Shown: piece after piece, positions 1 to 64,000 of the stretch
Layout of the letters: the number at the start of each line of letters is the position of its first letter
Numbering within the stretch: the stretch's first letter is position 1
From: Steroidobacteraceae bacterium
GTDB taxonomy: Bacteria; Pseudomonadota; Gammaproteobacteria; Steroidobacterales; Steroidobacteraceae
Direction: 5' to 3'
Length of the DNA stretch: 64,000 bases
Assembly (NCBI GenBank): GCA_044375575.1
Contig: JBILMJ010000010.1
Span: 2,282 to 66,281, forward strand
Translations under genes and position numbers: made by a program
The notes under the pieces: generated by a model
Told to the model about the DNA's origin: nothing
Database searches by the model: none
What the model saw: only the letters and a program-made list of their open reading frames with translations

Positions 1-411
1 AGCATAGTCGAGGCTGAAGTATTGGAAAACACTGTTGGAGATGACGCAATCGTACGGTGTTTCGGGGTTTATCTTTGTGGCTTCTATGCATTGAAAATCA
101 CTATTCGGAAAGACTCTCTGCGCCGTTTTTATTAAACCGATTCCGTAGTCATTTCCCCCTACTTTTAGGGAAGCGTGCTCGCACAGAGCGTATAGAAATG
201 CTCCACTGCCGCAGCCAACCTCGTAGACCGAGTCGCCATCCTTCAGGCCAATTATGTCTGTCACTCTGCCCGCATACTCGCGCCAGTCATCAAGTTCAAT
301 CTTGCCTGCGCCGCTATCAAATCCGTCAAGAGTAATTAGATCTTGGAGACGAATTGCGTTAGATGTATCCGCGTTACGCCGATTCCATATTTCGTACCAC
401 CTGTCCTGCAT
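1..411 (-). CDS. Class I SAM-dependent methyltransferase, N-terminal 137 codons only (gene continues past the left window edge)
   Basis: Absent from the ORF track because it is open at the edge. Reverse-strand translation from the ATG at 411-409 reads MQDRWYEIWNRRNADTSNAIRLQDLITLDGFDSGAGK...DGDSVYEVGCGSGAFLYALCEH...DCVISNSVFQYFSLDYA. VYEVGCGSGAF is SAM-binding motif I of class I methyltransferases. There is a 3-nt spacer to the ORF upstream (415-816). Confidence 0.7.
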   Translation of the reverse strand, partial: MQDRWYEIWNRRNADTSNAIRLQDLITLDGFDSGAGKIELDDWREYAGRVTDIIGLKDGDSVYEVGCGSGAFLYALCEHASLKVGGNDYGIGLIKTAQRVFPNSDFQCIEATKINPETPYDCVISNSVFQYFSLDYA

Positions 412-414
412 TAT

Positions 415-816
415 CTATTCCTTATTCAGGTATAAGTTTGATATTGCTTTTAGTACCCGACCTCGCAACTGTGAGCTGCTTACTCCGTTTGTTCGCGGTA
501 GCACCAAAAGGCGGTCCTTTGATACGAGGTTGCTGTTGTCACTACCATGGACAAGCAAGTCAATTCGATACTGATCTAAAAAGGAATCGTCGATCAGCCA
601 TGGCGAAGGGACGACCTCGTCGACGAATTTGATAGCTTCGAGAACTTCACGTCGGGAGGCAAAATCGAGTTCCGGCTCGAAGCCTTTTTGGGATAGGATC
701 TCTTCGTCAGTTGTTAGGGCAACAATGACATTCCCGTGTTCCTTCGCCGCTCGCAGCAAGCGAACATGCCCGTGATGAATGAGGGTCGCGGACATATCCA
801 CCATTACCCGCCTCAC
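415..816 (-). CDS. Stand-alone cytidylyltransferase-like protein (HxGH nucleotidyltransferase, TagD/ECT type)
   Basis: 133-aa ORF. The N-terminus VMVDMSATLIHHGHVRLLRAAKEHGNVIVALTTDEEI carries the HxGH motif and the following helix of the cytidylyltransferase superfamily. The first codon is GTG, overlapping the stop of the upstream aminotransferase (GTGA, 813-816). ATG alternatives lie at 804 and 795. Confidence 0.7.
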   Translation of the reverse strand: MRRVMVDMSATLIHHGHVRLLRAAKEHGNVIVALTTDEEILSQKGFEPELDFASRREVLEAIKFVDEVVPSPWLIDDSFLDQYRIDLLVHGSDNSNLVSKDRLLVLPRTNGVSSSQLRGRVLKAISNLYLNKE

Positions 817-1802
817 TCCACTATCTCCAGAACTGAGAGAATTTTACCTCTAGCGGCGCGACCTAAGTGTGCCTCACCCAGGTGGCAAACAACGCTTCCG
901 CCAAGGTCCGTTCGAGGCGCATAAAGGATTGCACGCTGGTCCTTTGTGAGTATCTTGCAACGTACATGTGTGCACAGGAGCGGCTGATGCTCTCGCGAAC
1001 GTGTCAGATGCCGCTCCATGCGTTTAACAAAGATGCGCTTGTTTTCGGCTACAGACTCACGGAATGCGTCGTGGTCGGCGAGCACGTTGTCCAACGAAGC
1101 TATTGCGTGATATGGCCCCGTCATCAACTTTCCAATGTGACTCTCCATACTCAAATAAAATGAGTCAACTTCGACAGTGGGCGCTTCGTGATACGCAATA
1201 AATGCCGCGCCGGTCAGCCCGAAAAGACCCTTACAGGAGCTGTACGCGATAGCATCCCCGAACTCGTGCCGGGACTCGAGACCGATCGATGCAGTGGCAT
1301 CGAGCATAAGGCGCGCTGACAGCCGATCTGAGGTGGCACGCAAAGTGTCAATCGGAAGTTTCAGTCCGCAACTAGTTTCTGTGTAGCATGCGAAGACCCA
1401 ATCAAACTGGCCCCCAACGTTCTGGAGTTGATCCCATTCCGCAACGCACACCTCCCTGATGTGATTAAGCCGGCGTCGTGCTGAGTTGGCTAACCACAAC
1501 AGACGCTGAGAGTAAAAGCCCGACTTCACTACCAACACACGGCCGTACAGGAAGTTCAGGGCCATGACCTCAAGAGCTAGACTTGCAGAACCCTGCATCC
1601 GTACAACATTTGCATGGCCAGACATTTTTCGTAATGATTCCGTCACACGTTCCTCGACTGCAGCGTAGTCGCTGTCCCCTCTGCCAAAGCAGGGGCGAAG
1701 GCCACTGAGGTTTTCCGTTAGGAGTGAAGCAGGACCAGCCGTAAATAGAAGTTTACCCGCATTCCGACCTTCGACGAAGTCAGCCATCGATTCCGTTTTC
1801 AT
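813..1802 (-). CDS. aepZ: Class V aminotransferase, 2-aminoethylphosphonate:pyruvate transaminase-like
   Basis: 329 aa. It has LLFTAGPASL near the N-terminus and YSSCKGL (PLP-lysine context), typical of PhnW/AGXT-type class V aminotransferases. It lies immediately downstream of PEP mutase and phosphonopyruvate decarboxylase, which is the established AEP gene order. Confidence 0.7.
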   Translation of the reverse strand: MKTESMADFVEGRNAGKLLFTAGPASLLTENLSGLRPCFGRGDSDYAAVEERVTESLRKMSGHANVVRMQGSASLALEVMALNFLYGRVLVVKSGFYSQRLLWLANSARRRLNHIREVCVAEWDQLQNVGGQFDWVFACYTETSCGLKLPIDTLRATSDRLSARLMLDATASIGLESRHEFGDAIAYSSCKGLFGLTGAAFIAYHEAPTVEVDSFYLSMESHIGKLMTGPYHAIASLDNVLADHDAFRESVAENKRIFVKRMERHLTRSREHQPLLCTHVRCKILTKDQRAILYAPRTDLGGSVVCHLGEAHLGRAARGKILSVLEIVE

Positions 1803-2946
1803 ACGCGTTGCCGCCTCTCAAAAATTTCATGAAATCGGTCTTGTTCTGGACGGGGTGACGGTCGGGACGTCCTAGGTCTTTACGTGCACCCTGCTTACAA
1901 CGAACCTCTAGTAGGGCGCTACCACCTAAGTTGAGCATGCGAGCAAGTTTTTCACGCAAGTCGTCTCGGCCGATCGCAAAATCTGTATAACGGTAGCCGA
2001 AGGCGTCAGCAATGCGATCAAAACGAAGTACGTTCCCTTTTGTAGGTTGCCCACCGACGGAGTCGTGCGCCTCATTATTAAGAACAATGTGAAGGAGGTT
2101 CGGACAGTCAGCACTTACAGCTAAGGCGCCAGCGTGCATGAGCACGGCACCATCACCGTCGATACAAACAACCGTGCGGTGGGGACACGCCAGCGCTATT
2201 CCCGCCGCAATTTGACCAGCATGCCCCATGCCACCGACCGTAAGGAAATCACGCTGATGTCCTGCCCCGACTTGTTTTCTAAGTTCAAAAACCTCCCGCG
2301 ACGCCATACCAGTTGTCGACACGACGGCCGCATCGGCTGGGAGAAGATCAAGTACCTGCTGAATTGCCTCTTCTCTGCTGAGCTCAAGCCCCTTCTGAAG
2401 TGATTTTTCAAGACTGAAACGCGTGAAAGTATTTTTCCTTACAACGAGCGCGACCGGCCCAGAGCGTGCGAGCGCATCGGTAACAGCATGCTGAAGAATG
2501 GTTTCAATTTCACTCGTGTCGGCGTCAAGTATTTGATACGGAATATCGAGTAGATCAAGCTGAGAAAGCGTTACCTGTCCTTGCTTGACGTGTTGCGGTT
2601 CATCTTGAGCCTCGGCCTCGCCCTCCATTAACTCACCGCGCCAACCAATCATCAACACCAACGGAATTGCATACACTTGCGTATCCGCGAGCGACGTCAC
2701 AGGATTAAGGGCATTTCCGACGCCCGAGTTCTGTAAATATACGAGCGCAGGACGAGCGGTCGCAAGGTAATGCCCGATTGCCAAGCCCACGGCGGAACCT
2801 TCATTTGTTGCGACTATATGTCTTTCTGACCCAAACTTGGCGGTAATGCATGCGCAGACGTCCTTGAGCAACGAATCCGGCACTCCAGTTATAAACCGGA
2901 TTCCAGCTTTTTCTAAGCCATAGATGAAATTCTCGGTATGAATCAT
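1780..2946 (-). CDS. aepY: Phosphonopyruvate decarboxylase (ThDP-dependent)
   Basis: 388 aa. The N-terminal Pyr domain reads GVPDSLLKDV...ATNEGSAVGLAIGHYLA. The C-terminal ThDP-Mg motif reads IDGDGAVLMHAGAL...IVLNNEAHDSVGGQPT (GDG...NN). There is an ATGA overlap with the PEP mutase stop (2943-2946). Confidence 0.88.
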   Translation of the reverse strand: MIHTENFIYGLEKAGIRFITGVPDSLLKDVCACITAKFGSERHIVATNEGSAVGLAIGHYLATARPALVYLQNSGVGNALNPVTSLADTQVYAIPLVLMIGWRGELMEGEAEAQDEPQHVKQGQVTLSQLDLLDIPYQILDADTSEIETILQHAVTDALARSGPVALVVRKNTFTRFSLEKSLQKGLELSREEAIQQVLDLLPADAAVVSTTGMASREVFELRKQVGAGHQRDFLTVGGMGHAGQIAAGIALACPHRTVVCIDGDGAVLMHAGALAVSADCPNLLHIVLNNEAHDSVGGQPTKGNVLRFDRIADAFGYRYTDFAIGRDDLREKLARMLNLGGSALLEVRCKQGARKDLGRPDRHPVQNKTDFMKFLRGGNAYENGIDG

Positions 2947-4241
2947 TTTGTGCCGGGGATAAGTTCAAGAATCTCGTTGATACTGATCAATCGATCGTCA
3001 ACTTCAGCCGTCCGTCCATTACGCAGAATCTCGTCTGCCACCCACTTCATTGCTGGATAGGCGGCCCTCATGAGGTGATTTGCGTAAATGACTATATTGA
3101 AGCCCCGAGCAGAAAGCTCTTCTTCAGTAGCAGCATTGTAACTGGTCGGCACACTTACGAGTGGAATATGAGGAAAATCGCCGCGGAAGATTCGCGCAAA
3201 CTCGTAGACTTCGCTCGGATCCTTACGCCTGCTATGGATCATAATCCCGTCAACCCCGGCTTCGACATAGGCTTGCGCTCGTAACACCGCGTCTCTCATA
3301 CCTTTATCGAGAATAAGACTTTCAATTCGCGCGATCACCATAAAATCGGAACTGATACGACTTTCTCGACCGGCTCGAATTTTCTCACAAAATCGACCAA
3401 TTTCCTCTTGAGTCTGCGAAACCTCAGTGCCGAAAAGTGAGTTTTTTTTCAGGCCGGTTTTATCTTCAATAATTACCGAAGAAATACCTAAACGCTCAAT
3501 TGTACGAACATTAATCTCGAAGTGCTCTGGCTTGCCGCCCGTATCAAGGTCCATGATGAGCGGCTTTGTAGTTACTTCAAATATATTATTAATGTTACTG
3601 AGACGGCTCGATATATCAAGCGCCTCGATGTCAGGCTTTCCCATCTCAGTGGAGTCGGTTAGCGAACTAGACCAAAACCCATCAAACTGCTTTAACTTCC
3701 CATCCACTTCACGGTTTGCATTTTCTACAATCAACGCTGAAATAGGACTGTGCGCCTCTAGGAATCGGGTGATCGGTTTCGACCGTAACAACCTTTTTAA
3801 CGTCCCTTTTCTTATCTCTGGCGTTGTGCCGAACGAAAGAATTTTCTCCACTAAGCTACTTGACGAAACGTCTTTGGTGTACGGAATCTCTATCAGTTTT
3901 CCGCCGTACTCAGCCAGAGCCTCAAGCGCCTTATCTCGATACGGAGCTAACGGGCCGTCAAGCCAGTCGTCCCCGTGAATCATAAAATCTGGGCGGTATT
4001 TCCTGATGTTAGGAGCGTAGTCCCATTCGTTCTGAATAACGACTCTCGAAACACCGACGATGTTTTCGAGTATTCTTTTTCGATATTCAAATTTCAAATA
4101 GGGAAGCCGCTTGTAATCAGCAAGAGCTTCGTCGGTCAACAGGCCGATAATTAACTCCCCGTATTCTCTTGCACGCTCGATAATATTAATGTGCCCATGA
4201 TGAAAAATATCTACCGTCATACCTAAATATATTTTAGTCAT
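2943..4241 (-). CDS. aepX: Bifunctional cytidylyltransferase-like domain fused to phosphoenolpyruvate phosphomutase
   Basis: 432 aa. Residues 1 to about 135 form a cytidylyltransferase fold (GMTVDIFHHGHINIIERAREYGELIIGLLTDEA, HxGH). The rest is isocitrate-lyase/PEP-mutase fold with the diagnostic PEP mutase signature IIEDKTGLKKNSLFG (EDKxxxxxNS) and DLDTGG. Confidence 0.9.
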   Translation of the reverse strand: MTKIYLGMTVDIFHHGHINIIERAREYGELIIGLLTDEALADYKRLPYLKFEYRKRILENIVGVSRVVIQNEWDYAPNIRKYRPDFMIHGDDWLDGPLAPYRDKALEALAEYGGKLIEIPYTKDVSSSSLVEKILSFGTTPEIRKGTLKRLLRSKPITRFLEAHSPISALIVENANREVDGKLKQFDGFWSSSLTDSTEMGKPDIEALDISSRLSNINNIFEVTTKPLIMDLDTGGKPEHFEINVRTIERLGISSVIIEDKTGLKKNSLFGTEVSQTQEEIGRFCEKIRAGRESRISSDFMVIARIESLILDKGMRDAVLRAQAYVEAGVDGIMIHSRRKDPSEVYEFARIFRGDFPHIPLVSVPTSYNAATEEELSARGFNIVIYANHLMRAAYPAMKWVADEILRNGRTAEVDDRLISINEILELIPGTK

Positions 4242-5506
4242 CCGCGTTTCTCGTGTGGATCAGAATCTTTTATAGTAACGCTATCTTTAAATTTTAAATA
4301 TTTTTACTAGCGATTTTAAAATATTTGCCTCGTCCCTCAATTAGCGGAAAAGCAGTTTTTTAAATCGATGGAACCTTCAATCCGCTTTAGCATGGTAAGC
4401 TACTTTCCGAGTAAAATACCGGCTACGGCTGCATCTGGCTCGTTTATTTTTTTGAAAGAAAATTTTCGCTTGGCTGGCGCCACTCATCTTTTTAAGCGCC
4501 TGATGAGGCCGGCTTCGTAATTATTATTTTTAACTAATTCTCGTCCAGCCATACATCTGACAGTTAGCCGTTGATATAATATCGATAAATTTAGCGAAAA
4601 TTTTTTCCGGCTAAATGAAGGCAAGCTGATGCATACGAAAGACAGCCTTATTCTATAAATTCCGAGGGTCAATTCATTTCTTTTTCGAAACTCTATTTTA
4701 GTTTCAACTTGTTCTAGCTGGCAACTCAGGCGACGTCATAGCTTCGGACTCTAATAATCGTCGATAAGTTGGATGTGTGGCATTTGACTGCATCGCCGAC
4801 CGCGAGAGCGCGAATATCGTTGCATAAACCTACTTCTCCAATTCGGATATTACCTGGCGAGCGTGATCAAGCCGTTTTGCGGGAAAATCCTTTTTGCTTC
4901 CGTCAAAAATTTTTCGTCTCCAGTCTTGCGCCGCCTCGGTTATTTTTAATCGTCGGCGCGGTCACGTTTAAACCCCCGTTTTTCACCGGGCCTACGAACT
5001 AACCCGACCTCGAGGCGCATAGGCACAAAACTCCATACCAACTCTCAAAACAATATATTTTCAAAAGCCCGCGCTCTAATAGCGATTGCCTAAACTTTCA
5101 CGACCGAGCTCGCGCATCGCTTCGAGTCAAATTGACAATACAACCAACTCCGCCCGGCCTTATTTTATAGCCGCATAACTCACTTAAGCGTAACACGTGC
5201 ACGGAGCGCCGCAACCATTAATTAGCCCTTCGGCGAGCCTGGTTCCCCCGGAGGCCCCAGCAATCCTGAGCGGTACTGTTCGACTTTCGTTCCTTGATAA
5301 GATCTCTTTCAGTCTAAAAACCCCCTAGACTTTATACTTGACGAGGTAACGGTGCACTCGGAAAACCGTATTTATAAAACTCGAATCTGACACCGCAGAT
5401 TTAAACTTAACTTGGGGCCCTATCGTGACGCCCTACCCAAATGACAATCTCTGTTTTTAAAACAGCCTTCTGAATAGCTTGGGATCTTCTAAGTTGAGCT
5501 GAGTGA
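4242..5506. other. 1.26-kb AT-rich region without a credible ORF (promoter region and/or decayed gene remnants)
   Basis: The longest ORFs are 62 and 77 aa with no recognisable motif. This is the only large gap in an otherwise gap-free minus-strand gene array. Reverse-strand reading gives short protein-like stretches broken by stops (for example ...DGSKKDFPAKRLDHARQVISELEK* ending near 4839-4841). Confidence 0.5.
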
Positions 5507-7231
5507 TTAGCTTAATCCGGGCGGCTCGCGTAACGGCGTCAAGTTAGACGGCTCGACTAACGCGACGCCCGACTGAAACTGCTTTTCTAAATTATTGGCC
5601 TCTACTATGTCATCGGGTGTTAGTTCCAGCCCCAGAATATTTGCAATAACGCCAACGATTTCGGGCGCCTGGATCGTCGGCTTACTGAAGTGTCGCGTTC
5701 GAATAATGTGTTTAGCATTTCGGTTTAGCACCCAACTTAATGGTACAGGACGGTTGGCCTGCCACTCCAAATCAAACGCATGAATAGTTTCACCAAGTAC
5801 AATATTTTGCGGTCCACAGTCGAGTGCAGAGCCTTCAATAGTTACGGAGTCCAGTCGACGTCCGCGCAGGTTCGTCAAGGTCAACTGGTTACCGCTCAGG
5901 CGGCAATTGATCTTGAAGCTGTGTAGAAGGAAGGCGGTCCAAGTCTCCAGCAAGTACACTAAGCGATCACCGTCACTTTTCTTTAACGCCTTTGAAATTT
6001 CAACACCCATTAATCGGCCGGGGAAATACTTAGAACTTCCGTTGTCAATTATCTGGCGGATTTGTATCAAGTCCCCCGATTCGGTGGTCACAAAGATTGG
6101 ACGATCAGTAACCGCCCCGTCTGGCAACAGGGGACTCTTAAGGACCTTTAGTTGACCATGACCGTCGGTCACGAAACATGTGTGTGTACACAAATCACGC
6201 TTCCGATCTACAGAAAAATAGTGCGCGAGAACATTCGGGTCAAAACCATCTTGTTGTTCATCGTATCGGCAGGCGATCAAAAACGAGTTGGCCAAATCGA
6301 TCATTAACCCATTTTTTCGAAGCGATCCCAAAACCAGAGATTCATCAAACATGCGATCATTCTTTCCACGGTAATCCAGGCTTCGTGAGTAATGCAGCAT
6401 CTCTTCAGCACGAAAATTTCGATTCGCACTTATATTTTCGCTATATATTACCTTCGGCAATTTGTAGTCAGGAAAAGCCGCGAAAAACTTGCAATTAACA
6501 AAACCAGCGTCGGCTAACATGTCAGCTAATTCTGCACGACCCCAGGTCGTGATGTCGTTATCAGAGTAGAGGTCCTGCGGACCATAGAACCGTTTTCCGT
6601 TATGATCTTCGCCAGCGCCATTCAGATATTTGATCCCAAGCTTATTTTCGATTGCGACGAGCAAATTGCCGTTCGGCTTCATGTAACGTCGGGCAAGATC
6701 AAGATACTCCCGCTGACGATTACCGGAGCTGGCATACTTCTGCGAGTACTCCAAGACGCCGATCATTAAAACCCAGTCGTACTTTTCAGCAATGTTCAGC
6801 GATAGGAAATTATCGACGACTACGCGTACATTTTTAAATCCCTCGCAGCGCTTCGCCGCAATAGCTGCGCGCGACAGCTCGGCCTCCACTGACGTTACTT
6901 CGGCACCAATTTCTGCTAAGTAGCGCGTGATTGATCCACAGCCGCTGCCAAGTTCCAAGACACGGTCGCCACGCTTGATGTCGAACGGTCGCAGCACCAA
7001 GTGTCGCTTGCGCGAGAAGTGGTACTCACTTGGCCAATCAACCATGTGCCTGACCAGGTCAGACGAGAATGTGGAGCGGTCGTCCACGGCTTGAATTAAC
7101 CGTATAAGCTTATCTTCGCCCCCATCACGATAGCCAATACTGCGGGTACCCGGCCTGGTGTAGACACCGAGCCGCTCGTCCAAAACATAACAGGGATCGT
7201 CGGGGCTAGTTGATGAGTCGGAATTTGTCAT
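5507..7231 (-). CDS. Two-domain protein: N-terminal class I SAM methyltransferase plus C-terminal kinase-like domain (WbdD-like architecture)
   Basis: 574 aa. Motif I is RVLELGSGCGSITRYLAEIGAEVTSVE. The C-terminal part contains LDCGPQNIVL...IHAFDLEW, which resembles the DxxxxN catalytic loop and the (I/F)DxE metal-binding motif of APH/choline-kinase/WbdD-type kinases. The kinase call is inference only. Confidence 0.6.
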   Translation of the reverse strand: MTNSDSSTSPDDPCYVLDERLGVYTRPGTRSIGYRDGGEDKLIRLIQAVDDRSTFSSDLVRHMVDWPSEYHFSRKRHLVLRPFDIKRGDRVLELGSGCGSITRYLAEIGAEVTSVEAELSRAAIAAKRCEGFKNVRVVVDNFLSLNIAEKYDWVLMIGVLEYSQKYASSGNRQREYLDLARRYMKPNGNLLVAIENKLGIKYLNGAGEDHNGKRFYGPQDLYSDNDITTWGRAELADMLADAGFVNCKFFAAFPDYKLPKVIYSENISANRNFRAEEMLHYSRSLDYRGKNDRMFDESLVLGSLRKNGLMIDLANSFLIACRYDEQQDGFDPNVLAHYFSVDRKRDLCTHTCFVTDGHGQLKVLKSPLLPDGAVTDRPIFVTTESGDLIQIRQIIDNGSSKYFPGRLMGVEISKALKKSDGDRLVYLLETWTAFLLHSFKINCRLSGNQLTLTNLRGRRLDSVTIEGSALDCGPQNIVLGETIHAFDLEWQANRPVPLSWVLNRNAKHIIRTRHFSKPTIQAPEIVGVIANILGLELTPDDIVEANNLEKQFQSGVALVEPSNLTPLREPPGLS

Positions 7232-7234
7232 TAT

Positions 7235-7924
7235 CTATTCCTTTATTAGATAAGCTGGCCGCGCCGCAAATGGGAATTTCTTGATCTTTACGTCTCTATT
7301 CGAAAAAAATTTATCTATGGCATATGTGTCACCGTGATAGCTTTTTCCAGAAGTTCCCTCTCCTGAATAATTGTCCAACAAAATTACTCCACCACGAGAA
7401 ACACGATCGTAGAGGTGTTCCAGCACAGCCAGTGTTGGCTCGACGAAATCGATGTCCACATTCAGCAAACAAATTTTTAGGCCTTGATTCTGCATTGCAT
7501 AGTCAGGAACCGTGATGGTGGCATCACCAGCCACGATTTCGAAGTTTGTTATGCCCTTATGTTTCAGTGTAGCGGTCAATTGATCGGCTGAAATTGACGA
7601 GCTACCCGCTGTTTCTATCCAGTGGTTCCTCTGGGCTTTATCTTGCTCAAAACTTGTATCGGGAAAATCATCGCTAAAAACATCGAAGGCGATTAATTTC
7701 GCGGAGAAATTTCCGCCAAGAATCTGGCGCATCAATGCAAAACGGACAAAGCTCGTGCCTTTGAAAACACCGCACTCGACGATTGCTCCCGGCACATTAC
7801 TGGCTAGTTTCATTGCCTCCCAATGCACCAAGAATTTTGATAGTCGTTCTTCATTCATCATCAGATGAAAATTAGTTTCGGCGTCATACATCGCTTGCGT
7901 CGAAAAGTCTGGTAACTGAATCAT
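7235..7924 (-). CDS. TylF/MycF-family (macrocin-type) SAM-dependent O-methyltransferase
   Basis: 229 aa. GAIVECGVFKGTSFVRFA and LLNVDIDFVEPTLAVLEHLYDRVSRGGVILLDNY match the TylF-like methyltransferase pattern. There is a 3-nt spacer to the next gene. Confidence 0.7.
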   Translation of the reverse strand: MIQLPDFSTQAMYDAETNFHLMMNEERLSKFLVHWEAMKLASNVPGAIVECGVFKGTSFVRFALMRQILGGNFSAKLIAFDVFSDDFPDTSFEQDKAQRNHWIETAGSSSISADQLTATLKHKGITNFEIVAGDATITVPDYAMQNQGLKICLLNVDIDFVEPTLAVLEHLYDRVSRGGVILLDNYSGEGTSGKSYHGDTYAIDKFFSNRDVKIKKFPFAARPAYLIKE

Positions 7925-7944
7925 GCGTTTTCCCTTTTTTAATT

Positions 7945-8913
7945 TTAGTCATTTATTGCGAAAGCCGAGTCTTGCCCGGAGAGAGTAGCCAGTCGCATTA
8001 ACTCTGGATACTTCTTCAATCCATTCACGATAATCTTAGGGATATGCGTTGGCCAAACATCAACGATAAGCACAATTCGACGGCCGCGAGAAAGATGTTC
8101 AACTTCGTGGACGATGGAGTCATTGAATCCGAAGGCTTTGCCCTCGGTCCAGGACTTCCACCGTCTGCCTATCCTTATTCTTGAAATACCGTCGGGAGGT
8201 ACTTTGAGCGCTAAGTGATATCGGTGCCTAAGCGAGGTCGAACCCCTATGTGGTGCGATCGTAGTATTCGGCTCGAGGATTGATACAAAAGCAAACCCTA
8301 AGGTTAGGTTCGGACGAAGGCTGTTGATCACCTCAGCGGTGATCGGGCAAGCGCGCCGCATAGCTACGTTCTCCGCGCCTGCCCTATCATAGAACGAGCG
8401 ATATCTCCATAAACCCCCTGGGTTAGCGAGGCTATCGCTGTCTGGGAATTTAACGGACGGGTCGATGGCACCCAACACCTCAGCAGAAATGCTTGGCGCG
8501 CACTGCTCTAGCAGTCGGGTCACGGCGTCATTTTCGGTGATAGTCAAAGCATTACCAGGATAACTCCAGATTACCTCGCCCGCGTAGCCGTCGAGTCGGA
8601 GTCGTCTTATGCCATGGTTCATTGCAACTGCGTCGTACTCTCCCGCCTTAGCAGACCGTTGTAATATGCGTAACCCCTCATCCGTCGCTAGTTGCGCTAA
8701 CGACCACCCCTGAAAGACTACCGTACCCAGCGCCGACTCTCTTGCGACGACAGACCTCAGCATATGATGTTGCTGCGTGATGCGAGCGATATCTTCCGGT
8801 AACGAAGCGGAATCATCCCGCCCGGCCCCCTCCGCGAACGAGTCGAGAGAGCCCTGCGGTATCGACGGTACTGAGGCCAAATTATTACTCACCTGTCTCT
8901 CCATGGCGACCAT
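7945..8913 (-). CDS. Aspartyl/asparaginyl beta-hydroxylase-family Fe(II)/2-oxoglutarate dioxygenase (LpxO-like fold)
   Basis: 322 aa. The C-terminal half reads FAFVSILEPNTTIAPHRGSTSLRHRYHLALKVP...WTEGKAFGFNDSIVHEVEHLSRGRRIVLIVDVW. This follows the family pattern (xPHxG...HLxLxxP...W.EG....FDDS..HE..N.....R..L..D.W). Confidence 0.7.
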   Translation of the reverse strand: MVAMERQVSNNLASVPSIPQGSLDSFAEGAGRDDSASLPEDIARITQQHHMLRSVVARESALGTVVFQGWSLAQLATDEGLRILQRSAKAGEYDAVAMNHGIRRLRLDGYAGEVIWSYPGNALTITENDAVTRLLEQCAPSISAEVLGAIDPSVKFPDSDSLANPGGLWRYRSFYDRAGAENVAMRRACPITAEVINSLRPNLTLGFAFVSILEPNTTIAPHRGSTSLRHRYHLALKVPPDGISRIRIGRRWKSWTEGKAFGFNDSIVHEVEHLSRGRRIVLIVDVWPTHIPKIIVNGLKKYPELMRLATLSGQDSAFAIND

Positions 8914-8950
8914 CTAGTCTTCAGATTTTTATTCCGGTAGAAATATTTTT

Positions 8951-9958
8951 CTAAATCGGTATAGCCTTTTTTTCTAATTTAACTGTCGACTGGCTAATGA
9001 GCGAAAAAAGCGCGTCGGAAAATGCTTCCGCAGCAACACCGGCGTTAGGTGGCATGTAGTCAGTAAACTTTTTTAGAGCTTCTTGGGTCGCCAGATATTG
9101 TTCTGGATAAGTGAGAGACTCAATAATGATCGGGAGATCGGCCATGTTTACTTTTTTTACAAACGGGAACGGAACCGAGGGCGCGCGCGGCGGATTAGTA
9201 TCCGGGACTTTCCAGTCCATCACCGCGATTGGCACGCAACCAACCATAAATCCTTCGGCCATTGTCGACGATTCATCAGAGACGATGCAGTCTGTCAACG
9301 CAATCGCATCAAAGATCTTAGTTTTCGGATCGAGAAAATGAACATTGCTCCATTTTCCACGATGCATGTTAGCCATTTCCTTAACGCGTTGCAGGTGACC
9401 CATACCCTCCCAATATTGCTGTTTAATAAAGATATCTACCGGCAGATGGGTCAGCGCGCGAAGGAATTTATCCTGCTGGTTATCAAATTCCCAGGATGGC
9501 GCGTACAAAATCCGAAGCCGTGACCCCTTAAATATCGAACCAGAAACCGGCGTATGTCGCATTTTCTGAAAGGAGCTATCGGATTTTGGCCATCCCAAGA
9601 CGACGACGCCGTCGCGCGGCTTGCGTTCAACACACCCATACTCGTCGTACATTGATTTCCATGCTTGGTTAGGCAGCATTCCAAGCCGATAATTTCCCCA
9701 CGGCTCTTTATCCCAAAATTTTGGCCAAACATTGTGCGCCTGACCCAGGTCATGCAGCATAACTACAGGATACTCAGCGAGATCAGGGCGATTCTTCTTG
9801 TGATGTCCCAGAAATAGACCGACATGAGACGGAAGAATCATTCTGCGATCAATCGTCATGCTGAGGCCGCGCCGCTGCAATGCGTTTACGATGGGCTCTA
9901 GTGACTGCTCCTCAGTCCAGTCAGTTGGATAAGCGCATAGTATGTGTCTTTTTACCAT
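8951..9958 (-). CDS. TagF-like CDP-alcohol phosphotransferase (CDP-glycerol glycerophosphotransferase family-like)
   Basis: 335 aa. RILYAPSWEF and LTDCIVSDESSTMAEGFMVGCVPIAV resemble the two conserved TagB/TagF-family blocks (ILYAPTxR and DxLITDYSSxxFDF...P). The donor and acceptor are unknown. Confidence 0.5.
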   Translation of the reverse strand: MVKRHILCAYPTDWTEEQSLEPIVNALQRRGLSMTIDRRMILPSHVGLFLGHHKKNRPDLAEYPVVMLHDLGQAHNVWPKFWDKEPWGNYRLGMLPNQAWKSMYDEYGCVERKPRDGVVVLGWPKSDSSFQKMRHTPVSGSIFKGSRLRILYAPSWEFDNQQDKFLRALTHLPVDIFIKQQYWEGMGHLQRVKEMANMHRGKWSNVHFLDPKTKIFDAIALTDCIVSDESSTMAEGFMVGCVPIAVMDWKVPDTNPPRAPSVPFPFVKKVNMADLPIIIESLTYPEQYLATQEALKKFTDYMPPNAGVAAEAFSDALFSLISQSTVKLEKKAIPI

Positions 9959-10010
9959 CGCTCTTTGCTCCTCAAAAATTGTCAGCTTATTGGTTGGCGC
10001 GAAGGAGGGG

Positions 10011-11054
10011 TTATTTGCCGCTTTGAGTCAAATATTCTTTTGAACTGTTCGTGGCGAGTTGCGCTAACAACGTCACCCAGTGTCGAGTTATCGCTGGTCT
10101 ACTAAACTCGTCAATTATCGAGTTAAATTTTTTTAGTTCGTTGAGATGGCTTAAGTTTCGGTGCACTACGACAGACGGCCAGATAGGGGACACCCTGACA
10201 AAATACTTCTCGAATCGGAGGTATGACCGCATAGGCGAGGCAACCGGCACCAGCCCTAGTTGAATAGCGGTAACCAACCGATTTTCGCTAACGCCTGCCT
10301 TTCGCGGATCATTTACATCAGACGGGATGACGACGATGTCTGAGCCCGCGGCCGCGTCCTGAAGATTCGCCAAAGACCATGGGAAAATATCGATGCGAGG
10401 TAATGAAATCGTGGCCCGATGTAACTTGACCCACTCTTGAAGTAATCGGGAGCCAACTGAATCAGTAACGACTTTTAACTGACGAAGGGGCGTGACATTT
10501 AGGGACTGTTCCAGAAAATGGATTAAATACTGAATATTAGTACAAGACCCAAACCATAAAGCACGCCACGGCGGGAGACCTGGCAAGCGCGGCTTTTGTG
10601 GATCTATCTCGCACGGATCGGGAATTTCAACTACATCGCCAACCCATAGTTCCCTAATAAGCTGACTCATAGCCACGGACGGAGTTACAAGTTTATCGGC
10701 GTAAGGCAGCACGTTCTTATAGAAGGCGGTCATCACACCGTCGAATCCGCAGTAATGATCGGTGTAGTCAATAATCACGCGACATCCGGAGGCGTGTAAG
10801 TTCTTGATATACCTAAGCCAAAGGTGTCCACGGGAATCAACTAGGTTCCCACCGATCTTGCCAACATAAATAACGTCTGGTCGAGCATCGAAGCGCTCAC
10901 CTAAAGTCAATCGCCAGCCCAATTCTTGCGCAGCGCGCGCAACCAACGCGCTACGCATTCGAACGCTCGCGAGAGAGTTTTTCTCAAGGGAGGTAATTGA
11001 TTCGTGAGAATTCGGCACTAGGACGTGCAAGTGTTTTTTTTGCGGAATGTTCAT
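10011..11054 (-). CDS. Hypothetical protein, GT-B glycosyltransferase-like
   Basis: The track ORF starts at a TTG (11057), and the adjacent ATG at 11054 is more likely. The C-terminal block GVSENRLVTAIQLGLVPVASP is reminiscent of the GT-B (GT1/GT4) E-x7-E / PVV region. There is no other motif. It is still AT-rich and is the last gene of the island. Confidence 0.35.
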   Translation of the reverse strand: MNIPQKKHLHVLVPNSHESITSLEKNSLASVRMRSALVARAAQELGWRLTLGERFDARPDVIYVGKIGGNLVDSRGHLWLRYIKNLHASGCRVIIDYTDHYCGFDGVMTAFYKNVLPYADKLVTPSVAMSQLIRELWVGDVVEIPDPCEIDPQKPRLPGLPPWRALWFGSCTNIQYLIHFLEQSLNVTPLRQLKVVTDSVGSRLLQEWVKLHRATISLPRIDIFPWSLANLQDAAAGSDIVVIPSDVNDPRKAGVSENRLVTAIQLGLVPVASPMRSYLRFEKYFVRVSPIWPSVVVHRNLSHLNELKKFNSIIDEFSRPAITRHWVTLLAQLATNSSKEYLTQSGK

Positions 11055-11075
11055 CAAGACTTAAGCCGTGATCAC

Positions 11076-11819
11076 TCAACCCGCTGCGTGATGCATGGCG
11101 GCGCGAGCTGATTTAACGACGATTGACTTGTCGATCGGCGCGCTCAACACATCGGCGCACTTTCGCCATGCCTCTCCGTACTCCACTTTTTGATACTCCT
11201 CAAACCACGGCCCTCCTCGCGTGAAATGCACGGCGGTGGGGTCTTCGCAATCCGCAGCGGTGTGCCAGCCCTCGAGATAATTCCAGGTGACGGGCAGTGA
11301 GCCGATCGCATCGTCGGTGAGCCAGTTGAAGCGATGCAGGTAAAGACCGGACTCGCTGTTTACCACATCGGGGGTCAAGGTCTGCACCTGCTCGTGACCG
11401 CAGTTGATGAACATAAAGCTCGACCAATTCTTTCGCGGATACTGTGTCTGCTTCTGGCCGTCCATCTTCACGGTTTCTTTGGGGACGTAGTCGTGTTTCA
11501 CGCAGTAAAGCGCTTTCGAGGGGTCTCGGTAATCGAGAAGCCCGGCGATGTCTTTGCGGAACAGGAAGTCGCAATCGACGAACACCGCCCAGCCGGTGTA
11601 GCCGGCGAGGTAAGGCGTCAAAAAGCGGGTGAACGAAAACTCCGTCGACGACAGCGCATCGGGTCCGCGCCAGTACAGGCCTCGCGCCCGAAGATCATCC
11701 TGCTTGATGGGAATGATCTGTAGCGGGATCGAGCTGTGCTGTTCGAGCGAGCGCTTGCACACCTGATAGGCAATGTCCTCGCGGCTGTCCCAGCCGACAT
11801 AAACACGAAGCGGTTTCAT
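11076..11819 (-). CDS. GT-A fold glycosyltransferase (GT8-like, DxD motif)
   Basis: The track ORF (11076-12350) has an Arg-rich 177-aa extension lying inside the Maf gene in another frame. The credible start is the ATG at 11819 (MKPLRVYVGWDSREDIAYQV...), which forms an ATGA overlap with the Maf stop (11816-11819). WAVFVDCDFLF is a DxD motif. This is the first high-GC gene. Confidence 0.65.
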   Translation of the reverse strand: MKPLRVYVGWDSREDIAYQVCKRSLEQHSSIPLQIIPIKQDDLRARGLYWRGPDALSSTEFSFTRFLTPYLAGYTGWAVFVDCDFLFRKDIAGLLDYRDPSKALYCVKHDYVPKETVKMDGQKQTQYPRKNWSSFMFINCGHEQVQTLTPDVVNSESGLYLHRFNWLTDDAIGSLPVTWNYLEGWHTAADCEDPTAVHFTRGGPWFEEYQKVEYGEAWRKCADVLSAPIDKSIVVKSARAAMHHAAG

Positions 11820-13786
11820 GGGTGGATCTCCTGCGGTTTTTGCGCAAGGGCTGCGGCGACACCGGCGTACAAGTCCGCGGTTTCGGCAGCCTGCTGTTCG
11901 GCCTCTTCGATCAAGCTGAGCAGGCGTTGCGGCACATCGATGGTCGTGCGCTTCGCTTGCTCGTCGAGCTCGGTCAACTGTTTGTTGAGCAGCAGCGACA
12001 CCTCCGGGCAGGCCGAGGCGCGCTTGACGACTCCGCCGTACATCGAAAGGTCGGTCGCCGGCTTCTTTCGCGCGGCACCGATGGCACGCGCGCAAGCCTT
12101 GCGCAGCGCACGAAGTCGGTCGATTTTCTTTCGCAGTCGACCAGCGAGTCCGCGGTTGATTCGGTTGGGCGCAACCAGGTGCGGGGCGCCTTCGGTCACG
12201 GAAATCGCACAACCCACTGCAGGCGAGGCACGATGCACCGCCGCCTCGACGAACTCTGCGCCTTCGATCCGCGCACCGTTCGGAGCGAGGTTGAAAAACT
12301 TCGCCTCTGGCTCGTGACGCTGCCAGTCGCGAAGGAACTCTTCGGTCCATAGGCGATAGGCATCGAGCTCGAGCGTTGTCGCAAGTTGCGAGCCATCGTT
12401 GGCAGTCGCCTGAATCAGGATGCCCTTGCGTGCGCGCTGATCGAGCGGTTGACGCAGATAGCTGCGCTTGTCGGGCGCCAAGGTGAGTTTGTCGCCGGTG
12501 CCCGAGCCATCGGCATAGAGGCGATCGTCCGGGAATCCGAAATCCGCGCCGATGATCGTGACTTCGGTACAGCCGAGCAGCTTGGCGATCTGCAACCCAG
12601 TGTGGAATACGCTGCCGCCCGTCGGAATCGTCGGCAACTTCACCTTGCCGAACACCTCGGAGAGGATCCGCGTGCCATCGCCCGCGAAGTACGGAAGGAT
12701 CGGTCGATCAACGCGCGCCAACACTTCCGGCCACACCGACACTTCTGCGACGAAGCCGGCGATGCCGGAAAGATCGACACCCTCGATGTGCCGAACCTGC
12801 TGGTTCGGATCGAGCATCGCGACGAAATCCGGCGTAATACCGTGCTTGGAAAGCGACTTCAGCGCCTTGTAAGCACAGATGATCACAGGCTTCGGCGTCT
12901 GCGCCTTGATCCATTCGATATGAGTATCGAGCGAGGGACCTGCGCCGATAACGATCGCACCCGATCCCTTGAGTGCATTGACGAGCTTCATCGAGTCGCG
13001 TCCGTGACGAACGAGACTCGGAAGATTTCGGATGAACTGCTTCGCCCAGCTCGCACCGAGAGCGTTGATGGTGTTTCGGTTGATCATCACCTTGCGCAAA
13101 CGGGCGTCCAGCGCCTCCCGAATCGACATTGGGCAATGCACGTCGATGCCCCACAGGCACCACACTCGCTGAGGACGGCAGATCGAAAGCTCAGGCAACT
13201 GGGTCAAGGCCTGATCGGTTTTTCGAACGTCGATCGTGTCCGGATCCTCTGCCGTTTCGTCCCTCAACTCGTCCCATCGAAGAATTCGGATGCACTCACG
13301 CTCACGCAGAGCATCGGCGATCTCCTCGCTCTGCTCCCCTGCAACGACATAAATGTCGTAGCGCGGATCGGCGGATACTTCGAGCGCTTTGTCGACGTAC
13401 TGCGCGATCGGCGTCAGTGACGGTCGTTCCGCCGTCTGCAACCACTCCATGATGAGTTGCTCGTTCGATCGGATAGCAACCAGAAGCTCGACGAAGGCGA
13501 GCGTGGCGTGAATGGCTCCACGATCAACATCTCTCGGGTCGTTCTGCTGCTCGAACGGCTTGGTCCCCTGGAACATCGCCCGCGCGGTGCGCAGCACGAC
13601 CAGTTGATGGCCGATGGCCGTGTCTTCGGCCCCGTCGACGATCAACTGCATGAGCGCACTCTGTGCGCCATGGTAAGCACGCGCCGCCGCGAGCTTTTCG
13701 TTCAAGGCCGCCGAGGCGGACTTGAGGTACTCCGCCAAGCCGGCAACTTCCGGCATCGGCGCGAGATCTTTGACGTGATCGTTCAT
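11816..13786 (-). CDS. maf: Motility accessory factor (Maf, DUF115) flagellin glycosyltransferase-family protein, paralogue 1
   Basis: Start set to the ATG at 13786 (MNDHVKDLAPMPE...), preceded by AAGGAG. The central block AIVIGAGPSLDTHIEWIK...FVAMLDP...IIGADFGFP is the DUF115/Maf core. It is alignable along its full length with the adjacent paralogue. Confidence 0.8.
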   Translation of the reverse strand: MNDHVKDLAPMPEVAGLAEYLKSASAALNEKLAAARAYHGAQSALMQLIVDGAEDTAIGHQLVVLRTARAMFQGTKPFEQQNDPRDVDRGAIHATLAFVELLVAIRSNEQLIMEWLQTAERPSLTPIAQYVDKALEVSADPRYDIYVVAGEQSEEIADALRERECIRILRWDELRDETAEDPDTIDVRKTDQALTQLPELSICRPQRVWCLWGIDVHCPMSIREALDARLRKVMINRNTINALGASWAKQFIRNLPSLVRHGRDSMKLVNALKGSGAIVIGAGPSLDTHIEWIKAQTPKPVIICAYKALKSLSKHGITPDFVAMLDPNQQVRHIEGVDLSGIAGFVAEVSVWPEVLARVDRPILPYFAGDGTRILSEVFGKVKLPTIPTGGSVFHTGLQIAKLLGCTEVTIIGADFGFPDDRLYADGSGTGDKLTLAPDKRSYLRQPLDQRARKGILIQATANDGSQLATTLELDAYRLWTEEFLRDWQRHEPEAKFFNLAPNGARIEGAEFVEAAVHRASPAVGCAISVTEGAPHLVAPNRINRGLAGRLRKKIDRLRALRKACARAIGAARKKPATDLSMYGGVVKRASACPEVSLLLNKQLTELDEQAKRTTIDVPQRLLSLIEEAEQQAAETADLYAGVAAALAQKPQEIHP

Positions 13787-13799
13787 GATGGATGACTCC

Positions 13800-15743
13800 T
13801 TAGCGGTTGCTCGCGCTCGAGCGGCGAGCCATGCGGCGCGCGGCATTAGCGTACAACGCCGCCACCTTGGTGGCCTCTTCACTTGCGACCTCGGCGAGCT
13901 CACGCAAACGCTCGGGCACATCGACGGTAGAGCGACGGACCTGATCGTCGATCACCTGCAATCGACGGGTCAGCACCAACGACACCTCGGGGCAAGCGAC
14001 CGCCTGCTCCGCGACGCGTCCGTAAAGCTTCATGTCACTGGCCTTGCCGTCACGCGCTGCAGCGACCGCCCTATCACAGGTCTTTCCAAGTTGCCGTAAC
14101 GCCTTCGCTTTGCTGCGCAGGCGCGCGGTGATCGAGCTCTTGCCCGACGTGTCGGGCATCAGCGGCGCGAGGCCAGCGACCACCGACTTCGCGTCGGCCG
14201 CAAGCTCGGAAGCCACGTGCTGGGCCGGGTGCTCGATGAACTCGGCACCCTCAACTCGCGCGCCCGTGCGCGAGAGGTTGAAGACGTCGAACTTCAGGCC
14301 ACTGCGATGACAGTCGCGGATGAACTGCTCGGTCCAGCCACGGTAGTGATCGAGTTCGATGGTGCTCGGGATGACGCCGCCGTCGTTGGCGAGCGCGCCG
14401 ATCAGGAGTCCCGAACGGCCGTTGCCATCTTTGGCCCGACGCACATAACTGCGACGGTCGTCCGACAGCATCAACTCATCACCGACGCCCGCGCCGGTCG
14501 CGTAGAGCTGATCCGATGGGAATCCGAAATCGACGCCGGCGAGCGAGACCCGGCTGCAACCCATGATACGGGCCGCCTGCAGCGCAACATGCATCACGCT
14601 GCCGCCCGAGCGAATCATGGGAATCTCGGTGTCACCGAAGGCCTTGATGAGGCTCTCGGTATCCTTGCCCGAACAATACGGAAGGACCGGAACATCGCTC
14701 TGACCGAGGGACTCGGGGTTCACCGCGATCTCCGTGATGATGCCTGCAACGCCACTCAGGTCGACATCTGCCAAATGGTGGGCGCCCTGCTTCGGATCGA
14801 GCATGACGATGAAGTCCGGCGTCACGCCGCCGCGCACCAGCGCCTTGACGGCTTTGTACGAGCAGAGCACCACCGGTCGAACTTTCTGATCACGAATCCA
14901 GGCCACCGACTCATCGAGCGAAGGACCCGCTCCGACGACGACCGCGCCGCATCCAGCGAAGGCGTTCTGCAACCCGCGGATGTCCTTGCCCCGCTGCGCA
15001 AGCGTCGGAATGTTCGCGATGAACTGCTGCGCCCAGCGCTCACCAAGGCTGCCAACGGTGTTGCGATTCATGAAGGCTTTTCGCATGCGCTCATCGAGTG
15101 CGGACTTCGCCGACTCGGGGCACTGCGCGCCGGGGCCCCACAGCAACCACACCCGACCCGGACGGCAGATCGAAAGGTCGTGGATCGACTCCAAGGCCGC
15201 ATCCGTACGAGCGATATCGAGTTGCGACGAATCGTCGTCGCGGGCAAGACCCGACCACTCGAGCACGCGAACGTAACCGCGGTCACGCAGGGTGGCTGCG
15301 ACCATCGTCGCCTCGTCACCGGCGACGACGAAGATGTCGTGGCGCGGATCGGCGTCGATGCCGAGCGCACGGTCTACATAATGAATCACCGTGGGGACGC
15401 CCTCGCGCTCCGACGAGGCGAGCCAGTCGCCGATCAGCTTCTCGGTCTGCTTGATGACGGCGAGCAAGCGAAGGAACTCCGCCGTGTCCTCGATCAAGCG
15501 CGGCGTCAGATCCTCTTCGAATCGCGTCGCCATCGGGTTCGTGCTGTTGAGCATCGCACCAGTCGTACGCACTACGTCGAGTCCATGCGTGACCACATGC
15601 GACGGACGCCCATCGACGATGGCCTGCATAAGCGCCTGTTGGGCATAGCCGTAGCCACGCGCAGCCGCGAGTTTTTCGTTGAGGTCCGGCGTGGATTTGG
15701 TGATCGGCTGAGTCATGGTCATCTCTCCAGAATGAGTCGTCAT
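13800..15743 (-). CDS. maf: Motility accessory factor (Maf, DUF115) flagellin glycosyltransferase-family protein, paralogue 2
   Basis: 647 aa. The core reads AVVVGAGPSLDESVAWIR...FIVMLDP...LAGVDFGFP. The N-terminus (LNEKLAAARGYGYAQQALMQAIVDG) and C-terminus (ACPEVSLVLTRRLQVIDDQVRRSTVDVPERL) are collinear with paralogue 1. The ATG at 15743 lies 3 nt after the fliD stop. The alternative ATG at 15716, six codons into the coding sequence after a GGAG, is possible. Confidence 0.8.
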   Translation of the reverse strand: MTTHSGEMTMTQPITKSTPDLNEKLAAARGYGYAQQALMQAIVDGRPSHVVTHGLDVVRTTGAMLNSTNPMATRFEEDLTPRLIEDTAEFLRLLAVIKQTEKLIGDWLASSEREGVPTVIHYVDRALGIDADPRHDIFVVAGDEATMVAATLRDRGYVRVLEWSGLARDDDSSQLDIARTDAALESIHDLSICRPGRVWLLWGPGAQCPESAKSALDERMRKAFMNRNTVGSLGERWAQQFIANIPTLAQRGKDIRGLQNAFAGCGAVVVGAGPSLDESVAWIRDQKVRPVVLCSYKAVKALVRGGVTPDFIVMLDPKQGAHHLADVDLSGVAGIITEIAVNPESLGQSDVPVLPYCSGKDTESLIKAFGDTEIPMIRSGGSVMHVALQAARIMGCSRVSLAGVDFGFPSDQLYATGAGVGDELMLSDDRRSYVRRAKDGNGRSGLLIGALANDGGVIPSTIELDHYRGWTEQFIRDCHRSGLKFDVFNLSRTGARVEGAEFIEHPAQHVASELAADAKSVVAGLAPLMPDTSGKSSITARLRSKAKALRQLGKTCDRAVAAARDGKASDMKLYGRVAEQAVACPEVSLVLTRRLQVIDDQVRRSTVDVPERLRELAEVASEEATKVAALYANAARRMARRSSASNR

Positions 15744-15746
15744 GGA

Positions 15747-17318
15747 TTAATCGTTATTTCGGTTGAAGGTGCTATCGAGGCGCTTTGAGGTCGCCTTGAA
15801 TTCGGCCAGCACGGCATTGAGTGCTGAGAACTGTCGCTCGTAACGAGCCGTGATCGCTTCGATCTGCTTGTCGAGCTTGGTCTGCTCGGTCTCGATACGA
15901 CTGAGTTTGTTTTGATAGGATTTTTCGACGTCGGCGACGGTTCCCGTGCTTCGCACGAGTCCGAATACGGCGATCGCCATGTCGCCAGCGAGACCGCTCG
16001 CCGATCCCGAATAGAGGTAAGGCTCCGAAGCATTATTCGAGAGGGCTTTCACGACGTCGGTCGGATTGCTCTCGAAGCTCGACTTGAACTTCGCCTCGTC
16101 GAACTGCAGCACGCCCGCGCGATCGAGCGATACGCCAATGACGCTCCAGTGGGTCGCGCTTCCGCTCGCACTCGAAGATCTCGCCGTGAGCTTGGCGCGC
16201 AGGGTGTTCTTGATCCCGCGCACCGAGGTATCGCCCTTGAGGGTCGCCGACAGATCGTTGTCTTCGATCGCCGGGCCGGTCGAGATCCCGATGAATTCCA
16301 TCAGCGTGTTGTAGGCCGCGACGAAATTCTTGGCAGATGCTGCGATATCAGTCGAATCGAATGACACACCGAGCTGAACGGCGGTTGCCGAAGTGCTGTT
16401 GAGCTTCAGCGTCACGCCGTCGAGCGCGTCCGTGACGACGTTGCTCGAGCGCGTCATCGGAATGTCGTTGATCGTGAAAGCGGCATCCTGCACCGTCTGG
16501 AGCGTAGTCGGAAACAGACCGCCGAAGGTGTAGCTGCCTGCAAACGAACCCGTCGTCGCCTGCGACAAGGTGATCTGCTTGGTCGTCGCGTTGATCGCGG
16601 TTACGGTTGTGCCCGCAGGAATGCCTGTTCCCGATATCGTGCTGCCAACCCAGATGCCGTCGACGTTATCCATCTGCAGCGTGGTCGCACCGGAACTGAA
16701 GGCGCTCGGCACTCCCGTCACCGCAGGCAGAGTCGCCGTAAACGAATTGCTGGCGCCCGATGCCCCTTCGAGCACGATCTTGTAATCCGCGCCGGTGTTG
16801 ACGAGCGTTGCCTTGACGCTGCTTCCCGAGGCGTTGATCGCCGAGACGATGCCAGAGACGCTGGTGTTGGCGGTGATGGCGACGGTTTTGTCGAGCGTGC
16901 CGTCGGCTTTGTAGAGCTTGATATCGTACGCAGAAGGGTTCGGCACCGTGCTGTTGCTCGCAAATCCTCCCGAGGCGATGCGCTTCGGTTGGGCGAGCGT
17001 CGTCACCTTGATCGAGTGATTTCCGGGCAAAGCCACTGCGGAACTTCCCGCTTCGGCGACGACCACACCTGAATTCGAGTTCGAGATGCTGAGCTTGTTC
17101 AGCTTGCCGACACTGCCGAGCTCTGTCGCCGCCGCCTGAAGATTCGAAAGCGCACTCTTCAATAGACCCAAGCTTGAAACGGCGACTTCCGCCTTCGTTT
17201 TGTTGGTGTCGATTTGCTTCTGGCGCGGTTCTTTGACCGCATTGACGAGATCCGTCACCAACTGCTTGGTGTCGAGATCTGCGGCGCCGAGGCTGGTGAG
17301 TACGTTTGCGGTAGTCAT
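15747..17318 (-). CDS. fliD: Flagellar filament cap protein FliD
   Basis: 523 aa. The N-terminal coiled region reads LGAADLDTKQLVTDLVNAVKEPRQ. The C-terminus reads KQIEAITARYERQFSALNAVLAEFKATSKRL. An internal flagellin/hook IN-type motif is present (TVAITANTSVSGIVSAINASGSSVKATLV). The gene sits directly after flgL. Confidence 0.9.
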   Translation of the reverse strand: MTTANVLTSLGAADLDTKQLVTDLVNAVKEPRQKQIDTNKTKAEVAVSSLGLLKSALSNLQAAATELGSVGKLNKLSISNSNSGVVVAEAGSSAVALPGNHSIKVTTLAQPKRIASGGFASNSTVPNPSAYDIKLYKADGTLDKTVAITANTSVSGIVSAINASGSSVKATLVNTGADYKIVLEGASGASNSFTATLPAVTGVPSAFSSGATTLQMDNVDGIWVGSTISGTGIPAGTTVTAINATTKQITLSQATTGSFAGSYTFGGLFPTTLQTVQDAAFTINDIPMTRSSNVVTDALDGVTLKLNSTSATAVQLGVSFDSTDIAASAKNFVAAYNTLMEFIGISTGPAIEDNDLSATLKGDTSVRGIKNTLRAKLTARSSSASGSATHWSVIGVSLDRAGVLQFDEAKFKSSFESNPTDVVKALSNNASEPYLYSGSASGLAGDMAIAVFGLVRSTGTVADVEKSYQNKLSRIETEQTKLDKQIEAITARYERQFSALNAVLAEFKATSKRLDSTFNRNND

Positions 17319-17331
17319 TGATCAGCGTCCG

Positions 17332-18240
17332 TTACCGCAACACTTCGAGCAGCGACAGCTGCGCCATACGAGCCATCATCGATTGGGATGCCTGTAACAA
17401 CACTTCCTGCTTCTGCAGTTCGGTCAATGCGGAGGCGTAATCGAGATCACGAATCGAGGACAGCGTCTCCTGGGCGCGCAACTTGGTTTCGACGGCTTGC
17501 TCTTCGATCAATTGCAATCGCTGCTGGGTACCGCCCACCCGGGCGAGTACCGCGCTCGAATCGCTGACGAGCTGATCGACTTGGGCGAGCGCCTGGACTC
17601 GCTCCGATTCGTTGTTGGTGCCGAGCGAGGTCGAGAGGCTGTTGATGACCTCGAAGAAGCCCGTGGTCAGCGCGCCGTTCTTGACGGCCTTGAACACCGT
17701 CGGTCCGGAGACCGTGACATCCTCGTAACCGACATCGGTCACTCGCACCCGCAGCGGCGCGGCCGCGCCGGTGTACACCACCGTACCGTCGCCTTGCAGG
17801 GTGTACGGCGGTTCCGAAGAATTGATGCCTGCAAAGACGTATCGATCGTCGGCATCGCGAGTGTTCGCAATATCCACGAGCGATCGCTTGATCGAATCCA
17901 CCTCTTCGGCCAGCGCCTGCCGGCGGCCCTCCCCGATCGCGGTATTGGCCGCTTGGAAGGCGACTTCTTTGAGCCGATCCATGAGTTCGCTTGCCGCCTG
18001 CAGCGCTTTGGCCTGCGCATCGACGCCGATGCGAGCACGCGAGATCGATTCGACGTCGGTGTCGAGTCGCTTCAACCGACTCTCCAGCGCCTGGATTCGG
18101 GCCACTTTGTCCGGCCCTTCCGACGGCCGCGTGAACTTCGTACCGAGCGATAGCTGAGCTTGCATCTTGGCCATTTCGGCCGAGTTGTCGCTCATCCTCT
18201 CGGTAAGCTGGCTGTAGATCATTCCGGTCGATACACGCAT
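17332..18240 (-). CDS. flgL: Flagellar hook-filament junction protein FlgL
   Basis: 302 aa. It has flagellin-like termini (MRVSTGMIYSQLTERM... and ...QEVLLQASQSMMARMAQLSLLEVLR). The gene lies between flgK and fliD. Confidence 0.9.
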   Translation of the reverse strand: MRVSTGMIYSQLTERMSDNSAEMAKMQAQLSLGTKFTRPSEGPDKVARIQALESRLKRLDTDVESISRARIGVDAQAKALQAASELMDRLKEVAFQAANTAIGEGRRQALAEEVDSIKRSLVDIANTRDADDRYVFAGINSSEPPYTLQGDGTVVYTGAAAPLRVRVTDVGYEDVTVSGPTVFKAVKNGALTTGFFEVINSLSTSLGTNNESERVQALAQVDQLVSDSSAVLARVGGTQQRLQLIEEQAVETKLRAQETLSSIRDLDYASALTELQKQEVLLQASQSMMARMAQLSLLEVLR

Positions 18241-18251
18241 GGGCTATTCCG

Positions 18252-21200
18252 TTACAGTCGCTGCAGCAGCGCATCGAAGATGCGGCTAGCGGTTTGGATG
18301 ACCTGAGCATTGGCCTGGTACGCCTGCTGATAACGCAGCAAGTCGGCGAGTTCCTCGTCGAGATTCACACCCGACACGCGCTCGCGAGCTTCTTTGGCGT
18401 AGTCACGCACCGTGCGTTGAGCGTCACGACCGATCTCGGCCTGCACGGCGAGCGCACCCACTCGGTCGACGATGTTTTCGTATTCCTGCTGTACCGTCTG
18501 ATCGTTCCCCAGCAGGTCTTTTCGATCCTGGAGTCGTGCGATCGAAGCGGCCATGCGGTTGTCGCCACGCGGATCGTCGTTGGGCCGAATCGAGAATACG
18601 TCGCCCGTCGACGGCACGCCACCCAACGAGACCACCCAGTTCCCATAACTGACGGTGCGGTCCACAGGGTTCATCGCACCGCTCGCGACAGACGTTTGTG
18701 TCGCTACGTCGACGATCGAGTACGAGTTATCGCCCCCGAAACGCAGCTCGTACGATCGCTCCTCAGGTGACAGGGCGCGCGGCGGCTTGCCAGCTTCGAA
18801 CGATCCAACGAGCGCCACGGCCGAAGTGACTCCAGCGCTGTCTACGCCGAAGACGAGCAGGTCTTCGGCCAGTGCGCCCTGCATCACGAATCCGGGCTTA
18901 AGGCCAAGTTGTCGGAGTGTTCCGCTAGAGGTCCCGCCCACTTCGGAATCGAAGTCGATGCTGATCGGTGCGTCGTTGAAATGAGTTTTTTCTTCGAGCC
19001 CGAGCGTATTGGCGCCCACCGAGAAGGGCTCGCCAAATCGGCCGTCGCTGTTGCGCAGCACGAGTTTTCCGTCAGTGACCATCGCCGTCACACCGAGCGA
19101 GCCGGCATTGATGCGAGCAGCCAGTGCGTTGGCGCGATCGGCAGCGGTTTCGGTATTCGCGGCGGTCCGCTGAATGACGACGCCATTGAGCGTAAGGCTC
19201 GCGTTGACCGGAATCGCCGTATCGACCACCACTTCCTGGTACGACTTGAATAACAGGCGGGGTCCATAGCTCTTCTGCTCGACGCCAAAATTATTGCTGC
19301 CGACCGAGATGGCGGCGCCGCCCGAGTCGACCAATACGATCTCCGAGCCGGAGTCGAGTGCGGAAGCATCGGTACGCTCAGCCGTCTCGAGACGCGCTTC
19401 GATCGTCGGCAGTCCACCATCGGCGTTGATCGCCGCCATGAGTCCGGAGACCGAGGCCGCGCTGAAGTTGCGGCCGTTGACCGTGATGCTGAGCGAACCC
19501 GATGTAGAGGGAGGTCGCAGGCGAACCTCGCTCTTGACCTCGGCTACGACACCCGTCGTAGCGCGTTGCGTGTTGATCGCCGCGGCATACTCGCTCACCG
19601 TATTCGGTTGACCATCGCGCGGAATCTTTGCCGAGATCGCTACGTTGTTGATGCGCAAGGCACCCGAAGCGAGCGGCGTAAAGGAATCGACGTCGATACG
19701 GTCGCTGAGCAAGGACGCTGGGGTCTGAATTTTCCCGCCGGCGCCGTTGTCTTGAGACCCTGACGTGGCAAAGACGCCGTAGGTGAAGGCCTGATCGAGA
19801 TACGAATTCGTGCCCGAGCGATTGAGATAGGTCGCGGAGTACTGCGCGCCGGCGAAAAATCCATTGGCGGTCGTCACTTCGCCCGAGGCCATTTGCGGCC
19901 CAGCGAGCTGTCGTCCGTCCCGCGTGAAAATCGCGACCTCGGCATTCGAGGACTCGGAGCGGAGCAGGACGTTCTTCATTCCCGCTTCGACGACTGCGAT
20001 CGGCTTGCTCGATGCCGCGAACGTCGTCGCGACCGAGCCCGGGCTCGCGCCGCGAGGCAGGACTTCCGCAATCGAGCGACCAACTACGGTGTCTCGAGGA
20101 GCGCCGAGGACGACATCCGCACTGATACCACTCAGATTCGTGAGCGATCCGGAGACGCTCAAGCGCATACCCGTGACGATTTCGTCCGGCTCGCGAATCA
20201 ACGTCGAAAATGTTTGAGCGGGTCGTTGCTGCGGCGTCACGCGGAACGTGTCGCCGTTGACGGCCGTACCGTTGAACGAAAATCTCAATCCGTCGATATC
20301 GACGGTCGTCGAGCCACTCGCGGAACGGTTCGATTGCCGGTCGGTGACGACCCACTCCCCTCGTGACCCGTCATAGCGCGCGCTGTAGGCGCGGTACCCG
20401 ACGGCCGCCGGATCGGTCACCTCGACGCCGAGTCGAGTGGTTCCTGCATTGGCGCCCCCGTCGACATCGAAATCGGGACCAATGTAAAAAAGGTCTCTGC
20501 CCTGACGTCCTTGAGAGTCCAGTCCCTGCCGATGCAGACGATTGACTTCGTTTCCGAAGGCGAGCGCGAGGTTATCGAGGCGGCCCGCCGCAACACCGAG
20601 CGCCTGGGATCGATACGACACCAAGCCGCCCACGATGCCGGAGCGAATCGGCGGCAACACGGTCGGACGACTTTGTGCATCGAGCACGAGCTGTACCCGA
20701 CCTGGATCGATGCTATCGAACGACGCAGACAAGCTTCGGGCGTTACCGCCTTCCACGAGCGCCGCACCCGATGCGCTTTCGCCAGCGTAGACCGACGAGA
20801 TCCCGTTGTCGGACAACACGACGGTGATGCCGATCTGCTCAGCGAGGTCTCCGAGGATCGAGTCGCGCTTGTCGAGGAGCTGCATGGGCTGCTCGGCGCT
20901 TGAGGCGCGATTGACCAGCTGCTTGTTGATCGAAGCGAGCTCCGACAGCAGAGAGTTGGTCTTGACGACCGCATCGTCGATGGCTTCTCGCGTCGAGCGA
21001 TCGAAGTCGGCAATGGTCGAGCCGAGACTTCTGAACCGCAGCGCCACGCCATCTGCGGCGGCCACAAACCCGGCGCGGGCGCCGACGGAAGCTGGTGCGA
21101 CTTCCAGTCCGCGCACCGCGCCGAAAAATTCTTCGAATGCGCCGTGCAAGCCGGCCTCGGAGCTGCCGATCGCATCCTGCAACGCCTGCAATTCGCGCAA

Positions 21201-21464
21201 CAGCGAGTCCTGCGCCGAGAGCTCGCTCGTGGCGCGCTGCAGATTTTCTTCGGCGAATCGGTCGTAGACGCGCTGGACGCCCGCAAATCGCACACCCGAG
21301 CCAAGGCTGATGCGCGAGGTCGTATCTTGGCCGGCGGATTCGATGATCGAGCGCTGACGGACATAACCTTCCGTCTGTAAATTGGCAATGTTGTTACCGG
21401 TGGTCGCAAGCGACCGCTGGTATGCCGTTAATCCGGAGACGCCTATTCCGACGATATCGACCAC
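18252..21464 (-). CDS. flgK: Flagellar hook-filament junction protein FlgK, unusually long (1070 aa)
   Basis: GTG start. The N-terminus is GVSGLTAYQRSLATTGNNIANLQTEGYVRQ. The C-terminus is VSGVNLDEELADLLRYQQAYQANAQVIQTASRIFDALLQRL. A central insertion of about 550 aa contains three IN-type motifs. Confidence 0.92.
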   Translation of the reverse strand: MVDIVGIGVSGLTAYQRSLATTGNNIANLQTEGYVRQRSIIESAGQDTTSRISLGSGVRFAGVQRVYDRFAEENLQRATSELSAQDSLLRELQALQDAIGSSEAGLHGAFEEFFGAVRGLEVAPASVGARAGFVAAADGVALRFRSLGSTIADFDRSTREAIDDAVVKTNSLLSELASINKQLVNRASSAEQPMQLLDKRDSILGDLAEQIGITVVLSDNGISSVYAGESASGAALVEGGNARSLSASFDSIDPGRVQLVLDAQSRPTVLPPIRSGIVGGLVSYRSQALGVAAGRLDNLALAFGNEVNRLHRQGLDSQGRQGRDLFYIGPDFDVDGGANAGTTRLGVEVTDPAAVGYRAYSARYDGSRGEWVVTDRQSNRSASGSTTVDIDGLRFSFNGTAVNGDTFRVTPQQRPAQTFSTLIREPDEIVTGMRLSVSGSLTNLSGISADVVLGAPRDTVVGRSIAEVLPRGASPGSVATTFAASSKPIAVVEAGMKNVLLRSESSNAEVAIFTRDGRQLAGPQMASGEVTTANGFFAGAQYSATYLNRSGTNSYLDQAFTYGVFATSGSQDNGAGGKIQTPASLLSDRIDVDSFTPLASGALRINNVAISAKIPRDGQPNTVSEYAAAINTQRATTGVVAEVKSEVRLRPPSTSGSLSITVNGRNFSAASVSGLMAAINADGGLPTIEARLETAERTDASALDSGSEIVLVDSGGAAISVGSNNFGVEQKSYGPRLLFKSYQEVVVDTAIPVNASLTLNGVVIQRTAANTETAADRANALAARINAGSLGVTAMVTDGKLVLRNSDGRFGEPFSVGANTLGLEEKTHFNDAPISIDFDSEVGGTSSGTLRQLGLKPGFVMQGALAEDLLVFGVDSAGVTSAVALVGSFEAGKPPRALSPEERSYELRFGGDNSYSIVDVATQTSVASGAMNPVDRTVSYGNWVVSLGGVPSTGDVFSIRPNDDPRGDNRMAASIARLQDRKDLLGNDQTVQQEYENIVDRVGALAVQAEIGRDAQRTVRDYAKEARERVSGVNLDEELADLLRYQQAYQANAQVIQTASRIFDALLQRL

Positions 21465-21465
21465 G

Positions 21466-21816
21466 TCACTTCTCCGTCGCGCCGAATTGTCGACGTTGGA
21501 GTACGTCTACCGTGGATTCCGTCTGCTTCTTGAGTTGCTCCTCGATGAACGGGGCGAGACCGATACCGCCGGCTCGAGACATCCCGAGAGCGACCTGTTG
21601 GTCAAACATCTGCTCGTACGTTTCCATCGTGTCGGAACCGAGCAGACCACTGCGCGTAACCGACTTTCTCATCTCCTTCAACATCATGTTGAGGAACAGA
21701 GATTCGAATTGTTTGGCGACATCCGACGTCGCATCATCGGGTCGACGACCCGCCTTGGCCTTCAGATCGGCCAGCGAGTTGAAATCGAACCAGGATGATG
21801 GAGTACGAACGTCCAT
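21466..21816 (-). CDS. flgJ: FlgJ rod-binding domain protein (no muramidase domain)
   Basis: 116 aa. DVAKQFESLFLNMMLKEMRKS...FDQQVALGMSRAGGIGLA is the FlgJ N-terminal rod-binding domain. The ORF ends 1 nt before the flgK start, so no glucosaminidase domain is encoded here. Confidence 0.85.
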   Translation of the reverse strand: MDVRTPSSWFDFNSLADLKAKAGRRPDDATSDVAKQFESLFLNMMLKEMRKSVTRSGLLGSDTMETYEQMFDQQVALGMSRAGGIGLAPFIEEQLKKQTESTVDVLQRRQFGATEK

Positions 21817-21821
21817 GATCG

Positions 21822-22976
21822 TCAGATCACGATCAACTCGGCCTGCAGTGCACCGGCACGCTGCAGCGCCTCGAGGATGGAGATCAGCGCCGTGGGCGAC
21901 GCACCGATTTCGTTGACGGCGTTCACGATCTGGCGCAGCTCGGCACCGGGCTTGAACAGCACCATCTTCTTGTTCTCTTCGGTGACCGTGATATCCGCGT
22001 TCTGGACGGGCGTCGTCGTCCCGCCTCGCGAGAACGGCTCGGGCTGACTGACTTCGTTCGTCGCCTCGACCGTCACGGTGATGTCACCCTGGCTCACGGC
22101 AGCCGCTCGAACGCGGACGTTCGAACTGATGACGACCGTACCCGTACGTGAATTGACGACGACCCGAGCAGGAGGCTCAGCAGCATCCACATCGAGCTCC
22201 TCGAGGAGTCCGACGAACGCCACACGAGCCTCCGGCGCGGTTGGTGCTCGAACCTTGACGGAGACGGCGTCGACTGCCGCAGCGACTCCGTCACCGAACT
22301 GTGCATTGATGGCTTTCATGATTCGCGCACTCGTCGCGAAATCAGGATTGGTGAGATTGAGGGTGACGTGATCCCCCACGTTAAGAGGGCCCTCCACTTC
22401 CCGTTCGACGAGCGCTCCACCAGGAATACGCGCGGAGGTCGCCACGCCCACTGCGACCGAGCTGCCGGCCGCATCAGCCGAGAATCCCGAGGCGGCGACT
22501 GGGCCTTGGGCGACCGCGTAGGTTTCACCGTCGGGACCGCGCATCCGCGTCATCAGCAAGACGCCGCCTCGCAGGCTCTTCGCCTTGGCGATCGCGGCGA
22601 CATTCACATCGATTTTCTGACCGGGCTTGGCGAAAGCCGGAAGCTCTGCGGTCACCATGACGGCGGCCACATTCTCGACTTTGAAATCCTTCACGGCGGT
22701 CGGATCGAGGTCGTAGCTCGACAGCGGGCCGTCCACCGAAGCGCCCATCCGCGCCAAGGTCTCGCGCAGGGTCTGGATCGTGAACGAGATGTCTTTTCCG
22801 TCGCCGGTGCCCTGCAGACCCACCACGAGGCCATAGCCGATGAGCTGGTTGGGTCGAGCCGCCGACAAGGCCGCGATATCTTTGATGCGTGCCGCTTCAG
22901 TTATCGAACTTGCTGCCGACAGAATGACAAGAGCCAGTGTCGATACGATTCGTGCTGCGCGTGATGCAAAAGTCAT
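21822..22976 (-). CDS. flgI: Flagellar P-ring protein FlgI
   Basis: 384 aa. A signal peptide is followed by ARIKDIAALSAARPNQLIGYGLVVGLQGTGDG. The C-terminus is ILEALQRAGALQAELIVI. Confidence 0.95.
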   Translation of the reverse strand: MTFASRAARIVSTLALVILSAASSITEAARIKDIAALSAARPNQLIGYGLVVGLQGTGDGKDISFTIQTLRETLARMGASVDGPLSSYDLDPTAVKDFKVENVAAVMVTAELPAFAKPGQKIDVNVAAIAKAKSLRGGVLLMTRMRGPDGETYAVAQGPVAASGFSADAAGSSVAVGVATSARIPGGALVEREVEGPLNVGDHVTLNLTNPDFATSARIMKAINAQFGDGVAAAVDAVSVKVRAPTAPEARVAFVGLLEELDVDAAEPPARVVVNSRTGTVVISSNVRVRAAAVSQGDITVTVEATNEVSQPEPFSRGGTTTPVQNADITVTEENKKMVLFKPGAELRQIVNAVNEIGASPTALISILEALQRAGALQAELIVI

Positions 22977-22991
22977 GATTCGGCTCCCTCT

Positions 22992-23681
22992 TTAGAACGG
23001 CCACAGACGGAGCAATGCTCGGTTCATCCAGCCAGAACGACTGGCGTCAGCCAGCTCACCTTTGGAGGCGAAGCTGATGTCCGCATCCGCCAACCTGCGC
23101 GATCGGACCGTGTTGTCGGGTTGGATATCGGAAGGTCGAACGAGGCCGGTCAAACGCACGATCTGCGTACCGCGGCCCATCTCCATCCGCTTATATCCTC
23201 GGACGACCAAAAGTCCGTTGGGTAACACTTCGGTGACGACCGCAGTGACCGAACCGGTGATGCGACCCTGCTGCTGCGCCCGGCCCTCACCGTTGGATTC
23301 GATCGCGCTTTCGGCGGGGTTGATGTCGACAGGCCAGGGAACCCCGGCCTTGTCAAAGAAACGGTTGAGCTCGGTGAGAGCGTTGCCATTTAGCGCCGTC
23401 GTCGCGGAGTTGCGCGAAGCGTTCGAGGACGCCGAAGTCGAAGCCGTCACCTGCTCTTCAATCAAAACCGTCAGCAAATCTCCAGGCTGACGCGCACGAT
23501 CGAGTCCGAGCAGGCTTCCCTGTCCGGCACGCGAGAAAATCGATCCATCCGCCACAGGCGGCACAGATCGATCGTCCGCCGGGATGTACACCCGCTCCGG
23601 TGGCAAGTCTCGAACGCCGACCTCGGCGCAGGCGCCGAGCGACGTCGCGAGAAGAACGATGAGCATGACGTTTCGGATCAC
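22992..23681 (-). CDS. flgH: Flagellar L-ring lipoprotein FlgH
   Basis: 229 aa. It has a lipobox (LATSLGAC). GDLLTVLIEEQVTAS and the GNLVVRG-like block LPNGLLVVRGYKRM are present. GTG start. Confidence 0.93.
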   Translation of the reverse strand: MIRNVMLIVLLATSLGACAEVGVRDLPPERVYIPADDRSVPPVADGSIFSRAGQGSLLGLDRARQPGDLLTVLIEEQVTASTSASSNASRNSATTALNGNALTELNRFFDKAGVPWPVDINPAESAIESNGEGRAQQQGRITGSVTAVVTEVLPNGLLVVRGYKRMEMGRGTQIVRLTGLVRPSDIQPDNTVRSRRLADADISFASKGELADASRSGWMNRALLRLWPF

Positions 23682-23690
23682 GGATCAACC

Positions 23691-24476
23691 TCAGAGGTTG
23701 TTGTTGGCGAAGCGCAGCATGCCGTCGACGGACTCGATCGCCTTCGAGTTGACCTCGTAAGCGCGTTGCGTCTCGATCATGTTGACCATTTCTTCGACCA
23801 CGTTGACGTTCGAGCTCTCGAGGGCGCCCTGAATCAATTGGCCGTTGCCCTGCTGCGTCGGAATGCCGACCTGCGGAGGGCCACTCGAAGTCGTCTCACG
23901 GAACAGGTTTTCGCCGATCGCCTGAAGTCCCGAAGGATTGAGGAATCGCGCGAGCTGGACCTGTCCGATGGCCTGGGCCTGTGCTTCACCGAAGGCCTGG
24001 ATCGAGACGGTTCCATCGCCCCCAATCGTGATGGTCTGGGCGTTCTGGGGAATGGCCAATTCGGGCTGCAATCGATAGCCGCTCGAGTTGACGAGAACGC
24101 CTTCGGCGGAAATCTTGAACGCACCGTCACGCGTGTAGGCGAGCGTGCCGTCCGGCTGCAAAATCTGGAAGAACCCCTCGCCGCTGATCGCGAGATCAAA
24201 CGCGTTCTCGGTTTGAATGAGGTTGCCTTGGGCGTGGAGTTTCTCCGTCGACACCACTCGCGTTCCGGTGCCGAGCAAGAGCCCGGTCGGCGCAGCCGTA
24301 TCTGCCGAGGTCTGCGCACCACCCTGACGGACGCTCTGATACAAGAGGTCTTCGAACGTCGCGCGATCCCGCTTGAACCCGGTCGTATTGACGTTCGCGA
24401 GATTGTTCGCGATGACCGTCATGCGCGTCTGTTGCGCATCGAGTCCCGTTTTCGCTACCCAGAGTGCTGCTTCCAT
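23691..24476 (-). CDS. flgG: Flagellar distal rod protein FlgG
   Basis: 261 aa. The N-terminus is LDAQQTRMTVIANNLANVNTTGFKRDRATFEDLLYQ. The C-terminus is NVNVVEEMVNMIETQRAYEVNSKAIESVDGML. Confidence 0.95.
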   Translation of the reverse strand: MEAALWVAKTGLDAQQTRMTVIANNLANVNTTGFKRDRATFEDLLYQSVRQGGAQTSADTAAPTGLLLGTGTRVVSTEKLHAQGNLIQTENAFDLAISGEGFFQILQPDGTLAYTRDGAFKISAEGVLVNSSGYRLQPELAIPQNAQTITIGGDGTVSIQAFGEAQAQAIGQVQLARFLNPSGLQAIGENLFRETTSSGPPQVGIPTQQGNGQLIQGALESSNVNVVEEMVNMIETQRAYEVNSKAIESVDGMLRFANNNL

Positions 24477-24500
24477 TTAGAGGATTCCTCGCCTTGCGTT

Positions 24501-25253
24501 TTACTGGCTCAGCCGCGCCAGAGACTGGCTGCGCTCGGCGAGATCACTCGCCTGCTTGAGAACTTTGACTTGCATTTCGTAACGTCGGCTCATGCTGATC
24601 ATGTCGACCATGCTGCCGAACAAATTGGCATTGCTGCCCTCGAGAACTCCCGAGGCGACAGCGGGCGTTTGTGCAGCCGGAAACGGCTGACGATCCGCCG
24701 ACTCGTACAAACCATCGGTACGCAGATTGACCTTGGACGGGTCTGCCTCGACGACTTGGAGTCGTGCGAGCGGCTGGAAGATCACCGCGTCACCGCCCAC
24801 CTGTTTCGTCAGGACCGTGCCATCCGGCCCGATCTTGATTTCAGCCAAGGGGGGAACCGTGATCGGCTCATTCGTATCGCTGACGAGCAACTCACCCGAA
24901 CCGATCTTCAAGGCGCCGTTGACGTCGATCGACACGTCACCGCGTCGCGTATAGGCGATCTCGCCACTCTTCGACAGCACTGCGAAAAGCTGATTTCCGT
25001 TGAGCGCGACATCGAGCGGTCGCCCGGTGCTCATCATCGGCCCAGCATTCATATCCACACGCGAAGACGGCTTGACGACCGGTACGAAACGCGACGTGAA
25101 GCCGTCTCCGTCGTACCGATACGTCTCGGTGGCCGCAGCGAACGCGCGTTTGAAGCCGGCCGTGCTGACGTTCGCGATCTCGTTCGAGATCTGCTGAACG
25201 CGCTGGTCGATGAACTTCTGTCCGCTCAGCGCTGTGTAGATCAGTCTGTCCAT
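24501..25253 (-). CDS. flgF: Flagellar proximal rod protein FlgF
   Basis: 250 aa. The N-terminus is IYTALSGQKFIDQRVQQISNEIANVSTAGFKR. The C-terminus is GSNANLFGSMVDMISMSRRYEMQVKVL. Confidence 0.92.
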   Translation of the reverse strand: MDRLIYTALSGQKFIDQRVQQISNEIANVSTAGFKRAFAAATETYRYDGDGFTSRFVPVVKPSSRVDMNAGPMMSTGRPLDVALNGNQLFAVLSKSGEIAYTRRGDVSIDVNGALKIGSGELLVSDTNEPITVPPLAEIKIGPDGTVLTKQVGGDAVIFQPLARLQVVEADPSKVNLRTDGLYESADRQPFPAAQTPAVASGVLEGSNANLFGSMVDMISMSRRYEMQVKVLKQASDLAERSQSLARLSQ

Positions 25254-25272
25254 GATGGGCGATCAGATCTCA

Positions 25273-28200
25273 TCAACCACGAATATTGACGATGGTGCTC
25301 GTCAAGTTCGTCGCCGTTTCGATGGCCTTGGCATTGGCCTGGAAGTTTCGCTGCGCGGTGATCAGGTTGACGAGTTCCTCCGTCAGGTCGACGTTCGCTC
25401 GTTCGAGAGCACCACCCTGAATCGTTCCGTAGCCGTCCGAGCCTGCGACACCGACGACCGCATCGCCCGAGTTGGACGTAGCGACATAGTTGGCATTACC
25501 GATCTGCTTCAAACCGTTCGGGCTCGCGAAGTTCGCGAGAATCAGTTTTCCGAGCGCTTCCTGCTGACCGTTGGTGTAGTTCGCGCGAACCGTACCGGCC
25601 GAGTCGATGCTGATACCGTCGAGGCGACCGGAGGTAAATCCGTCCTGCGTCAGCGACAACACCGAGAAGGGCTGCGAGAACTGCGTGGAGAACTTTCCGT
25701 AGTCCACGTTCAACACGATGAGATCGGCGCCGTTCTGCGGATCGAACGGCGTATAGCGGGCGCCCTCCTTCGGCGAGACCAGCTTACCGGCCGTGTCGAA
25801 GGTCAGCTGACCCTTGGTCAGGTAGATCGGCGCATAGTTCGGAAGGTTTTCCGGCTTCTTCGTCGTCTCTTTACCGTCCTTGTCGATGTAGAGAAGGTTG
25901 CCGTCGGTATCCTTCGCCTGAACGAGCACGGTGACCTTCGGCACGCTACCGCGAATCTGCGAGGTCGAACTCAAACCGAAGTTCGGGTGACCGTTGATGT
26001 TGATGAACGATTCTTCCGAAGTCGTTCCCGAGGTGAACACGAAGCGAGAGTTGTCCAGATCGTATTCAACTTGCACGCCGCTGACGGCCTTGCCGTTCGG
26101 GCCGGCGATCGCATTGATTCGATCTTCCAACGCTTGGGCGAAGGTGGTTCCGGTATAGGCACCCGGCGGGATACGGATCGAACCGTCGATGCCATCGACC
26201 GTGACGTTGACGATGTTGTCGTTGGGGGTCACGGAGAAGGTGCCGGTGATATCGATACCGGCCTTGCTGCCCGTGGTGACGGCAGGCTTCGAGGACAAGC
26301 CGGTACCCGCAGAGGAAGTGATTTCGGCCGAGAACTCGTCGGAGATGCCGAGCACGTTCGAGGCGCGATCATTATCCGAGAGCGAGATGCGGATCAGCGA
26401 TTTCTCACCCGTCGTGCCCGAGGAGAACACGAACTTTCTTTGATCTTTGAGGTAATCGACACGAATGCCGTAACGACGCTGATCTTCGTTGAGGATGTCG
26501 TTACCGTTCGGGCGAAGCTCGCCCGTCGACAACGTGCCTTGGGTCGTACCGGCGCCGACCGCCGTGAAGTCGCCCGTCGCCGGGAAACCGAGCACATCGT
26601 TCGCCCTCGGCGTCGAACCGTCCGTATCGAGAGATCCGAGCACCTTGAGGCCCTGGATCTTGAACGAGTTGTCGTACGGCTTGAAGGTGAACGAACGTGC
26701 GCGCGGGTCGTAACCGACTTTGATCACGCCCGAGCCGATGTGGCTATCCACCTCGCGCTGCACCGCAGCGACGAGATCGTTCGCCGCGTTCGGCGCATTC
26801 GGGCTGTAGGTTTCGAGTGAGGGCAATCGCATTTTGATGCCGGACTCGAGCGCATTCGCACGGGTCTTGCCAGTGCCGACAAGGGCGCCGTTCTGACCGG
26901 CTCTGGTGTCCGCATACGCGGTACGCAGCGGACTGTCGGAAGGCAGGTTGTCGAGATCGATTTCCGCAAACAGCCTGAAGTCGCTGTTGGCAACACTGTT
27001 AATGCTGGTGTAGCGATCGTCACCATAGGCGTTGTTGATCGCCTTGGTCATTTCCGCCGCCAACTCCGTACCCGTCAGGGCCTGACCGCGAAGCTTGTCC
27101 GGCAGCGAGACGACGATCGGATCGGAATCGTCCACCGAAATCTTCACGAAGTTTCGGTTGTTGACGCCGCGCTGCTTCTCGACGTTCGAGCCGACCGTGA
27201 TGGCCGTCGCGCTCGAGAAATCCGCGCCCGTGAATCCACCCGCCTGACTCTTCATCGAGTTCGTGACGGCGATCCTGAAGGTTTCATCACCCTCGATATC
27301 GTAGAAGGTCAATGAACCATCGAGTGCCTTGCCCGTGTACCCCAAGCCGAGCGCAGCCAGCGCCGCTGCCGCGGTTTCACTCGGTGCCGCAGCGCCGGAG
27401 GCGCCGACACTCGCAATGTTGGTCGCGCCCGACAACAACGTGTCGATATCTTCGGCACGCAGCGTCTTGCCGGAGGCGGCGTTCGCCGTCTGGCTATGGA
27501 ACGTCAGAGTTCGGGTCACCGCCGAGGCACCCGAACCCTTGGTCAGCGTAATCGAGTATTCCTGCGCGGGCGTTCCGGCGCCTGAGGTCGAGATGGCGTT
27601 GGTCCAGGTACCGCTTGCAGTCGTGCTCACCTCGGAGAAGCCGATGCGAATCTTGTTGCTGTCAGTGCTTCCGAAATCGAAGCCGCTGGCGCGGTCAATG
27701 AATCCACCCGTCAGCTTTGCCGGCGTCGAGTCGACTTCGTTCGTCTGGTCATTGAGGAAGTAGAGCGGGTGTGGCGAACCGGCGTTGAAGGTCGGGTCGA
27801 ACTTCGTCGGATCAGTCGTCTGCTGACCGAACTTGTCGAGATACAGCGTCTCGCCCTTGTCCGTCTTTGCGTTAAGCAAGGCGGGTTCGATTTCACGATC
27901 ACCGACGTAGATGTACGTCTGCCATTTGTTGGTCGGATCTTCGATCGTGGCGTTGGACACCTTGACGTAGTAGATCGTCGCGATCGAAGGGTTACCGAGA
28001 GAGTCGAACACCGTGATCGAGGTCGATCGGTTGAACGTGTTCGGATCGTTTCGATCGAATCGGTACACCGCGCCGCCCGACTTGAACTGCTCCTGCTGCG
28101 GAATGATCTCCGCGTCCGCGGGCAGGTTCACGCCGAGGTCGATCTTTGACGACGCACGCGGCAAGCCCGCGGTGCTCGGCAACTGCAACGATCTGGCCGA

Positions 28201-28626
28201 ACTCAAGCCCGTGGCGACGACCGATCCGTCGTCGTTGACAGGGAATACTTGGACGAACTGTCCCGATGAGTCGACGACGTATCGATCGTTGTTGACTCGG
28301 AACGAGCCGTTTCGGGTGAACACCGTCTGGTTCGACGTCAGGTTGGGCTTCAGCACGAAAAAGCCCTGGCCCTGAATGGCCATGTCGAGCGAGTTCTGCG
28401 AGAACGCGACGTTACCTTGCGAGAACTCCTGGTCCACGCCCTTGAGCAACACGCCCTGACCGATCGAGCCCTTGGCGTTCTGGAGCGGCGACGTCGCGAA
28501 GATGTCGCCGAACTCCGCACGGGCTTTCTTGAAGCCGATCGTGCCGACGTTGGCGATGTTGTTACTGACGATTCCGAGCTCCGCCTTGGCAGCGTTCAGA
28601 CCAGTGAGTGAAGTATAGAAAGACAT
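25273..28626 (-). CDS. flgE: Flagellar hook protein FlgE, giant form (1117 aa)
   Basis: The N-terminus is MSFYTSLTGLNAAKAELGIVSNNIANVGTIGFKKARAEF. The C-terminus is GALERANVDLTEELVNLITAQRNFQANAKAIETATNLTSTIVNIRG. An insertion of about 650-700 aa lies between the conserved D0/D1 segments. Confidence 0.93.
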   Translation of the reverse strand: MSFYTSLTGLNAAKAELGIVSNNIANVGTIGFKKARAEFGDIFATSPLQNAKGSIGQGVLLKGVDQEFSQGNVAFSQNSLDMAIQGQGFFVLKPNLTSNQTVFTRNGSFRVNNDRYVVDSSGQFVQVFPVNDDGSVVATGLSSARSLQLPSTAGLPRASSKIDLGVNLPADAEIIPQQEQFKSGGAVYRFDRNDPNTFNRSTSITVFDSLGNPSIATIYYVKVSNATIEDPTNKWQTYIYVGDREIEPALLNAKTDKGETLYLDKFGQQTTDPTKFDPTFNAGSPHPLYFLNDQTNEVDSTPAKLTGGFIDRASGFDFGSTDSNKIRIGFSEVSTTASGTWTNAISTSGAGTPAQEYSITLTKGSGASAVTRTLTFHSQTANAASGKTLRAEDIDTLLSGATNIASVGASGAAAPSETAAAALAALGLGYTGKALDGSLTFYDIEGDETFRIAVTNSMKSQAGGFTGADFSSATAITVGSNVEKQRGVNNRNFVKISVDDSDPIVVSLPDKLRGQALTGTELAAEMTKAINNAYGDDRYTSINSVANSDFRLFAEIDLDNLPSDSPLRTAYADTRAGQNGALVGTGKTRANALESGIKMRLPSLETYSPNAPNAANDLVAAVQREVDSHIGSGVIKVGYDPRARSFTFKPYDNSFKIQGLKVLGSLDTDGSTPRANDVLGFPATGDFTAVGAGTTQGTLSTGELRPNGNDILNEDQRRYGIRVDYLKDQRKFVFSSGTTGEKSLIRISLSDNDRASNVLGISDEFSAEITSSAGTGLSSKPAVTTGSKAGIDITGTFSVTPNDNIVNVTVDGIDGSIRIPPGAYTGTTFAQALEDRINAIAGPNGKAVSGVQVEYDLDNSRFVFTSGTTSEESFININGHPNFGLSSTSQIRGSVPKVTVLVQAKDTDGNLLYIDKDGKETTKKPENLPNYAPIYLTKGQLTFDTAGKLVSPKEGARYTPFDPQNGADLIVLNVDYGKFSTQFSQPFSVLSLTQDGFTSGRLDGISIDSAGTVRANYTNGQQEALGKLILANFASPNGLKQIGNANYVATSNSGDAVVGVAGSDGYGTIQGGALERANVDLTEELVNLITAQRNFQANAKAIETATNLTSTIVNIRG

Positions 28627-28663
28627 ATCTGCTTTTCTCCGAAGGGGATGAGTCGTGCTCGAC

Positions 28664-29353
28664 TCAACGCATCGTGGTGACTTGAGAAAGAGGAAGCTGC
28701 GCGCCGTTCTGCAGGTTCAGGACGACGTCCTGACCATTCATCGACACGCTGTTGACGGGGATGTACAGCAAGGCTTTCGCAGCCTCGACTTTGCCGGCGC
28801 GGCGCACCGCGACATCGACCTGATAGCGACCCGGGAGTGCGTTCGCACCGCCCTGCAAGGCGCCATCCCATGAGAAAGGGTAATCGCCCGCTCCTGCCGG
28901 TCCGAGTTCGAAGGTTTCCATGATCTGTCCCACCGCATTGCGGATGGTGACGACCGCACCATCGACAGGCTCGGTGAGTCGAACGGCGCCGTCGAGCGAC
29001 TGACCATCGCGCAACTCGCCATAATTTCCGGCAGACAGCACGGATCGCCCGATCAAAGAACCGCTCGAGAGCATCCGGTTGGCACTCATCTGATCGGAGA
29101 GACCCTTCAATTGCGCGGCCATCTCGCCGATCGAATTGACAGTCGAGAACTGGGCCATCTGCCCGAGGAACTCGCCATTCTCCATCGGAGCGAGCGGATC
29201 CTGGTTCTTGAGCTGGGCCGTCATGAGTTTCAAAAACTCTGTTTGGCCGAGTGAAGTCGAGCGTTGCACTTCCTTCTGCTTTTCGGCCTCGTAGCTCGAG
29301 ACGCCGGGAGGCAGAGGGGTGCGCCCTGAAGTCGGAATGGAGGTGGATGCCAT
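28664..29353 (-). CDS. flgD: Flagellar hook assembly/capping protein FlgD
   Basis: 229 aa. QTEFLKLMTAQLKNQDPLAPMENGEFLGQMAQFSTV is the FlgD signature. The C-terminal part is an FlgD Ig-like region. Confidence 0.92.
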   Translation of the reverse strand: MASTSIPTSGRTPLPPGVSSYEAEKQKEVQRSTSLGQTEFLKLMTAQLKNQDPLAPMENGEFLGQMAQFSTVNSIGEMAAQLKGLSDQMSANRMLSSGSLIGRSVLSAGNYGELRDGQSLDGAVRLTEPVDGAVVTIRNAVGQIMETFELGPAGAGDYPFSWDGALQGGANALPGRYQVDVAVRRAGKVEAAKALLYIPVNSVSMNGQDVVLNLQNGAQLPLSQVTTMR

Positions 29354-29364
29354 TTAAGTCACGC

Positions 29365-29784
29365 TCACTTGGTGTTCATGTCGATCGTGCGGATCATCAG
29401 CTCGCGGGCCGTGCTGGCCGTCGTCAGCGCAGTCTCGTAAGAGCGCGCGGCATCGAGCATGTCCGTCATTTCTTCGAGCGGATTCACGTTCGAGCGGAAG
29501 ACATAGCCTTCTGCATTCGCGAGTGGATTTTCAGGATCGAAGTACTGTTGGTTGACGGCCCGAGTCTCGGTGATTCCCTTGACCTTCACGCCGTAAGCAC
29601 TTTGAAGCTCGTCAGACGCTTGCTCGAGGACCATGGCGAAAACCGGACGCTTGGCGCGATACGCGCTGTTTTCCGATCCGGCGACGGTCTCGACGTTGGC
29701 GAGGTTGGACGCAATGGTGTTCAACCGAACGGTTTGAGCGTTCAGTGCACCGCCAGCGAGCTTGAGTATGTTCGAAAGTGACAC
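29365..29784 (-). CDS. flgC: Flagellar proximal rod protein FlgC
   Basis: 139 aa, GTG start. It has VRLNTIASNLANVETV and the C-terminus VNPLEEMTDMLDAARSYETALTTAS. Confidence 0.92.
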   Translation of the reverse strand: MSLSNILKLAGGALNAQTVRLNTIASNLANVETVAGSENSAYRAKRPVFAMVLEQASDELQSAYGVKVKGITETRAVNQQYFDPENPLANAEGYVFRSNVNPLEEMTDMLDAARSYETALTTASTARELMIRTIDMNTK

Positions 29785-29808
29785 GATCGTTCTCCGTTAA
29801 GACGACGC

Positions 29809-30195
29809 TTAATCGCCCCGATACGCCTTGCGCATTCCTGAAAGCGCACCTTCCGCGAAGCGCAACGCGGCCAGGTAGCGCCCAGCAGCATCACCATAGG
29901 CAGCTTCTTCAATGTGAGTCTCCACTGTGTTTCCGTCCCTCGCGGGCGCCAGAGGCACTCGGTACTGCAGCGCATCGCGCGTCAGTTGATCGGGCGTCTC
30001 GATGTGCTTCATGTGCGTCGCAGAGAGACGAAAGTCGTCGCTCGCAGCACGCAACGCTGCGCGAAAATCGACATCACGCGCGCGATACTGCGGAGTGCTC
30101 GCATTGGCGATGTTCCCGGCGATGACTTCGAGTCGCTTCGCCTGGACGGCAGCAGCGGTAGGAAATACACCGAGTACACGATCGAGTGATGACAT
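29809..30195 (-). CDS. flgB: Flagellar proximal rod protein FlgB
   Basis: The track ORF extends to 30288. I prefer the ATG at 30195 (MSSLDRVLGVFPTAAAVQAKRLEVIAGNIANASTPQYRARDVDF), which has GGAG 9 nt upstream and lies about 50 nt downstream of a perfect sigma-54 promoter that would otherwise fall inside the ORF. Confidence 0.88.
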   Translation of the reverse strand: MSSLDRVLGVFPTAAAVQAKRLEVIAGNIANASTPQYRARDVDFRAALRAASDDFRLSATHMKHIETPDQLTRDALQYRVPLAPARDGNTVETHIEEAAYGDAAGRYLAALRFAEGALSGMRKAYRGD

Positions 30196-30244
30196 GCCGA
30201 ACAACTCCGAAAAACGCGCTGAATGGTTTTCGCGAGAGTTGTTC

Positions 30245-30260
30245 AGCAAATCTTGTGCCA
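30245..30260 (-). promoter_or_regulatory. Sigma-54 (-24/-12) promoter for the flgB operon
   Basis: The reverse complement of 30245-30260 is TGGCACAAGATTTGCT, matching TGGCAC-N5-TTGC(A/T) exactly. The -12 GC lies about 50 nt upstream of the flgB ATG at 30195. Confidence 0.75.
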
Positions 30261-30343
30261 CTCGATTCGAGGCCCGAATCGCGTGCATTGCGGCAAGGTT
30301 CGTTCGATAACCGGCAAAGAATGAGAGATCGTGACGACGCCTC

Positions 30344-30361
30344 CCGGCAATTGCTTGCCGG
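30344..30361. repeat. Inverted repeat CCGGCAA-ttgc-TTGCCGG in the flgB/fliC divergent control region
   Basis: A perfect 7-bp inverted repeat with a 4-nt spacer. CCGGCAA also occurs at 30311-30317 and cTGCCGG at 30384-30390. A separate 9-mer, AAATCCGAT, occurs twice (30368-30376 and 30407-30415). These are candidate enhancer-binding-protein sites. Confidence 0.35.
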
Positions 30362-30551
30362 TGAGAAAAATCCGATCAACAAGCTGCCGGTCTTCGCGTT
30401 TCGCGCAAATCCGATACGAAAGACACCTTAGATAAGGGACGGGGCTCTTTTACTGCAGGCTTTTTTTAACGCTCATTTAGCAAGGGCCTGAATGGCCCGG
30501 CGATTGCATAGTCGATCCACGAAAAGGTCGAGGCCAGCCACGGAAAATCGT

Positions 30552-30567
30552 TGGCACGACTATTGCT
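30552..30567 (+). promoter_or_regulatory. Sigma-54 (-24/-12) promoter for the flagellin gene
   Basis: TGGCACGACTATTGCT at 30552-30567 matches TGGCAC-N5-TTGC(A/T) exactly. The -12 element lies about 54 nt upstream of the fliC ATG (30620). Confidence 0.75.
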
Positions 30568-30619
30568 TGCACGTAAAGGCCAGCCTGTAGCTGGCGAGAT
30601 TTCGACGGAGAACCACGTA

Positions 30620-32248
30620 ATGGCTCTTGTAATTAACACAAATATTGCCTCAATCCAGTCCGAGCGCGCCTTGGCTACGAATCGCGGCAGCATGGAACAG
30701 GCGATGCAACGCCTCTCCTCTGGTAAGCGAATCAACAGCGCGATCGACGACGCCGCCGGAATCGCCGTTACGCAGCGCATGCGTAACCAGATCCAGGGCC
30801 TCAACATGGCGATCCGCAATGCCGGTGACGGCATTTCGATGGCGCAGACGGCCGAAGGCGCGATAGACGAAATCCAGAACATGTTGCACCGCATGCGAGA
30901 GCTCGCGGTGCAGTCGTCTAACGGCACTTATACCTCTGAAGACCGCAGCTTCCTGAGCGTCGAGTTCAACGAACTCGTGAAGGAAATCCGTCGAGTCTCG
31001 AACCAGGCTGCCTGGGACGGCGATCTCAAGTTGATCAGCGAAGATGCCAAGGCCATGAACGTACAGGTCGGTATCTCGGCCGCCGATTACATCAAGATCC
31101 CCCTCGGCCCGCTCACCATCGAAGATCTGAATCTCGCCGAGCGCACGACGGTGAACAACACTACGGGCGTTCAAATCAACACTTGGGACTTGAAGGAAGC
31201 GACTTCAGGCGTCACGACAGCAGGCGTATCGGGCACCCGAGTACTCGACAAAAATCAACAGGTCATCGATGTCAATTTCACGGATGTTCCGCTTCCCAAC
31301 TTCGAGTTGAAGCTCTGGAACGGCACGAGACAGGCAGACGGAACGCCCAACCCGGATGGTATCTCCACGCTCACGGCCGCAGGCGTGACAAGCGTTTCGG
31401 ACCTCGTCAAGCAGCTCAAGGGGCATGTCGATTACAACCCCACCACCGTCGATATCCAGAATGTCGGTGGGCAGCTGAAAGTCGTCTGGAAGATTCTCGG
31501 CAGTCCGATGCCGGCTGGAACGCCGTCTCTGACATCGACGAACACCGGAACGACGACATCTGCAGACAACAAGACTCAGAGCTTTACCGCGGCGAGTGCA
31601 GCGGCTGCCAGCGTCGTTGACCTGGCGGGAACCCAGACGGACTATCGCCCTCAATCGTTCGATCTCAGTGGATTTGCCTGGTTCAAGGACTCCGTCCCAA
31701 CCAGCAAGCCTAACTTCTTCGAACTTCGCGTCGGTAACCGAATGCTCTCGGCACATAACGCCACGAGCATCCAAGATCTTCGCAAGCAATTGAAGGAAGA
31801 CAGCGACTACGAATTCATCCGTACGGAAGCGGGCCTGCCGGAAGGCTATGAAATGTTCGATGTCGCGAGCGGCACGACGCTCACGGTGAAGTTTGGCCAG
31901 AACGCCCAAAACCTCGGGTTCCTGCGCTACTCCGAGAGCAACGTGAACATCGCGAACACGAAAGATGCGATCACGGCGCTCGACTTCATCGACAAAGCTC
32001 AGGTCACCGTCAACACGATGCGCGCCGAGATGGGCGCGACGATGAGCCGCATCGAGTACACCATCAACAACCTGATGAACATCGTCGAGAATACCGAGGA
32101 AGCGAAATCTCGAATTCTCGATACCGACTACGCCAAAGAGTCCGCGAACCTCGCCAAGGCGCAGGTGTTGGCTCAGGCCGGGACGGCGATGCTCGCGCAG
32201 GCGAACCAGTCTCAGCAGTACGTCCTAAACCTGCTGCGGCAGGGTTAA
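30620..32248 (+). CDS. fliC: Flagellin
   Basis: Start set to the ATG at 30620 (MALVINTNIASIQSERALATNRGSMEQAMQRLSSGKRINSAIDDAAGIAVTQRM), with GGAG upstream. The C-terminus is ILDTDYAKESANLAKAQVLAQAGTAMLAQANQSQQYVLNLLRQG. The central domain of about 260 aa is Ser/Thr-rich. Confidence 0.95.
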   Translation: MALVINTNIASIQSERALATNRGSMEQAMQRLSSGKRINSAIDDAAGIAVTQRMRNQIQGLNMAIRNAGDGISMAQTAEGAIDEIQNMLHRMRELAVQSSNGTYTSEDRSFLSVEFNELVKEIRRVSNQAAWDGDLKLISEDAKAMNVQVGISAADYIKIPLGPLTIEDLNLAERTTVNNTTGVQINTWDLKEATSGVTTAGVSGTRVLDKNQQVIDVNFTDVPLPNFELKLWNGTRQADGTPNPDGISTLTAAGVTSVSDLVKQLKGHVDYNPTTVDIQNVGGQLKVVWKILGSPMPAGTPSLTSTNTGTTTSADNKTQSFTAASAAAASVVDLAGTQTDYRPQSFDLSGFAWFKDSVPTSKPNFFELRVGNRMLSAHNATSIQDLRKQLKEDSDYEFIRTEAGLPEGYEMFDVASGTTLTVKFGQNAQNLGFLRYSESNVNIANTKDAITALDFIDKAQVTVNTMRAEMGATMSRIEYTINNLMNIVENTEEAKSRILDTDYAKESANLAKAQVLAQAGTAMLAQANQSQQYVLNLLRQG

Positions 32249-32266
32249 GTCGGCGGCAACACCCCA

Positions 32267-33061
32267 GTGATGCGGCCGCTCGTCAAGCTCTCTGCCATCG
32301 CCGCGCTTTCGGTTCTGCCGATCGCGTCCGTCATGGCGAGCGAGACGACGAGTCGCGCGCCCGCGAAATCGTTGGCGGAGGCGGCCGAATCGTTCGCCGA
32401 AGAAGTGCTCGGCCTGCCCTCGGGCAGCGCCCGAGCTCAGTCGATCGATCGACGTATTCTGCTTGGCGACTGCACCTCGGGCTGGGCCTGGGGATTCGCC
32501 TTCGGCAGTCGTCAATCGGTGCAGGTGGTCTGCCCCGGCGATCCGCGTTCGCGTCGCTTGGTTGCACTGTCTTTCGCCGAAGCATCAGAACCCAAAGAAG
32601 TCGCTGGGCGAGAGCCAGCGGCCATGATCGTCGCCACACGCGACCTGCCCTTCGGGCATCGTCTGACGAGTGGCGATATCCGCGAGCAACCGCTGGGTGC
32701 GGGAGTTCGTCCGTCAGTCACCCTCTCATCGTCGGAACAGGTTGTGGGTCAAACCCTGACCCGGGCGGTACGCCAGGGAGATCCGCTCGGTCGAGCCGAT
32801 CTGCGCGCGGCGGTCGTCATCAAAAGAAATAGCATCATCATGGGATGGTCCGATTTTTCGGGTGGGCGCGTCTCGGCAAAACTGCTCGCCCTCGAGAACG
32901 GCAAGATCGGCGAATGGATCGATCTCGAAAATCCGCAGAGTGGTCGCCGCCTACGCGGCGAGGTCCAAACGGACGGCTCGGTCCGACTGGGTTCACCAGG
33001 GGCATCGACCTCTACAATGGCGTCCGACGCAGCTAAAGTCTCTTTGGCACGTGTCGACTAA
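32267..33061 (+). CDS. flgA: Flagellar P-ring assembly chaperone FlgA
   Basis: 264 aa, GTG at 32267 with an ATG at 32270. It has a signal peptide. A SAF-like block is present (IVATRDLPFGHRLTSGDI). The C-terminal block is ALENGKIGEWIDLENPQSGRRLRGEVQTDGSVRL. Confidence 0.8.
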   Translation: MMRPLVKLSAIAALSVLPIASVMASETTSRAPAKSLAEAAESFAEEVLGLPSGSARAQSIDRRILLGDCTSGWAWGFAFGSRQSVQVVCPGDPRSRRLVALSFAEASEPKEVAGREPAAMIVATRDLPFGHRLTSGDIREQPLGAGVRPSVTLSSSEQVVGQTLTRAVRQGDPLGRADLRAAVVIKRNSIIMGWSDFSGGRVSAKLLALENGKIGEWIDLENPQSGRRLRGEVQTDGSVRLGSPGASTSTMASDAAKVSLARVD

Positions 33062-33088
33062 GTGGACACCAGTAGTGGGTAAATCCTC

Positions 33089-33421
33089 ATGAGCATAGAC
33101 AAACTTTCATCAAACGCAGCGATCACCTCGGCTCCGGAGCGCTCGCCGCGTTCCGCCGTCATCAACGGTGAGCAAAAGGCGGCCTCCTCCAAGGCGGCAG
33201 CCGCTCAAATACCGGTCTCGACGGCCGACGTCGTCCGGATCTCCGTCACCGCCAAGGGCATGCTGCAGGCCGTAAAGAGCTCAGCCGACGACGAGGAATT
33301 TGATCAGGCGCGCGTCGACTCCATTCGCCGCGAAATCGCCGAAGGGCGTTTTCCGATCGATCAGGACCGCCTCGCCCAGAAATTCCGCGAGCTGGAAGAG
33401 CAACTCGGAGATTTCGGCTAA
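33089..33421 (+). CDS. flgM: Anti-sigma-28 factor FlgM
   Basis: 110 aa. The N-terminus looks disordered. The C-terminus is DDEEFDQARVDSIRREIAEGRFPIDQDRLAQKF, which is the FlgM pattern. Confidence 0.85.
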   Translation: MSIDKLSSNAAITSAPERSPRSAVINGEQKAASSKAAAAQIPVSTADVVRISVTAKGMLQAVKSSADDEEFDQARVDSIRREIAEGRFPIDQDRLAQKFRELEEQLGDFG

Positions 33422-33424
33422 GCC

Positions 33425-33850
33425 ATGAAACCCCGTGCACCCGAGGGTCTCGAAGAACTCGAAACTCTTTGTCAAACGATCTGCTACATCCTCGAACGCG
33501 AGAACGCGATCCTGCGCAGCAGAAACGGGCTGATCGGGGAAGGCATCGAAGAACTCGAGGCGATCCAGTCCGAGAAAGATGCCAAGATCAATTTGCTCGA
33601 GCGCTTGAGCCGCGACGAGACGAGCATCGACGAAACTCGACGCGATCCCGAGAAGGCCGAAAGAGTGCGCGCGGCCATCAACCGTTGCAAAGACCTGCAA
33701 TCGAGAAACCATCAGGTTTTCTCACGGGTCGTGACAGCTCAAAGAAAGATCGTGTCGCTGCTTCGACAGCCCGAAGAAGATCTGCACCTCTATGATCGGG
33801 GCGGACGCGGGCGTGATTTCGGATTGTCGCGTCGAGCCGAACTCGCCTGA
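33425..33850 (+). CDS. flgN: FlgN-like flagellar export chaperone
   Basis: 141 aa, with helical, heptad-like sequence. It lies immediately after flgM. The call rests on position and composition rather than a strong motif. Confidence 0.55.
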   Translation: MKPRAPEGLEELETLCQTICYILERENAILRSRNGLIGEGIEELEAIQSEKDAKINLLERLSRDETSIDETRRDPEKAERVRAAINRCKDLQSRNHQVFSRVVTAQRKIVSLLRQPEEDLHLYDRGGRGRDFGLSRRAELA

Positions 33851-33855
33851 CGATT

Positions 33856-34143
33856 TCACTCGGGCCGGGAATTGCCCTCTGTCGGCTCCCGCCCTTCCAT
33901 CCAATACACCCACGACAAGACGACGGCCACGGCTCGATAGACATCGGGCGGAATGACCGTATCGAGCGGCAGCTCGGAAAGTCTCGCGGCCAACACGGCA
34001 TCGCGCATCACCGGAACGCCCTGCCGACGTGCTTCGGCCACGATTTCCTGAGCCATACGCTCGCGACCCGTCGCCACGATGAGTGGTACCGGGTTACTGC
34101 CATACTCGAGCGCGACGGCCCGATCTTCGCGTGAGGTCTTCAT
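33856..34143 (-). CDS. Small FlhB C-terminal-domain-like protein (EscU/YscU/FlhB family paralogue)
   Basis: 95 aa. AVALEYGSNPVPLIVATGRERMAQEIVAEARRQGVPVMRDAVLAARL resembles the FlhB cytoplasmic domain around its NPTH loop (here NPVP) and the following helix. It lies 10 nt downstream of fliK. Confidence 0.6.
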   Translation of the reverse strand: MKTSREDRAVALEYGSNPVPLIVATGRERMAQEIVAEARRQGVPVMRDAVLAARLSELPLDTVIPPDVYRAVAVVLSWVYWMEGREPTEGNSRPE

Positions 34144-34153
34144 TCTCGTGGCC

Positions 34154-35434
34154 TCATACGCGAATCGAGTGGATCTGCCCCGGATCCATGGGCGGAACCG
34201 TATCGTGTTGCGGTTCGATTACCGACCATCGCGCAAGATCGAGTCCCGCATCGCGCAATCGACGAGAGAGTTCGCTTTTCGACTCATCCCATCGCGTCTG
34301 CTGATTGGCAGTGTCCGTGAGCACGGTGATCCCGACCCCCGCCCGCCCGACTTGCTCGATTCGAATGTCGATGTCGCCGAAGGGCAATGAAATACCGACG
34401 AGTCGCATGCGCCACGGCTGATTCGCATTGTCTTGACGCCCGTCTCCACCCGAGTAATCCAGCGGTTTTTGCGGCGGGCTCTGATCGAGGGTGATCCACC
34501 AACCCCCCAATCCGTCGGGCGATGGAAACACGAACGAAAACACGGATCCGCCGCTGCGATTGGCCGCCGTCGCCGCGCTCTGAAGACCCACGAGATCATC
34601 GAGCGCCGACCAGGCCTTGGTCGCCGCGGGCCCCTCACGACGGGTGTCGATGATCTCGAGCAAGCGTCGTTTCAGATCGGCCATCGGCACGGGTCGACGC
34701 TCACGCAACTGCGACTCGAAAAACAGACCCGACTGGGAGAGCGAGGCTGCCAAAGATTGCATCCACGCCCCAAGACCGGCGGCCGATGACGTCGATGGCA
34801 GACCTTGTGCGGCTGACGTCGAGCCGGATGTATTCAGTACACCGTCAGGGCTCAGCAACCAACCGGCCAAGGAACTCGGCAGGTGTAATCGACCCGATAA
34901 CGACCTCACCGGATTCAGCCCAGGTCGCGACGATATCAACCCCATGGCGGGCAATACCGGGGTCTCGAGGACCTTCGCCATCTCATCCGAAGGCGCCACC
35001 TCACCCGTCGCCACCAACGCGGCAGGCGACGGCACGCCACCGACCCGCGCAACGGATGTACCGGCGAGCGGCAACAGGGGTACCAGCGTGAGTGCGCCGC
35101 TCAGATCACGGGCGACCTGCATCGAGAGTCGAGAATATTCAGAAACTCCCGGGATCGGCCGACTGGAGAAAAAGTGATCGCCGATTTTCAGGAGCATTTC
35201 GTCATCCTGAAAGCGGACGCTCGCGGTCAGCACCGACCCGACCTCCCATCGCCCGGAGGCTCCGACCGATTTCGGAACGGCAATGGCGAGTTCGTTCGCA
35301 GCGACCAACTCGGGGTCGCGCGGCAGAGGTAAGGGAGGTGGAAGTCCGACGGGGCTAAGCATCACTTCAGCAGTCGTCGCGCGACTCCTCGGCTTGAGGG
35401 ACGCGAGGAGTATAGTGTGGTCGAGTGGGATCAA
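34154..35434 (-). CDS. fliK: Flagellar hook-length control protein FliK-like
   Basis: It is Pro/Ser/Ala-rich. The C-terminal block LPFGDIDIRIEQVGRAGVGITVLTDTANQQTRWDESKSELSRRLRDAGLDLARWSV follows the FliK C-terminal domain pattern. The track start is TTG. An ATG alternative lies at 35362. Confidence 0.6.
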   Translation of the reverse strand: MIPLDHTILLASLKPRSRATTAEVMLSPVGLPPPLPLPRDPELVAANELAIAVPKSVGASGRWEVGSVLTASVRFQDDEMLLKIGDHFFSSRPIPGVSEYSRLSMQVARDLSGALTLVPLLPLAGTSVARVGGVPSPAALVATGEVAPSDEMAKVLETPVLPAMGLISSRPGLNPVRSLSGRLHLPSSLAGWLLSPDGVLNTSGSTSAAQGLPSTSSAAGLGAWMQSLAASLSQSGLFFESQLRERRPVPMADLKRRLLEIIDTRREGPAATKAWSALDDLVGLQSAATAANRSGGSVFSFVFPSPDGLGGWWITLDQSPPQKPLDYSGGDGRQDNANQPWRMRLVGISLPFGDIDIRIEQVGRAGVGITVLTDTANQQTRWDESKSELSRRLRDAGLDLARWSVIEPQHDTVPPMDPGQIHSIRV

Positions 35435-35446
35435 AGAGAAGCTTTC

Positions 35447-35893
35447 ATGAGGTTCAAGACAACCGTCGGTCCGGTCGCCTTACTGTTTTTGGCATGTTTT
35501 CTGGCCTCGCCCACCACGTGGGCTGCCGATCCGGCAGACAAGGCGCGACGGCCCCCACCGAAACCTGACGTTCGATCGCGCGCCATCCCAGAACTTGTGT
35601 GCACGAGTGATCGGACCATCACGGTGTCGAACACCACGCTCGAGACCCAAAGCGAGGAGGCACCCCTCCGGCTGCGCATCTCGGGCAATCTTCTCTACCT
35701 CGGCGCCGATGCCGTGAACGAACGTTTCTTTGCCATCATCAATCGTGTGGATCGACGCCGCTGGTCCTCGGGCACCGCCACCTTGGTGCTCGATGAGGCC
35801 CTCGGACAAGGCGTCTGGACCAACCTCACTCTCGACACCACACGGATCAGCACGGTCCGCTGCGAGCCCTTCGACCCACCGCCGCGATCATGA
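35447..35893 (+). CDS. Secreted hypothetical protein
   Basis: The ATG at 35447 gives MRFKTTVGPVALLFLACFLASPTTWAADP (signal peptide). There is an ATGA overlap with the next gene. No family was recognised. Confidence 0.45.
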   Translation: MRFKTTVGPVALLFLACFLASPTTWAADPADKARRPPPKPDVRSRAIPELVCTSDRTITVSNTTLETQSEEAPLRLRISGNLLYLGADAVNERFFAIINRVDRRRWSSGTATLVLDEALGQGVWTNLTLDTTRISTVRCEPFDPPPRS

Positions 35894-37887
35894 TGCGCGG
35901 TAGTCCTTTGGCGACGATGGCCATGGCCAGCGCGCTGCTCGTGGCCTGCGGCGGCGGTGGTGGCGGAGGCAATACTCCCCCGAGTTCGAACACGCCTCCG
36001 CTCTCCGGCAGGAATGTCGATTTTTCGATGGCTGGCGTGTCGTACTCGACACCCACGGTATCCGGTACGACGAGCTCAGCCGGGGGCTACACCTACCGCT
36101 GCAACCCGTCCTGCGAAACTTTGACCTTTTCGATCGGTCCCATCACGGTCGGTACGGCCGCCGGGGCCTCTTCCTTGTCGCTCAAAGATTTACAAGGCGG
36201 TCTCGAAGGTGGGCTGCTGTCACCGACCACCGTCCGTCGCGTACAGTTTCTGATGACGCTCGACGGCGATGCCGATGTCGGCAACGGTATCGCGATCCCC
36301 TCCGAGCTCGCGCCTTCACTCGCCAACCGCTCACTCAACTTCAATGCGACGTCCTTCGATGCGGATCTCGCCTCGCTCGTCGACTATCTGAAGGGCGATG
36401 GCCGTCTCTCCTCCAGCTATCGCGCAGGCATGCAGATTCCATCTGCGGCGACTGCCAGAGCTATCGCCGAGCAAGCCGAAGCAATGGCGCGGGGCGTTTT
36501 GGTCGAGTCACCGACTTCCACGTCCATACCCGTCAGCGAAATCCGGAAATACGTCCTGCGCGTTCCTGATTCCTCCCTGATTGCGTACTCGGGAAACGCG
36601 TCCTCGCTAAAGAGCGCGTATCCGAGTGGGCTGCGCCCGGCGCTCGGCGCCGGCCTGTCCCTCATCTCGGGGACACCCGGTAACGTCATGCAACTGCGTA
36701 CGATCACCTCGCGTGGTATTTCGGTTGCTGCACCAAAATATTCTGATGGCGTATCGGTTCGGACGTCGGAGCTGCTACTCGGTACTTCGGCGAATAGTTC
36801 GCCATCCACCGGTACGATTACTTTGACGCCCACGTCTGCAGATTTGGTCTCGTTGACGTCACTGAAGACGGCCGACGGCGTGTCCTACTCGGGGCGTCCC
36901 ACGCCGACCGACTCCTCCGGCAGTGACGGGTGGCGCAACCTCGACGAAGATCTGCAGCCGCGGTCGCCGGAATTCGATCAACGGGGCCTCGATCCTGCGG
37001 GCGTGATCGAGGGTGACGCCGGAACGTATTGGGCTTGTGATCGTCGCGGGCCCTTCCTTCTGCAGTTCAATGCCCAAGGCCAATCGGTGCAGCGACTCGG
37101 CCCGGCGGGTAGCGCGGGTGCGTTACCCGATGTGAACCGACGACTGCCCGCGATACTCGAGGCGAGGCAACCGACCCTTGGCTGCGGCGGTGTCGCCGTG
37201 CGCACGACGAGTGGAGAGGTCGTGTTCGCATTGGGCGCGGCGCTAAACGTAAACGGACGCACCGCGAATTCGGCGCGGTTGCTCCGCCTCGTCGGGTTCA
37301 ACCCGCGGACGAGTGCCGTGCGGCAATTTGCCATGCCGATCCGCAGTACCGAGTTTTCGCTTCGGGTACTCGATCTCGAATCTTTGAGTGAAGATCGGGT
37401 GCTCGCGCTCGTGCGCTATCGAGACTCGAGTGCGACCGGCCCATATCGATGGGAGATCCGATCGATCGACCTTTCCAATGCCACCGAGATTTCATCTCGC
37501 GTGCTGACCTCTGGACCAAACGCGGGGCTCGCACTCGAATTCGGGTCGGCGACGGAGGTGGAGGCGAGCGGCGTCACCCTGGCGACCTCGACCACACTCG
37601 TCGAACTCGGCGCGCTCGGTTGGATCGCCGAGTCCGTAGAGGGTCTTGCACGGGGAAATTCCCAAACGCTCATCATCATCGGGCAAAGTAACGGCGGCGT
37701 GACGAGCCGGATTCGCGGCGGCGACGCCTCGTTGTCGGTGGCGGAACATCAGGTCGATCGAAACGGCTTGATCACGCCGCGCGCGGCGGGTAGTTCGACT
37801 GCGCCGGTGTTCGAGCTCAGCCCGTCTTCGGTCGAATCACGTCAGATCGTGATCTGGTCGTTGCAGTTGCGTACCCCGGCGAACTGA
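35890..37887 (+). CDS. Large lipoprotein, hypothetical (possible beta-propeller / phytase-like esterase fold)
   Basis: 665 aa. Lipobox ALLVAC is followed by a Gly7 run. The fold suggestion is weak and rests on repetitive beta-rich sequence only. Confidence 0.4.
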   Translation: MMRGSPLATMAMASALLVACGGGGGGGNTPPSSNTPPLSGRNVDFSMAGVSYSTPTVSGTTSSAGGYTYRCNPSCETLTFSIGPITVGTAAGASSLSLKDLQGGLEGGLLSPTTVRRVQFLMTLDGDADVGNGIAIPSELAPSLANRSLNFNATSFDADLASLVDYLKGDGRLSSSYRAGMQIPSAATARAIAEQAEAMARGVLVESPTSTSIPVSEIRKYVLRVPDSSLIAYSGNASSLKSAYPSGLRPALGAGLSLISGTPGNVMQLRTITSRGISVAAPKYSDGVSVRTSELLLGTSANSSPSTGTITLTPTSADLVSLTSLKTADGVSYSGRPTPTDSSGSDGWRNLDEDLQPRSPEFDQRGLDPAGVIEGDAGTYWACDRRGPFLLQFNAQGQSVQRLGPAGSAGALPDVNRRLPAILEARQPTLGCGGVAVRTTSGEVVFALGAALNVNGRTANSARLLRLVGFNPRTSAVRQFAMPIRSTEFSLRVLDLESLSEDRVLALVRYRDSSATGPYRWEIRSIDLSNATEISSRVLTSGPNAGLALEFGSATEVEASGVTLATSTTLVELGALGWIAESVEGLARGNSQTLIIIGQSNGGVTSRIRGGDASLSVAEHQVDRNGLITPRAAGSSTAPVFELSPSSVESRQIVIWSLQLRTPAN

Positions 37888-37903
37888 TTTGCGCCCCGTC
37901 GGA

Positions 37904-38659
37904 TCATTCCGACTTGATGCACTCCTCGCCGCCCCGCAGTAGCGCCGCACAAACTCGATCAGCTTCCTCGTCGCTATCGAGCTGCACGCGCAGTCGATAG
38001 AGCGATGACCCGCGGAGCGGAGACGCATCGATCACCGGCGAAAGGTCAGCGAGTTCGACGAACGAACGCTGCAGAAAGGTCCAACCCTTTCTGGCAGAGG
38101 CCGTCGAAGAAAACGCCCCGAGCTGCACGAAGTGTTTTTTCGTCGGAGCAGGCTGTTTGACGATCGCGGACGCTGGAGGGGTAGCCGTTGCCGCCGGCGC
38201 TTGGGGCGCCTCTGCGATCGGCGCTTGGGGCGCAGCGGCCATCGGCGCATCGGAATCGGCGACCGCCGGCGCTTCCGGCACAGCGACTTCGGTAGCGGCC
38301 TCACTCGTCGCGTTCGTCAGCTTGTCGCGTCGGCTTGCGGCGAGCTTGCTCCATACGCCTTCAGGGTGTATCGACAGATACTTCGAATAGGCATCCACCG
38401 TATCTTCGCGTCGAGCGACGCTCCAATCACGCTGGTCGATGAGGGCATCGCGACGAGCCCTCGCCTTGTCGGCATGCTCGCTTTTGGGGAAGCGCTCGAG
38501 GAAGGATGCGTACGCATCGGGCGTGTCGGTGCTGACGGTGGTCTCCCAAGCATCATCTGTCTGACTGCATGCCGCGAAGATGGCGAGGCACACCGAGGCC
38601 AGGGCGATTCGAGATAATCGAGAAACTTGGACCTTCAAGAGAGACGCTCCATGCAGCAA
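37904..38659 (-). CDS. SPOR-domain lipoprotein
   Basis: Lipobox IFAAC, then an Ala/Pro-rich linker. The C-terminus FVQLGAFSSTASARKGWTFLQ...SSLYRLRVQLDSDEEADRVCAAL is a SPOR (peptidoglycan-binding) domain pattern. TTG start, uncertain. Confidence 0.7.
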   Translation of the reverse strand: MLHGASLLKVQVSRLSRIALASVCLAIFAACSQTDDAWETTVSTDTPDAYASFLERFPKSEHADKARARRDALIDQRDWSVARREDTVDAYSKYLSIHPEGVWSKLAASRRDKLTNATSEAATEVAVPEAPAVADSDAPMAAAPQAPIAEAPQAPAATATPPASAIVKQPAPTKKHFVQLGAFSSTASARKGWTFLQRSFVELADLSPVIDASPLRGSSLYRLRVQLDSDEEADRVCAALLRGGEECIKSE

Positions 38660-38715
38660 GGTCGAGCATTCGACCTGATATGCCGTGGGAGTATATCTCG
38701 CTGCAACTCAACCGC

Positions 38716-39687
38716 CTAACGAGCCGAGTCGCGGGTATCACCTGAAAACTTTGGGTCGAATGCCTCTCGATAAAACGCCCAATGCTGGTCCCCGAGCGCC
38801 TGCAAAATCCCCAATGGATCGTGACCGATGCCTTCGACGATGATCCAGTCGTGAGGGATACCGAGACCGACGAGATGTTCGTGGAAGTCCCGATTGTTCG
38901 AGAAAGTGTTATCCCGATCGCCGATGACGAGACGCACCCGAGACCATTCCTTGAGACGGACTGCGTTCTGCGTCGCCAATTGCCGCGGACTCACGGCGAC
39001 GAAATGGGCCGGATCACTTCCATAGACCTCACGCATCACGTCGGCTGCGGTCTTTCCACTCGCCCGCGGCGCTTGGGTCAGGGTGTCTTGCAGCGGTCCC
39101 GCACCGACGATCGACACCGAGCCAAAGAGCTCCGGAAACTTGAACCCTAATCTCGCTGCACCGTAACCGCCCATGCTGAATCCGTCGAGCAGTCGCCCCT
39201 CGCGCGTCGTGATCGTGCGGTAGTTCGCATCGATATGCTGGACGAGATCGCGAGTGATGATGGTTTCCAGCGGTGCGGATCCATCTTTCCAGTCGACGTA
39301 CATGCCAAGTCGTAATCCATTAACGAACACCATCAGGAATGGCGGTACACGTCCTGATTCGATTGCGTCATCGACGAGCTGGGCAAGCGGCCTGATTCCG
39401 CGAAGCCCCCCGCCTGAACCGTGCAGCCAATACACCACGGGATAGCGACGCTGCCCGTCGACCGAGTAGCCCGCTGGCGTATAGAGGTGATAACTGACGC
39501 GCGTGCCGGCCGCGCGACTCTCGAAGCTATGGTACGAAACACGAGGCGCCTCGATCTTGGGGGTCATCCACTCCCGCGCAGGGACTTGGGCTTTTGCCTC
39601 GCTGCCGAATAACAGGGTCGCCACGATCGTAACGACCGCCGCGAATCGTGCGAAATATGTCAGGGTGATGGTGCGATCAGTTGACAA
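38716..39687 (-). CDS. Secreted alpha/beta-hydrolase (esterase D / enterochelin-esterase-like)
   Basis: 323 aa with a signal peptide. It has YPVVYWLHGSGGG and the nucleophile elbow GFSMGGYGA. TTG start. Confidence 0.65.
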   Translation of the reverse strand: MSTDRTITLTYFARFAAVVTIVATLLFGSEAKAQVPAREWMTPKIEAPRVSYHSFESRAAGTRVSYHLYTPAGYSVDGQRRYPVVYWLHGSGGGLRGIRPLAQLVDDAIESGRVPPFLMVFVNGLRLGMYVDWKDGSAPLETIITRDLVQHIDANYRTITTREGRLLDGFSMGGYGAARLGFKFPELFGSVSIVGAGPLQDTLTQAPRASGKTAADVMREVYGSDPAHFVAVSPRQLATQNAVRLKEWSRVRLVIGDRDNTFSNNRDFHEHLVGLGIPHDWIIVEGIGHDPLGILQALGDQHWAFYREAFDPKFSGDTRDSAR

Positions 39688-41905
39688 GTAGCCTCCCTAA
39701 AAACTGTACATCGTCGAAGGCATCATTATTGACCGGACCGTTCCGCACAACCGTCAGGCCTCGCGACGGAATGACATACAGGCGCTGATCAAAAGCCCCA
39801 GCCGCCATCACGATGTCGTCAGGGATACGCGGGTCGTCGATGATGGGCTTAATTTGCCTCGTGAACTGGTTCTTGTTGTTCGTGTCGATGGTCGTAGCAA
39901 GTGCAGCGGACACCGGCCGCTTGAGCCACCAATAAAATCCATAAGCGGGATGCGCAGTGTTACCGATAAATGCCTGGTCGAAGAACGACCTTTGCAGCAA
40001 CGACGGGCCAGTCCAGCTCCCCTCCATCGTTCGACGAATGAATTCGCCAAACTTCATCCAGTCACGCGCTGTGACGTAGGCGCCCCCGGAAAGCTGTGGC
40101 TTCCCATCGGCGAAGTTGGTACCCCATCGCAGCGAGGTGATCCCGAGCGGTTGCAGGAGCTTTCGATTCAGGTAGTCCGCTACCGACTCTCCTCCGAGAC
40201 GTCGTTCGAGTGCGAGTCCGAAAATATTGGGATCTCCACTGTAAATAAAGACCGTCCCGGGCTCATTGATCGCCCGCGCAGGTAGATAATCGTTCCAGCC
40301 GGTTAAGTCGTTAAGCTCCTCGAGACCGCTCGTCATCGTAAGGAGATGGCGAAACGTGATTTTCGACTTCCGAGTATCGCCCTGCCATTCAGTGAGTGCG
40401 CGTTGTGCAACAGGCTCATCGAGTGTGATCAGACCGTCTGATGCTGCGAGAGCCCCGAGCATTCCGGTAAACCCCTTCGTACCACTCGCAAGCAGCTGAA
40501 TCCGATCCGCCGCTCCACCGTTCCCGTACGACTCCTCAATCACTGCGCCGTTATGCATCACGATCAGCGTTTGTCCGCCGACGGAAAAATTATAGTCGCG
40601 CGCCGCCTGAAGTGCGGCGGCACTCGGCGCCGATGAAGTCGCGCTCGTTAGGCGAGTTTTGAAGAATGACCAAGCGACTTCGGCAAACTCGATATCGCGG
40701 TTCTGTATACCTCGATCAGCATTGGAGGGTACGAGCACGATACGACTCGCAGCGGCATGCCCTGCGCCGTCGAGACGCCACCACTCGATCGGTGAACTCC
40801 CCGAATAGACGAATCGATTCGCTGGACCACCATCGTTGACATCCAGATCGACACGCGTCGAAACCGGCGCTACTCCTGCGAGTCCGTTCGTATTCAGCCA
40901 AACATCACGCGTCGCCTCGGCACTGATGACGCGGCCGCGGTTACACGCTCCGCCAAGATTGGCGACGCAGCCACCGGTGTAAGGCATCAAGGTGTCTGAG
41001 GCTCCATGAACCATCAGAATCGGAACTCGACGGGATGGTGCGCCGCTGCACGCACCCGGCTTCGGATTTTGCGGAAGATTTCCACTCGACGTTGCGACCG
41101 CCTCGACGTTATTGGCTCGAGTGATCGCGTATGCGAGCGTCATCTGCGCGCCATTGGAACCCCCAGTCATGAAAATCTTGGTCGAAGGCAGTTTGTACTG
41201 GCTACGCAACCTCTCGATCAGGGCGTCCAGAAATCCGATGTCATCGGCATCGCTCGCGACGTCATTGTCGGCACGGCAATCCGACCACCCCGCGCCGCCG
41301 TCGCGCGCGGGCAAGCCCCCGGGGTAAACCACCACGAAACCTTCCCGATCGGCGACAGACCGAAACACTGACAAAGGATGTGCACCCGTATTGGCGATGT
41401 TGAGACCTTCACCGCCGCCGCCGTGCAGTACGAGCACCACAGCCGTCGGCGAGGTAGTGACCCCCGCAGGGACATGCACACGATAATCACGGACGACTCC
41501 GTTGACCTGAATCGTCGCGTCGCTGAGCCCGGAGGGATAAGGCGCTGTACTAGCAGGCGTCACCGTGACGGTAGTAGCGGCCGTGACGTTCCCCGCCGAA
41601 TTACTCGCTGTCAGTACATAGGTGGTGGTGGTCGTGGGCGTCACCACCTTGTTCGTCGTGCCCGTGACATCGCCGACCGCGTTATTGATCGTAAGGCTGG
41701 TTGCGCCCGACGTTGTCCAAGACAATGTCGACGTTTGCCCAGCCGTGAGGCTCGCAGGATTCGCTGAAAAACCAGTGATCGTCGGGAGCGATATCGAGGG
41801 CGGTGGGTTTCCATCGCTTACGGCGGCACCGCCTCCACCTCCACCACACGCCGTAGTGGCGAGGATAACCATCAACAAAATGAGTGAGCCTACCCGTCTT
41901 CGCAT
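39677..41905 (-). CDS. Three-module lipoprotein: Ig-like domain, PHB-depolymerase/LpqC-type esterase and beta-lactamase-family serine hydrolase
   Basis: The ATG at 41905 gives MRRRVGSLILLMVILATTACGGGGGG. The Ig-like block reads PASLTAGQTSTLSWTTSGATSLTINN...TTTTYVLTASNSAGNVTAATTVTV. The esterase module has VLVLHGGGGEG and GGSNGAQM (GxSxG). The C-terminal module has ASGTKGF (SxxK). Confidence 0.6.
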   Translation of the reverse strand: MRRRVGSLILLMVILATTACGGGGGGAAVSDGNPPPSISLPTITGFSANPASLTAGQTSTLSWTTSGATSLTINNAVGDVTGTTNKVVTPTTTTTYVLTASNSAGNVTAATTVTVTPASTAPYPSGLSDATIQVNGVVRDYRVHVPAGVTTSPTAVVLVLHGGGGEGLNIANTGAHPLSVFRSVADREGFVVVYPGGLPARDGGAGWSDCRADNDVASDADDIGFLDALIERLRSQYKLPSTKIFMTGGSNGAQMTLAYAITRANNVEAVATSSGNLPQNPKPGACSGAPSRRVPILMVHGASDTLMPYTGGCVANLGGACNRGRVISAEATRDVWLNTNGLAGVAPVSTRVDLDVNDGGPANRFVYSGSSPIEWWRLDGAGHAAASRIVLVPSNADRGIQNRDIEFAEVAWSFFKTRLTSATSSAPSAAALQAARDYNFSVGGQTLIVMHNGAVIEESYGNGGAADRIQLLASGTKGFTGMLGALAASDGLITLDEPVAQRALTEWQGDTRKSKITFRHLLTMTSGLEELNDLTGWNDYLPARAINEPGTVFIYSGDPNIFGLALERRLGGESVADYLNRKLLQPLGITSLRWGTNFADGKPQLSGGAYVTARDWMKFGEFIRRTMEGSWTGPSLLQRSFFDQAFIGNTAHPAYGFYWWLKRPVSAALATTIDTNNKNQFTRQIKPIIDDPRIPDDIVMAAGAFDQRLYVIPSRGLTVVRNGPVNNDAFDDVQFLGRLLVN

Positions 41906-42023
41906 CGTCGACCTCTTCAACAACCGTCACAAAGATTGACTTATCTTTGTACCGCCATTGAAGTACGCCCTAAAGGCCGTTACCAGTGAAGATGCGTGAA
42001 GATTGGCAAAGTTCTCGACAGGA

Positions 42024-43325
42024 CTAGTCTCGTATTCCGAGGGCAGACATCCACTTGGCAAACCGTCGCTGATCGAACGCATTGTCGTCGCGGAGGTCGT
42101 CGAAGAGTCGATCGATCTCCGCGCGCTTGACTCGATCGCGCTTGAGGCCGGCCAAGATCACCACCATACCCATGGCGGCCTGCTCCGCTGCCGCAGGGTC
42201 GGGAAACTCACCTCGACGTGCGGCCTCGACGAGGGTATCGATGACCGCGTTCATCTGCGCGGCAGACCAAGTCATCGAGCTCGACTGCCGCTCGACAGCG
42301 GACAAGGCCTCTCGGGTTTGCGTCAACGCCATCCGCAATGACGCCGCATCCCCGTGTGCCGCTTTCTGCAATGCCACGATCGCGCGGTCGAGATCCGAGC
42401 TTGCTGCCAAAGGCAACGCAGCCACAACGCGCTGCAATACCAGAAGATGAGCGTCCTGCCATCGCAGTGCACCAGGTTCAGTGCCGGTGGCACTTGCGCT
42501 GCCCCATGCCGTCATTCGCAGATCGCGGTGACAGGAGTGACACGCGAACACCCCAAAGTCGGGAATGGGGCCAAGTCGACCTGTTCCATGCTGTTCGATG
42601 AGCTTCAACTGCCGACGGGACGACGCGACGAGCCCGGCGATCCACAGAGACGGGGCATTCTTCCCGGAGTCACGAGGGTAATGTTCGCGCCCGCCGCTCG
42701 TACGCCATAACTCGCGATAGGTATCGAGTTCGAAGACGAGTCTCGGGTGACCCGCCGCCATCATGCGATGGGTGGCAAAGCGATCTTGATCCCCGACGTG
42801 GCATGCAAGACAGGTACCCGCGAGTACCTCGGGCCTTTCCAACGCACGCAGTCCGTTGGAAAGATTGTCACGCCGCGACACCTTCGGACTCTGATGGTGC
42901 GTCGCCAGCCATTTCTCTGCGCCACCATGACAGGCCTCGCAACCGATGCCATCTTCGAGCTGGAATCTTGCGCCGCGCTGTGCGGCAGGCACCGCATCGG
43001 CATGACACGCCAGACACGCCGCCTCCTGATGGGCCGGGCCAAGACCCATCCGTCGTACGATCTCTTTCGACTGCGCATTCAGCAGCGTCTTGTACGCCTT
43101 GGAATGCGGATCGAACTGCGACCACGTGGTGTACTCGTTCTGAAACGCACGGTCGTAAACTTTGAGCGGCTGACTCGACCCATGGCATAGCGACGACGCG
43201 CAGGTGGCGACGCCCTCGTGACGCAGAGTGGGTTCTTCCGCTGCGACCCCGACCGTCACCCCGAATGTCGATACGGCGGCCACACTTGCAGCGACCCAAC
43301 TCCAACAAAGCCGTCCCCATGTCAT
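42024..43325 (-). CDS. Periplasmic/secreted multiheme c-type cytochrome (5 heme-binding motifs) with helical C-terminal domain
   Basis: The ATG at 43325 forms an ATGA overlap with the upstream stop. The signal peptide is MTWGRLCWSWVAASVAAVSTFGVTVGVAAEE. The heme motifs are CASSLCH (CX4CH), CLACH, CEACH, CLACH and CHSCH. Confidence 0.8.
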   Translation of the reverse strand: MTWGRLCWSWVAASVAAVSTFGVTVGVAAEEPTLRHEGVATCASSLCHGSSQPLKVYDRAFQNEYTTWSQFDPHSKAYKTLLNAQSKEIVRRMGLGPAHQEAACLACHADAVPAAQRGARFQLEDGIGCEACHGGAEKWLATHHQSPKVSRRDNLSNGLRALERPEVLAGTCLACHVGDQDRFATHRMMAAGHPRLVFELDTYRELWRTSGGREHYPRDSGKNAPSLWIAGLVASSRRQLKLIEQHGTGRLGPIPDFGVFACHSCHRDLRMTAWGSASATGTEPGALRWQDAHLLVLQRVVAALPLAASSDLDRAIVALQKAAHGDAASLRMALTQTREALSAVERQSSSMTWSAAQMNAVIDTLVEAARRGEFPDPAAAEQAAMGMVVILAGLKRDRVKRAEIDRLFDDLRDDNAFDQRRFAKWMSALGIRD

Positions 43326-46300
43326 CGCGTGGCTCTCCCTTTGACCGATTGCACCGCGGGAGTGTCCTCGACGAACCAAGGCTCGCCCTCGCTGTCGAGA
43401 TAGAGGCGCTGCATTTCCTGCAGGTTGAAGGGCCTTGACCCCCTGCGACCGAACACCGCGACTTGACCGCCACTCTCATCGACCGCGCGATCGCGCTCGA
43501 GCGGTCGCGAAAGGCTGAGCGCGGGTAACTTCGTCGGCTTGTACGCGATCAATTCCGGACGAGGCGCCGGACTGAAGCCATAAAAATTCGGTTGGGTCGA
43601 CGGGCTCGTCAGCTGCACCACCTTCAAGCCCCCTTTTCCATCTGCGACGTACGCGAATAACGACGCGTTGGTCGAGGCGATCATCACGTCACGCGAGTCG
43701 ACGAGTCGACCATCGGCATTCCATGACCGAACGAGACGCGGCGCATGCGGACGCTCGACATCGATGATCGCCATGCCTTCACGACCATTGGCGACATACG
43801 CATAAGTCCGCGCGACCGTGAACCCACCCGCTTGGGCGAGCGTAACCATTGCTTGCGGTAACTTGCGCGGACGCGCGGGTGAAGTGACATCGATCACCTC
43901 GAATCCGCGAGCCGTCGTAACGAAAAGATAACGAAACTGCAGCGCCACGGCGCGGGGCGATTCGAACGGTATCTCCGCGACGATCTTCGGAGTGCTCGGT
44001 ACCGACAAATCGGAGATGACGACTGCGCGATCGGTGACGACATAGGCAAGGTTGCCGGCGATGGTGAGATGACGGGCACCAGTCAATTTGCCGTCGGGGT
44101 TCCAGGTCACGAAGCGCTTGAGAAAGTTGTTCCTGAACTCACCATCGGCGAGCGTATTGATGTCGACCAGCACGAGCCCTTCGACGGCGTCCGTGATCAC
44201 CGCAAAGTTGTAGATCGGCAGGAACGGCTGCTCCAGATTGTCCTTGCGCATGAGGTCACCCTCGTTGCGCGGCGGATGGACGGGCTGAGTGGTGGCCAAG
44301 GCCACGCAGGTGGCATTCGCGGTCTTGACCTGCGTATCGTGACCGAGCGGCGAAAACGGCGCGCTGATCAATTTTTGGCTGATGCCCTTATTGGCGATTC
44401 CCGCGGCATCGAGTACACGCAGACCGCGTTTTCCCTCGGCAGAAAACACGTATTCGCCACGAAGCTGTACGCAGCCGACCGCATCACCCTTGAGGGCACT
44501 CAGCCGCGGCAGCTCACGATCTCGACCGAGATGGTCCGAGTACCACTTCGGATATGCGTAACGATGCAGGTAACTCCCGATGACCGCCTGCGGTTCATCC
44601 CACTCGGTGACCTCGATCGCCGTGACCCCACCCTCGGTGCCCACCCACGCGTTGAGCCCGGCGAAATTCATGAACTGCGTGCCGAAGCCCAGTGTCTGCG
44701 CCATGATGGCGTTGTTGTCGCTTTCTTTGGCCAGATGACAGTCGCTGCAGGTCTTGGTTTCGGTCTTGCGCTCGGTATGCGGATAATGCGCGTTCATCGC
44801 CTGCGAGCTGTATCCCGATGCCGCGATCGGCGGCTGCTGAACGTAAATACGTTCCCGGTTCGCGTTCGTCGAAGACAAGACGAGCGCGGATGATGAGCGG
44901 ACCGGCGCCATCTTCCCGCCTTCGCTCGGGCCACGCCAGCCGAGCATGAAGACATCCTCACGCAACACCTGCGGGTTGTAGGTTGCAAAGTTTCGTGTCT
45001 CTCCGCCTTCGTAACGATGGCGGGACGTCTTGGCGTTCGCCTCGATCGGCAGATGGCATCCCCCGCAGCTCGTGGTCCACGGGGTGTGACAGGTGTAGCA
45101 CTCCATCTTGTCGTCGTTGTGGGCGAGCATTGCCCACGGAATATCGGGTCCCCACCGCTGATTCTTGGCGTCCTTGGCCATGGTCTTCGCGCGCGCCGCT
45201 TTCGCGTTGTAATGAGCACTACCCGGCGTGACGCTGTCCTTCACTTGTGACACTTGCCACTCGAGGCCAGGGGTCACGGCCGATCTTTGAACGAGCGTAT
45301 CGCCGCGCCATTCGAATCGCAGCTTTCCATCAGGGTTACGAATGCGCGCGAGATCAGTGCCCGATTGCGGTGCGGCTGGCCCTGAGGTGCGCAGCGTTGC
45401 CGTCGCTGCGGTGGTGCCATGACAGTCCTTGCAATCGATTTCGACAGCTGCGGCGACGGATCCATGCAAATAACCGTTACCGTGAGAGTCCTGCGCAAAA
45501 TGACAATCGACGCAGTGCATGCCTACGTCGACATGAATCGAGGACATCTGTACGGTTTTCTTCCACTTCAGAGGATCGTCGTTCTCGATGATCCGACCCT
45601 CAGCGTCGAGCAGATTGCCCTGGCGATCCCGCTTGTGTACCGCACGGAAGTTCCATCCGTGTCCGTGGTAATCGGCGAATTGCGTGTCTTTCAATTGCGG
45701 GTTGAGCTCGCTCACGCCCTTCAGGAACTCGAGGTCCGCCCACTTCCCTCGCGGTGCTGCACCCTCAGGATTTCGGTCGAGTACCTGCCGAATCTTCTCC
45801 GGCGTCGGGAACTGTTGTTCAGACGGCCACATGGCCGGAGCATCTGACTCGTAGTCCCACATCGTGTAGCCGAGGAACGAGTTGATGAACATGTTCGGCT
45901 GATGCATGTGGCAGATCATGCATTGGCTGGTGGGAATAGAACGGGTGAAGGCGTGGGTCAGCGGGTGCCCACTCTGATCTTTGGGAATCGTCGGATCCAA
46001 AGTTTGCGTCCGACCGTCATGCCCGAATTTCGCATAAGGGCCGGAGTGTCGTGGATCGCGATCGTTCGCATAGACGACATGGCAACTCGTGCAGCCTGAC
46101 GATCGGAAATCGCCAGGATTGTCGTTGGTACCCATAAACCACATCAGCGGATCGTTCAAACGGGTCTTGTGAATATTGAGCACCGGCACGGCGATTCTTC
46201 CGCCCGTGCCCGGCCCACGATTCGACTGCTTGATGTCCGGCCGCCCGGGCTCCTCGAGTCGTTGAATTTGACCTAGTGCGTTGGGTATCCCGGTTTCGGG

Positions 46301-47092
46301 AAACAGATTGGTGATGTTGCGACCGCCACGCTCGAACGCCCTGAAGATATCGGCGGGTGGCAAGTTTTCCCATCGAGGTAAGGGATAGATTCGCTCGACC
46401 AACTCATGGCGGTCGCGCTGCTCGGCGGTCGTCTTCGCGCCCTCGAGAATGGCGGCCTCTCCGTCCTTTGTGTAGCTCTCGCCGAGGATGTAATTTTTGA
46501 ACGGTAGCAGCCCATTGTTGTAGGCCGCGCCTCCCCAGAACATCGTCGCAGTCGCCATCAGACTGCGTTTGGCATCGGCGATCGTGCGCGCATGACATGC
46601 ACCGCAAGCATCATCGGCGGCGCGGTAGTCACCCGGGTTCACGAAGCGGATGAATTCGTTTGCTTCCTTATTCAGCAATGCATAGGTGCGCTCGGGATTG
46701 GCGCTCGACGGGTGATGCCAGGCAGATGGATACTTGGGCAACACGTGGGCGGCGTCTCGCGCAGCCGCATAATTGGGATCTCGCCGTTGAGTGTCCCGGT
46801 CGTTCGATCCAATCCATCGAATGCTCGCCGAACCACCGTGGCAGTCCGTGCAGCCGAGTACGACACCCGGATTGGCGTGCATCGTCGGTTGATCCGTCTT
46901 GGTGTGACAGTCGTTGCAGCCTGCACTTTTCGCCGCTGCCTCATCGAGTGTCTGTTTCGCGGGCGCCGGAGCCGCGGTCAAATACGTCCGCGCGACCGCC
47001 TTGAAACCTTCGGCCGAAGTGGCCACGTCGACGGATCCCGACAACAGAGCGAGACCTGATAGCGCGAACATTGCCGTGACGATTTTTTTCAT
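43322..47092 (-). CDS. Giant secreted decaheme c-type cytochrome fused to a C-terminal LVIVD-type repeat (beta-propeller-like) domain
   Basis: 1256 aa. The signal peptide is MKKIVTAMFALSGLALLSGSVDVATSAEG. Ten CxxCH motifs (CNDCH, CTDCH, CGACH, CTSCH, CMICH, CVDCH, CKDCH, CYTCH, CGGCH, CSDCH) lie in the first roughly 800 aa. The last roughly 400 aa carry repeats such as GLRVLDAAG, GLVLVDINT, AYVVTDRAVVISDLS, LFVTTARGFEVIDVTSP, AYVANGREGMAIIDVERP and AYVADGKGGLKVVQLTSP. Confidence 0.8.
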   Translation of the reverse strand: MKKIVTAMFALSGLALLSGSVDVATSAEGFKAVARTYLTAAPAPAKQTLDEAAAKSAGCNDCHTKTDQPTMHANPGVVLGCTDCHGGSASIRWIGSNDRDTQRRDPNYAAARDAAHVLPKYPSAWHHPSSANPERTYALLNKEANEFIRFVNPGDYRAADDACGACHARTIADAKRSLMATATMFWGGAAYNNGLLPFKNYILGESYTKDGEAAILEGAKTTAEQRDRHELVERIYPLPRWENLPPADIFRAFERGGRNITNLFPETGIPNALGQIQRLEEPGRPDIKQSNRGPGTGGRIAVPVLNIHKTRLNDPLMWFMGTNDNPGDFRSSGCTSCHVVYANDRDPRHSGPYAKFGHDGRTQTLDPTIPKDQSGHPLTHAFTRSIPTSQCMICHMHQPNMFINSFLGYTMWDYESDAPAMWPSEQQFPTPEKIRQVLDRNPEGAAPRGKWADLEFLKGVSELNPQLKDTQFADYHGHGWNFRAVHKRDRQGNLLDAEGRIIENDDPLKWKKTVQMSSIHVDVGMHCVDCHFAQDSHGNGYLHGSVAAAVEIDCKDCHGTTAATATLRTSGPAAPQSGTDLARIRNPDGKLRFEWRGDTLVQRSAVTPGLEWQVSQVKDSVTPGSAHYNAKAARAKTMAKDAKNQRWGPDIPWAMLAHNDDKMECYTCHTPWTTSCGGCHLPIEANAKTSRHRYEGGETRNFATYNPQVLREDVFMLGWRGPSEGGKMAPVRSSSALVLSSTNANRERIYVQQPPIAASGYSSQAMNAHYPHTERKTETKTCSDCHLAKESDNNAIMAQTLGFGTQFMNFAGLNAWVGTEGGVTAIEVTEWDEPQAVIGSYLHRYAYPKWYSDHLGRDRELPRLSALKGDAVGCVQLRGEYVFSAEGKRGLRVLDAAGIANKGISQKLISAPFSPLGHDTQVKTANATCVALATTQPVHPPRNEGDLMRKDNLEQPFLPIYNFAVITDAVEGLVLVDINTLADGEFRNNFLKRFVTWNPDGKLTGARHLTIAGNLAYVVTDRAVVISDLSVPSTPKIVAEIPFESPRAVALQFRYLFVTTARGFEVIDVTSPARPRKLPQAMVTLAQAGGFTVARTYAYVANGREGMAIIDVERPHAPRLVRSWNADGRLVDSRDVMIASTNASLFAYVADGKGGLKVVQLTSPSTQPNFYGFSPAPRPELIAYKPTKLPALSLSRPLERDRAVDESGGQVAVFGRRGSRPFNLQEMQRLYLDSEGEPWFVEDTPAVQSVKGRATR

Positions 47093-47102
47093 GGATGTCG
47101 GA

Positions 47103-48890
47103 TCAATAAGTCAGTACGAGGTTACCGAGCACGGCGTAGGACAAATCATCGGCAAAAAGGTCACGGTATCCCTCGCCGGAAACCAAGGTCGCAACCGACA
47201 GTCGCCCGACGACGTTTTGTATCGCAAGCGGTCGCCAAATCACCGAAATCGAGGCGTCGACGCCGATCTCCTTGTCGATGTCGCCCTGAGCGCGCGCCAC
47301 ACGCAAGGTGGCGGTGTCCACGAATTGCAGCCAGTTGATATTGGTGCTCACGCGGAGCGTGGGTGTCAGGTCGATGTCAGCTCCGACCCCGATAAGTGCC
47401 AAACCCGGATTGGCGAAGTTGGACTGACCAAACTCTTTAGATGAGCGAAGCGAATTCAGCATTCCATTTCGACCGGACAGCGATACACGCCCACCGCCGA
47501 TCAGCGGCACCGGCTCGCGTATCCAGAAACTGGTATCAGCTCCCGCAAAGAGCGGGTTTTCAAAAATGGCATCGAAGCCTTCACCTCGCCCGTCGAACGG
47601 GTCCGAGTCACCCGATCCCCATGCCACGGAACCACGGAGACGCACCCACGAGTAGTCCTTCGAGAGCTCTGCGGCGAAGAACGAGGCGCGGATTCTTTGC
47701 GGCCGATCGACGAATGTCCCGCGCTCCGCTTCGCCGATCGCATAGTAAGCCGAGGTGGTGAGATTCAGTCCGCCCAGATACCCGTCACCCGAGACGCCGA
47801 GATACGTGACGTCGTAGTCGCCAGACCTTTCGATACCGATCGACGAGGGTCTCTGGATGATGCCGTTGTCGTCGTATTGAATCTGCCCGCCTTCGCGATT
47901 CCGGTTGTGAATCGCAGTGACTTGCGTGAAGAAACCGGGTGTCGGCCAGTCTTGCACGTACAGATTGGCCGCAAACACGTCGTCGTCTCGGAATGACGCA
48001 AGTCCACGAGAGAAGACGTCGTTCAATCCGCTGTTGGTGTCTTTGTCGAGTCGTCGGAACCAGGCCAGGTTGTACTGATAGCGATTGCTCGAGCGGATGC
48101 CAAACAACCGAGCCCCAAACATCGCATCGTTCAACAAAAAACCTCGAAAGTCGGATGTGAACGGCTGGATGCCTATACGGATACTGTCGAAGTCGTAGTT
48201 CGGCGATACGTTTCGCAGATGGCGGTCGACGAAGGCGGCCTGCAATCCGACTGCCGAGTCGTAGCGCACCGTTGAGGCATCTGCGGGCGCCCGCAGCAAG
48301 CCGCGCTCGTCCGCCGAGACTCGGGTGAGATTGAACGCAGGAGTGAAGCGGAACTCCCAGTCGGGCGGCTTGAACGTGGTGTTGCCCTGGTACAGGACCG
48401 TTTCGATCGCGAAAGTCTGTGCCCAGATCTCGGTTTTCGGACTTCCGAAGGTGTCCGTGGATCCGGGTCGCGCCGTCACGGGGCCGCCGACCGGCAACGG
48501 AAACGAACGTGGCTCGAACACGGTATCGGACGTCGCAATGAAGGCGAGATACCAGTCTTCGCCAAACATCGGGCGATCACCTTTGAGCCGATTGTACCCG
48601 TGGTACGGATCGAGCAAATTTTCTTTGATGCCGATCGCTTCGACGATACGCCATCGGTCCAGAAACCCCTGCAGCGAGCCGATTTCCTCCATCGGTGCCG
48701 GCGATATTCGTGAGGGATCACAAGGATCTGGCTCATACGGGATGACCGGCACCGTCGGGCTTCGCCGACCGGACTCGATCGGTGCCGGAGATGGGCATGG
48801 CTCCTCCGCCCTTACCGAGCCGATGAGCACCGCGCCGAGTAGAGCCGGAAGCCAAGCGCGATCAAAGACCACTGCAGGGCTCCTGTTCAT
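47103..48890 (-). CDS. Outer-membrane beta-barrel protein candidate (porin partner of the cytochromes)
   Basis: The ATG at 48890 gives a signal peptide (MNRSPAVVFDRAWLPALLGAVLIGSVRAEEP). The sequence is long, has alternating polarity and is Gly/Tyr/Asp/Asn-rich. The C-terminus ...VLGNLVLTY ends in an aromatic residue, as expected for a BAM substrate. No family was identified by eye. Confidence 0.5.
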   Translation of the reverse strand: MNRSPAVVFDRAWLPALLGAVLIGSVRAEEPCPSPAPIESGRRSPTVPVIPYEPDPCDPSRISPAPMEEIGSLQGFLDRWRIVEAIGIKENLLDPYHGYNRLKGDRPMFGEDWYLAFIATSDTVFEPRSFPLPVGGPVTARPGSTDTFGSPKTEIWAQTFAIETVLYQGNTTFKPPDWEFRFTPAFNLTRVSADERGLLRAPADASTVRYDSAVGLQAAFVDRHLRNVSPNYDFDSIRIGIQPFTSDFRGFLLNDAMFGARLFGIRSSNRYQYNLAWFRRLDKDTNSGLNDVFSRGLASFRDDDVFAANLYVQDWPTPGFFTQVTAIHNRNREGGQIQYDDNGIIQRPSSIGIERSGDYDVTYLGVSGDGYLGGLNLTTSAYYAIGEAERGTFVDRPQRIRASFFAAELSKDYSWVRLRGSVAWGSGDSDPFDGRGEGFDAIFENPLFAGADTSFWIREPVPLIGGGRVSLSGRNGMLNSLRSSKEFGQSNFANPGLALIGVGADIDLTPTLRVSTNINWLQFVDTATLRVARAQGDIDKEIGVDASISVIWRPLAIQNVVGRLSVATLVSGEGYRDLFADDLSYAVLGNLVLTY

Positions 48891-50862
48891 TCGAGTCGAG
48901 GAACGGTGCTTGCGGACAACTGACGTATCGCAATCGCGCGCCGTTCGGCACAAGCTGATCCGAACGTCGGCTGAGCGGCGCATTATTTGGCGCAGCGCTT
49001 CCCGTCAATCCCGAACGCGCCACCCCGAGAAACGCGACCATATCGTCCTGATCGACGCCGTCACCGGAGACACCGACCGCACCGACGAGTTGGTCGCCTC
49101 GGTAGATCGGTACCGCACCCGGGAAAATCTGTATGCCATTCGCCAAAATACGAGCAGCTCCCGTCACCGCAAATCCGCGATCGAATCCGCCCACGCCGCC
49201 ACACTGGCTCGGTGTATCCGTCGTGAGCCCACGTACGAACGCTACATGCTGAATGACGGCGTTATGTACGAGGTCCATCTGCAATCCCGTATTGAGAGGA
49301 CTCCACTGCCCTGGGGCACGCGAGAGCGGACCAAATGGATTTCCGTCCACGCCGTCGGGATAGTTCGGGCGGGCGAGATTGCCGATCGCACGCGCAGAAA
49401 ATGCCGTGGCACCATCGGCAAGTACATTCGGAAGTCCGAGAAAACGTCGGAGCGCGGTGACGTATTGCCCCAACGATTCCTCGCGCAAACGAACCAGGGT
49501 GCGATCGAGGTAAACCGCTGGCGGCAGCGCATTCAATCGATCGGCAGCCGTCGTCGAGGAGAGAAACGCCGCACCGCGAGCCTTTTGCACCGAGACGTCG
49601 ATGCCGAACACCGGTGCATCCCGTGACCGAACGAGCCCTAAGATCTCTCCCTGCGAATCGACCACCGAGATCGACACCCGTGCAGGTGTGTCGAGTGGGC
49701 GACGAATCTGCGCCCGACTTCGATTCGCCACGCGCAGCGCGCTCGACAAAATCGCGCGCACCTCGTTGGCCGTCAGTGCCGAGGCGCCGTCCGTTCCCGA
49801 GCGAGGACGATAACGCTCGTTTCCGACCGTATCGACGAGCACGAAAGCATCGAGTCCCGGGTAGTCCTGACTATCCGCCCGAATTCCGGAACGCGCCTGA
49901 CCGAATGCAGTCCCTGCGCGAACCGACATACCGTTATAGCCCGACACCTCAACGAGCTGCCCTGCGCTACCCTTCAAAGATTCGAAGGCGGGCGGCGCGT
50001 CGATCCGCGAGCGAAGATCTTCAGCGCGGATATCGCTAAATCGTAAGGTCTTGCCATCGGCGGTGATGCGGTCTGCTCGACGATCTTCAGGCGCGGCCAA
50101 TGCACCCGCTGCCGCAAACGCCACCGCCTCGTCGGTATCACGGTCGATGTCGAGCACGTTTTGATCGATTCCGTACACCGCATCGACGACGACACCCACG
50201 CCGCCCACCGGTGTCCCCGATCGATACAACGGGAAACCGCCGGGATCGCCCGCAAGACCGAGTGGCGATCGTTTGGGACCCGCATCGGCCTCAACAGACG
50301 CCTGACGCATGGAGACGTCGGAGCACGGAAGTTGGCTGAACTGAACACCGAACAACGGTCCGCTCGGCGTCAATAACTCGCCCGGATTGAAATGCGACTG
50401 GATGATTTGGCTCGCCGTACGCGTGCTGAACGCATTGCCTTCGCTCGAGAGGTAAGCGCCGGTCACGGCCTTGGCAATTGCTGCCATCGTCGCAGGAATC
50501 ACCTCGACGTTCTCGAAGCCACCGCTCACCGACAGTGCGGATACATCCGGAGTCCGCATCGTTACGTTTTCGAGTGCGCCGGTCATACGAAAGACGGCCA
50601 GCACGTTTCCGACACGATCGACTACGGCAATGGTCGCCTTGACACCCCTCGCCTGCGCCTCGGCCACACCGCGAGAAATAACTGTTTCGACATCATTGAT
50701 CGTTAGGAACGTGCCGGCGTTCGCGCAGCTTCCATCACAAAAGGCGGAGCCTGAGGGAGATGTCGCAGATCCATTGACCGTCGTAGTTGGCGTGCCGGAA
50801 CCCCCGCCACCGCAGGATACGAGCAACGCTGCGCATATCGACGTCAACGTCAAGCGTCTCAT
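48862..50862 (-). CDS. Lipoprotein with two GlcG/DUF336 (HbpS-like, heme/tetrapyrrole-binding) domains
   Basis: The ATG at 50862 forms an ATGA overlap with the upstream stop. The lipobox is AALLVSCGGGGSG. Domain 1 reads GVKATIAVVDRVGNVLAVFRM...GGFPLYRSGTPVGGVGV. Domain 2 reads RVSISVVDSQGEILGLVRS...SVQKARGAAF...GAVPIYRGDQLVGAVGVSGDGVDQDD. Confidence 0.65.
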   Translation of the reverse strand: MRRLTLTSICAALLVSCGGGGSGTPTTTVNGSATSPSGSAFCDGSCANAGTFLTINDVETVISRGVAEAQARGVKATIAVVDRVGNVLAVFRMTGALENVTMRTPDVSALSVSGGFENVEVIPATMAAIAKAVTGAYLSSEGNAFSTRTASQIIQSHFNPGELLTPSGPLFGVQFSQLPCSDVSMRQASVEADAGPKRSPLGLAGDPGGFPLYRSGTPVGGVGVVVDAVYGIDQNVLDIDRDTDEAVAFAAAGALAAPEDRRADRITADGKTLRFSDIRAEDLRSRIDAPPAFESLKGSAGQLVEVSGYNGMSVRAGTAFGQARSGIRADSQDYPGLDAFVLVDTVGNERYRPRSGTDGASALTANEVRAILSSALRVANRSRAQIRRPLDTPARVSISVVDSQGEILGLVRSRDAPVFGIDVSVQKARGAAFLSSTTAADRLNALPPAVYLDRTLVRLREESLGQYVTALRRFLGLPNVLADGATAFSARAIGNLARPNYPDGVDGNPFGPLSRAPGQWSPLNTGLQMDLVHNAVIQHVAFVRGLTTDTPSQCGGVGGFDRGFAVTGAARILANGIQIFPGAVPIYRGDQLVGAVGVSGDGVDQDDMVAFLGVARSGLTGSAAPNNAPLSRRSDQLVPNGARLRYVSCPQAPFLDSNEQEPCSGL

Positions 50863-52553
50863 TCTCGTACCGTCGCCTGTCGAATCCATTTTGGCTCGCG
50901 CTCATCGTGGTACACGTGACACGTCGCGCAGGGACTCGCGATCTTTTGCTCGCCACCTTCCGCGCCGGTCTCACCACCATGACAGTCGCGGCAGACCTTG
51001 ATCGATGGCATCAACACGTCGCTCGATAACTTAGACTCTTGTGCTGCATGACAGGTCTCACAGGTCGCCTGTCCCGATGCGTGAGCTGCGTGGTCGAAGC
51101 GCGCTTTCGGCATGAAATGCTGGGTGAGTTTGACCGGAGCGACGATCCACGCGGAGTCGTTCGTCGTCCCCGTTCGAGTGACCGCATGGCACTCGGCACA
51201 CGCTCTGCGCTCGAAAAGATCGGTCGCGACCTGGTTGGCACGCTGCTTGGCATTGCCTAAAAGCCGTGCACGCGCAGCGGCACTCAAGGAGGCCCCCGGC
51301 GGCGTCACCCCATCGACTACCGCCAAAGAATCACTGTATCCGCTCAGATAACGGCGACTGTAATGATCGACCAGCGTCAGCAAGACGAGCTTCGGATCAC
51401 CGTGTGGCACTTGGCGCTGCGGTTCTGCCGGATCGAACCCTAATGAGTGACACGTCCCACAGTGTCGCTCCATCGTAATCTTTTCGAAGCCGCGCCCACT
51501 CTCGTTCGACACATGACAATCGGCGCAGCCCATCACGACTTGGCCCTGCGGAGCCTTGATCCCCTTCGGGTCGAGATGTGCAGCGTGTGTGAATACGAGA
51601 TCGGACCGCTCCACCAGCGCCGCTCCACCAAGACGAGCGCGCGTGACGCGCCAATCGGGTGCCGTCAGCAGGCTGATTTGAAACTCCGGATGCTGCAATA
51701 CGAAGTCGGTGACCGGCATCGTTTTCTTCCCGATGCCGTGATCGGCGGGCTCCGAATGGCAATCCGTACAGAGTCGAGTGTCGCGTTGTACGAGGTTCGA
51801 TGGCTGATCGTGCTCGACGTGACAACTCGTACAACGCGCCGCCGTCATGTCCGCCACCGCAGGGTGATTGGCTGGAACGTGCTGATGCAATGTGGCAGCG
51901 TGGCACTCTAGACACTGCTCATTTCGGACGCGTCGAAAGGACTGTACGTGACAGGCCTCGCATTCACCCTCGAGGTTACCGTGCGCAGAATGCAGCGCAC
52001 CCGAACTCCACTGCTGATCACTCGGTAGCACACTCGCCCGTAACCACGAAGCCGAGGCATCGCCCTTCGCGACGAATAACCACGGCAAGATCAGCCCCAG
52101 CAGCAACGTGACCGTGATGCCGATCCACGCCCACGGTCGCCTGCGCCAACCCACCTCTTCGAGGGTCGTTGCGAATTTCGGCATCGGTGCGTCGTCTGCA
52201 ACCGTCGACTCTCGGGCGTCGCGCTCCACCGAGATCGCCGCATCAACCTCCAACGGTACCTCGAGCACCTTGATCAGCATCGGCCCGAGGCTGACTTCAT
52301 CTCCGACCTTCAGGTTCGCACTGCGACAGAGTCGTCCGTTGACCTCCGCTTGGGCGGGAGGGATGCAGGACAACAACAATCCGCCGTCAGATCGCGCAAA
52401 CCGCGCATGCTGCAACGCAATGCGGGGATCGTTGCACTGAATCGACTGATCGGTCGCGCGTCCGAATCCGATCGACTCGGCATCGACGATTCGGTCACGG
52501 GTCGCCTTCACGCCGGACGACCCCATCTCTATTGTTCGAATCAGGAGACGCAT
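50859..52553 (-). CDS. FHA domain - single TM - periplasmic decaheme c-type cytochrome
   Basis: The ATG at 52553 gives MRLLIRTIEMGSSG. The FHA-like block is IGFGRATDQSIQCNDPRIALQHARFARSDGGLLL...VNGRLCRSANLKVGDEVSLGPMLIKV. The TM segment is WAWIGITVTLLLGLILPWLFVA. It then has ten CxxCH motifs (CEACH, CLECH, CTSCH, CTDCH, CADCH, CGTCH, CAECH, CETCH, CRDCH, CATCH), with c3/c7-like FxHxxH contexts. Confidence 0.8.
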   Translation of the reverse strand: MRLLIRTIEMGSSGVKATRDRIVDAESIGFGRATDQSIQCNDPRIALQHARFARSDGGLLLSCIPPAQAEVNGRLCRSANLKVGDEVSLGPMLIKVLEVPLEVDAAISVERDARESTVADDAPMPKFATTLEEVGWRRRPWAWIGITVTLLLGLILPWLFVAKGDASASWLRASVLPSDQQWSSGALHSAHGNLEGECEACHVQSFRRVRNEQCLECHAATLHQHVPANHPAVADMTAARCTSCHVEHDQPSNLVQRDTRLCTDCHSEPADHGIGKKTMPVTDFVLQHPEFQISLLTAPDWRVTRARLGGAALVERSDLVFTHAAHLDPKGIKAPQGQVVMGCADCHVSNESGRGFEKITMERHCGTCHSLGFDPAEPQRQVPHGDPKLVLLTLVDHYSRRYLSGYSDSLAVVDGVTPPGASLSAAARARLLGNAKQRANQVATDLFERRACAECHAVTRTGTTNDSAWIVAPVKLTQHFMPKARFDHAAHASGQATCETCHAAQESKLSSDVLMPSIKVCRDCHGGETGAEGGEQKIASPCATCHVYHDEREPKWIRQATVRE

Positions 52554-52557
52554 GGAT

Positions 52558-53427
52558 TCACCAGTAGAGGAACACGCTGACCACATGTGCGATCAACGTA
52601 CCGAGCAGCGCCAAGGTCACCGGGACGTGGACGTACAGCCAGATTTCGAGCCAACCGCGGATCTGGGCATCGCGACACAGTCGACGCAGATGATTTCGAC
52701 GCGTGGCGATCACGCTGAGCAGATCGCCGATTCGCCGCGTCGCGTCACCATCGGTACTGCGGGCAAGCTCGTCCCCGAGCCACGTGAGTAACGCCGCTTG
52801 CTCAGCATTGGAAACCCGTGTCGAATCGCCGGCCGCGTTGGGCAAGTCGATCATGGAAAGATCGCGTCCCCGTAAAATAGCGATGGCACTTCCGCCGAGG
52901 CGCGTTTCCTCACGATTGGAGCGCAGCGCATCACCGAAACGGCGCGGCATGTCGCGGGCGATACGAAATGCGCGCTGATCGAGGTCGTCGATTTCTTCGA
53001 GGAGCAGATCGGGCTTGCGGCCTGCCCGGTTAGCCGACATCAACTTCGGATAGCGTAGATATACGATGAGCCCGAAGATGCCGCTTGCGATCACGATCAA
53101 CATGAGCGCGTAGCACAGCGTATGCAGATTCCAACCGAACTGGAATCCGGTGTGGAGCGTCACCACGACGATGAGTGCCAAACCAAGATAGACATGCGCA
53201 CTCGTCCATCCGCGCAGCGTTCCGAGCGAAGACGAGTAACTGCGCTTTCGAACGCCGAGCGCCGTCAACCAAAGAATGAGCGCAGCGCCAACTCCGCCGA
53301 GCGTATAGCCCAACCATGTTCCACCGTTCGGCGGCGACATCGGGTCGTGCCACGCATACGCCACGACCGAAGCGAAGCACAATCCGAGGGCGATTTTCAG
53401 ATAGCGTCGGCTGGCGTATTCAAGCAT
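52558..53427 (-). CDS. Integral membrane protein, predicted di-heme b-type cytochrome (two H-x13-H helices)
   Basis: The ATG at 53427 (MLEYASRRYLKIALGL...) lies 14 nt after the upstream stop. There are about 5 TM segments. TM3 is SAHVYLGLALIVVVTLH and the last TM is YVHVPVTLALLGTLIAHV. Each carries two His residues exactly 13 residues apart. A cytoplasmic loop of about 130 aa separates TM4 and TM5. Confidence 0.55.
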   Translation of the reverse strand: MLEYASRRYLKIALGLCFASVVAYAWHDPMSPPNGGTWLGYTLGGVGAALILWLTALGVRKRSYSSSLGTLRGWTSAHVYLGLALIVVVTLHTGFQFGWNLHTLCYALMLIVIASGIFGLIVYLRYPKLMSANRAGRKPDLLLEEIDDLDQRAFRIARDMPRRFGDALRSNREETRLGGSAIAILRGRDLSMIDLPNAAGDSTRVSNAEQAALLTWLGDELARSTDGDATRRIGDLLSVIATRRNHLRRLCRDAQIRGWLEIWLYVHVPVTLALLGTLIAHVVSVFLYW

Positions 53428-53441
53428 CGACTCGTGCACGT

Positions 53442-55892
53442 TCAGAACCTCGACGCTTCCTGCTGCACGAACGTCACGAACTCCTCGGGGCTCACGCGCA
53501 ATGCCGCGCCGGTCGGACACGCCCGTACACACGCCGGACCGCCGTCCTGCCCCTTGCACATATCGCACTTGACGGCTTTTTTGACGGTCTTTGGCGCTCC
53601 GTGTGTATCGCCTTGAACGTGGTGCTGCTCGCGACCGAGCCCACGAACCTCGCCGAATACATCGCCCTTTTCACCGCCGAACAAAAGCCATGACACGAGA
53701 GAAGGCGACTCGGTGGGCGGCCCCGCCATCTGGATCACCCCGTAGGGGCAATTGCGCTCGCAGTTTCCACAACCGATGCAGTTGTCGCCGACGAATACTT
53801 CACCGTTCGGCGAGCGCCGAATGGCATCGGGTGGACAGTCCTTCATGCAATGCGGGTCTTCGCAGTGCCGACAGGACGTTGGTACATGAACGTTCGCAAA
53901 GGTTGGCCCTGCGGCTCGATCGAGGCGAGACGTCCCGCCATGCGTGGCGGCACAAGCCCTTTCACAGTTATCGCATCCGATGCACAAGGCTTCGTCGATC
54001 AACAGTACATCGGTGGCTTCGCCAAGACCTTGCTTCAGCAAAAACGAAATGAGTTCGCCTGCATTATCTTGTCCCTGCAGCCGGGTGTTACTCGCCACGC
54101 GCTGTCGTACGGTTTCCTCAAGCTCGGCACGCAAAGCCGGATTCTGTCGTAACAATTCGGCGAACGTTTCGGCATCGAGGCTGATCGTTTCGGTCGCGAC
54201 CGTTGCTCGTACCGTCGCACTACGACGGGTGCCCCCCATCAACCCCATCTCGCCGACGTAGTTGCCGGCGGCAACGTATGACATGACGATCTCGCGACCG
54301 CCGAGGGCTCGCAGCACGGCGAGCGAACCGCTGCGTACGAGATGGAGCGTATCGGCCTCGTCACCCTCGCTGAATAAAACCTGTCCGGCCTTGTAACGAT
54401 TCAATTTCGATTTGGCGGCGATAGGCAGCAAGTCCGCCGTCTTCGCCTGCGGCGCAAATCCGCTCTGGATGGCGCGTACGATGAAGGTCTGATCGATCAC
54501 GAGACGCGCGGCATCGACCGAGTTCAAGAGCTTCAAGATATCCCGTCGAGGCGTCTCGATCAGCACGCACTCCTTGCCGGCGATGACTGTCGCCGTACGA
54601 CGACGACCGGACAGCAGCCCCATCTCGCCGAAAAACTGACCCGCCACCAAAGGAATTCGGACGTTCGGGCGATTGTCGTCGATCTGTATCTCGACGCCGC
54701 CGGCAAAGACGGTGAAGAATGAGTTGGTGTAGTCGTTACGCTTGAAGACGATGTCACCAGCATTCAGCACGTGGATCGTGCTCCCGAGCATCAGCTCGCG
54801 GAACATCAGCGGATTCACCTCAGTGAACAGAGGAATCTGCCGCTGCATCGCCTGCAGAGTGTCGGTCACCGACCGGTGCCCGGGAATATTCGAAAACTTC
54901 GCCGCAAGCAGCGGCTCGTCGGCGGGCGCTATCGAAATCCCGCGGATGAATTCCACGACTTCGTATCCCTGATTCATCGCCTGTTTGATGAGGGGATAGC
55001 CTCCCAATGCACCAATCACATAGAGCCCAGGAACGTTCGACTCATAAGACGACGACAACACAGGGAGCGATGCGGCATCACTCGACGGAAACTCGATCCC
55101 GCAGGACTCGATGAACTTTCGCGGTGGCGTGGCGCCGAGTCGAGCAATGATTCGATCGCAGGGCAATTGCATTTCGCCGGTGGATGTATTCAGCGTCAAC
55201 GAATACGGTTTTTCTCCACCCGGGCTCTCTGCCAACGACACACACTGGGTCGAATAGAGACAGGCAACTTTTTCGGCTTCAATATGTTTGAGAATGAGCG
55301 CGAGGTTGCCGTCCTTGCACCGCGAGAACTCACCCGACCGATTGACGATATACACCGTGTTTTGCTTCGAGAGCGCGACGGCATTCTCGATCGCGGCGTC
55401 ACCTGCGCCCACCACGACGATGGTTTCGTTTTTGTATTCATCCGGATCGTCGAGCGAGTACTGCACGCAGGGCAGCCCTTCGCCGGGGATACCGAGCAGG
55501 CGAGGATTTCCTTGAAGGCCGATGGCGAGCACGACGTTTTCGGCCGAGACGGCACCGCCGTCACGCAAGCGAAGTTGGAAGTCCCCGCGAGCGCCCGTTA
55601 TCGCGACCACCTCGGCGCCATGGCGGATATCGACCGCATGCTCCTCGAGACCGCTCGCCCATTCCTCCAGAATTCGTTCGCGGCTACCCGCCGCGAAACG
55701 CATCGAACTGCGCAGCGGAAGTACGTTGGGCTCGGCCATGACGTGCTTGTTCTTCTGGTATCGATGGATCGTGTCCGCATGCGCGGCGGACTTTTCGAGC
55801 AGGACGTGCGAGACCCCCGTTTCGGCGGCGCGCGCAGCAGCGCTGAGGCCGCCCGGCCCCGAGCCGACCACGGCGACGGTAACTTTGGTCAT
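53442..55892 (-). CDS. Fusion protein: FAD/NAD(P)-dependent pyridine-nucleotide-disulfide-type oxidoreductase, 2 cyclic-nucleotide-binding domains and a 4x[4Fe-4S] ferredoxin module
   Basis: The ATG at 55892 gives MTKVTVAVVGSGPGGLSAAARAAE (first dinucleotide fold). TIVVVGAGDAAIENA is the second. The cNMP blocks are FFGEMGLLSGRRRTATVIA and YVGEMGLMGGTRRSATVRA. The Cys clusters are CIGCDNCERAC, CRHCEDPHCMKDCP, CIGCGNCERNCP and CDMCKGQDGGPACVRACP. Confidence 0.8.
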   Translation of the reverse strand: MTKVTVAVVGSGPGGLSAAARAAETGVSHVLLEKSAAHADTIHRYQKNKHVMAEPNVLPLRSSMRFAAGSRERILEEWASGLEEHAVDIRHGAEVVAITGARGDFQLRLRDGGAVSAENVVLAIGLQGNPRLLGIPGEGLPCVQYSLDDPDEYKNETIVVVGAGDAAIENAVALSKQNTVYIVNRSGEFSRCKDGNLALILKHIEAEKVACLYSTQCVSLAESPGGEKPYSLTLNTSTGEMQLPCDRIIARLGATPPRKFIESCGIEFPSSDAASLPVLSSSYESNVPGLYVIGALGGYPLIKQAMNQGYEVVEFIRGISIAPADEPLLAAKFSNIPGHRSVTDTLQAMQRQIPLFTEVNPLMFRELMLGSTIHVLNAGDIVFKRNDYTNSFFTVFAGGVEIQIDDNRPNVRIPLVAGQFFGEMGLLSGRRRTATVIAGKECVLIETPRRDILKLLNSVDAARLVIDQTFIVRAIQSGFAPQAKTADLLPIAAKSKLNRYKAGQVLFSEGDEADTLHLVRSGSLAVLRALGGREIVMSYVAAGNYVGEMGLMGGTRRSATVRATVATETISLDAETFAELLRQNPALRAELEETVRQRVASNTRLQGQDNAGELISFLLKQGLGEATDVLLIDEALCIGCDNCERACAATHGGTSRLDRAAGPTFANVHVPTSCRHCEDPHCMKDCPPDAIRRSPNGEVFVGDNCIGCGNCERNCPYGVIQMAGPPTESPSLVSWLLFGGEKGDVFGEVRGLGREQHHVQGDTHGAPKTVKKAVKCDMCKGQDGGPACVRACPTGAALRVSPEEFVTFVQQEASRF

Positions 55893-56058
55893 CCCCGATC
55901 CTTCCCCGACGGCCCGGCGCTGCAAAAAAGTTGTTTTTCCCAACCCCGGCCCCGACTCATGTTTTACTTCAAGTTAGATCCATTTCGGAGCGGTCAGTAG
56001 AAGGCCACAATCGGATGCAATCTTCAACGAATATTCCGCGACTCAACCGCGGCTGGCC

Positions 56059-57402
56059 GTGGTGCGACCGACCATGATCCCCACCCGTTGCGGCGACCGG
56101 TTGAGCGCGGCGCTGGCGGTGCTCGCGCCCAGTTGCCCTGCGGCGGAAGTGAGCCGGATAGCGGCGTTGATCGACGAGGCGATGTCGGGCTCCGATCGGG
56201 CCTATCACACGCTGCCGCATGCCTTGATGGTGGCTGAGTCAGACGACTCGATCGAAATCCTGATCGGCTTGTTCCATGACATCGTGCAACTCGAGGTCGA
56301 CGCCGGTATCGCACCGTGTCTCGAGAGCGTCCTCGATGACTTCAGGGTGATACGCGCGGAAGAATCCTCTGGCGATCTCGATTCGCCGCGCAGCCGTCAC
56401 CTCTCGGAAGTGCTTCACACCGCCGGCCGAGTCCCTGATCGATGGACGGCAACCGTGCAGTCAATTTTCCGCATCGCTCCGGGAGGCGCGCTTAAGAAGA
56501 TTAACGGCCATAACGAGTTCCTCAGCGCATTGGTTGCAGCTCGATTACTGGAGCCTTGGCTCGATGACATTACGATGATCAGTCTCATCGCAGGCATCGA
56601 AACCTCGATTCCTTTTCGGAGTGACCCTGAGGGCTCGTTGCAGGCACTTCGCGACTCGATACGACGCCTCGATCAAGAAAATAGCCTAGGGCTCGGCACT
56701 GCGCAGCTCGATACGCTGATGCACCGAGCAGTTCGGATCGCTAATCGAGACGTGCAGAGTTTTGGTGAGACCGATCTCGCGGCATTTCTCGGTGATACGT
56801 TCACGTTATTGATGGAATCGTGTCCGTCACGAGGCTCGGGGAGCTCAGTGCAGATCGACACCTATCGTCGAGCACTGCAAAAAATGACGGCGTTCTTGTC
56901 GTCGATTTCTCCTTCCAGCGTCTTTCGCCGCTTTGGCGACGAGCCCACGCTCACCACACATCACGCGCGACAACTTCGCACTGCTCATAACCTTGAGGTC
57001 GTCGCCCTCGTGCTCTCCGCAAGACTGCTATCGACCCTATTGCTGGAGGCGGAACTCGGTGACGAGAAACCTGCCCTCGCGCTGACGCCATCGCCATCGA
57101 TACACAGATCGACATGGCCCGAGGAGATCGACGCCAAAGCCCGCGAGTTATTGTCGAGCGAAGCGGGTTGGCGCTGGCGGGCGACCGTCTCCTCCTCGGT
57201 GGTGGAGGTCGACATGCTCGCCCGATGGAGCAGCGAAGCGCTGATCCGAAAGGCAAAAGAAGTTCAGGCGCTCGTGGCGCAGCTCGATGTCACCGGAGCA
57301 TCGGATGCCCGTAGAGCATTGCGAGCGCTTATCCTGAGCCATTACTCGCAACACCATCGCGAGTGGGCCAAGGAGGTCGCCCGAGGCTTGGACGATTTAT
57401 AA
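56059..57402 (+). CDS. Hypothetical protein with HD-superfamily phosphohydrolase-like N-terminus
   Basis: 447 aa. DRAYHTLPHALMV...LIGLFHDIVQ resembles the H...HD motif arrangement of HD-domain proteins. The remaining roughly 250 aa are unassigned. GTG start, with an ATG alternative at 56074. Confidence 0.35.
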   Translation: MVRPTMIPTRCGDRLSAALAVLAPSCPAAEVSRIAALIDEAMSGSDRAYHTLPHALMVAESDDSIEILIGLFHDIVQLEVDAGIAPCLESVLDDFRVIRAEESSGDLDSPRSRHLSEVLHTAGRVPDRWTATVQSIFRIAPGGALKKINGHNEFLSALVAARLLEPWLDDITMISLIAGIETSIPFRSDPEGSLQALRDSIRRLDQENSLGLGTAQLDTLMHRAVRIANRDVQSFGETDLAAFLGDTFTLLMESCPSRGSGSSVQIDTYRRALQKMTAFLSSISPSSVFRRFGDEPTLTTHHARQLRTAHNLEVVALVLSARLLSTLLLEAELGDEKPALALTPSPSIHRSTWPEEIDAKARELLSSEAGWRWRATVSSSVVEVDMLARWSSEALIRKAKEVQALVAQLDVTGASDARRALRALILSHYSQHHREWAKEVARGLDDL

Positions 57403-57403
57403 G

Positions 57404-58438
57404 TCAGCTGTGCCGAATGACCACTTTCCCAAAGTGATTACCGTCCTCCATATAAAGGTATGCCGCAGGCGCATCGGTAAAGTCGAATACGCGATCGATG
57501 ACCGGCTTGATGCGGTGGTTGTCGATGAAAAGATTCATGGTTTCGAAATCGGACCGAGACCCGACGAAGATCCCCGAGACCCTCATGCTACGGCCGATCA
57601 TATTCGCCGCCGGAATCTCCCCACCGAAGCCACCTAGCCCGCCGATGATTGCGATATGGCCACCGTGAGCGAGGACGGCGAGTGATTGCCGGAGCGTACC
57701 GACGCCGCCAACCTCGAGCACATGGTGAACACCGACGCCTTTTGTTGCGGCAAGTACGGCCGCAGTCCAATCGGGCGTTTCCCGATAGTTGATCAGGTGA
57801 GTCGCGCCAAGGTCGCGAGCTCGTGCCAATTTATCGTTACTTGAGCTTGTGATGACGACCTGCGCACCAAATGCTTGCGCGAACTGCAAGCCGAATATCG
57901 ATACTCCGCCGGTTCCTTGTAGCAGCACATAATCGTCTGCACACAGACCGCCTCGCGTGACGAGGCCGTTCCATGCCGTCACCGCCGCGCACGGCAACGT
58001 CGCGGCCTCTTCAAAAGAAAGATGTGCGGGATAACGCAATACACCGTCTTCATGGAGCGTGACGTACTCGGCCAACATGCCGTCGCGGGCTCCGCCAAGC
58101 GCAGACTCGCCGGTGGAGGAAAGCCCTCGACCCTCGAGCCAACTCTGGAAAAACTGACCGACGACACGGTCGCCGGGTTTGACACGCGTGACCCCATTAC
58201 CGACCGCGACGACTTCTCCCGCTCCGTCCGACAGTGGCACGACCTTCTCGCGGCCTGCAACGGGATAATCACCCCGCAAGATCATGATGTCGCGTCGATT
58301 GATGGACGACGCATGAACACGGATCAGCACTTCCTGCGGACCCGGCTCACGCACGACCGCGTTTTCAACGAGCTCTAGGCGATACGCCTTCTCATGTCGG
58401 ACGAGTTGGTACTGTTTTTGACTGACGGGGATATTCAT
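57404..58438 (-). CDS. Medium-chain dehydrogenase/reductase (NADPH:quinone oxidoreductase / Zn-ADH-like)
   Basis: 344 aa. It has a GroES-like N-terminus (VLIRVHASSINRRDIMILRGDYP) and a Rossmann motif (VLLQGTGGVSIFGLQFA). Confidence 0.8.
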   Translation of the reverse strand: MNIPVSQKQYQLVRHEKAYRLELVENAVVREPGPQEVLIRVHASSINRRDIMILRGDYPVAGREKVVPLSDGAGEVVAVGNGVTRVKPGDRVVGQFFQSWLEGRGLSSTGESALGGARDGMLAEYVTLHEDGVLRYPAHLSFEEAATLPCAAVTAWNGLVTRGGLCADDYVLLQGTGGVSIFGLQFAQAFGAQVVITSSSNDKLARARDLGATHLINYRETPDWTAAVLAATKGVGVHHVLEVGGVGTLRQSLAVLAHGGHIAIIGGLGGFGGEIPAANMIGRSMRVSGIFVGSRSDFETMNLFIDNHRIKPVIDRVFDFTDAPAAYLYMEDGNHFGKVVIRHS

Positions 58439-58446
58439 GAACTTGA

Positions 58447-61362
58447 TTATACGGCGAGCTGATGGACTGACATCGGGTCTTTAGGAATCATCGAGCGGGA
58501 CGCTCGGATGTCTCCATACAGTGTCGTGCGCTGCCGCGACAGCCTTCCGATCGAGCGGATCGATTCGATCATCGAGTCCGCCGTCAAGGTTTGACCATTG
58601 ACTCCGCCCGCCGCGCGAGTGATCGATTCGTTCATGAGTACGCCGCCGAGATCGTTCGCTCCGACACGCAAAGCTTCGAGTGCGCCATCGCGCCCGAGCT
58701 TCACCCACGAGGCCTGGATGTTTCGGATCACCGGCTCGAATACGAGCCGTGATACGGCATGCATCAAGATAGCCTCACGCCAACTAGGCCCGCTACGCGC
58801 GAGGCCCCGCCGCCAAAGTGGTGCTTCCATGTGCACGAACGGCAGCGGAACAAACTCCGTGAAGCCCTGTGTCTCTTGCTGCAGCATTCTGATTTCGAGC
58901 AAATGTCGCGCCCATTGTCTTAGCGTGTCGACATGGCCGAACATGATCGTAGCGGTGCTCCGCAGCCCGATGGCATGGGCTTCTCTCACCACGTGGAGCC
59001 AGCTCGCCGTATCGAGTTTGTCGGGACAAATGATTGCACGGACATCGTCCACCAAAATCTCAGCGGCAGTCCCGGGCAATGAGCGCAGTCCCGCCTCTTT
59101 GAGCCGAACTAGAAACTCGCGTACGGGTATTCCAAGCGTCTCGGCACCATGCGTCACCTCGAGAGGTGAAAGTCCGTGAATGTGAATGTCCGCCGCCGCC
59201 GAACGCGCAGCGCGGATGATCTCGAGATAAGTTTCTCCCGTGAAAGCAGGGTGTATTCCACCTTGCAGACAAACTTCCGTGGCTCCGGACTCGGCCGCCT
59301 CGGTCACGCGCCTGCCGATTTCTTCGAGATCGAGTCGATATCCGGGCCCTCGCAACGTGCGGGCACCGCGACCTTTTGCGAATGCGCAGAACCCACAGGA
59401 GTAAGTGCAAATATTCGTGTAATTGATGTTCCGATTAATGACGAAACTGACGGTGTCGCTGCACACACTTCGGCGAAGCTCATCTGCTGCACCGACTACT
59501 GCCTGAAAGTCGGCACCGTCTGCCGTGAGGAGACGCACGATCTCATCCTCGCCTAGCGCCTGGCCTTTGGAGCCTCTGCTTATCGCCGCCTTTACTCTGG
59601 ATGACACCGGCCCAACGGGTTTGACGGCTCGGGCGAGCTCGACGTAGGGCTTGAACGGCGGATCGCCTGCCCCGGCATGCCAAGAGGTCTCGCGTACATA
59701 ACCCGACGCATCGAGTTTCCTAAGAACTGCCGAACGAAATATCGGATCGACCCATTTGGGATCGTGGGCGTGTGACATCACGATGGGTAGTCGCTCGACG
59801 AGCCATCGACCTGCGGCTTGGGTTTCACGCCTCAAGAGTTCGAGCTCGGGCCAAGGCGCCTCGGGATTGACGAAATCAGCCGTTACAGGCGATACCCCTC
59901 CCCAATCGTTGATCCCCGCATCGACCAACGCCGTCAATGACCCCATGCTGAGATTGGGCGGAGCCTGTATCGACATGCTCGAGCCGAAGATCAATCGAGC
60001 GACTGCGATCGTCCACTGCAATTCTTCGAGCGAGGGCTCAGGTGCATCGGCCATCCGAGTGCCCGGCTTCGCTCGAAAGTTCTGCACGATGATTTCCTGA
60101 ACGTGGCCATGGCGACGATGCGAATCACGGATGGCCAAAAGTGTCTCGATACGCTCGAGGCGCGTTTCTCCGATACCAATCAATAAACCGGTGGTGAATG
60201 GTATCGATAGTTCGCCAGCGAGATTCAGGGTCTCGAGACGCGCAGAAGGCTGCTTGTCCGGCGATCGGTGGTGAGGTCCACCTCGTGCCGACAATCTCGG
60301 CGAGAGACTTTCCATCATCAATCCCATCGACACGGAAACCGCTCGAAGCCGCTTCATCGACTCGCGGTCCATCACGCCAGGATTGAGATGAGGCAGAAGC
60401 CCGGTCTCCTCGAAAACCCGCCGCGCACAGTACTCGAGATAATCGAGCGTCGACTCGAAACCCAGGCGGGAAAGCTCTTCGCGCGCCTGAGAGTAACGAA
60501 GCTCCGGTTTGTCGCCGAGCGTGAACAGCGCTTCGACGCATCCCGCCGCGGCCCCCTGCCGCGCGACCGCCAGAACTTCGTCGATCGTCATGTAGGCACG
60601 ATCCCCTCGTCGCGGCGGCGCAGCGAAGGTGCAGTAATGACAAACGTCGCGGCACAGATGAGTCAGCGGAATGAAAACTTTTCGCGAGTACCCGACGCGC
60701 ACCCCGAAGCCATCGAGAGCGAGCTCCCGCGCACGACTCATCAAGCTCGGAAAATCTTTGTCCGTTACCAAACTTCGTATCGCCGTTTCCGGCTCGGGCT
60801 CGTCATGAAGATCTTCCGGCGTATCGATGTCGTGCGAGAGCCCCGACATCTCGATTTGGATCGCACGTAGCGACCGACGCGCTGCCATGCCGAGATGCAG
60901 CTCGGCGCTATGGGGGCCGTATTGCGGCGACACAGACGAGGGCAGCCTCAACCACAGCGCGTTCGTTCCCTCCCCTCGTCGATCAGGAACGACGACCATG
61001 TCGTATCTCCTCGCCTGATTCACGAGGGAGTCGATTTCTTCCGGGGAGATGTACGGAACATCCGCCGCCACGATGATGGATGCATCGAACCGCGAAGCAA
61101 GCGCGTCCGTGGCAAGCTGCACCGCTTCATTGAGTCCGAGACCCTCGTCGTTCAGGACCTCGATGTCGTCGGGTAATCCAGTCTCACGCTCGGGGGTCAC
61201 GACGATGATGTGATCGACACACCGCGCGGAACGAAGAGCTGTCAGCACGCGTTCCAACATCCGGCGGACCAAGGCCGCACGCTCCGCCATCGACAGTACG
61301 CTCGCCAGTCTTGACTTGCCCTCGGCGAAAGAGCGAACCGGAACGATGGCGGCTACACGCAT
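58447..61362 (-). CDS. fbiC: Triple fusion CofC/FbiD-like guanylyltransferase plus FO synthase CofG plus CofH (FbiC-type) for coenzyme F420 biosynthesis
   Basis: The ATG at 61362 gives MRVAAIVPVRSFAEGKSRLASVL...GLNEAV...RRGEGTNAL...HDIDTPEDL (CofC pattern). Two radical-SAM motifs follow: CRDVCHYCTF (CofG half) and CTYSCGFCAF (CofH half). It is a single uninterrupted frame of 971 codons. Confidence 0.8.
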   Translation of the reverse strand: MRVAAIVPVRSFAEGKSRLASVLSMAERAALVRRMLERVLTALRSARCVDHIIVVTPERETGLPDDIEVLNDEGLGLNEAVQLATDALASRFDASIIVAADVPYISPEEIDSLVNQARRYDMVVVPDRRGEGTNALWLRLPSSVSPQYGPHSAELHLGMAARRSLRAIQIEMSGLSHDIDTPEDLHDEPEPETAIRSLVTDKDFPSLMSRARELALDGFGVRVGYSRKVFIPLTHLCRDVCHYCTFAAPPRRGDRAYMTIDEVLAVARQGAAAGCVEALFTLGDKPELRYSQAREELSRLGFESTLDYLEYCARRVFEETGLLPHLNPGVMDRESMKRLRAVSVSMGLMMESLSPRLSARGGPHHRSPDKQPSARLETLNLAGELSIPFTTGLLIGIGETRLERIETLLAIRDSHRRHGHVQEIIVQNFRAKPGTRMADAPEPSLEELQWTIAVARLIFGSSMSIQAPPNLSMGSLTALVDAGINDWGGVSPVTADFVNPEAPWPELELLRRETQAAGRWLVERLPIVMSHAHDPKWVDPIFRSAVLRKLDASGYVRETSWHAGAGDPPFKPYVELARAVKPVGPVSSRVKAAISRGSKGQALGEDEIVRLLTADGADFQAVVGAADELRRSVCSDTVSFVINRNINYTNICTYSCGFCAFAKGRGARTLRGPGYRLDLEEIGRRVTEAAESGATEVCLQGGIHPAFTGETYLEIIRAARSAAADIHIHGLSPLEVTHGAETLGIPVREFLVRLKEAGLRSLPGTAAEILVDDVRAIICPDKLDTASWLHVVREAHAIGLRSTATIMFGHVDTLRQWARHLLEIRMLQQETQGFTEFVPLPFVHMEAPLWRRGLARSGPSWREAILMHAVSRLVFEPVIRNIQASWVKLGRDGALEALRVGANDLGGVLMNESITRAAGGVNGQTLTADSMIESIRSIGRLSRQRTTLYGDIRASRSMIPKDPMSVHQLAV

Positions 61363-61387
61363 CAGTTCATTACTCTTCGGAGACTCG

Positions 61388-62059
61388 TCACGCAGGGAAC
61401 TTGAGTGCACCGGAAATGCGGATCCCGGCCCCATCCACCGCGTACTGCTTGTTGATGAAAATCAGGATCGACGTCATCGCCTCGGCGGCTGCAGAGTTGG
61501 CCAGGGCACCGCCGTGGATTCCTCGAAGACCACAGGCCTGTACCAGACGAATGACGGACTCGCGCGCTGCCTTGTCATCTCCGAACACGAGCACGTCGCA
61601 ATCGACCGTCGCATCAGATGCAAGCTTGAACGCTGCGACATTGTGAAATGCCGATACGACACGTACGCCCTCGCCGAGTATTTTTTGGGCGCGCACAGCG
61701 GCACTACCCTCGAGCGGCAGTTGCACTCGCATGACCTTCGGCGGTACCAGCGGGACGGTGGTGTCGACAACGATCTTGCCCGCGACGTGCGGACTGATGT
61801 CACCCAGCGTCGACTCTTGCGAGGCAAAAGGCACGGCAAGGATGACGATATCTCCCTGAGCGGCCGCCTCCACGTTGGTGGCAGCACGAACATCGGTCTT
61901 GCACTCTGCGGTGAGCAGCTCCGCCGTCGCCTGCGCCTTGAGTACATCGCGCGATCCGATGATCACTCGCTCCCCTGCTTTGGCAAGCCGTCGAGCGAGT
62001 GCAGAACCCAAATCGCCTGTTCCGCCGATGACCGCAATGCATTGACCCTGATCAGACAT
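61388..62059 (-). CDS. npdG: NADPH-dependent F420 reductase (Npd family)
   Basis: The ATG at 62059 gives MSDQGQCIAVIGGTGDLGSALARRLAKAGERVIIGSRD (Rossmann fold). It is about 223 aa, the typical Npd length and pattern. The upstream 58 codons of the track ORF are rejected. Confidence 0.7.
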   Translation of the reverse strand: MSDQGQCIAVIGGTGDLGSALARRLAKAGERVIIGSRDVLKAQATAELLTAECKTDVRAATNVEAAAQGDIVILAVPFASQESTLGDISPHVAGKIVVDTTVPLVPPKVMRVQLPLEGSAAVRAQKILGEGVRVVSAFHNVAAFKLASDATVDCDVLVFGDDKAARESVIRLVQACGLRGIHGGALANSAAAEAMTSILIFINKQYAVDGAGIRISGALKFPA

Positions 62060-62082
62060 GCCGAACTCCCGAACCAAGACCG

Positions 62083-63138
62083 CTAATTGGGGTTTGCCGA
62101 CGCCGTCTGCCAGGCCAGCTCGGCCAAGGGCTCCACTTGCGCCGCGTATTTCTTTGCTTCGGGACTTACTGCGGTCCCACGCTGTACGCGGCCTGCGATC
62201 CCGTGACAAATGGCAGCAAGTCGGAACATGCAAAACGCCAAGTAGTAGTTCAGGTGCGGAATGTCGTCGAGGCCACGCTTGGCGCAGTACGCGTCGACGT
62301 ATTCCCGCTCCATCGGCAGACCGAGCTCCTGGAGATCTCTTCCGTAGAGACCCCGAACACCACCCGAGGCCATGCGATAAGCCATCAGGTGATACGCGAA
62401 ATCGGCGATGGGATCACCGATCGTGGACAACTCCCAGTCGAGAACGGCGATGATTCGCGGCTCATGCTGGTGGAACATGAGGTTATCCAATCGATAGTCC
62501 CCGTGAACGATCGTCGGAGCCGAGACGGTGTCCGGCATATTCCGAGGAAGCCAATCGATCAACTTTTCCAAATATTGAACGCGCCCGGCAGCCTCGACTT
62601 CGATCGCGTATTGCTTCGACCATCTGGAAACCTGACGCTCGACATATCCCTCGGGTCGGCCAAAATCCTCGAGGCCGACTGCGCGGTAGTCGATCGCATG
62701 CAACTCGGCCAACGTGCTCACCATCGCGTCATAAATCGGCCGTCGCTCGGGCCGAGACAACTCAGGCAGTGCCGGCTCCCAAAACAATCGTCCTTCGACG
62801 AATTGAACAACGTAGAACGCAGTGCCGATGACGTTGACGTCTTCGCACAACACCAATGGCTTGGCGACCGGAAATTTGGAATGCGCCGCAAGCGCAGACA
62901 TCACGCGGTATTCCCGCTCGATGGCGTGCGCAGACGGAACGAGATTTCCCGGGGGTTTGCGGCGTAGAACGTACGACGCGTTTTGGCCATCCAGACGATA
63001 CGTCGGATTGGATTGTCCGCCCGGAAATTGCGTGACGTGCAGTGGCGATGAAAAGTCGGATATCTTCCCCGACAGATAACGCTCGAGCGCTTCGACATCG
63101 AACTCGAGACCCTTGCGAAATTGATGAGCCCGATTCAT
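62083..63138 (-). CDS. Phosphotransferase-family protein (APH/ACAD10-11 N-terminal kinase-like)
   Basis: 351 aa. The N-terminus is FPGGQSNPTYRL. The catalytic loop is IVHGDYRLDNLMF, followed by AVLDWELSTIGDP. Confidence 0.75.
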   Translation of the reverse strand: MNRAHQFRKGLEFDVEALERYLSGKISDFSSPLHVTQFPGGQSNPTYRLDGQNASYVLRRKPPGNLVPSAHAIEREYRVMSALAAHSKFPVAKPLVLCEDVNVIGTAFYVVQFVEGRLFWEPALPELSRPERRPIYDAMVSTLAELHAIDYRAVGLEDFGRPEGYVERQVSRWSKQYAIEVEAAGRVQYLEKLIDWLPRNMPDTVSAPTIVHGDYRLDNLMFHQHEPRIIAVLDWELSTIGDPIADFAYHLMAYRMASGGVRGLYGRDLQELGLPMEREYVDAYCAKRGLDDIPHLNYYLAFCMFRLAAICHGIAGRVQRGTAVSPEAKKYAAQVEPLAELAWQTASANPN

Positions 63139-63168
63139 GCGTGAGTGCGATCGTCGACGCGACTCGAA

Positions 63169-63849
63169 TCAAACAGCACGAATGGCTTTCTGGCGCTTCG
63201 ATGTCTCCGACGGCGCTTTGTTCTCGAGCCGGATTTTCAGATCTGCCTTGAGCTGCCTGAACATCGACGACAGTGGCATTTTGGAATTGGCGAGCCACTG
63301 ATAAATGATTCCCGCCATCGAGGCGGCATATTGCTCTGCCACTCTCATCGGATCCAGATCCGGATCGACCGTTCCCGCGGTCTGCCCCGCTTTCACCCAC
63401 TGCGCCACATCGCGGCGTTGCGCCTTGTGCACGATCGCAATGTTCGATTTGTAATCGGCGGAGGGATCGATACTCAAAAACCAGAGCAAATACATGGCCC
63501 GAACTTCTTCCGGTCGTTCGCGAATGAACACCTCGGCGGCATCCGTCGCCGCCATGAGCGCATCGACACCGACTCGCTCGCCTACGGCCACCTGTACTCG
63601 ATCAAGCCAGTCGACGCTCGCTTCCTGCAAAACCTTGCCGAACAGACCCGCCTTCGATCCGAATCGATGTGTCGCAAGACCTCGGCTGTAACCCGCAAGC
63701 TCACCGACCGCTTGGAGCGTCGTGCCATTGATACCCACCTTGACGATGAGTTCGATGGCGGCGTCCATGAGCCGCCGATCGGAAAGTGCCACACGATCTG
63801 CCTGACGGCGTCGTGCAGGCGGCGGAGAGGCGGTTGCAGCTTTTGACAT
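63169..63849 (-). CDS. TetR/AcrR-family transcriptional regulator
   Basis: ATG at 63849. The HTH region is DAAIELIVKVGINGTTLQAVGELAGYSRGLATHRFGSKAGL. Confidence 0.85.
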   Translation of the reverse strand: MSKAATASPPPARRRQADRVALSDRRLMDAAIELIVKVGINGTTLQAVGELAGYSRGLATHRFGSKAGLFGKVLQEASVDWLDRVQVAVGERVGVDALMAATDAAEVFIRERPEEVRAMYLLWFLSIDPSADYKSNIAIVHKAQRRDVAQWVKAGQTAGTVDPDLDPMRVAEQYAASMAGIIYQWLANSKMPLSSMFRQLKADLKIRLENKAPSETSKRQKAIRAV

Positions 63850-63873
63850 CAATGAGCTCTTTCTTTGGCCACT

Positions 63874-64000
63874 TTAGATTGCAGCACGAACCTTGGGCAG
63901 CACATGTTTTGCGACATATTCGAGTCGTCGCTGGCCTGCTGCGACGGTTTCTCCAGGTAGCCGCGCCCAGATGTGCAAGTCACGGATCTGAGGATACTCA
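63874..64000 (-). CDS. 3' end of a gene entering from the right edge (C-terminus resembles luciferase-like monooxygenase / F420-dependent LLM oxidoreductases)
   Basis: My reverse-strand translation reads ...EYPQIRDLHIWARLPGETVAAGQRRLEYVAKHVLPKVRAAI*, with the stop at 63876-63874. The ...EYVAKHVLPKV ending is typical of LLM-class C-termini. Only 41 codons are visible. Confidence 0.3.
   Translation of the reverse strand, partial: EYPQIRDLHIWARLPGETVAAGQRRLEYVAKHVLPKVRAAI

What the first reader, a model, noticed from the sequence alone, without database searches (positions are those of the whole stretch)
1..11057. AT-rich phosphonate (AEP) biosynthesis and tailoring island welded onto the maf/flagellar operon: predicted phosphonate-decorated flagellar glycan
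Seen: every gene from 1 to 11057 is on the minus strand and is AT-richer than everything to the right (sampled lines about 45% GC at 10.02 kb versus about 70% at 12.0 kb). The composition step falls near the spacer between the stop at 11076 and the ATG at 11054. The island encodes PEP mutase (EDKxxxxxNS), phosphonopyruvate decarboxylase and a class V aminotransferase, which is the established three-step route to 2-aminoethylphosphonate. It also has two HxGH cytidylyltransferase modules (CMP-AEP is the established activated donor), a TagF-like phosphotransferase, methyltransferases and a 2OG dioxygenase. It abuts, co-directionally and with no terminator that I can see, a GT-A transferase, two Maf flagellin-glycosylation paralogues and fliD. 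Inference: flagellin, or another axial protein, carries a glycan capped with an AEP-type phosphonate that may be methylated or hydroxylated. I know of phosphonoglycans on capsules, LPS and lipids. I also know of phosphate-containing flagellin glycans (C. difficile type A, P. aeruginosa b-type). I do not know of a C-P phosphonate on flagellin.
Basis: partly seen in the sequence, partly recalled or inferred. Interest (0 to 1): 0.8.

Follow-up and report, generated by a model that had tools for sequence, protein, structure and literature searches.

The report
Phosphonate cassette inside a flagellin glycosylation island
A horizontally acquired gene block that makes and activates the C-P compound 2-aminoethylphosphonate lies between flagellar glycosylation genes and a flagellin gene, and similar blocks sit beside flagellin genes in other bacteria (cultured Methylophilus included), so these flagella probably carry a phosphonate-tagged glycan.

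Summary
Window 1-11057 is an all-minus-strand, low-GC block (48.6% GC, GC3 0.51) beside native flagellar genes (60% GC, GC3 0.74). The step falls exactly between the GT8-like gene (11076-11819) and the next gene.

The block encodes:
- cytidylyltransferase::PEP mutase, phosphonopyruvate decarboxylase and an AEP-type aminotransferase;
- a second cytidylyltransferase;
- a TagF-like phosphotransferase;
- three or four methyltransferases, an AspH-type dioxygenase and a GT-B glycosyltransferase.

Two points are new. The island runs past the window start and ends at a second, minimal flagellin gene of island-like composition. And phosphonate clusters with the same TagF-like enzyme sit at flagellin loci in three other architectures: 11 Methylophilus and 3 Methylotenera genomes, a syntenic island beside a giant flagellin, and a contig with a non-orthologous AEP module and a TagF-methyltransferase-GT2 fusion upstream of fliC.

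The logic matches the C. difficile type A flagellin pathway (cytidylyltransferase, TagF-like transferase, N-methyltransferase).

Verdict: real, and a new variant of known systems. Flagellin as the target is inferred from context (confidence about 0.65). It can be tested in cultured methylotrophs.

The parts
1..411 (-). 3' part of a 230-aa class-I SAM methyltransferase (MT230), cut by the window start. It is the last gene of the conserved five-gene AEP core module and a candidate N-methyltransferase of AEP.
   Evidence: The full gene is seen on the source contig (L001:13831-14523; PF08242/PF13649). Homologues at 42-56% identity follow the cytidylyltransferase in Methylophilaceae, L094 and L142.
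415..816 (-). Stand-alone PF01467 cytidylyltransferase (CTase2). The gene caller starts it at 804. It has an HHGH motif.
   Evidence: PF01467 at 6.5e-13. HHGH at residue 14. It is conserved directly after the aminotransferase in the closest modules from several phyla, and elsewhere within the module in a few (Terasakiella, Arcobacter, SAR11-type loci), including some that lack a TagF homologue.
813..1802 (-). Divergent class-V aminotransferase, predicted to convert phosphonoacetaldehyde to 2-aminoethylphosphonate.
   Evidence: Weak PhnW/AepZ hits lie far below the curated cut-offs and there is no Pfam hit. The best PDB matches are AEP-pyruvate transaminases: 7e7g at 1.5e-10 and 1m32 at 1e-5. 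An SSCK lysine motif lies at residue 188. The gene keeps its position after Ppd in the module.
1780..2946 (-). Phosphonopyruvate decarboxylase (Ppd).
   Evidence: TIGR03297 at 446 bits (cut-off 312.5), plus the TPP_enzyme_N and TPP_enzyme_C domains.
2943..4241 (-). Fusion of an N-terminal PF01467 cytidylyltransferase with PEP mutase (Ppm).
   Evidence: TIGR02320 at 405 bits (cut-off 319.6), PF13714 at 3.6e-53 and PF01467 at 3.1e-14. EDKTGLKKNS lies at residue 259 and HHGH at residue 14. This fusion type makes up 23.6% of known Ppm proteins (PMC6697681).
4242..5506 (.). A 1265-bp gene-free stretch of 44% GC at the joint between the tailoring half and the AEP core. It is probably a recombination scar and a promoter region.
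   Evidence: It has no ORF of 80 aa or more on the coding strand. It has no Rfam or tRNA hit, no repeats and no similarity to any fetched locus. Five promoter-like hits lie on the minus strand. The same two genes are 93 nt apart in L142 and L144.
5507..7231 (-). A 574-aa protein (MT574) with a class-I SAM methyltransferase domain (residues 73-246) and an uncharacterised C-terminal half.
   Evidence: Pfam methyltransferase families match. The homologous domain is fused to a GT41/TPR/GT2 giant protein in Methylophilus and to a TagF-like/GT2 protein in L094. It is 74-80% identical in L142-L144.
7235..7924 (-). TylF-family (macrocin O-methyltransferase-like) methyltransferase.
   Evidence: PF05711 at 1.7e-15. 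It is 86-87% identical in L142-L144. Homologues at 57-58% identity lie next to Ppm in SAR11-type contigs.
7945..8913 (-). AspH/LpxO-family (PF05118) Fe/2-oxoglutarate dioxygenase. Its substrate is unknown.
   Evidence: PF05118 at 1.2e-30. It belongs to a small clade of about 42 proteins at 39-70% identity. The two full contexts inspected, plus one short fragment (L143), place it between the TagF-like and TylF genes; the two full contexts carry the complete syntenic island.
8951..9958 (-). TagF-like (PF04464-family) phosphotransferase, predicted to transfer the phosphonyl group from CMP-AEP to a glycan hydroxyl.
   Evidence: The single sequence gives no hit. It is 32-34% identical over its full length to proteins of which 9 of 10 match PF04464 (best 7.5e-14). 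The family profile hits TagF-like Cps3D (8qoy, 1.4e-10) and TarL. The GWPKSD and SDESS motifs are present. About 26 of 29 well-flanked loci of this clade carry Ppm/Ppd within a few kb.
10011..10958 (-). GT-B-fold glycosyltransferase of 315 aa (the ORF could extend to 11057). It is the first gene of the low-GC block.
   Evidence: Only 13 homologues exist in 5.8 billion proteins. The AF2 model has pLDDT 87. Foldseek gives GtfC 9hu9 at 7e-9, then Gtf3, SdgB and SenB. Homologues sit in other flagellin glycosylation islands.
11076..11819 (-). GT8-like GT-A glycosyltransferase of native composition. Its start overlaps the maf stop codon by 4 nt (ATGA).
   Evidence: The AF2 model (pLDDT 72) matches WbbM (3.7e-9), GlyE, LgtC, glycogenin and UGGT by Foldseek. 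The DCD and HFTRGGPW motifs are present. The ATGA overlap is confirmed.
11816..13786 (-). Maf paralogue 2 (MptE-like domain).
   Evidence: PF01973 at 5.6e-34.
13800..15743 (-). Maf paralogue 1 (MptE-like domain), 47% identical to paralogue 2.
   Evidence: PF01973 at 2.4e-30. The 47% identity comes.
15747..17318 (-). FliD filament cap. It is preceded by flgL, flgK, flgI, flgH, flgG, flgF, flgE and flgD up to 29353.
   Evidence: Pfam matches.
30551..32248 (+). Large flagellin (up to 565 aa) of native composition, one of two candidate acceptor proteins. The other is a 288-aa minimal flagellin just beyond the window start (L139:6626-7492).
   Evidence: Flagellin_N at 4.3e-38 and Flagellin_C at 5.5e-24. 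The second flagellin is shown.

Best explanation
Window 1-11057 is most of the variable, horizontally acquired part of a flagellin glycosylation island. The rest lies about 2.1 kb beyond the window start.

The island sits between the native genes flgE...fliD-maf-maf-GT8 and a second, minimal flagellin gene. It is a mosaic of two modules joined at a 1.26 kb non-coding stretch.

Proposed mechanism. Steps 1-3 rest on established enzymology of the named families. Steps 4-7 are inferred.
1. The Ppm domain converts PEP to phosphonopyruvate.
2. Ppd decarboxylates it to phosphonoacetaldehyde.
3. The class-V aminotransferase makes 2-aminoethylphosphonate (AEP).
4. A PF01467 cytidylyltransferase (the Ppm-fused one and/or the stand-alone one) makes CMP-AEP.
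5. The TagF-like enzyme (8951-9958) transfers the phosphonyl group from CMP-AEP to a hydroxyl of an O-glycan on flagellin in the cytoplasm and releases CMP. This is the step that CD0244 is proposed to perform with CDP-threonine in C. difficile.
6. The glycan itself is built by the Maf proteins, the GT8-like enzyme and the GT-B enzyme.
7. MT230 probably N-methylates the AEP amine, by analogy with CD0243. The TylF-like and 574-aa methyltransferases and the AspH-like dioxygenase tailor the phosphonate or sugar further.

The predicted result is a filament surface coated with a zwitterionic, phosphatase-resistant phosphonoglycan.
For: Enzyme identities.

Position: native flagellar genes lie on one side. 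On the other side lies a complete 288-aa flagellin of island-like composition (GC3 0.53).

Recurrence at flagellin loci in different designs:
- (i) In 11 Methylophilus genomes, fliC is divergent from the same five-gene AEP module. The module is followed by a TagF-like::TPR protein and a giant GT41/TPR/methyltransferase/GT2 protein. These genomes include M. methylotrophus DSM 46235 and the complete M. medardicus chromosome. Three Methylotenera MAGs have the genes in another order. Further metagenomic copies exist.
- (ii) L142 and L144 carry a syntenic 12-gene island of unremarkable GC. In L142 it lies beside a flagellin of at least 1332 aa and TPR proteins.
- (iii) In L094 a non-orthologous module (Ppm::NTP_transf_3, Ppd, Aminotran_5, NTP_transf_3, MT) is followed by a single 1774-aa protein fusing TagF-like, MT574-like and GT2 domains, directly upstream of fliC-flaG-fliD-fliS.

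Link between the TagF-like clade and phosphonate genes: about 26 of 29 well-flanked loci carry Ppm/Ppd within a few kb. The clade persists when the PF01467 cytidylyltransferases are replaced by PntC/LicC-type ones, which argues against CDP-glycerol as the donor (PMC6697681 shows PntC enzymes prefer AEP).

Cassette swapping: a relative with an 89%-identical GT8 gene and a 56%-identical GT-B gene carries other methyltransferase/GT genes instead of the phosphonate genes. That is typical of a variable glycosylation island.

Precedents: the C. difficile type A pathway uses a cytidylyltransferase, a TagF-like transferase and an N-methyltransferase on FliC-GlcNAc (PMC10714395). AEP was detected by MS on that glycan (PMC8861647).
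Against: - There is no chemical or expression evidence. The acceptor is inferred from gene neighbourhood only.
- One Methylophilus MAG (L017) has the module plus TagF::TPR among housekeeping genes, with no flagellar or GT gene within 10 kb.
- Non-motile SAR11-type genomes also carry the TagF-like clade next to Ppm. The clade is therefore not specific to flagella.
- The same core module occurs without flagellar genes in Vulcanococcus, Verrucomicrobiota, Kiritimatiellae and Balneolaceae.
- No sigma-28-type promoter was found in front of the AEP core, and the 1.26 kb gap suggests separate transcription.
- No nonulosonic-acid biosynthesis genes, the usual partners of Maf, occur in the 75 kb of contig examined.
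- The aminotransferase fails the curated AEP-transaminase cut-offs.
- The organism is uncultivated and unplaced; its FlgI is at most 50% identical to any plasmid-borne homologue.
Confidence: 0.65

Rival explanations
1. The phosphonate cassette decorates another surface polymer (LPS O-antigen, capsule, exopolysaccharide or a lipid). It sits in the flagellar locus only because variable glycosylation islands are permissive landing sites for foreign DNA.
For: The closest core modules occur in non-flagellar contexts and in non-motile taxa. L017 has the module away from flagellar genes. The island is compositionally foreign. The AEP core may have its own promoter. Most known bacterial AEP ends up on polysaccharides or lipids (PMC6697681).
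Against: Chance insertion would have to be repeated in at least three or four different architectures. One of them has a non-orthologous AEP module, and one has a TagF-MT-GT2 fusion immediately upstream of fliC. The island is bracketed by a flagellin gene of its own composition. No Wzx/Wzy, ABC exporter or lipid-carrier genes occur in the island.
Confidence: 0.17
2. The TagF-like enzyme transfers the phosphonate directly onto Ser/Thr of flagellin or another axial protein, with no sugar in between. This would be a protein O-phosphonylation comparable in spirit to phosphocholine or phosphoethanolamine on pilin.
For: In Methylophilaceae the TagF-like enzyme carries a C-terminal TPR domain, a protein-recognition module also found in flagellin glycosyltransferases. 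In L017 the module plus TagF::TPR stands with no glycosyltransferase nearby.
Against: To my knowledge (not checked here), characterised TagF-family enzymes act on glycerol or sugar hydroxyls, and the proposed C. difficile analogue acts on GlcNAc (PMC10714395). In the window the enzyme lacks TPR and is surrounded by three or four glycosyltransferase-type genes. In L094 it is fused to a GT2 domain.
Confidence: 0.1
3. The stand-alone cytidylyltransferase is a TagD-like glycerol-3-phosphate cytidylyltransferase, and the TagF-like enzyme adds glycerol phosphate from CDP-glycerol. The AEP pathway would then be functionally separate.
For: The best NCBIfam hit for both PF01467 domains is glycerol-3-phosphate cytidylyltransferase (65 and 59 bits), although far below the cut-off of 165. 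TagD/TagF is the classical pairing.
Against: The stand-alone cytidylyltransferase is part of the AEP module even where no TagF homologue exists. The TagF-like clade tracks Ppm, not PF01467, and is retained when the cytidylyltransferases are of the PntC/LicC type. No glycerol-3-phosphate supply genes are present.
Confidence: 0.05

Closest known systems
C. difficile 630 type A flagellin glycan pathway (cd0240-cd0244) and the related P. aeruginosa PAO1 b-type island (PA1088-PA1091)
   Same: Both are encoded next to fliC. Both use a glycosyltransferase to put a sugar on flagellin. In both, a cytidylyltransferase activates a small phospho-compound (CDP-threonine is the proposed intermediate), a TagF-like enzyme (CD0244) transfers it to the sugar, and a methyltransferase (CD0243) N-methylates the amine (PMC10714395, PMC8861647). 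AEP itself has been seen on this glycan (PMC8861647).
   Different: Here the donor is made by a full C-P pathway (Ppm, Ppd, aminotransferase) rather than from phosphothreonine, and no CD0241-type phosphatase-like gene is present. C. difficile has no pepM, so its AEP has no known genetic source. The cytidylyltransferases here are PF01467 and not the CD0242 type. A dioxygenase and two further methyltransferases are extra.
Phosphonyl-tailoring (Pnt) AEP clusters for cell-surface phosphonoglycans and phosphonolipids (Ppm-Ppd-AEPT plus PntC or PF01467 nucleotidyltransferase; Rice et al. 2019, PMC6697681; Li and Horsman 2022, PMC8942020)
   Same: They share the same early pathway, the same Ppm-nucleotidyltransferase fusion type and the same expected CMP-AEP intermediate.
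   Different: The location and presumed acceptor (flagellin glycan) are not among the contexts those inventories discuss; neither paper contains any word beginning 'flagell'. The candidate transferase is TagF-like, whereas LicD-like enzymes and glycosyltransferases are the ones mentioned.
Maf-type flagellin glycosylation islands (Campylobacter, Helicobacter, Aeromonas, Geobacillus, Clostridium)
   Same: Two MptE-like Maf genes lie next to fliD and flagellin genes. A variable, compositionally deviant set of sugar-tailoring genes follows them, and cassettes are swapped between relatives.
   Different: No pse/leg/neu nonulosonate genes occur in the 75 kb examined. A phosphonate pathway sits in the island. 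The equivalent islands in Methylophilaceae, L094 and L142 use TPR/GT41-type proteins and no Maf.
Wall teichoic acid and capsule TagD/TagF machinery (CDP-glycerol glycerophosphotransferases; PDB 8qoy Cps3D, 8va1 TarL)
   Same: The TagF-like fold family is shared, together with the (S/T)D-x-SS motif, a CMP-linked donor and pairing with a PF01467 cytidylyltransferase.
   Different: The enzyme is short (335 aa), probably adds a single group and is not a polymerase. It tracks Ppm genes rather than glycerol-phosphate genes. The window protein alone does not reach the Pfam threshold.

Membership tests
PEP mutase (Ppm) | EDKxxxxxNS catalytic motif that separates Ppm from other isocitrate-lyase-superfamily members (PMC6697681). 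| tested here: met
   EDKTGLKKNS at residue 259 of the 432-aa protein.
PEP mutase (Ppm) | Score above the curated equivalog cut-off (TIGR02320). | tested here: met
   404.7 bits against a cut-off of 319.55.
Phosphonopyruvate decarboxylase (Ppd) | Score above the curated equivalog cut-off (TIGR03297), with both TPP-binding domains. | tested here: met
   446.1 bits against 312.5; PF02776 and PF02775 both match.
AEP transaminase (PhnW/AepZ, class-V aminotransferase) | Score above the curated cut-offs (TIGR03301, TIGR02326, NF010006), or a Pfam Aminotran_5 match. | tested here: not met
   55.7 bits against 360.8, and no Pfam hit at E<=0.01. The nearest solved structures are nevertheless AEP transaminases (7e7g at 1.5e-10), an SSCK lysine motif is present, and the position after Ppd is conserved. 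It is filed as 'AEP-transaminase-like', not as an equivalog.
PF01467 cytidylyltransferase (TagD/Fom1-CyTase type) | HxGH nucleotide-binding motif and a Pfam score above the gathering cut-off. | tested here: met
   HHGH is present in both modules. Scores are 49.5 and 53.7 bits against a cut-off of 21.
PF01467 cytidylyltransferase (TagD/Fom1-CyTase type) | Substrate is AEP or a derivative (formation of CMP-AEP). | not testable with these tools
   This is inferred only from conserved placement in the AEP module and from the Fom1 and PntC precedents (PMC6697681).
TagF / Glyphos_transf (PF04464) | Sequence match to the family model. | tested here: inconclusive
   The window protein alone gives no hit. 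Nine of its ten aligned homologues match PF04464 (best 7.5e-14). The family profile hits the TagF-like Cps3D (8qoy, 1.4e-10) and TarL. The SDESS and GWPKSD motifs are invariant.
TagF / Glyphos_transf (PF04464) | Transfer of a phospho(no) group from a CMP-linked donor to a hydroxyl. | not testable with these tools
   The supporting evidence is the Ppm linkage of the clade.
GT8 (GT-A, retaining) glycosyltransferase | GT-A fold with a DxD motif and the C-terminal H-x-x-G-x-x-P-W-type motif. | tested here: met
   Foldseek probability is 1.0 to WbbM, GlyE, LgtC and glycogenin, with TM 0.55-0.65 on a model of pLDDT 72. DCD and HFTRGGPW are present. There is no Pfam GT8 sequence hit.
GT-B glycosyltransferase (Gtf3/GtfC-like) | Two-Rossmann-domain GT-B fold. 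| tested here: met
   The AF2 model has pLDDT 86.9. Foldseek gives GtfC 9hu9 at 7e-9, then Gtf3 and SdgB, with TM about 0.6. No sequence-level hit was found.
Maf (motility accessory factor) | MptE-like domain (PF01973) in a protein of about 650 aa encoded in a flagellar locus. | tested here: met
   Two paralogues match at 5.6e-34 and 2.4e-30, next to fliD.
Maf (motility accessory factor) | Companion nonulosonic-acid (Pse/Leg) biosynthesis genes. | tested here: not met
   None was found in contig positions 1-75 kb. They could lie elsewhere in the genome.
Flagellin glycosylation island | Glycosyltransferase and sugar-tailoring genes inserted among flagellin, fliD and flg genes, with content that varies between relatives. 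| tested here: met
   Flagellar genes lie on both sides. A relative carries a different cassette after the same GT8 and GT-B genes.
Flagellin glycosylation island | Flagellin is actually glycosylated or phosphonylated. | not testable with these tools
   This needs MS or NMR of filaments.
C. difficile type A-like flagellin modification | Cytidylyltransferase, TagF-like transferase, N-methyltransferase and an initiating GT, all adjacent to a flagellin gene. | tested here: met
   All four functions are present, and a flagellin gene is adjacent. The CD0241-type component is absent and replaced by Ppm/Ppd/aminotransferase. Homology to the C. difficile proteins themselves was not tested.

The most novel reading that the evidence does not exclude
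A dedicated clade of TagF-like enzymes is the missing transferase of the phosphonyl-tailoring pathway. In its TPR-bearing forms it recognises flagellin directly. It may even esterify AEP onto Ser/Thr of the protein with no sugar in between, which would make the filament a true phosphono-protein. The cassette would travel between phyla together with a minimal flagellin as a self-contained 'substrate plus modifier' unit.
Probability: 0.12. Interest if true: 0.85.

Novelty: new variant of a known kind. Interest (0 to 1): 0.62.

Why it matters
- **Genetic source for a known modification.** AEP on a flagellin glycan has been seen once, in C. difficile, which has no pepM and hence no known genetic source (PMC8861647). 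These loci would be the first in which a complete C-P pathway is hard-wired into flagellin modification. They suggest how the type A machinery could accept AEP.

- **Candidate for an open step.** The TagF-like clade is almost always next to Ppm. It is therefore a concrete candidate for the step after CMP-AEP formation, which Rice et al. call enigmatic (PMC6697681).

- **Testable now.** The same design is present in cultured, easily grown methylotrophs (M. methylotrophus DSM 46235; M. medardicus, with a complete chromosome). The prediction can be tested with standard flagellar preparations.

- **Possible biological consequences.** A phosphatase-resistant, zwitterionic coat on minimal flagellins could affect phage adsorption, grazing, immune recognition and filament surface charge. 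It would also add a protein-bound pool to environmental phosphonate budgets (compare PMC8931226).

Tried and rejected
- **Direct family and structure searches.** Pfam, NCBIfam and PDB sequence searches with the three unannotated proteins gave nothing useful. They were solved only through family alignments, AF2 models and Foldseek.
- **The 1.26 kb gap.** Rfam (gathering and permissive thresholds), tRNA scan, repeat search, and tblastx/blastn against 82 loci and the window were all negative. It remains unexplained.
- **Sigma-28 promoter scan.** It recovers the expected sites upstream of fliC in Methylophilus, Methylotenera and L094. It finds none in front of the AEP core, in the gap, or upstream of the window's own fliC. 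Only two intragenic hits appear, at roughly the background rate (10 hits in 64 kb on both strands). This is uninformative.
- **Taxonomic placement.** FlgI against plasmid records gives at most 50% identity.
- **Nonulosonate genes.** A search beyond the window end found none.
- **The 242-aa protein beyond the window start.** No Pfam or PDB hit.
- **The 424-aa ORF at 11076-12350.** Rejected as an artefact. The real gene is the 247-aa C-terminal part, which overlaps the maf stop.
- **Chimeric assembly as the cause of the GC step.** Rejected.
- **Literature.** No paper in the held library combines flagellin-glycosylation-island terms with phosphonate-biosynthesis terms, or TagF with phosphonate clusters. 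Yu et al. 2013 (PNAS) could not be read.

Full report
**What is in the sequence**

The first 11 kb of the window differ in composition from the rest. Region 1-11057 is 48.6% GC and positions 12001-64000 are 60.2%.

Third-codon-position GC shows this best. The ten island genes give 0.45-0.57 (mean 0.51, sd 0.04). Thirteen neighbouring flagellar genes give 0.70-0.78 (mean 0.74, sd 0.02). The switch lies between the gene at 11076-11819 (GC3 0.73) and the next gene downstream (GC3 0.51).

All credible genes are on the minus strand.

The window comes from a 95-kb metagenomic contig (ENA ERZ27272050, k141_665791). Identical genes occur on other assemblies, and a relative has the same junction with the same GC drop, so the step is not an assembly chimera.

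**Gene identities, in the direction of transcription**

- The native genes run flgD, flgE (1117 aa), flgF, flgG, flgH, flgI, flgK (1070 aa), flgL, fliD, then two Maf paralogues (PF01973).
- A 247-aa gene follows. Its ATG overlaps the maf stop codon (ATGA).
  - It has no Pfam or PDB sequence hit.
  - It has 4788 highly conserved homologues.
  - It carries DCD and HFTRGGPW motifs.
  - A predicted structure (pLDDT 72) matches GT8 enzymes: WbbM, GlyE, LgtC, glycogenin and UGGT.
- The low-GC block starts next with a 315-aa protein.
  - Only 13 homologues exist among 5.8 billion proteins.
  - Its model (pLDDT 87) is a GT-B glycosyltransferase. It is closest to GtfC/Gtf3 and SdgB, enzymes that build O-glycans on serine-rich proteins.
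  - On its own it matches nothing.
  - It aligns at 32-34% identity over its full length with proteins of which nine of ten match PF04464.
  - The family profile hits the TagF-like capsule polymerase Cps3D (1.4e-10) and TarL.
- Next are:
  - a PF05118 (AspH/LpxO-type) dioxygenase;
  - a TylF-type methyltransferase;
  - a 574-aa methyltransferase.
- A 1265-bp stretch with no gene follows.
- The AEP core comes last. It consists of:
  - cytidylyltransferase::PEP mutase (EDKTGLKKNS; TIGR02320 405 bits);
  - phosphonopyruvate decarboxylase (TIGR03297 446 bits);
  - a divergent class-V aminotransferase whose nearest solved relatives are AEP transaminases;
  - a second HHGH cytidylyltransferase;
  - a 230-aa methyltransferase that the window start cuts.

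First, the island goes on beyond the window. Other assemblies of the same locus show three more features:
- the complete 230-aa methyltransferase;
- a 242-aa gene of unknown function on the other strand;
- a complete 288-aa flagellin that lacks the outer D2/D3 domains.

This flagellin has island-like composition (GC3 0.53). The window's own large flagellin at 30551-32248 has GC3 0.73. The low-GC block therefore sits between flagellar genes on both sides and seems to have brought a flagellin with it.

Second, the island is a mosaic. In a syntenic island found in an NCBI MAG (L142) and an ENA contig (L144), identities to the window split into two groups:

| Part of the island | Identity to L142/L144 | Identity to other loci |
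|---|---|---|
| Tailoring half (TagF-like, dioxygenase, TylF, MT574) | 67-87% | not compared |
| AEP core (Ppm to MT230) | 41-65% | Ppm is 81% identical to a Vulcanococcus MAG and 70-72% to Methylophilaceae |

The 1.26 kb gene-free stretch lies exactly at this joint. In L142 and L144 the two flanking genes are only 93 nt apart.

The stretch has no ORF, RNA family, repeat or detectable homologue. It carries several promoter-like sites. I read it as a recombination scar that probably now supplies a promoter.

**Does the phosphonate go to the flagellum?**

Gene neighbourhood in other genomes is the main evidence. I scanned one genome per GTDB species with the Ppm fusion protein and searched the flanks of the 80 best loci. 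In 11 Methylophilus genomes and 3 Methylotenera MAGs the same five-gene module lies right beside fliC-flaG-fliD-fliS.

In the complete M. medardicus chromosome the layout is as follows:
- fliC (265 aa) is divergent from the module.
- The module is followed by a TagF-like protein with a C-terminal TPR domain.
- Next comes a protein of more than 1732 aa. It combines a GT41 (O-GlcNAc-transferase-like) domain, TPR repeats, a domain homologous to the window's 574-aa methyltransferase, and a GT2-like domain.

A metagenome scan with the TagF-like alignment gave two further results.
- About 26 of 29 well-flanked loci of this clade have Ppm/Ppd within a few kb. These include SAR11-like contigs of 23% GC.
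- Contig L094 has a differently built AEP module: Ppm with a C-terminal PntC/LicC-type nucleotidyltransferase, Ppd, a canonical Aminotran_5, a second PntC-type enzyme and an MT230 homologue. It is followed by one 1774-aa protein that fuses TagF-like, MT574-like and GT2 domains, directly upstream of fliC-flaG-fliD-fliS.

In L142 the syntenic island lies beside a flagellin of at least 1332 aa and several TPR proteins.

So a phosphonate pathway plus this TagF-like enzyme has been joined to flagellin genes in four different architectures. The companion transferases are of three kinds (Maf, GT41/TPR, fused GT2), and the cytidylyltransferases belong to two unrelated families. That is hard to explain by chance insertion.

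The replacement of PF01467 by PntC-type enzymes, with the TagF-like partner kept, also argues that the donor is a CMP-phosphonate and not CDP-glycerol.

**Counter-evidence**

- One Methylophilus MAG (L017) has the module with TagF::TPR between groEL and uvrD, and no flagellar or GT gene within 10 kb.
- The core module occurs without flagellar genes in several non-motile or unrelated taxa.
- SAR11 relatives use the TagF-like clade without flagella.
- No sigma-28-type promoter precedes the AEP core. The scan did find such sites before fliC in the comparison loci, but it also missed the window's own fliC, so it is uninformative.
- Two Maf genes are present, yet no nonulosonate biosynthesis genes occur in 75 kb of the contig.
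- There is no chemistry and no expression data.

**Comparison with known systems**

The nearest functional analogue is the C. difficile type A flagellin modification. In the revised model the steps are (PMC10714395):
- CD0240 puts GlcNAc on FliC.
- CD0242, a cytidylyltransferase, makes CDP-threonine.
- CD0244, which models on TagF, transfers phosphothreonine to the GlcNAc.
- CD0243 N-methylates it.

The island has the same three-part logic, with AEP biosynthesis in place of phosphothreonine supply.

Hensbergen et al. found 2-AEP on the GlcNAc of C. difficile FliC by MS and noted that C. difficile has no pepM (PMC8861647). A 2025 review lists phosphonate moieties among flagellin glycan decorations (PMC12645811). 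A genetic basis has not been described, however.

Full-text searches found no paper that links flagellin glycosylation islands with phosphonate biosynthesis genes, or TagF-like enzymes with phosphonate clusters. The phosphonate gene-cluster inventories do not mention flagella. I could not read Yu et al. 2013.

A close relative of the window organism has an 89%-identical GT8 gene and a 56%-identical GT-B gene. After them it carries other methyltransferase/GT genes instead of the phosphonate genes. This is the cassette swapping expected in a variable glycosylation island.

**Verdict**

The main inference is supported by comparative genomics, but it remains an inference (confidence 0.65). The leading rivals are:
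- another surface polymer as acceptor (0.17);
- direct protein phosphonylation (0.10);
- a CDP-glycerol reading of the TagF/cytidylyltransferase pair (0.05).

I rate it a new variant of known kinds: a flagellin glycosylation island, a phosphonyl-tailoring cluster, and type A-like chemistry.

Its value lies in three things. It offers a genetic source for phosphonate on flagella. It names a candidate for the unknown CMP-AEP transferase. And cultured Methylophilus strains carry the design, so the prediction is directly testable.

Noticed in passing
window 11076-11819; L083-L086: The GT8-like glycosyltransferase family is very large (4788 hits) and very conserved (65-95% identity). Homologues at about 72% identity lie inside phage-like contigs (Prim-Pol, RusA, P22_Y8K6, GP88 genes), next to a TPR protein and Methyltransf_21/24 genes. 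Why a flagellar-locus enzyme is shared with phages at this identity is unknown.
   Followed up: partly
window 4242-5506: A 1265-bp gene-free stretch of 44% GC has no RNA family, repeat or homologue. It is identical in a second sample. Two other assemblies break inside it. The same two flanking genes are 93 nt apart in the syntenic island of L142 and L144.
   Followed up: yes
window 25273-28626 and 18252-21464: The hook protein FlgE (1117 aa) and the hook-filament junction protein FlgK (1070 aa) are unusually large. Each has long inserts between the conserved termini.
   Followed up: no
L139:6626-7492 (beyond window start); L010:8716-9513; L094:11239-12081: The flagellins next to the AEP clusters in the window lineage, Methylophilus and L094 are all minimal (265-290 aa, no D2/D3 domains). 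L142 is the opposite extreme, with a flagellin of at least 1332 aa.
   Followed up: partly
L017:9989-16090: One uncultured Methylophilus genome carries the AEP module plus TagF::TPR between groEL/FKBP and uvrD. No flagellar or glycosyltransferase gene lies within 10 kb. This is an exception to the flagellar linkage.
   Followed up: yes
L139:5086-5814 (beyond window start); L142:17961-18683: A conserved 242-aa protein has no Pfam or PDB match. It belongs to the island (66-68% identical in L142 and L144). It is on the opposite strand in the window lineage and on the same strand in L142.
   Followed up: partly
window 58447-61434: A 995-aa fusion carries a CofC-type guanylyltransferase/NTP_transf_3 domain and radical-SAM CofG/CofH-like domains (F420 biosynthesis). 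An F420-dependent oxidoreductase gene lies next to it.
   Followed up: no
window 42024-52586: A cluster of large multihaem c-type cytochromes (451, 1256 and 575 aa). One carries LVIVD repeats and one an FHA domain.
   Followed up: no
window 10719-10693 and 6836-6810 (minus strand): Two sigma-28-like promoter motifs (TAAN-N15-GCCGATAA type) lie inside coding regions of the island. Their frequency is about background.
   Followed up: partly
window 11076-12350: The mechanical 424-aa ORF is an artefact of high GC. Only its C-terminal 247 codons form the gene. The upstream part overlaps the end of maf in another frame.
   Followed up: yes

Follow-up and report, generated by a model that had tools for sequence, protein, structure and literature searches.

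A widely conserved seven-gene cluster predicted to encode a two-module multihaem electron-transfer system

A genome of a Steroidobacteraceae bacterium (Gammaproteobacteria; GenBank assembly GCA_044375575.1) carries on contig JBILMJ010000010.1 seven adjoining genes, here called A to G, whose products combine a flavoprotein, membrane proteins and multihaem cytochromes c. Where would such a set take its electrons from, and where would it deliver them? Here we report an analysis of the cluster in a window of 64,000 nucleotides (contig positions 2,282 to 66,281) and of its relatives in other genomes. Our tentative reading, favoured at somewhat less than even confidence, is a two-module multihaem system that would export electrons of NAD(P)H, under the control of cyclic nucleotides, to an outer-membrane pair of a barrel and a cytochrome. 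The domains, haem and histidine ligands, barrel fold, synteny and modularity on which this reading is built come from sequence or structure prediction. The cluster could represent a new electron route from common aerobic bacteria to their surroundings.

Organization, distribution and modularity of the cluster

The seven genes occupy the minus strand from position 55892 down to 42024 (Table 1). Their order and the sizes of the junctions, re-derived from the list of open reading frames and our own translation, agree with an earlier note on this DNA; from A to G, the junctions measure +14, +4, -4 (ATGA), -29, +10 and -4 (ATGA) nucleotides. The 25 haem c motifs counted in that note were also recovered, as 24 CxxCH motifs (ten in C, ten in F and four in G) and one CxxxxCH at residue 42 of G, and its domain assignments were all borne out by Pfam and NCBIfam searches, in which B and E had no family match at E <= 0.01. 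Translational coupling had been claimed as well; the overlaps and short gaps are present, but coupling is suggested by these spacings alone. No promoter or terminator signals stood out within the cluster or at its ends.

Table 1. Genes and domains of the seven-gene cluster (positions within the window)
Feature	Position	Strand	Description or evidence
Gene A	53442-55892	-	816 aa
A, FAD/NAD(P)H-binding domain, aa 5-309	54966..55880	-	Pfam; GSGPGG and GAGDAA motifs in translation
A, two cyclic-nucleotide-binding domains, about aa 370-590	54123..54785	-	cNMP_binding, 126 bits, 2 stretches
A, four-cluster ferredoxin domain, about aa 626-800, DmsB/HybA/AegA-like	53493..54017	-	Fer4_11, Fer4_7, Fer4_9, others
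Gene B	52558-53427	-	289 aa
Gene C	50859-52553	-	564 aa
C, FHA-like domain, aa 30-90	52284..52466	-	Pfam
Gene D, lipoprotein, two GlcG/HbpS-like (DUF336) domains	48862-50862	-	666 aa; HbpS-like 1.6e-23, 3 stretches (Pfam)
Gene E	47103-48890	-	595 aa
E, loop, aa 441-492	47415..47570	-	…FAGADTSFWIR…GGGRVSLSGRNG…LRSSKEFGQSNF…
Gene F	43322-47092	-	1256 aa
F, multihaem domain, aa 27-830	44603..47014	-	Conservation profile
F, LVIVD beta-propeller, about aa 816-1196	43505..44647	-	Pfam LVIVD; pLDDT mostly 80-97 (AlphaFold2)
F, C-terminal tail	43325..43504	-	Conservation 0.62-0.71, low pLDDT
Gene G	42024-43325	-	433 aa

Relatives of E, located with two search patterns that were both drawn from its loop at residues 441-492, are present in at least 590 species genomes. 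Genes A to F are collinear in 45 of the 49 loci having sufficient flank, and the haem counts are kept among homologues, with ten CxxCH motifs in 61/63 C and 66/66 F proteins and four in 46/46 G proteins. This conservation of haem counts and gene order across related loci indicates that the cluster is more than a chance arrangement. It is a real, widely conserved operon that is so far unnamed; our literature searches found no description of this seven-gene system, and the homologues that we looked at carried merely generic names or the label 'hypothetical protein'. Among the Mtr, DmsE and Ext models that gave any score in Pfam and NCBIfam, the curated cutoff was reached by none of the seven proteins. 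These observations uphold the earlier view that the cluster is unlike the described conduits.

By gene order, the cluster splits into two modules, A-B-C (inner) and (G)-D-E-F (outer). Sphingomonads possess G-D-E-F without A-B-C nearby. In Sphingomonas, A-B-C forms an inverted block that moves together, and in a distant lineage (L087) it is found again behind F-G. The collinearity, the inverted block and this recurrence suggest that A-B-C behave as one unit. The earlier description of the system as self-contained holds just in part, since the sphingomonad loci point to a modular design. Gene E lies directly upstream of F in five of the six divergent loci for which upstream DNA was available, and the two genes occur in a metagenome-assembled genome (MAG) of Planctomycetota and in one of Candidatus Xenobia; E-F is apparently the deep core of the system and a functional pair. 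Gene G, found immediately after F in 33 of 44 loci, appears to be the least fixed cluster member.

A predicted chain from cytoplasm to periplasm

Protein A is predicted to be a cytoplasmic flavoprotein of the thioredoxin-reductase/YpdA-like kind, extended by two cNMP-binding domains and a ferredoxin domain for four [4Fe-4S] clusters. It matched Pyr_redox_3 (4e-28), Pyr_redox_2 (3e-27), cNMP_binding (4e-37, 2 stretches) and several Fer4 dicluster families in Pfam, as well as the NCBIfam model of YpdA (118 bits, under cutoff); partial NCBIfam matches of its ferredoxin domain to AegA, ArrB, HydN and DmsB were all under cutoff. A hydropathy scan found no hydrophobic segment, and no signal peptide is visible at the N-terminus. 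Across 58 homologues, both the glycine motifs for FAD/NAD(P) and the four Cys groups of the ferredoxin domain are kept. The FAD domain resembles the thioredoxin-reductase-type ferredoxin-NADP reductases, except that no redox-active CxxC was seen on reading its sequence. Both cNMP domains retain an intact phosphate-binding cassette of the form FGE...R[TS]A (FFGEMGLLSGRRRTATV and YVGEMGLMGGTRRSATV), of which the first is nearly invariant and the second less so in the homologue alignment. With both cassettes kept and cyclase genes beside the cluster in some genomes (CHASE2 cyclases adjoin it in about nine loci), the cyclic-nucleotide input proposed earlier appears well supported.

Protein B is predicted to be a five-helix inner-membrane protein and a dihaem b-type cytochrome; according to the hydropathy scan, helix 3 carries H78-x13-H92 and helix 5 carries H267-x13-H281. 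These four residues and H102 are invariant in 68 sequences, and likewise in A3. Weak matches to PF01292 (prokaryotic cytochrome b561) were obtained for 11 of 11 B members (best 9e-6), and DUF4405 was matched in four of them; a distant homologue gave a faint Ferric_reduct match. Under the positive-inside rule, the loop of about 130 aa that joins helices 4 and 5 would lie in the cytoplasm.

Protein C consists of an N-terminal FHA-like domain, one transmembrane helix (aa 144-162) and a decahaem c domain (Pfam FHA, 26 bits with a cutoff of 20.7; Cytochrome_C7, 1.5e-14; Cytochrom_c3_2; Paired_CXXCH_1). The helix is the single hydrophobic segment in the hydropathy scan and lies between the FHA and haem domains, which would place the former in the cytoplasm and the latter in the periplasm. 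A phospho-threonine input through the FHA domain had also been proposed and now appears weak, since this domain is poorly conserved across 64 sequences and, in our reading of its motif, keeps GR and H but has alanine at the position of the canonical phosphate-binding serine. One homologue (L001) showed a weak extra match to Yop-YscD_cpl.

The flavin and FeS centres of A, the dihaem b of B and the decahaem domain of C form a plausible cytoplasm-to-periplasm chain. NAD(P)H would be oxidised at the FAD domain of A, and electrons would run through its four [4Fe-4S] clusters to reduce B, in which two bis-His b haems would be stacked across the inner membrane, with H78 and H267 on the cytoplasmic and H92 and H281 on the periplasmic side. 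From B, they would pass to the ten c haems of the periplasm-facing, single-helix-anchored C, while cyclic nucleotide bound at the two cNMP domains of A would gate the flow. Alternatively, B might react with quinone, as do the cytochromes b FdnI and CbcL, so that A and C would be joined via the quinone pool and not directly. The A homologue of lineage L087 has no flavin domain, which suggests that NAD(P)H is not a universal donor.

The outer-membrane barrel and its partners

Protein E is predicted to comprise a signal peptide, an N-terminal extension of about 110 aa with two conserved Cys, and an 18-stranded outer-membrane beta-barrel of the AlgE/OprD fold; its C-terminus reads ...NLVLTY. The AlphaFold2 model (A1 sequence; pLDDT 66, pTM 0.69) has 18 strands, and a Foldseek search of the PDB placed AlgE at the top (E 2.6e-15, target TM-score 0.65), followed by OccD/OprD and chitoporin. 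These predictions support the barrel that had been put forward as a candidate. Pfam Alginate_exp scored only 11.7 bits against a cutoff of 25.2. The loop at residues 441-492 is the most conserved part of E (mean conservation 0.81 vs 0.55 for the whole protein), of mixed charge and modelled with pLDDT below 50; it is a candidate pore-constriction or partner-binding loop.

Protein F carries a Sec signal peptide, about 800 aa with ten CxxCH motifs, an LVIVD beta-propeller and a conserved C-terminal tail (Pfam LVIVD, 5e-13, plus c3/c7; NCBIfam choice-of-anchor B, 22.8 bits, under cutoff; Foldseek, generic propellers only). It is the most conserved cluster protein, with a median identity of 63%, compared with 55% for E and 54% for D vs 34% for C and 36% for G. 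Its haem density is low, at about 80 residues per haem, and residues 251-350, in which the first haem motif does not come before residue 334, are 83-85% conserved. The motif R[DE]Rx[VI]DExGxQ…RxG[SGA]RP[LF]N, which spans the boundary of propeller and tail, is kept in relatives at 38-43% identity. For the family, 568 representative clusters were counted at E <= 1e-30, and no PDB sequence relative was found at E <= 1; AlphaFold2 modelled the haem domain with pLDDT below 50, and neither an active site nor a haem chain is visible in the model. The conservation of D, E and F and the sparse haems of F point to a catalytic site or a specific complex more readily than to a simple electron wire.

The lipobox of D (LVSC) has Gly at +2, so D is probably anchored in the outer membrane, and a lipobox-like motif is present in 61 of 77 homologues. 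Its PDB sequence matches were EfgA/GlcG and a 'putative extracellular heme-binding protein', and PGAP names the Sphingopyxis homologue 'heme-binding protein'. Protein G consists of a signal peptide, a cytochrome c554-like domain with four CxxCH and one CxxxxCH, and an unassigned C-terminal domain of about 170 aa (Pfam Cytochrome_C554, 2.8e-11; PDB c554, 1.3e-4); all five haem motifs, CxxxxCH included, are invariant in 47 sequences.

The founding member of the family of D, HbpS, is a component of a redox-sensing system of Streptomyces, and the two cNMP domains and the FHA-like domain also lie within the chain. The haems might then report periplasmic or external redox state to these cytoplasmic domains, or the reverse. 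Subsets of genomes have, beside the cluster, genes for CHASE2 cyclases, FecR-domain proteins, PP2C phosphatases, double-FHA proteins or Ser/Thr kinases. However, such neighbours are confined to a minority of loci, with none in the window, none of the seven proteins has a DNA-binding, kinase or cyclase output domain, and 25 c haems, two b haems, four FeS clusters and a flavin would make a very costly sensor; we regard this role as highly improbable.

Electron acceptor and direction of flow

In the favoured export scheme, C would pass electrons to F, directly or via the c554-like G. A homologue of F in locus L086, which has a C-like multihaem domain fused to its N-terminus and 28 CxxCH motifs in total, argues for contact between C and F. 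F would associate tightly with the 18-stranded E and, in Proteobacteria, also with the GlcG lipoprotein D, and the haems of F would reduce a soluble or chelated acceptor, such as a metal chelate or an oxyanion. We infer the direction of flow, the protein contacts, the acceptor, and where F and D are located. The predicted barrel of E seems too small to sheathe a decahaem wire, which suggests that acceptor and F haems meet within the pore or at its mouth; the last step proposed here would thus follow a Cyc2-like logic, unlike that of MtrCAB. Of the trans-envelope chain claimed in the earlier note, the half from cytoplasm to periplasm has good support from sequence, whereas a small AlgE-like barrel does not support the crossing of the outer membrane.

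That note had envisaged a conduit to the cell surface. On this model, part of F, or else D, would be exposed, haems or another cofactor would bridge the outer membrane via E, and the cell would reduce acceptors that are insoluble or lie outside it (Fe(III) or Mn(IV) minerals, electrodes, humics). A barrel gene beside a large multihaem gene, conserved across phyla, would fit such a conduit, as would a Slam-like outer-membrane gene adjacent or upstream in about ten loci and 25 haems as a long wire. Two loci are assigned to Acidibacter, a genus that includes an iron reducer; the named cultured hosts, in contrast, include Colwellia, Thalassotalea, Parahaliea and Sphingomonas, aerobic heterotroph genera for which we know of no reputation for mineral respiration. 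In several divergent lineages, F belongs to the lipoproteins, as MtrC and OmcB do, but a lipid anchor is missing from nearly all proteobacterial F proteins, and F of the window has no lipobox. E, with its highly conserved internal loop, is predicted to be an 18-strand AlgE/OprD-type barrel, whereas MtrB, to our knowledge the sole solved conduit barrel, is a 26-strand sheath. At the level of families, nothing similar to MtrA, MtrB, MtrC or Ext proteins was found, and E matched neither MtrB/PioB nor ExtI in Pfam and NCBIfam, libraries in which the presence of these models is unconfirmed. On the other side, the Geobacter Pcc porins are predicted at 18-22 strands (PMC4245776), so a small barrel would be compatible with a conduit, and the LVIVD and choice-of-anchor-B similarity of F is typical of surface proteins (10.1101/2022.05.06.490989). 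We consider a surface conduit unlikely, though a serious competitor of export to a soluble acceptor.

Flow could also be reversed, with F at the E pore oxidising a donor in the periplasm or outside the cell (such as Fe(II), Mn(II), reduced sulfur or a cathode) and electrons passing via C and B to A, which would reduce NAD(P)+ or a ferredoxin-like acceptor, or entering the quinone pool at B. Cytochrome c554, which G resembles, takes up electrons from hydroxylamine oxidoreductase in nitrifiers, and Cyc2-type barrels operate in the oxidative direction. Moreover, oxidation of metal sulfides or iron has been proposed for Woeseiaceae and related Gammaproteobacteria (PMC6850669). We nevertheless judge this direction improbable: within the window, the cluster is not linked to genes for carbon fixation or lithotrophy, it has no energy-coupling subunit, and its named cultured hosts belong to heterotrophic genera. 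The export direction is drawn solely from the nature of A and from energetics, as an inward push against the membrane potential to NAD(P)H would need a donor of very low potential or an input of energy.

Organization and conservation of the seven-gene cluster

The layout proposed in the earlier note, in which seven minus-strand genes (A to G) meet at junctions of +14, +4, -4, -29, +10, and -4 nt in that order, was reproduced exactly by the ORF list and direct translation, and all of its domain calls were recovered by profile searches against Pfam and NCBIfam. The translated proteins carry ten CxxCH motifs in C, ten in F, and four in G, the last with one additional CxxxxCH; B and E gave no Pfam or NCBIfam match at E <= 0.01.

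Genes of the multihaem cluster in the window, from the ORF list and direct translation
Gene	Coordinates	Strand	Predicted product
A	53442-55892	minus	flavin/cNMP/FeS protein
B	52558-53427	minus	five-helix membrane protein
C	50859-52553	minus	FHA-TM-decahaem cytochrome
D	48862-50862	minus	GlcG lipoprotein
E	47103-48890	minus	barrel
F	43322-47092	minus	decahaem-propeller fusion
G	42024-43325	minus	c554-like cytochrome

The genes flanking the cluster encode a beta-lactamase/esterase fusion, an esterase, and a SPOR protein downstream and a 447-aa protein of no type assigned by Pfam upstream; an alcohol-dehydrogenase-like protein is also encoded in the flanks. The neighbours are unrelated by Pfam, and the first four were rejected as members of the cluster, since they also did not turn up in the conserved flanks of related loci; because the flanking genes are unrelated we take the unit to extend from A to G. 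A terminator-like hairpin 3' of G was looked for in positions 41924-42023 and none was found, while the esterase/beta-lactamase fusion gene (39677-41923) lies on the same strand with its start about 100 nt 3' of G, so that read-through from G is possible. The fusion gene is not among the conserved flanking genes of related loci.

A scan of one genome per species confirmed at least 590 loci. The named carriers include Steroidobacteraceae, Acidibacter, Woeseiaceae, Halioglobus, Parahaliea, Colwellia, and Thalassotalea, as well as Dokdonella, Lysobacterales, Alcanivoracaceae, and Sphingomonas, and cultured carriers are available in Colwellia sp. BRX10-3, Thalassotalea sp. ND16A, Parahaliea aestuarii, P. 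mediterranea, Sediminihaliea albiluteola, and Sphingomonas sp. ERG5. The gene-neighbourhood survey that the earlier note had proposed revealed a strongly conserved order, with A-B-C-D-E-F collinear on one strand in 45 of the 49 loci having enough flanking DNA and G directly after F in 33 of 44 loci. The haem motifs are conserved as well: ten are present in 61 of 63 C homologues and in all F homologues (66/66), and every G homologue (46/46) has four CxxCH together with an invariant CxxxxCH. The median identity to the window proteins is 63% for F, 58% for A, 55% for E, and 54% for D, followed by 46% for B, 36% for G, and 34% for C. As judged by sequence comparison, the seven genes form a conserved system rather than a chance arrangement.

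An exact-sequence look-up of the window E gave no record. Among the loci of the scan, the closest, at 89% identity, are on MAG contigs labelled Gammaproteobacteria, and those of Steroidobacteraceae reach 80%; one 89%-identical nearest contig carries an implausible Klebsiella pneumoniae label. Four MAG loci labelled Klebsiella pneumoniae, Flavobacterium, Patescibacteria, and Verrucomicrobiia (L004, L030, L033, and L072) are 54-89% identical to the window version, and these are probably mis-binned contigs rather than true hosts.

Homologues of E form more than 7,700 clusters at 90% in the protein collection, the best 120 listed being unnamed or "hypothetical", and the same pattern was obtained for F. 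In Colwellia and Sphingopyxis, RefSeq gives the proteins only generic names ("cyclic nucleotide-binding domain-containing protein", "cytochrome c3 family protein", "multiheme c-type cytochrome", "heme-binding protein", and "hypothetical protein"). No literature describing the cluster was found in a search that left most subscription journals outside its reach, and in the one paper found that brings up both LVIVD and multihaem cytochromes, the LVIVD protein is an unfused one from Tenderiales (10.1101/2022.05.06.490989).

The cluster can be divided into modules. The A-B-C block of Sphingomonas sp. ERG5 is in the opposite orientation to G-D-E-F, and on the Sphingopyxis indica megaplasmid pMC4 a solitary G-D-E-F was found, none of A, B, and C being present within 14 kb. 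A search of the F haem domain against 1.84 billion representative proteins retrieved 568 clusters at E <= 1e-30, including full-length relatives, 38-51% identical, in which haems, propeller, and C-terminal tail are all retained. The contexts of six divergent loci with upstream DNA were read with HMMs built from the seven families, and E lies directly upstream of F in five of them (L085, L086, L088, L089, and L090). The Planctomycetota MAG among these (L089) also contains D, and in that of Candidatus Xenobia (L088) B follows F. Another locus, L087, has F-G, then an A without its flavin part (cNMP and FeS domains only), then B and C. In L086 (2927-7873) the F relative is 1648 aa long with 28 CxxCH motifs, and its N-terminal ~520 residues match the C haem domain, which makes it a natural C-F fusion and argues that C delivers electrons to F. 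This comparative evidence points to E-F as the deep core of the system, to D and G as its frequent partners, and to A-B-C as a supply module that can be separated from the core yet accompanies it over large distances. In the Planctomycetota locus (L089, 1138-5208), D-E-F adjoins System II cytochrome c maturation genes (ResB/CcsB-like and CcsA-like).

Predicted electron path from the cytoplasm to the periplasm

Protein A combines a pyridine-nucleotide-disulfide-oxidoreductase fold, nearest to YpdA/thioredoxin reductase by Pfam and NCBIfam, with two cNMP-binding domains and a DmsB/HybA-type four-cluster ferredoxin. Its FAD and NAD(P)H glycine motifs and all four cysteine groups are conserved, and no CxxC was seen in the flavin domain on reading the sequence. 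Neither a hydrophobic segment in a hydropathy scan nor a signal peptide was seen in A, so the protein is predicted to be cytoplasmic. The cyclic-nucleotide input claimed for A in the earlier note holds at the level of domains: PF00027 scores 126 bits over two stretches, and the phosphate-binding cassettes (FGE…R[ST]A), read from the sequence, are intact, the first strongly conserved and the second less strict; the binding itself is predicted. The cNMP domains are placed between the flavin part and the FeS part, an obvious position for switching. A CHASE2 adenylate/guanylate cyclase, a TPR/Slam-like barrel protein, and a FecR-domain protein precede the cluster in a minority of genomes, as a three-gene set in L003 (1-2991), L001 (1-2927), L022 (260-3237), and about 10-17 other loci. 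These genes may supply the cyclic nucleotide that A would sense, and the Slam-like protein, which scores 21.9 bits with SlipAM (cutoff 22), is possibly a lipoprotein-surfacing factor. As no more than about 10-17 of 83 loci carry the set and the window lacks it, it was rejected as a part of the system and is regarded as accessory.

Protein B has five helices by hydropathy, with two His-x13-His pairs, H78 and H92 on helix 3 and H267 and H281 on helix 5; these four residues and H102 are invariant in 68 sequences. Weak matches to PF01292 (prokaryotic cytochrome b561 / Ni_hydr_CYTB) were obtained for 11 of 11 B members (best E 9e-6), the window protein scoring 15.7 bits, below the cutoff of 30.1. 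Some members also matched DUF4405, and Ferric_reduct was hit by one of the 11 (E-value 0.26) and faintly by a distant homologue. A profile search for B relatives among PDB sequences gave only chance matches to its soluble loop, which were discarded. An invariant RKR loop and a basic 130-residue insert would place the N-terminus and the insert in the cytoplasm by the positive-inside rule, and the resulting topology would put one haem near each membrane face. The geometry of B is thus that of a transmembrane electron carrier with predicted four-His ligation of two b haems.

Protein C consists of an FHA domain, one transmembrane helix, and c7/c3-type haem repeats. PF00498 (FHA) scores 26 bits against a cutoff of 20.7, and the GR and His residues of the domain are kept, but the domain is weakly conserved overall, and the Ser position three residues before the FHA His is Ala in the window and in Colwellia, according to a motif reading made without a reference alignment. 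One C homologue has a weak match to the YscD-type FHA family, which does not bind phosphopeptides. The FHA domain itself was therefore confirmed, whereas the phospho-threonine input ascribed to it in the earlier note was not accepted as shown, because of the weak conservation and the replacement of Ser by Ala in that motif reading. In 6-7 loci the cluster is followed by genes for a PP2C phosphatase and a double-FHA membrane protein, and a Ser/Thr kinase with a PEGA domain adjoins a divergent E-F pair; examples of such neighbours are at L061 (18428-19282), L039 (17745-18770), and L086 (7889-9466). They are a hint of Ser/Thr phospho-signalling in the surroundings of the cluster, though C's own FHA domain looks degenerate. 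A purely sensing role of the cluster is very improbable in our estimation.

Electrons are proposed to pass from NAD(P)H to FAD, through the four [4Fe-4S] clusters in A and the two b haems in B, and on to the ten c haems in C. As a prediction from sequence, this cytoplasm-to-periplasm half of the chain is well supported. Outward transfer of electrons would be favoured by the membrane potential and would dissipate it, which suggests regulated electron disposal or delivery rather than energy conservation. Reverse flow, in which the cluster would oxidize a donor outside the cell, is improbable in our estimation.

Three kinds of known systems offer analogies for the inner half, none of which amounts to membership: NADPH-oxidase-type export, an FdnH-FdnI pair turned to the cytoplasm, and a CbcL divided over two proteins or the Tmc/Hmc complexes. 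In NADPH oxidases and other ferric-reductase-domain proteins, as in Fre-MsrQ, electrons move outward from NAD(P)H via flavin to two stacked bis-His b haems, and the His-x13-His spacing is that of the NADPH oxidase-type b haem ligands. However, NADPH oxidases and ferric-reductase-domain proteins have six helices and B five, a four-cluster FeS domain stands here between the flavin and the haems, and the acceptor is a multihaem cytochrome instead of O2 or MsrP. In FdnH-FdnI the docking partner of a four-cluster ferredoxin is a dihaem b subunit that shares a broad clan with PF01292, and Tmc/Hmc complexes link a cytoplasmic FeS protein via a membrane b-type cytochrome with a periplasmic multihaem cytochrome in one transmembrane electron path. 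The cluster differs from these systems in that the FeS domain of A, located on the cytoplasmic side, is part of a fusion with a flavoprotein and cNMP domains, and a CCG-type subunit is absent. Sub-cutoff scores were obtained with HmcB (34.8 bits; cutoff 420), DsrO (43.5; 200), and QrcA (39.1; 180), and FDH-beta gave a partial sub-cutoff match only. The Geobacter protein CbcL carries an FdnI/HydC-type dihaem b domain and a periplasmic c domain with nine haems in one chain, an arrangement that B and C reproduce as separate proteins.

The outer module and its possible functions

The AlphaFold2 model of E, computed from a 45-sequence alignment, is an 18-stranded barrel (pLDDT 66, pTM 0.69). In a Foldseek search against PDB, AlgE took all of the top 17 places (E 2.6e-15, target TM-score 0.65), ahead of OprD-family porins and chitoporin. 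The model and the fold search thus agree with the earlier note in predicting an outer-membrane barrel. Although AlgE, likewise 18-stranded, is the best structural match, Alginate_exp (PF13372) scores 11.7 bits against a cutoff of 25.2 and no polysaccharide synthesis genes are present in the neighbourhood, and a role of E in exporting alginate or another polysaccharide was rejected. Relative to AlgE, the protein has an additional ~110-residue N-terminal region. Residues 441-492 are modelled without confidence and show the highest conservation (0.81 vs 0.55 overall), and the lumen contains about 16 basic and 11 acidic residues by a rough strand-alternation estimate.

Protein F contains c3/c7 haem motifs and LVIVD repeats behind a signal peptide that lacks a lipobox in the window. 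Its C-terminal ~380 residues are modelled as a confident beta-propeller, and the haem-bearing 800 residues gave no confident model (pLDDT below 50; AlphaFold2 without haems). Foldseek matched the propeller only, with generic WD40/YWTD/BamB-like structures, and a profile of the haem domain had no match among PDB sequences. The haem density is one per roughly 80 residues; residues 251-350 are 83-85% conserved and lack haem motifs ahead of residue 334, and the C-terminal motif R[DE]Rx[VI]DExGxQ…RxG[SGA]RP[LF]N is kept even at 38% identity. Protein D has HbpS-like/GlcG domains behind a lipobox, its nearest solved relatives being EfgA/GlcG and a "putative extracellular heme-binding protein", and G has a cytochrome c554 domain, with Nitrosomonas cytochrome c554 as the nearest solved relative. 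The idea that D replaces the lipid anchor of F is contradicted by the Planctomycetota locus L089, where D and E occur with an F having a lipobox-like LWGC.

The cluster resembles the Pcc/Ext systems of Geobacter in having a small-barrel gene beside genes for periplasmic and large multihaem cytochromes, and it agrees with the generic definition of a porin-cytochrome gene cluster, E having C and D on its upstream side and F and G on the other (PMC4245776). It differs in that the inner module is fed by a cytoplasmic flavo-FeS protein and not by an evident quinol oxidase, and in the presence of a GlcG lipoprotein, cNMP and FHA domains, and a beta-propeller fusion, all of which Pcc/Ext clusters lack. 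The only local link found to models of known systems is a single, strongly similar 48-residue haem motif, over which F scores 75 bits with ExtM (cutoff 800); ExtN and ExtO score about 21 bits (cutoff 200), and the OmaB, OmbB, and OmcB models are possibly outside the libraries on which this homology test relied. E had no match to NCBIfam/Pfam porin models, including ExtI and MtrB/PioB, the presence of these models in the libraries being unconfirmed.

In Shewanella MtrCAB/CymA, decahaem cytochromes and an outer-membrane barrel similarly link the inner membrane to the exterior, MtrB being a 26-strand barrel that encloses MtrA. In contrast to MtrB, E is 18-stranded and AlgE-like, and its strand number and fold exclude it as an MtrB/PioB-like sheath, a family whose barrels have 26-28 strands. 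The DmsE/MtrA family model (TIGR03508, cutoff 192.2) scores 29.6 bits with C and 17.6 with G, and Mtrc-MtrF_II-IV_dom (cutoff 30) scores 16.8 with F and 17.5 with G. On the basis of these sequences, none of the MtrCAB-type features, namely an MtrB/PioB barrel, an MtrA/DmsE decahaem, and an MtrC/OmcA lipoprotein, is recognizable in the cluster. The dissimilarity to known conduits claimed in the earlier note is upheld by the profile scores, as no component reaches the cutoff of any Mtr/Ext model that scored. The individual parts are familiar kinds of redox protein; as far as we found, the combination of a cNMP-bearing flavo-FeS dehydrogenase, a dihaem b protein, an FHA-anchored decahaem, a GlcG lipoprotein, an AlgE-like barrel, and a decahaem-propeller fusion is new.

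The reading that we tentatively favour holds that F is kept at the outer membrane by E, together with D in Proteobacteria, and reduces a soluble or chelated acceptor in or at the E pore. It is suggested by the small AlgE-like barrel, by the single loop that is by far the most conserved part of E, by the low haem density and large conserved regions without haem motifs in F, and by the missing lipid anchor of the window F; moreover, the conservation of D, E, and F is of the sort seen in a specific complex or enzyme, in contrast to the drifting sequences of C and G, the plain wires. The working logic of E-F would be Cyc2-like. In Cyc2, a single polypeptide operating in the oxidative direction, a soluble substrate reacts with one haem at the pore of a predicted 16-strand barrel. 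Barrel and haem are fused in Cyc2, whereas the barrel and the ten-haem protein are separate here.

A full trans-outer-membrane conduit, as read in the earlier note, is a serious rival that we consider somewhat less likely, and several observations speak for it. Adjacency of barrel and cytochrome genes across phyla is a signature of porin-cytochrome systems, LVIVD and choice-of-anchor-B domains are typical of surface proteins, and the Pcc porins of Geobacter are likewise predicted to have only 18-22 strands (PMC4245776). The outer-membrane cytochrome of Pcc/Ext systems is a surface lipoprotein; the window F differs in having no lipobox, yet some of its distant relatives are lipoproteins.

A wider proposal, which we regard as rather unlikely, is an unrecognised cyclic-nucleotide-gated trans-envelope pathway of electron export that would bypass the quinone pool and cross the outer membrane via D-E-F in many abundant aerobic heterotrophs from sediment, soil, and water habitats and in members of other phyla. 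Electrons would run from NAD(P)H via flavin, four FeS clusters, and two b haems to 25 c haems, and D-E-F would be a new kind of barrel-cytochrome-lipoprotein complex across the outer membrane. The hosts would include Woeseiaceae, relatives of Halioglobus/Parahaliea, Colwellia/Thalassotalea, Steroidobacteraceae, Dokdonella, sphingomonads, Planctomycetota, and Candidatus Xenobia; several carrier groups have been reported to be abundant in marine sediments.

Surveys of extracellular electron transfer rest on few marker families, such as Mtr, Pcc/Ext, Cyc2, and OmcS-type. The cluster, which occurs in no fewer than 590 species-level genomes and is represented by thousands of protein clusters from metagenomes, falls below the cutoff of every electron-transfer marker model that scored, and if the proposal is true, extracellular electron transfer in these hosts has been missed by current marker-gene surveys. 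If electrons do leave the cell, ordinary aerobic heterotrophs have a wider redox reach than is now estimated, with a bearing on iron, manganese, humic, or oxyanion cycling, on iron acquisition, and on redox balancing under oxygen limitation. The chain would also be unusual for export in being apparently fed by NAD(P)H via flavo-FeS and dihaem b proteins rather than by quinol, and a cyclic nucleotide would switch it at the dehydrogenase itself. A more modest reading, a periplasm-facing reductase at a dedicated pore, would still define three large families, B, E, and F, whose homologues lack a functional name and can be tested in cultured strains.

Other features of the window

Positions 1-11000 of the window have a GC content of 0.45-0.53, compared with about 0.60 elsewhere. 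The genes of this stretch, for example 1780-2946, 2943-4241, 5507-7231, and 7945-8913, all on the minus strand, encode among others a PEP phosphomutase-cytidylyltransferase fusion, a TPP enzyme (probably phosphonopyruvate decarboxylase), a methyltransferase, and an Asp/Asn beta-hydroxylase-like protein. The stretch looks like a phosphonate-biosynthesis island, possibly horizontally acquired. It is adjoined by minus-strand genes for an unusually long flagellar hook-associated protein, FlgK (1070 aa, 18252-21464), and an unusually long hook protein, FlgE (1117 aa, 25273-28626), a region that could be a flagellar modification locus.

Upstream of the cluster, a 995-aa ORF (58447-61434, minus) reads as a putative fusion of CofC-like and FbiC parts, the latter, on a reading of the translation, an FO synthase with two radical-SAM halves. 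A putative NADPH-dependent F420 reductase-like ORF (61388-62233, minus) overlaps its 5' end. Coenzyme F420 biosynthesis, if correctly predicted from these ORFs, would be unusual for a Steroidobacteraceae-like gammaproteobacterium.

Follow-up and report, generated by a model that had tools for sequence, protein, structure and literature searches.

A decaheme cytochrome family with a degenerate cytoplasmic FHA domain, predicted to belong to a split bc-type electron-transfer module

A 64,000-nucleotide stretch of DNA from a Steroidobacteraceae bacterium (referred to here as the window) carries a gene for an FHA domain joined through one transmembrane (TM) helix to a decaheme c-type cytochrome. 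What is such a domain likely to do on an electron carrier, and with which neighboring gene products might the protein work? The original prediction was that it links Ser/Thr-kinase signaling to a periplasmic electron wire. The gene and its neighbors, together with the parts of the cytochrome, are as follows, with the evidence in parentheses.

53442..55892 (-): cytoplasmic FAD/NAD(P)H oxidoreductase with two cNMP-binding domains and four [4Fe-4S]-type Cys clusters (Pfam, NCBIfam, motifs, start context, synteny)
52558..53439 (-): membrane protein of 293 aa with five helices and four invariant His, probable diheme cytochrome b (alignment, synteny, subthreshold Pfam)
50859..52553 (-): FHA/one-TM/decaheme c-type cytochrome gene, 564 aa
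52221..52553 (-): FHA-fold domain of the cytochrome, codons 1-111 (Pfam, AlphaFold2, Foldseek, residue audit, dN/dS)
52065..52136 (-): single TM helix of the cytochrome, codons 140-163 (hydropathy scan and model)
50916..51962 (-): ten CxxCH heme c sites of the cytochrome, codons 198-546 (motif positions, Pfam)
48862..50862 (-): lipoprotein with three HbpS-like (PF03928) stretches (Pfam, synteny)
47103..48872 (-): 589-aa protein ending in ...LVLTY, putative outer-membrane beta-barrel (ORF, synteny)
43322..47092 (-): secreted cytochrome of 1256 aa, with 10 CxxCH and with LVIVD repeats at the C terminus (profiles, motifs, synteny)
42024..43379 (-): 451-aa cytochrome c554-like protein with 4 CxxCH and one CX5CH, the last conserved gene of the cluster (synteny, motifs)

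Profile searches, hydropathy, the structural model and the motif count all bear out the architecture that had been read from 50859..52553. Pfam PF00498 matched the cytochrome with 26.0 bits against a cutoff of 20.7 (E=1.3e-5) at residues 41-101 of the 575-aa form, which is encoded by the longest ORF (50859..52586 [-]) and has position 52553 as its M12. AlphaFold2 modeled residues 1-111 with 11 beta strands at a pLDDT of about 90. A Foldseek search of the PDB returned 46 matches at E≤1e-3, including the FHA domains of GarA, OdhI, Ki67, Rv1747, EmbR and FhaA, and the GarA chains reached TM-scores (normalized to the target) of 0.72-0.78. A single hydrophobic helix follows, at residues 144-162 by the hydropathy scan and 140-163 in the AlphaFold2 model, and is preceded on its N-terminal side by WRRRPW. 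The CxxCH motifs lie at residues 198, 214, 241, 262, 343, 365, 452, 498, 521 and 542; 20,000 residue shuffles of the same protein gave a mean of 0.046 motifs and a maximum of 3, versus the ten observed. All ten are invariant across 28 homologues, as are, fully or nearly so, ten further His residues that are candidate distal ligands (H191, 225, 248, 288, 323, 326, 384, 488, 491 and 549). Profiles of the cytochrome c7, c3 and paired-CXXCH type (PF14522, PF14537, PF09699 and PF02085) scored above their cutoffs. When all stop-free segments of at least 100 aa in the window were scanned, 24 of the 25 CxxCH motifs fell within the three cytochrome genes of the cluster. Heme c is attached on the periplasmic side of the membrane. 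Given a single TM helix with RRR N-terminal to it, the prediction is a cytoplasmic FHA domain and a periplasmic heme domain, the topology that had been proposed.

This architecture is not rare, and calling it unusual, as the original prediction did, was an overstatement. Our database survey found at least 143 full-length representatives (clusters at 50% identity) with the FHA/TM/decaheme arrangement, and exactly ten CxxCH motifs are present in 146 of 148 family representatives. Members include the cultured Sphingomonas sp. KC8 and Usitatibacter, the latter belonging, with Casimicrobiaceae, to the betaproteobacterial branch; no named Gallionellaceae entry was found among the 120 proteins listed. 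The arrangement has already been noted in iron-oxidizing bacteria. MMseqs2 cluster 403 of the Gallionellaceae, a "Forkhead-associated protein" with 10 heme motifs found in 27 of 87 iron-oxidizer genomes (Hoover et al. 2023, PMC10734462, Table 1), shares with the window protein its FHA annotation and ten CXXCH motifs, homology being deduced from architecture; it comes from another bacterial class and appears in that paper as a table entry without discussion. [quoted passage not shown] Its cytosolic FHA domain is likewise joined to a periplasmic multiheme domain by one TM helix, and its gene lies next to two others, one for a [4Fe-4S] protein and one for a five-helix membrane protein, so that the same three-gene set has a published parallel. 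The likeness is one of domain and gene arrangement. NHC has nine hemes where the window protein has ten, and the genes on its flanks are nirK and an SHP-like gene, whereas the window has an HbpS/barrel/LVIVD-cytochrome module. Thus, the FHA/TM/multiheme architecture is already known from the 2023 table and the 2026 preprint, and its two neighbors from the latter.

The window genes are packed as in an operon. The gene for the FAD/Fe-S protein lies 2 nt upstream of that for the five-helix protein, and the cytochrome gene has a 4-nt gap on its upstream side and an ATGA overlap on its downstream side. Wherever the Steroidobacteraceae, Nevskiaceae and "Acidibacter" MAG loci are long enough to show it, the full seven-gene cluster is present, while in the Sphingomonadales the three-gene set is kept and adjoins an inverted outer-membrane module. 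The pair of five-helix protein and cytochrome is kept in all loci examined, the former being the immediate upstream neighbor of the latter wherever a locus reaches far enough. Three loci (L069-L071) have the five-helix protein, the FHA-cytochrome and the outer-membrane module and are missing the FAD/Fe-S gene beside the pair, which indicates that its product is not an obligatory partner. In a Blastocatellia locus (L061), the components are fused: one ORF joins cNMP and 4Fe-4S domains to a b-type TM domain, and the next encodes FHA, TM, 7 CxxCH, a second TM, Fer4 and an FAD oxidoreductase in one chain.

The five-helix protein contains two His pairs, H82 and H96 in TM3 and H271 and H285 in TM5, both with the spacing H-x13-H. 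These four residues are invariant across Gamma- and Alphaproteobacteria, Rokubacteria and Acidobacteriota and make up 4 of only 15 invariant columns in the alignment. The authors of the Ferrigenium study, in contrast, reported no redox motif in their membrane protein. Among 12 homologues, PF01292 was matched in 7 (best E=3.4e-6, subthreshold), PF01794 in 4 and DUF4405 in 3; the window copy scored 15.6 bits against PF01292 (E=0.014; cutoff, 30.1). Neither Foldseek, for which the TM region was modeled at a pLDDT of 45-65, nor a PDB profile search gave a significant match. The His pattern suggests that the protein is probably a diheme cytochrome b, an observation that is new here.

The architecture, the size of the family, synteny, the invariant His pairs, the Blastocatellia fusions and the operon packing lead us to propose, with moderate confidence, that the inner membrane contains a split "bc-type" electron-transfer module, of which the cytochrome is the periplasm-facing subunit. 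The five-helix protein would bind two hemes b, one near each membrane face, and these would carry electrons between the cytoplasmic Fe-S/flavin protein and the first heme c of the decaheme subunit; in genomes that have no FAD/Fe-S gene, the quinone pool might take the place of that protein. From the decaheme subunit, electrons would go on toward the outer-membrane module and most likely leave for an extracellular acceptor, a direction suggested by thermodynamic reasoning only. The cyclic-nucleotide domains may gate the cytoplasmic input, and the FHA domain would most likely serve as a phospho-independent docking or assembly domain at the cytoplasmic face. What the present analysis adds are the four invariant His and this proposal of a split bc-type module, which likely includes the FAD/cNMP/Fe-S protein and feeds a conserved outer-membrane cytochrome cluster.

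A related reading, possible in our view and somewhat doubtful, is a quinol oxidase or quinone reductase resembling CbcL or CymA, in which the b protein would exchange electrons with the quinone pool, the decaheme domain would be a periplasmic wire, and the FAD/cNMP/Fe-S protein would be accessory or regulatory. It overlaps the bc-type module and differs only in the partner on the cytoplasmic side. The weak family matches of the five-helix protein are to PF01292, whose members generally exchange electrons with quinones, and the loci lacking the FAD/Fe-S gene are also consistent with this reading. Quinone reduction is what the Ferrigenium preprint proposes. In Geobacter and relatives, CbcL, MtoC and MtrH (and CbcBA) couple a periplasmic multiheme c to a diheme b where a chain for extracellular electron transfer begins or ends, and CbcL itself is a nine-heme c domain fused to a HydC/FdnI-like diheme b domain (PMC6295460). 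However, CbcL is a single polypeptide comprising both the c and the b domain; it has six TM helices and lacks a cytoplasmic domain. In the window, two genes are involved, and the c subunit has its own anchor and an FHA domain and is usually accompanied by a cytoplasmic FAD/Fe-S/cNMP subunit; unlike the CbcL-type b domain, the window b protein matches PF01292 below threshold only. In most loci, moreover, the Fe-S and b genes lie tightly together, the cNMP and 4Fe-4S domains are fused to the b domain in Blastocatellia, and a quinone-site motif was not identified here. NapC/NirT proteins (CymA and NrfH) share with the window protein an N-terminal TM anchor followed by periplasmic c hemes, as in an inner-membrane relay, but they have four hemes and no cytoplasmic domain and oxidize quinol directly through the heme protein; no NrfH/NapC family was among the NCBIfam matches of the cytochrome at E≤0.01.

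The Tmc and Hmc complexes of Desulfovibrio, which cross the inner membrane with a periplasmic multiheme c, a membrane cytochrome b and a cytoplasmic Fe-S protein, offer a parallel to the bc-type module. They consist of other protein families and, unlike the window set, have no FHA, cNMP or FAD domains. Weak NCBIfam matches were to QrcA for the cytochrome and to HmcB and DsrO for the Fe-S protein. A more specific version of the module, which we put forward as a rather unlikely speculation, is that the three gene products form a quinone-independent, cyclic-nucleotide-gated conduit running from NAD(P)H through FAD, four [4Fe-4S] clusters, two hemes b and ten hemes c to the outer-membrane cytochrome module, with the degenerate FHA domain as a cytoplasmic clamp that would hold the soluble reductase on the membrane complex. 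If true, the conduit would be a bacterial multisubunit analogue of NADPH-oxidase logic for extracellular electron transfer.

The assignment of the N-terminal ~100 aa to the FHA pattern stands as regards the fold and two of the diagnostic residues and fails for the others. The phosphate-contacting Arg of GR in the beta3-beta4 loop (G31-R32) and the structural His of SxxH (H49) are present in the window protein and kept in 131 and 115, respectively, of 143 full-length family representatives. The phosphate-contacting Ser of SxxH, however, is Ala in the window protein ("IALQH" aligned to GarA "VSRRH"), with Ser/Thr at this position in 11 of the 143 representatives (3 of 60 in a smaller set). The beta6-beta7 loop also lacks the Asn of (S/T)-x-N-G-T that contacts the peptide backbone: the window protein has "PPAQA" there and aligns to canonical FHA domains with a one-residue gap; this Asn occurs in 0 of 143 representatives (1 of 60 in the smaller set). 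The "NG" on which the original prediction relied is N72-G73, a second, nondiagnostic "vNG." Two of three phosphopeptide contacts thus appear to have been lost family-wide, and yet dN/dS over the FHA codons is 0.08 against locus L002 and 0.13 against locus L003, which indicates that purifying selection is acting on them and that the segment is translated. Selection on a domain without the key phosphothreonine-binding residues points most likely to docking or assembly on the cytoplasmic face, independent of phosphorylation and of Ser/Thr-kinase input. Judged from these residues, the conserved Arg could still hold a phosphate or acidic group. GarA, the best structural match, also binds enzymes without phosphorylation, but it retains all of the canonical residues that the window protein lacks.

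The reading from which we started, that a Ser/Thr kinase and a phosphatase gate or position the periplasmic heme wire through binding of the FHA domain to a phosphothreonine on a partner, is therefore improbable. The fold is genuine and the Arg and His are widely kept, but the Ser and Asn positions are reportedly needed for phosphothreonine binding in Rad53 FHA1, as judged by mutagenesis. Among the window ORFs scanned, none gave a profile match to a Pkinase or PP2C domain, nor was such a domain present among the annotated neighbors of five diverse homologues; a motif scan covering 1.16 Mb (the window plus 76 related loci) turned up neither a Hanks catalytic loop nor a PP2C motif. The Acidobacteriota offer some evidence in its favor. 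The Blastocatellia FHA domain, fused to a multiheme cytochrome, is canonical (GR..SRTH..SNGT; 54 bits), and another locus (L040) has two canonical FHA proteins encoded as separate genes just downstream of an FHA-less orthologue of the cytochrome. These motifs suggest that phospho-recognition may be the ancestral state. As to the partner to be recruited or anchored, named as protein A or B and possibly one of the two upstream products, phospho-independent docking is plausible; a phosphorylated partner is not supported by the residues.

Equally unlikely is a role for the FHA domain as a scaffold for a structural ring or for oligomerization, with no specific cytoplasmic redox partner. In YscD of the type III secretion system, a cytoplasmic FHA-like domain without phosphothreonine contacts is followed by one TM helix and a periplasmic domain, which is the domain order and topology seen here. 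PF16697 (Yop-YscD_cpl) scores in many family members, in place of or alongside PF00498, but gave no match in the window protein at E≤0.01. FHA-less orthologues occur in Rokubacteria and Bryobacteraceae, and hence the cytochrome needs no FHA domain to fold or insert, which argues against a scaffold. Neither YscD nor GarA nor OdhI is joined to a redox protein, unlike the window FHA domain.

An annotation artefact, in which the real start lies downstream and the FHA segment is untranslated or its match is due to chance, can be dismissed, since, against a modest Pfam score (26 bits), at least 143 representative clusters conserve the segment from its first residue onward, its codons have a low dN/dS, its high-confidence fold model has specific Foldseek matches, and the upstream stop is just 4 nt before the start. 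That start (tga-atcc-ATG) is the one chosen by public gene callers, giving 564 aa, and all homologues begin at the equivalent position with "MR(I/L)LIR." For the FAD/Fe-S protein, the ORF extends to 55943 from a TTG, and the likely start is the ATG at 55892. The 589-aa protein at 47103..48872 had no Pfam match. The longest ORF of the HbpS-like lipoprotein begins at 50889; its likely start is the ATG that overlaps the TGA of the cytochrome gene.

The FHA-decaheme, a cytochrome with a predicted forkhead-associated (FHA) domain, is encoded by the third gene of a tightly packed minus-strand cluster, which is comprised of the following genes.

Gene 1, 53442..55892 (-): FAD/NAD(P)H oxidoreductase (FAD/Fe-S protein) carrying two cNMP-binding domains whose phosphate-binding cassettes are intact, together with four [4Fe-4S]-type Cys groups
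Gene 2, 52558..53439 (-): 293-aa five-helix membrane protein (b-protein)
Gene 3, 50859..52553 (-): FHA-decaheme, 564 aa
Gene 4, 48862..50889 (-): lipoprotein with three HbpS-like stretches; likely start overlaps the cytochrome stop (ATGA)
Gene 5 (-): 589-aa protein with an OMP-like C-terminus, without a Pfam match
Gene 6 (-): 1256-aa ten-haem cytochrome with LVIVD repeats
Gene 7 (-): c554-like cytochrome

Among the 25 CxxCH motifs in long stop-free segments of the window, 24 fall in three genes of this cluster. A metagenome-assembled genome (MAG) from Lake Mendota is 92-96% identical across the cluster, indicating that the window is from a freshwater member of the Steroidobacteraceae. Promoter and terminator scans of the 41.8-56.3 kb region performed no better than on shuffled sequence and so are neutral on operon structure.

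The longest open reading frame at the FHA-decaheme gene spans 50859..52586 on the minus strand. The start at 52553 is codon 12 of this frame, is the one used by public gene callers, and lies 4 bases past the stop of the upstream gene; moreover, the N-terminus of every homologue (MR(I/L)LIR) falls at this position. Pfam analysis revealed four cytochrome c families and an FHA domain (26.0 bits against a curated cut-off of 20.7; E=1.3e-5). A hydropathy scan identified a single hydrophobic helix at residues 144-162, and ten CxxCH motifs were counted, compared with a mean of 0.046 and a maximum of three in residue shuffles of the same protein. An AlphaFold2 model, built from an alignment of 28 homologues, placed an eleven-strand sandwich at residues 1-111 (pLDDT near 90), followed by a helix at 140-163. 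Foldseek comparison of the model with the PDB gave 46 matches at E<=1e-3, including the FHA domains of GarA, OdhI, Ki67, Rv1747, EmbR and FhaA, with target-normalised TM-scores of 0.72-0.78 for GarA chains. The FHA codons are under purifying selection, with dN/dS values (0.08 and 0.13 against the homologous loci L002 and L003, respectively) near that of the haem domain (0.05-0.06). The FHA domain, single transmembrane helix and ten haem motifs of the original prediction are therefore corroborated, and the spacing, homologue N-termini, gene callers and dN/dS together leave no place for a downstream start that would exclude the FHA segment from translation.

A profile search of 1.84 billion representative sequences gave 1873 proteins with E<=1e-30. 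Of the best 150 (E<1e-139), nearly all align from profile position 1 and hence include the FHA domain; exactly ten CxxCH motifs were found in 146 of 148 representatives, which share a median 34% identity with the window protein. Members come from Sphingomonas sp. KC8 (WP_010126407.1), Usitatibacter rugosus, U. palustris, Casimicrobiaceae, betaproteobacterial MAGs, Steroidobacteraceae and a Dormibacteraeota MAG, and some are already labelled 'pSer/pThr/pTyr-binding forkhead associated (FHA) protein' in IMG. We know of no member that has been characterised. Hoover et al. 2023 (PMC10734462) list a cluster named 'Forkhead-associated protein', which has ten haem motifs, in 27 of 87 Gallionellaceae iron oxidisers. 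A 2026 preprint on Ferrigenium straubiae (bioRxiv 10.64898/2026.01.22.701106) reports a nonaheme cytochrome that has one transmembrane helix and, in the cytosol, an FHA domain; its gene adjoins those of a [4Fe-4S] protein and a five-helix membrane protein. The same three-gene set is present in the window. Cluster look-ups and a betaproteobacterial profile search recovered Usitatibacter, Casimicrobiaceae and Sphingomonas and no named Gallionellaceae or Ferrigenium sequence, so the putative homology with the published proteins is judged from architecture and gene neighbourhood. The family occurs widely among freshwater and soil Proteobacteria, and its presence in iron oxidisers has been noted. 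The protein was originally located correctly; its architecture, considered unusual at that time, is that of an ordinary member of this recently described family.

The phosphopeptide-binding site of the FHA domain was then compared with canonical FHA domains. In a phmmer alignment, 'IALQH' of the window protein aligns on 'VSRRH' of GarA and 'PPAQ-A' on 'SLNGT', and a multiple alignment with canonical FHA domains gave the same register. The window protein has Ala in place of the phosphate-contacting Ser and, in a loop that is one residue shorter, lacks the peptide-contacting Asn. The 'NG' taken originally as part of the FHA pattern is a later 'vNG' and is non-diagnostic. Conservation across the family follows the same pattern.

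Retention of FHA-site residues in 60 close members and in 143 full-length 50%-identity representatives
Arg of GR: 56/60; 131/143
His of SxxH: 52/60; 115/143
Ser of SxxH: 3/60; 11/143 (Ser or Thr)
Asn of S-x-NGT: 1/60; 0/143

Mutagenesis of Rad53 FHA1 reportedly abolished pThr binding when Ser and Asn were lost. Judged from these residues, the FHA domain of the FHA-decaheme is predicted to be without a phosphopeptide site, a degeneracy that extends family-wide. In a Blastocatellia relative, the FHA domain joined to a multihaem cytochrome is fully canonical (GR..SRTH..SNGT, 54 bits). We also noted that in the Acidobacteriota MAG locus L040 (12108..13668, plus strand), the genes of two canonical-FHA proteins, one of which has the domain twice, follow just downstream of the gene for an FHA-less cytochrome orthologue, which hints at a split form of the FHA-cytochrome association.

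The original prediction held that the FHA domain ties Ser/Thr-kinase signalling, or a phosphorylated partner, to a periplasmic electron wire. Pfam analysis of the main window ORFs revealed no Pkinase or PP2C domain, and no kinase or phosphatase was found among the pre-annotated neighbours of five diverse homologues. A regular-expression scan of 1.16 Mb (the window and 76 loci), a crude method reaching about 10 kb on each side of every homologue, detected no Hanks catalytic loop or PP2C motif. With the Ser and Asn contacts lost and no kinase or PP2C found in the window and 76 loci, a phospho-signalling role is not upheld for this lineage.

The b-protein has no assigned Pfam family. Its alignment with syntenic counterparts from Gamma- and Alphaproteobacteria, Rokubacteria and three Acidobacteriota loci leaves just 15 invariant columns, of which four are His: TM3 carries H82 and H96 and TM5 carries H271 and H285, both pairs with H-x13-H spacing and conserved across four phyla. 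The positive-inside rule and an N-terminal fusion to a cytoplasmic Fe-S domain in the Blastocatellia MAG locus L061 place the N-terminus in the cytoplasm, so that H82 and H271 would be close to the cytoplasmic side of the membrane and H96 and H285 close to its periplasmic side. This geometry is consistent with two stacked bis-His haems. Pfam matches among 12 homologues were all weak: PF01292 (prokaryotic cytochrome b561) in 7 (best E=3.4e-6), PF01794 (ferric-reductase transmembrane domain) in 4 and DUF4405 in 3; the window copy of the b-protein scored only E=0.014. In the structural model, the cytoplasmic insert of approximately 120 residues had a pLDDT above 90 and the transmembrane region was of low confidence; Foldseek with this model gave nothing significant against the PDB, and a PDB profile search matched nothing beyond coiled-coil noise in the insert. 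Taken together, the His pattern suggests that the b-protein is probably a dihaem cytochrome b. No redox motif was reported for its Ferrigenium straubiae counterpart (bioRxiv 10.64898/2026.01.22.701106), and the four-His signature is thus a new lead.

Synteny was assessed by tblastn against 68 loci, a set obtained by a contig profile scan with 11 closer sequences and hence biased to Gammaproteobacteria and Sphingomonadales. The full seven-gene order is preserved in those Steroidobacteraceae, Nevskiaceae and 'Acidibacter' MAG loci that are of sufficient length; in Sphingomonadales, genes 1-3 are kept and the remaining four are adjacent and inverted. The FHA-cytochrome is the fastest evolving, with 30% identity where the LVIVD cytochrome has 58%. 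The b-protein and cytochrome are the only pair common to every locus examined, including more distant ones; the FAD/Fe-S gene is missing in some of the latter (L069-L071), and one locus (L076) carries the three-gene set without the outer-membrane genes. The FHA domain is missing from the cytochrome orthologues of Rokubacteria, Bryobacteraceae and one Acidobacteriota locus, in which just a short N-terminal stretch precedes the anchor. No correlation was seen between FHA presence and either FAD/Fe-S gene presence or the length of the b-protein cytoplasmic insert. A proposed match between the post-FHA strand 'DAAISVER' and the N-terminal motif 'RIDLSYFK' of FHA-less orthologues was dropped because the resemblance is too weak. 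We found no description of the downstream module in the literature on LVIVD multihaem proteins or on Steroidobacteraceae extracellular electron transfer.

The gene 4 lipoprotein, whose stretches resemble haem-binding/degrading HbpS (PF03928), lies between the inner-membrane decaheme gene and the putative outer-membrane barrel gene; it is kept in position in Gamma- and Alphaproteobacterial loci, with a more distant match in a Phycisphaerales locus. In locus L072, that of a distant homologue (2993..5429, plus strand), a CHASE2-adenylate/guanylate cyclase and a small cNMP-binding protein are encoded just upstream of the three-gene set, an arrangement that fits cyclic-nucleotide control of the module. 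Divergent from the window cluster is a 447-aa ORF (56059..57402, plus strand) without a Pfam match, found at the same position in L002, L018, L019 and L023. Its H...HD-like motif ('YHTLPH', 'GLFHDIVQ') suggests an HD phosphohydrolase, which could be linked to cyclic-nucleotide turnover.

Locus L061 (6975..12817, plus strand) encodes two polypeptides that carry the same domains in permuted form. The first ORF joins cNMP, 4Fe-4S and four-His transmembrane domains, and the next comprises a canonical FHA domain, a transmembrane helix, seven CxxCH motifs, a second transmembrane helix, Fer4 and an FAD/NAD(P)H oxidoreductase. These fusions argue that the FHA, flavin/Fe-S, b-type and haem c domains belong to a single assembly in which FHA and FAD share one side of the membrane. 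In the mechanism that we consider most likely, the b-protein would connect the cytoplasmic flavin/Fe-S protein with the decaheme by ferrying electrons across the membrane, and the decaheme would hand them on toward the outer-membrane module; quinones would stand in as the cytoplasmic-side partner where the flavin/Fe-S protein is absent. Flow would probably be outward, since transfer from an extracellular donor to NAD(P)+ would have to work against the membrane potential as well as the redox potential. Electron input would be gated by the cNMP domains, and the FHA domain would most likely dock a cytoplasmic partner in a phosphorylation-free manner. The proposed module resembles the Tmc/Hmc complexes and would share the logic of NADPH oxidases (flavin to two haems b), but belongs to neither family. 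Likewise, it would work as a split version of CbcL (PMC6295460) but is not a CbcL family member.

If the NAD(P)H-linked reading is true, the module would be a new class of inner-membrane entry or exit point for extracellular electron transfer and a further example of the FHA fold reused as a phospho-independent coupling domain. To our knowledge, little is understood beyond Shewanella and Geobacter about how periplasmic haem wires connect to the cytoplasmic redox pool. Three findings make this question testable: the dihaem-b signature of the membrane partner, an FHA site that is degenerate throughout the family, and the cultured carriers identified (Sphingomonas sp. KC8, U. rugosus and U. palustris). 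Together with the fusion evidence, they are what this analysis adds.

Elsewhere in the window, positions 1..15743 form a low-GC island (45-51% versus about 60%) encoding a PEP mutase/cytidylyltransferase fusion, a phosphonopyruvate decarboxylase-like TPP enzyme, methyltransferases and an Asp/Asn beta-hydroxylase. The island adjoins two Maf-like (MptE-like) genes and the flagellin and FliD genes, and it may be a flagellin-glycosylation island for a phosphonate-bearing glycan. The flagellar hook-associated protein FlgK (18252..21464, minus strand; 1070 aa) and the hook protein FlgE (25273..28626, minus strand; 1117 aa) are unusually long. Finally, 58447..62233 (minus strand) carries genes for coenzyme F420 biosynthesis, here in a Steroidobacteraceae genome: CofC is fused to two radical-SAM (CofG/CofH-like) domains in one 995-aa protein, and an F420-dependent NADP oxidoreductase follows.
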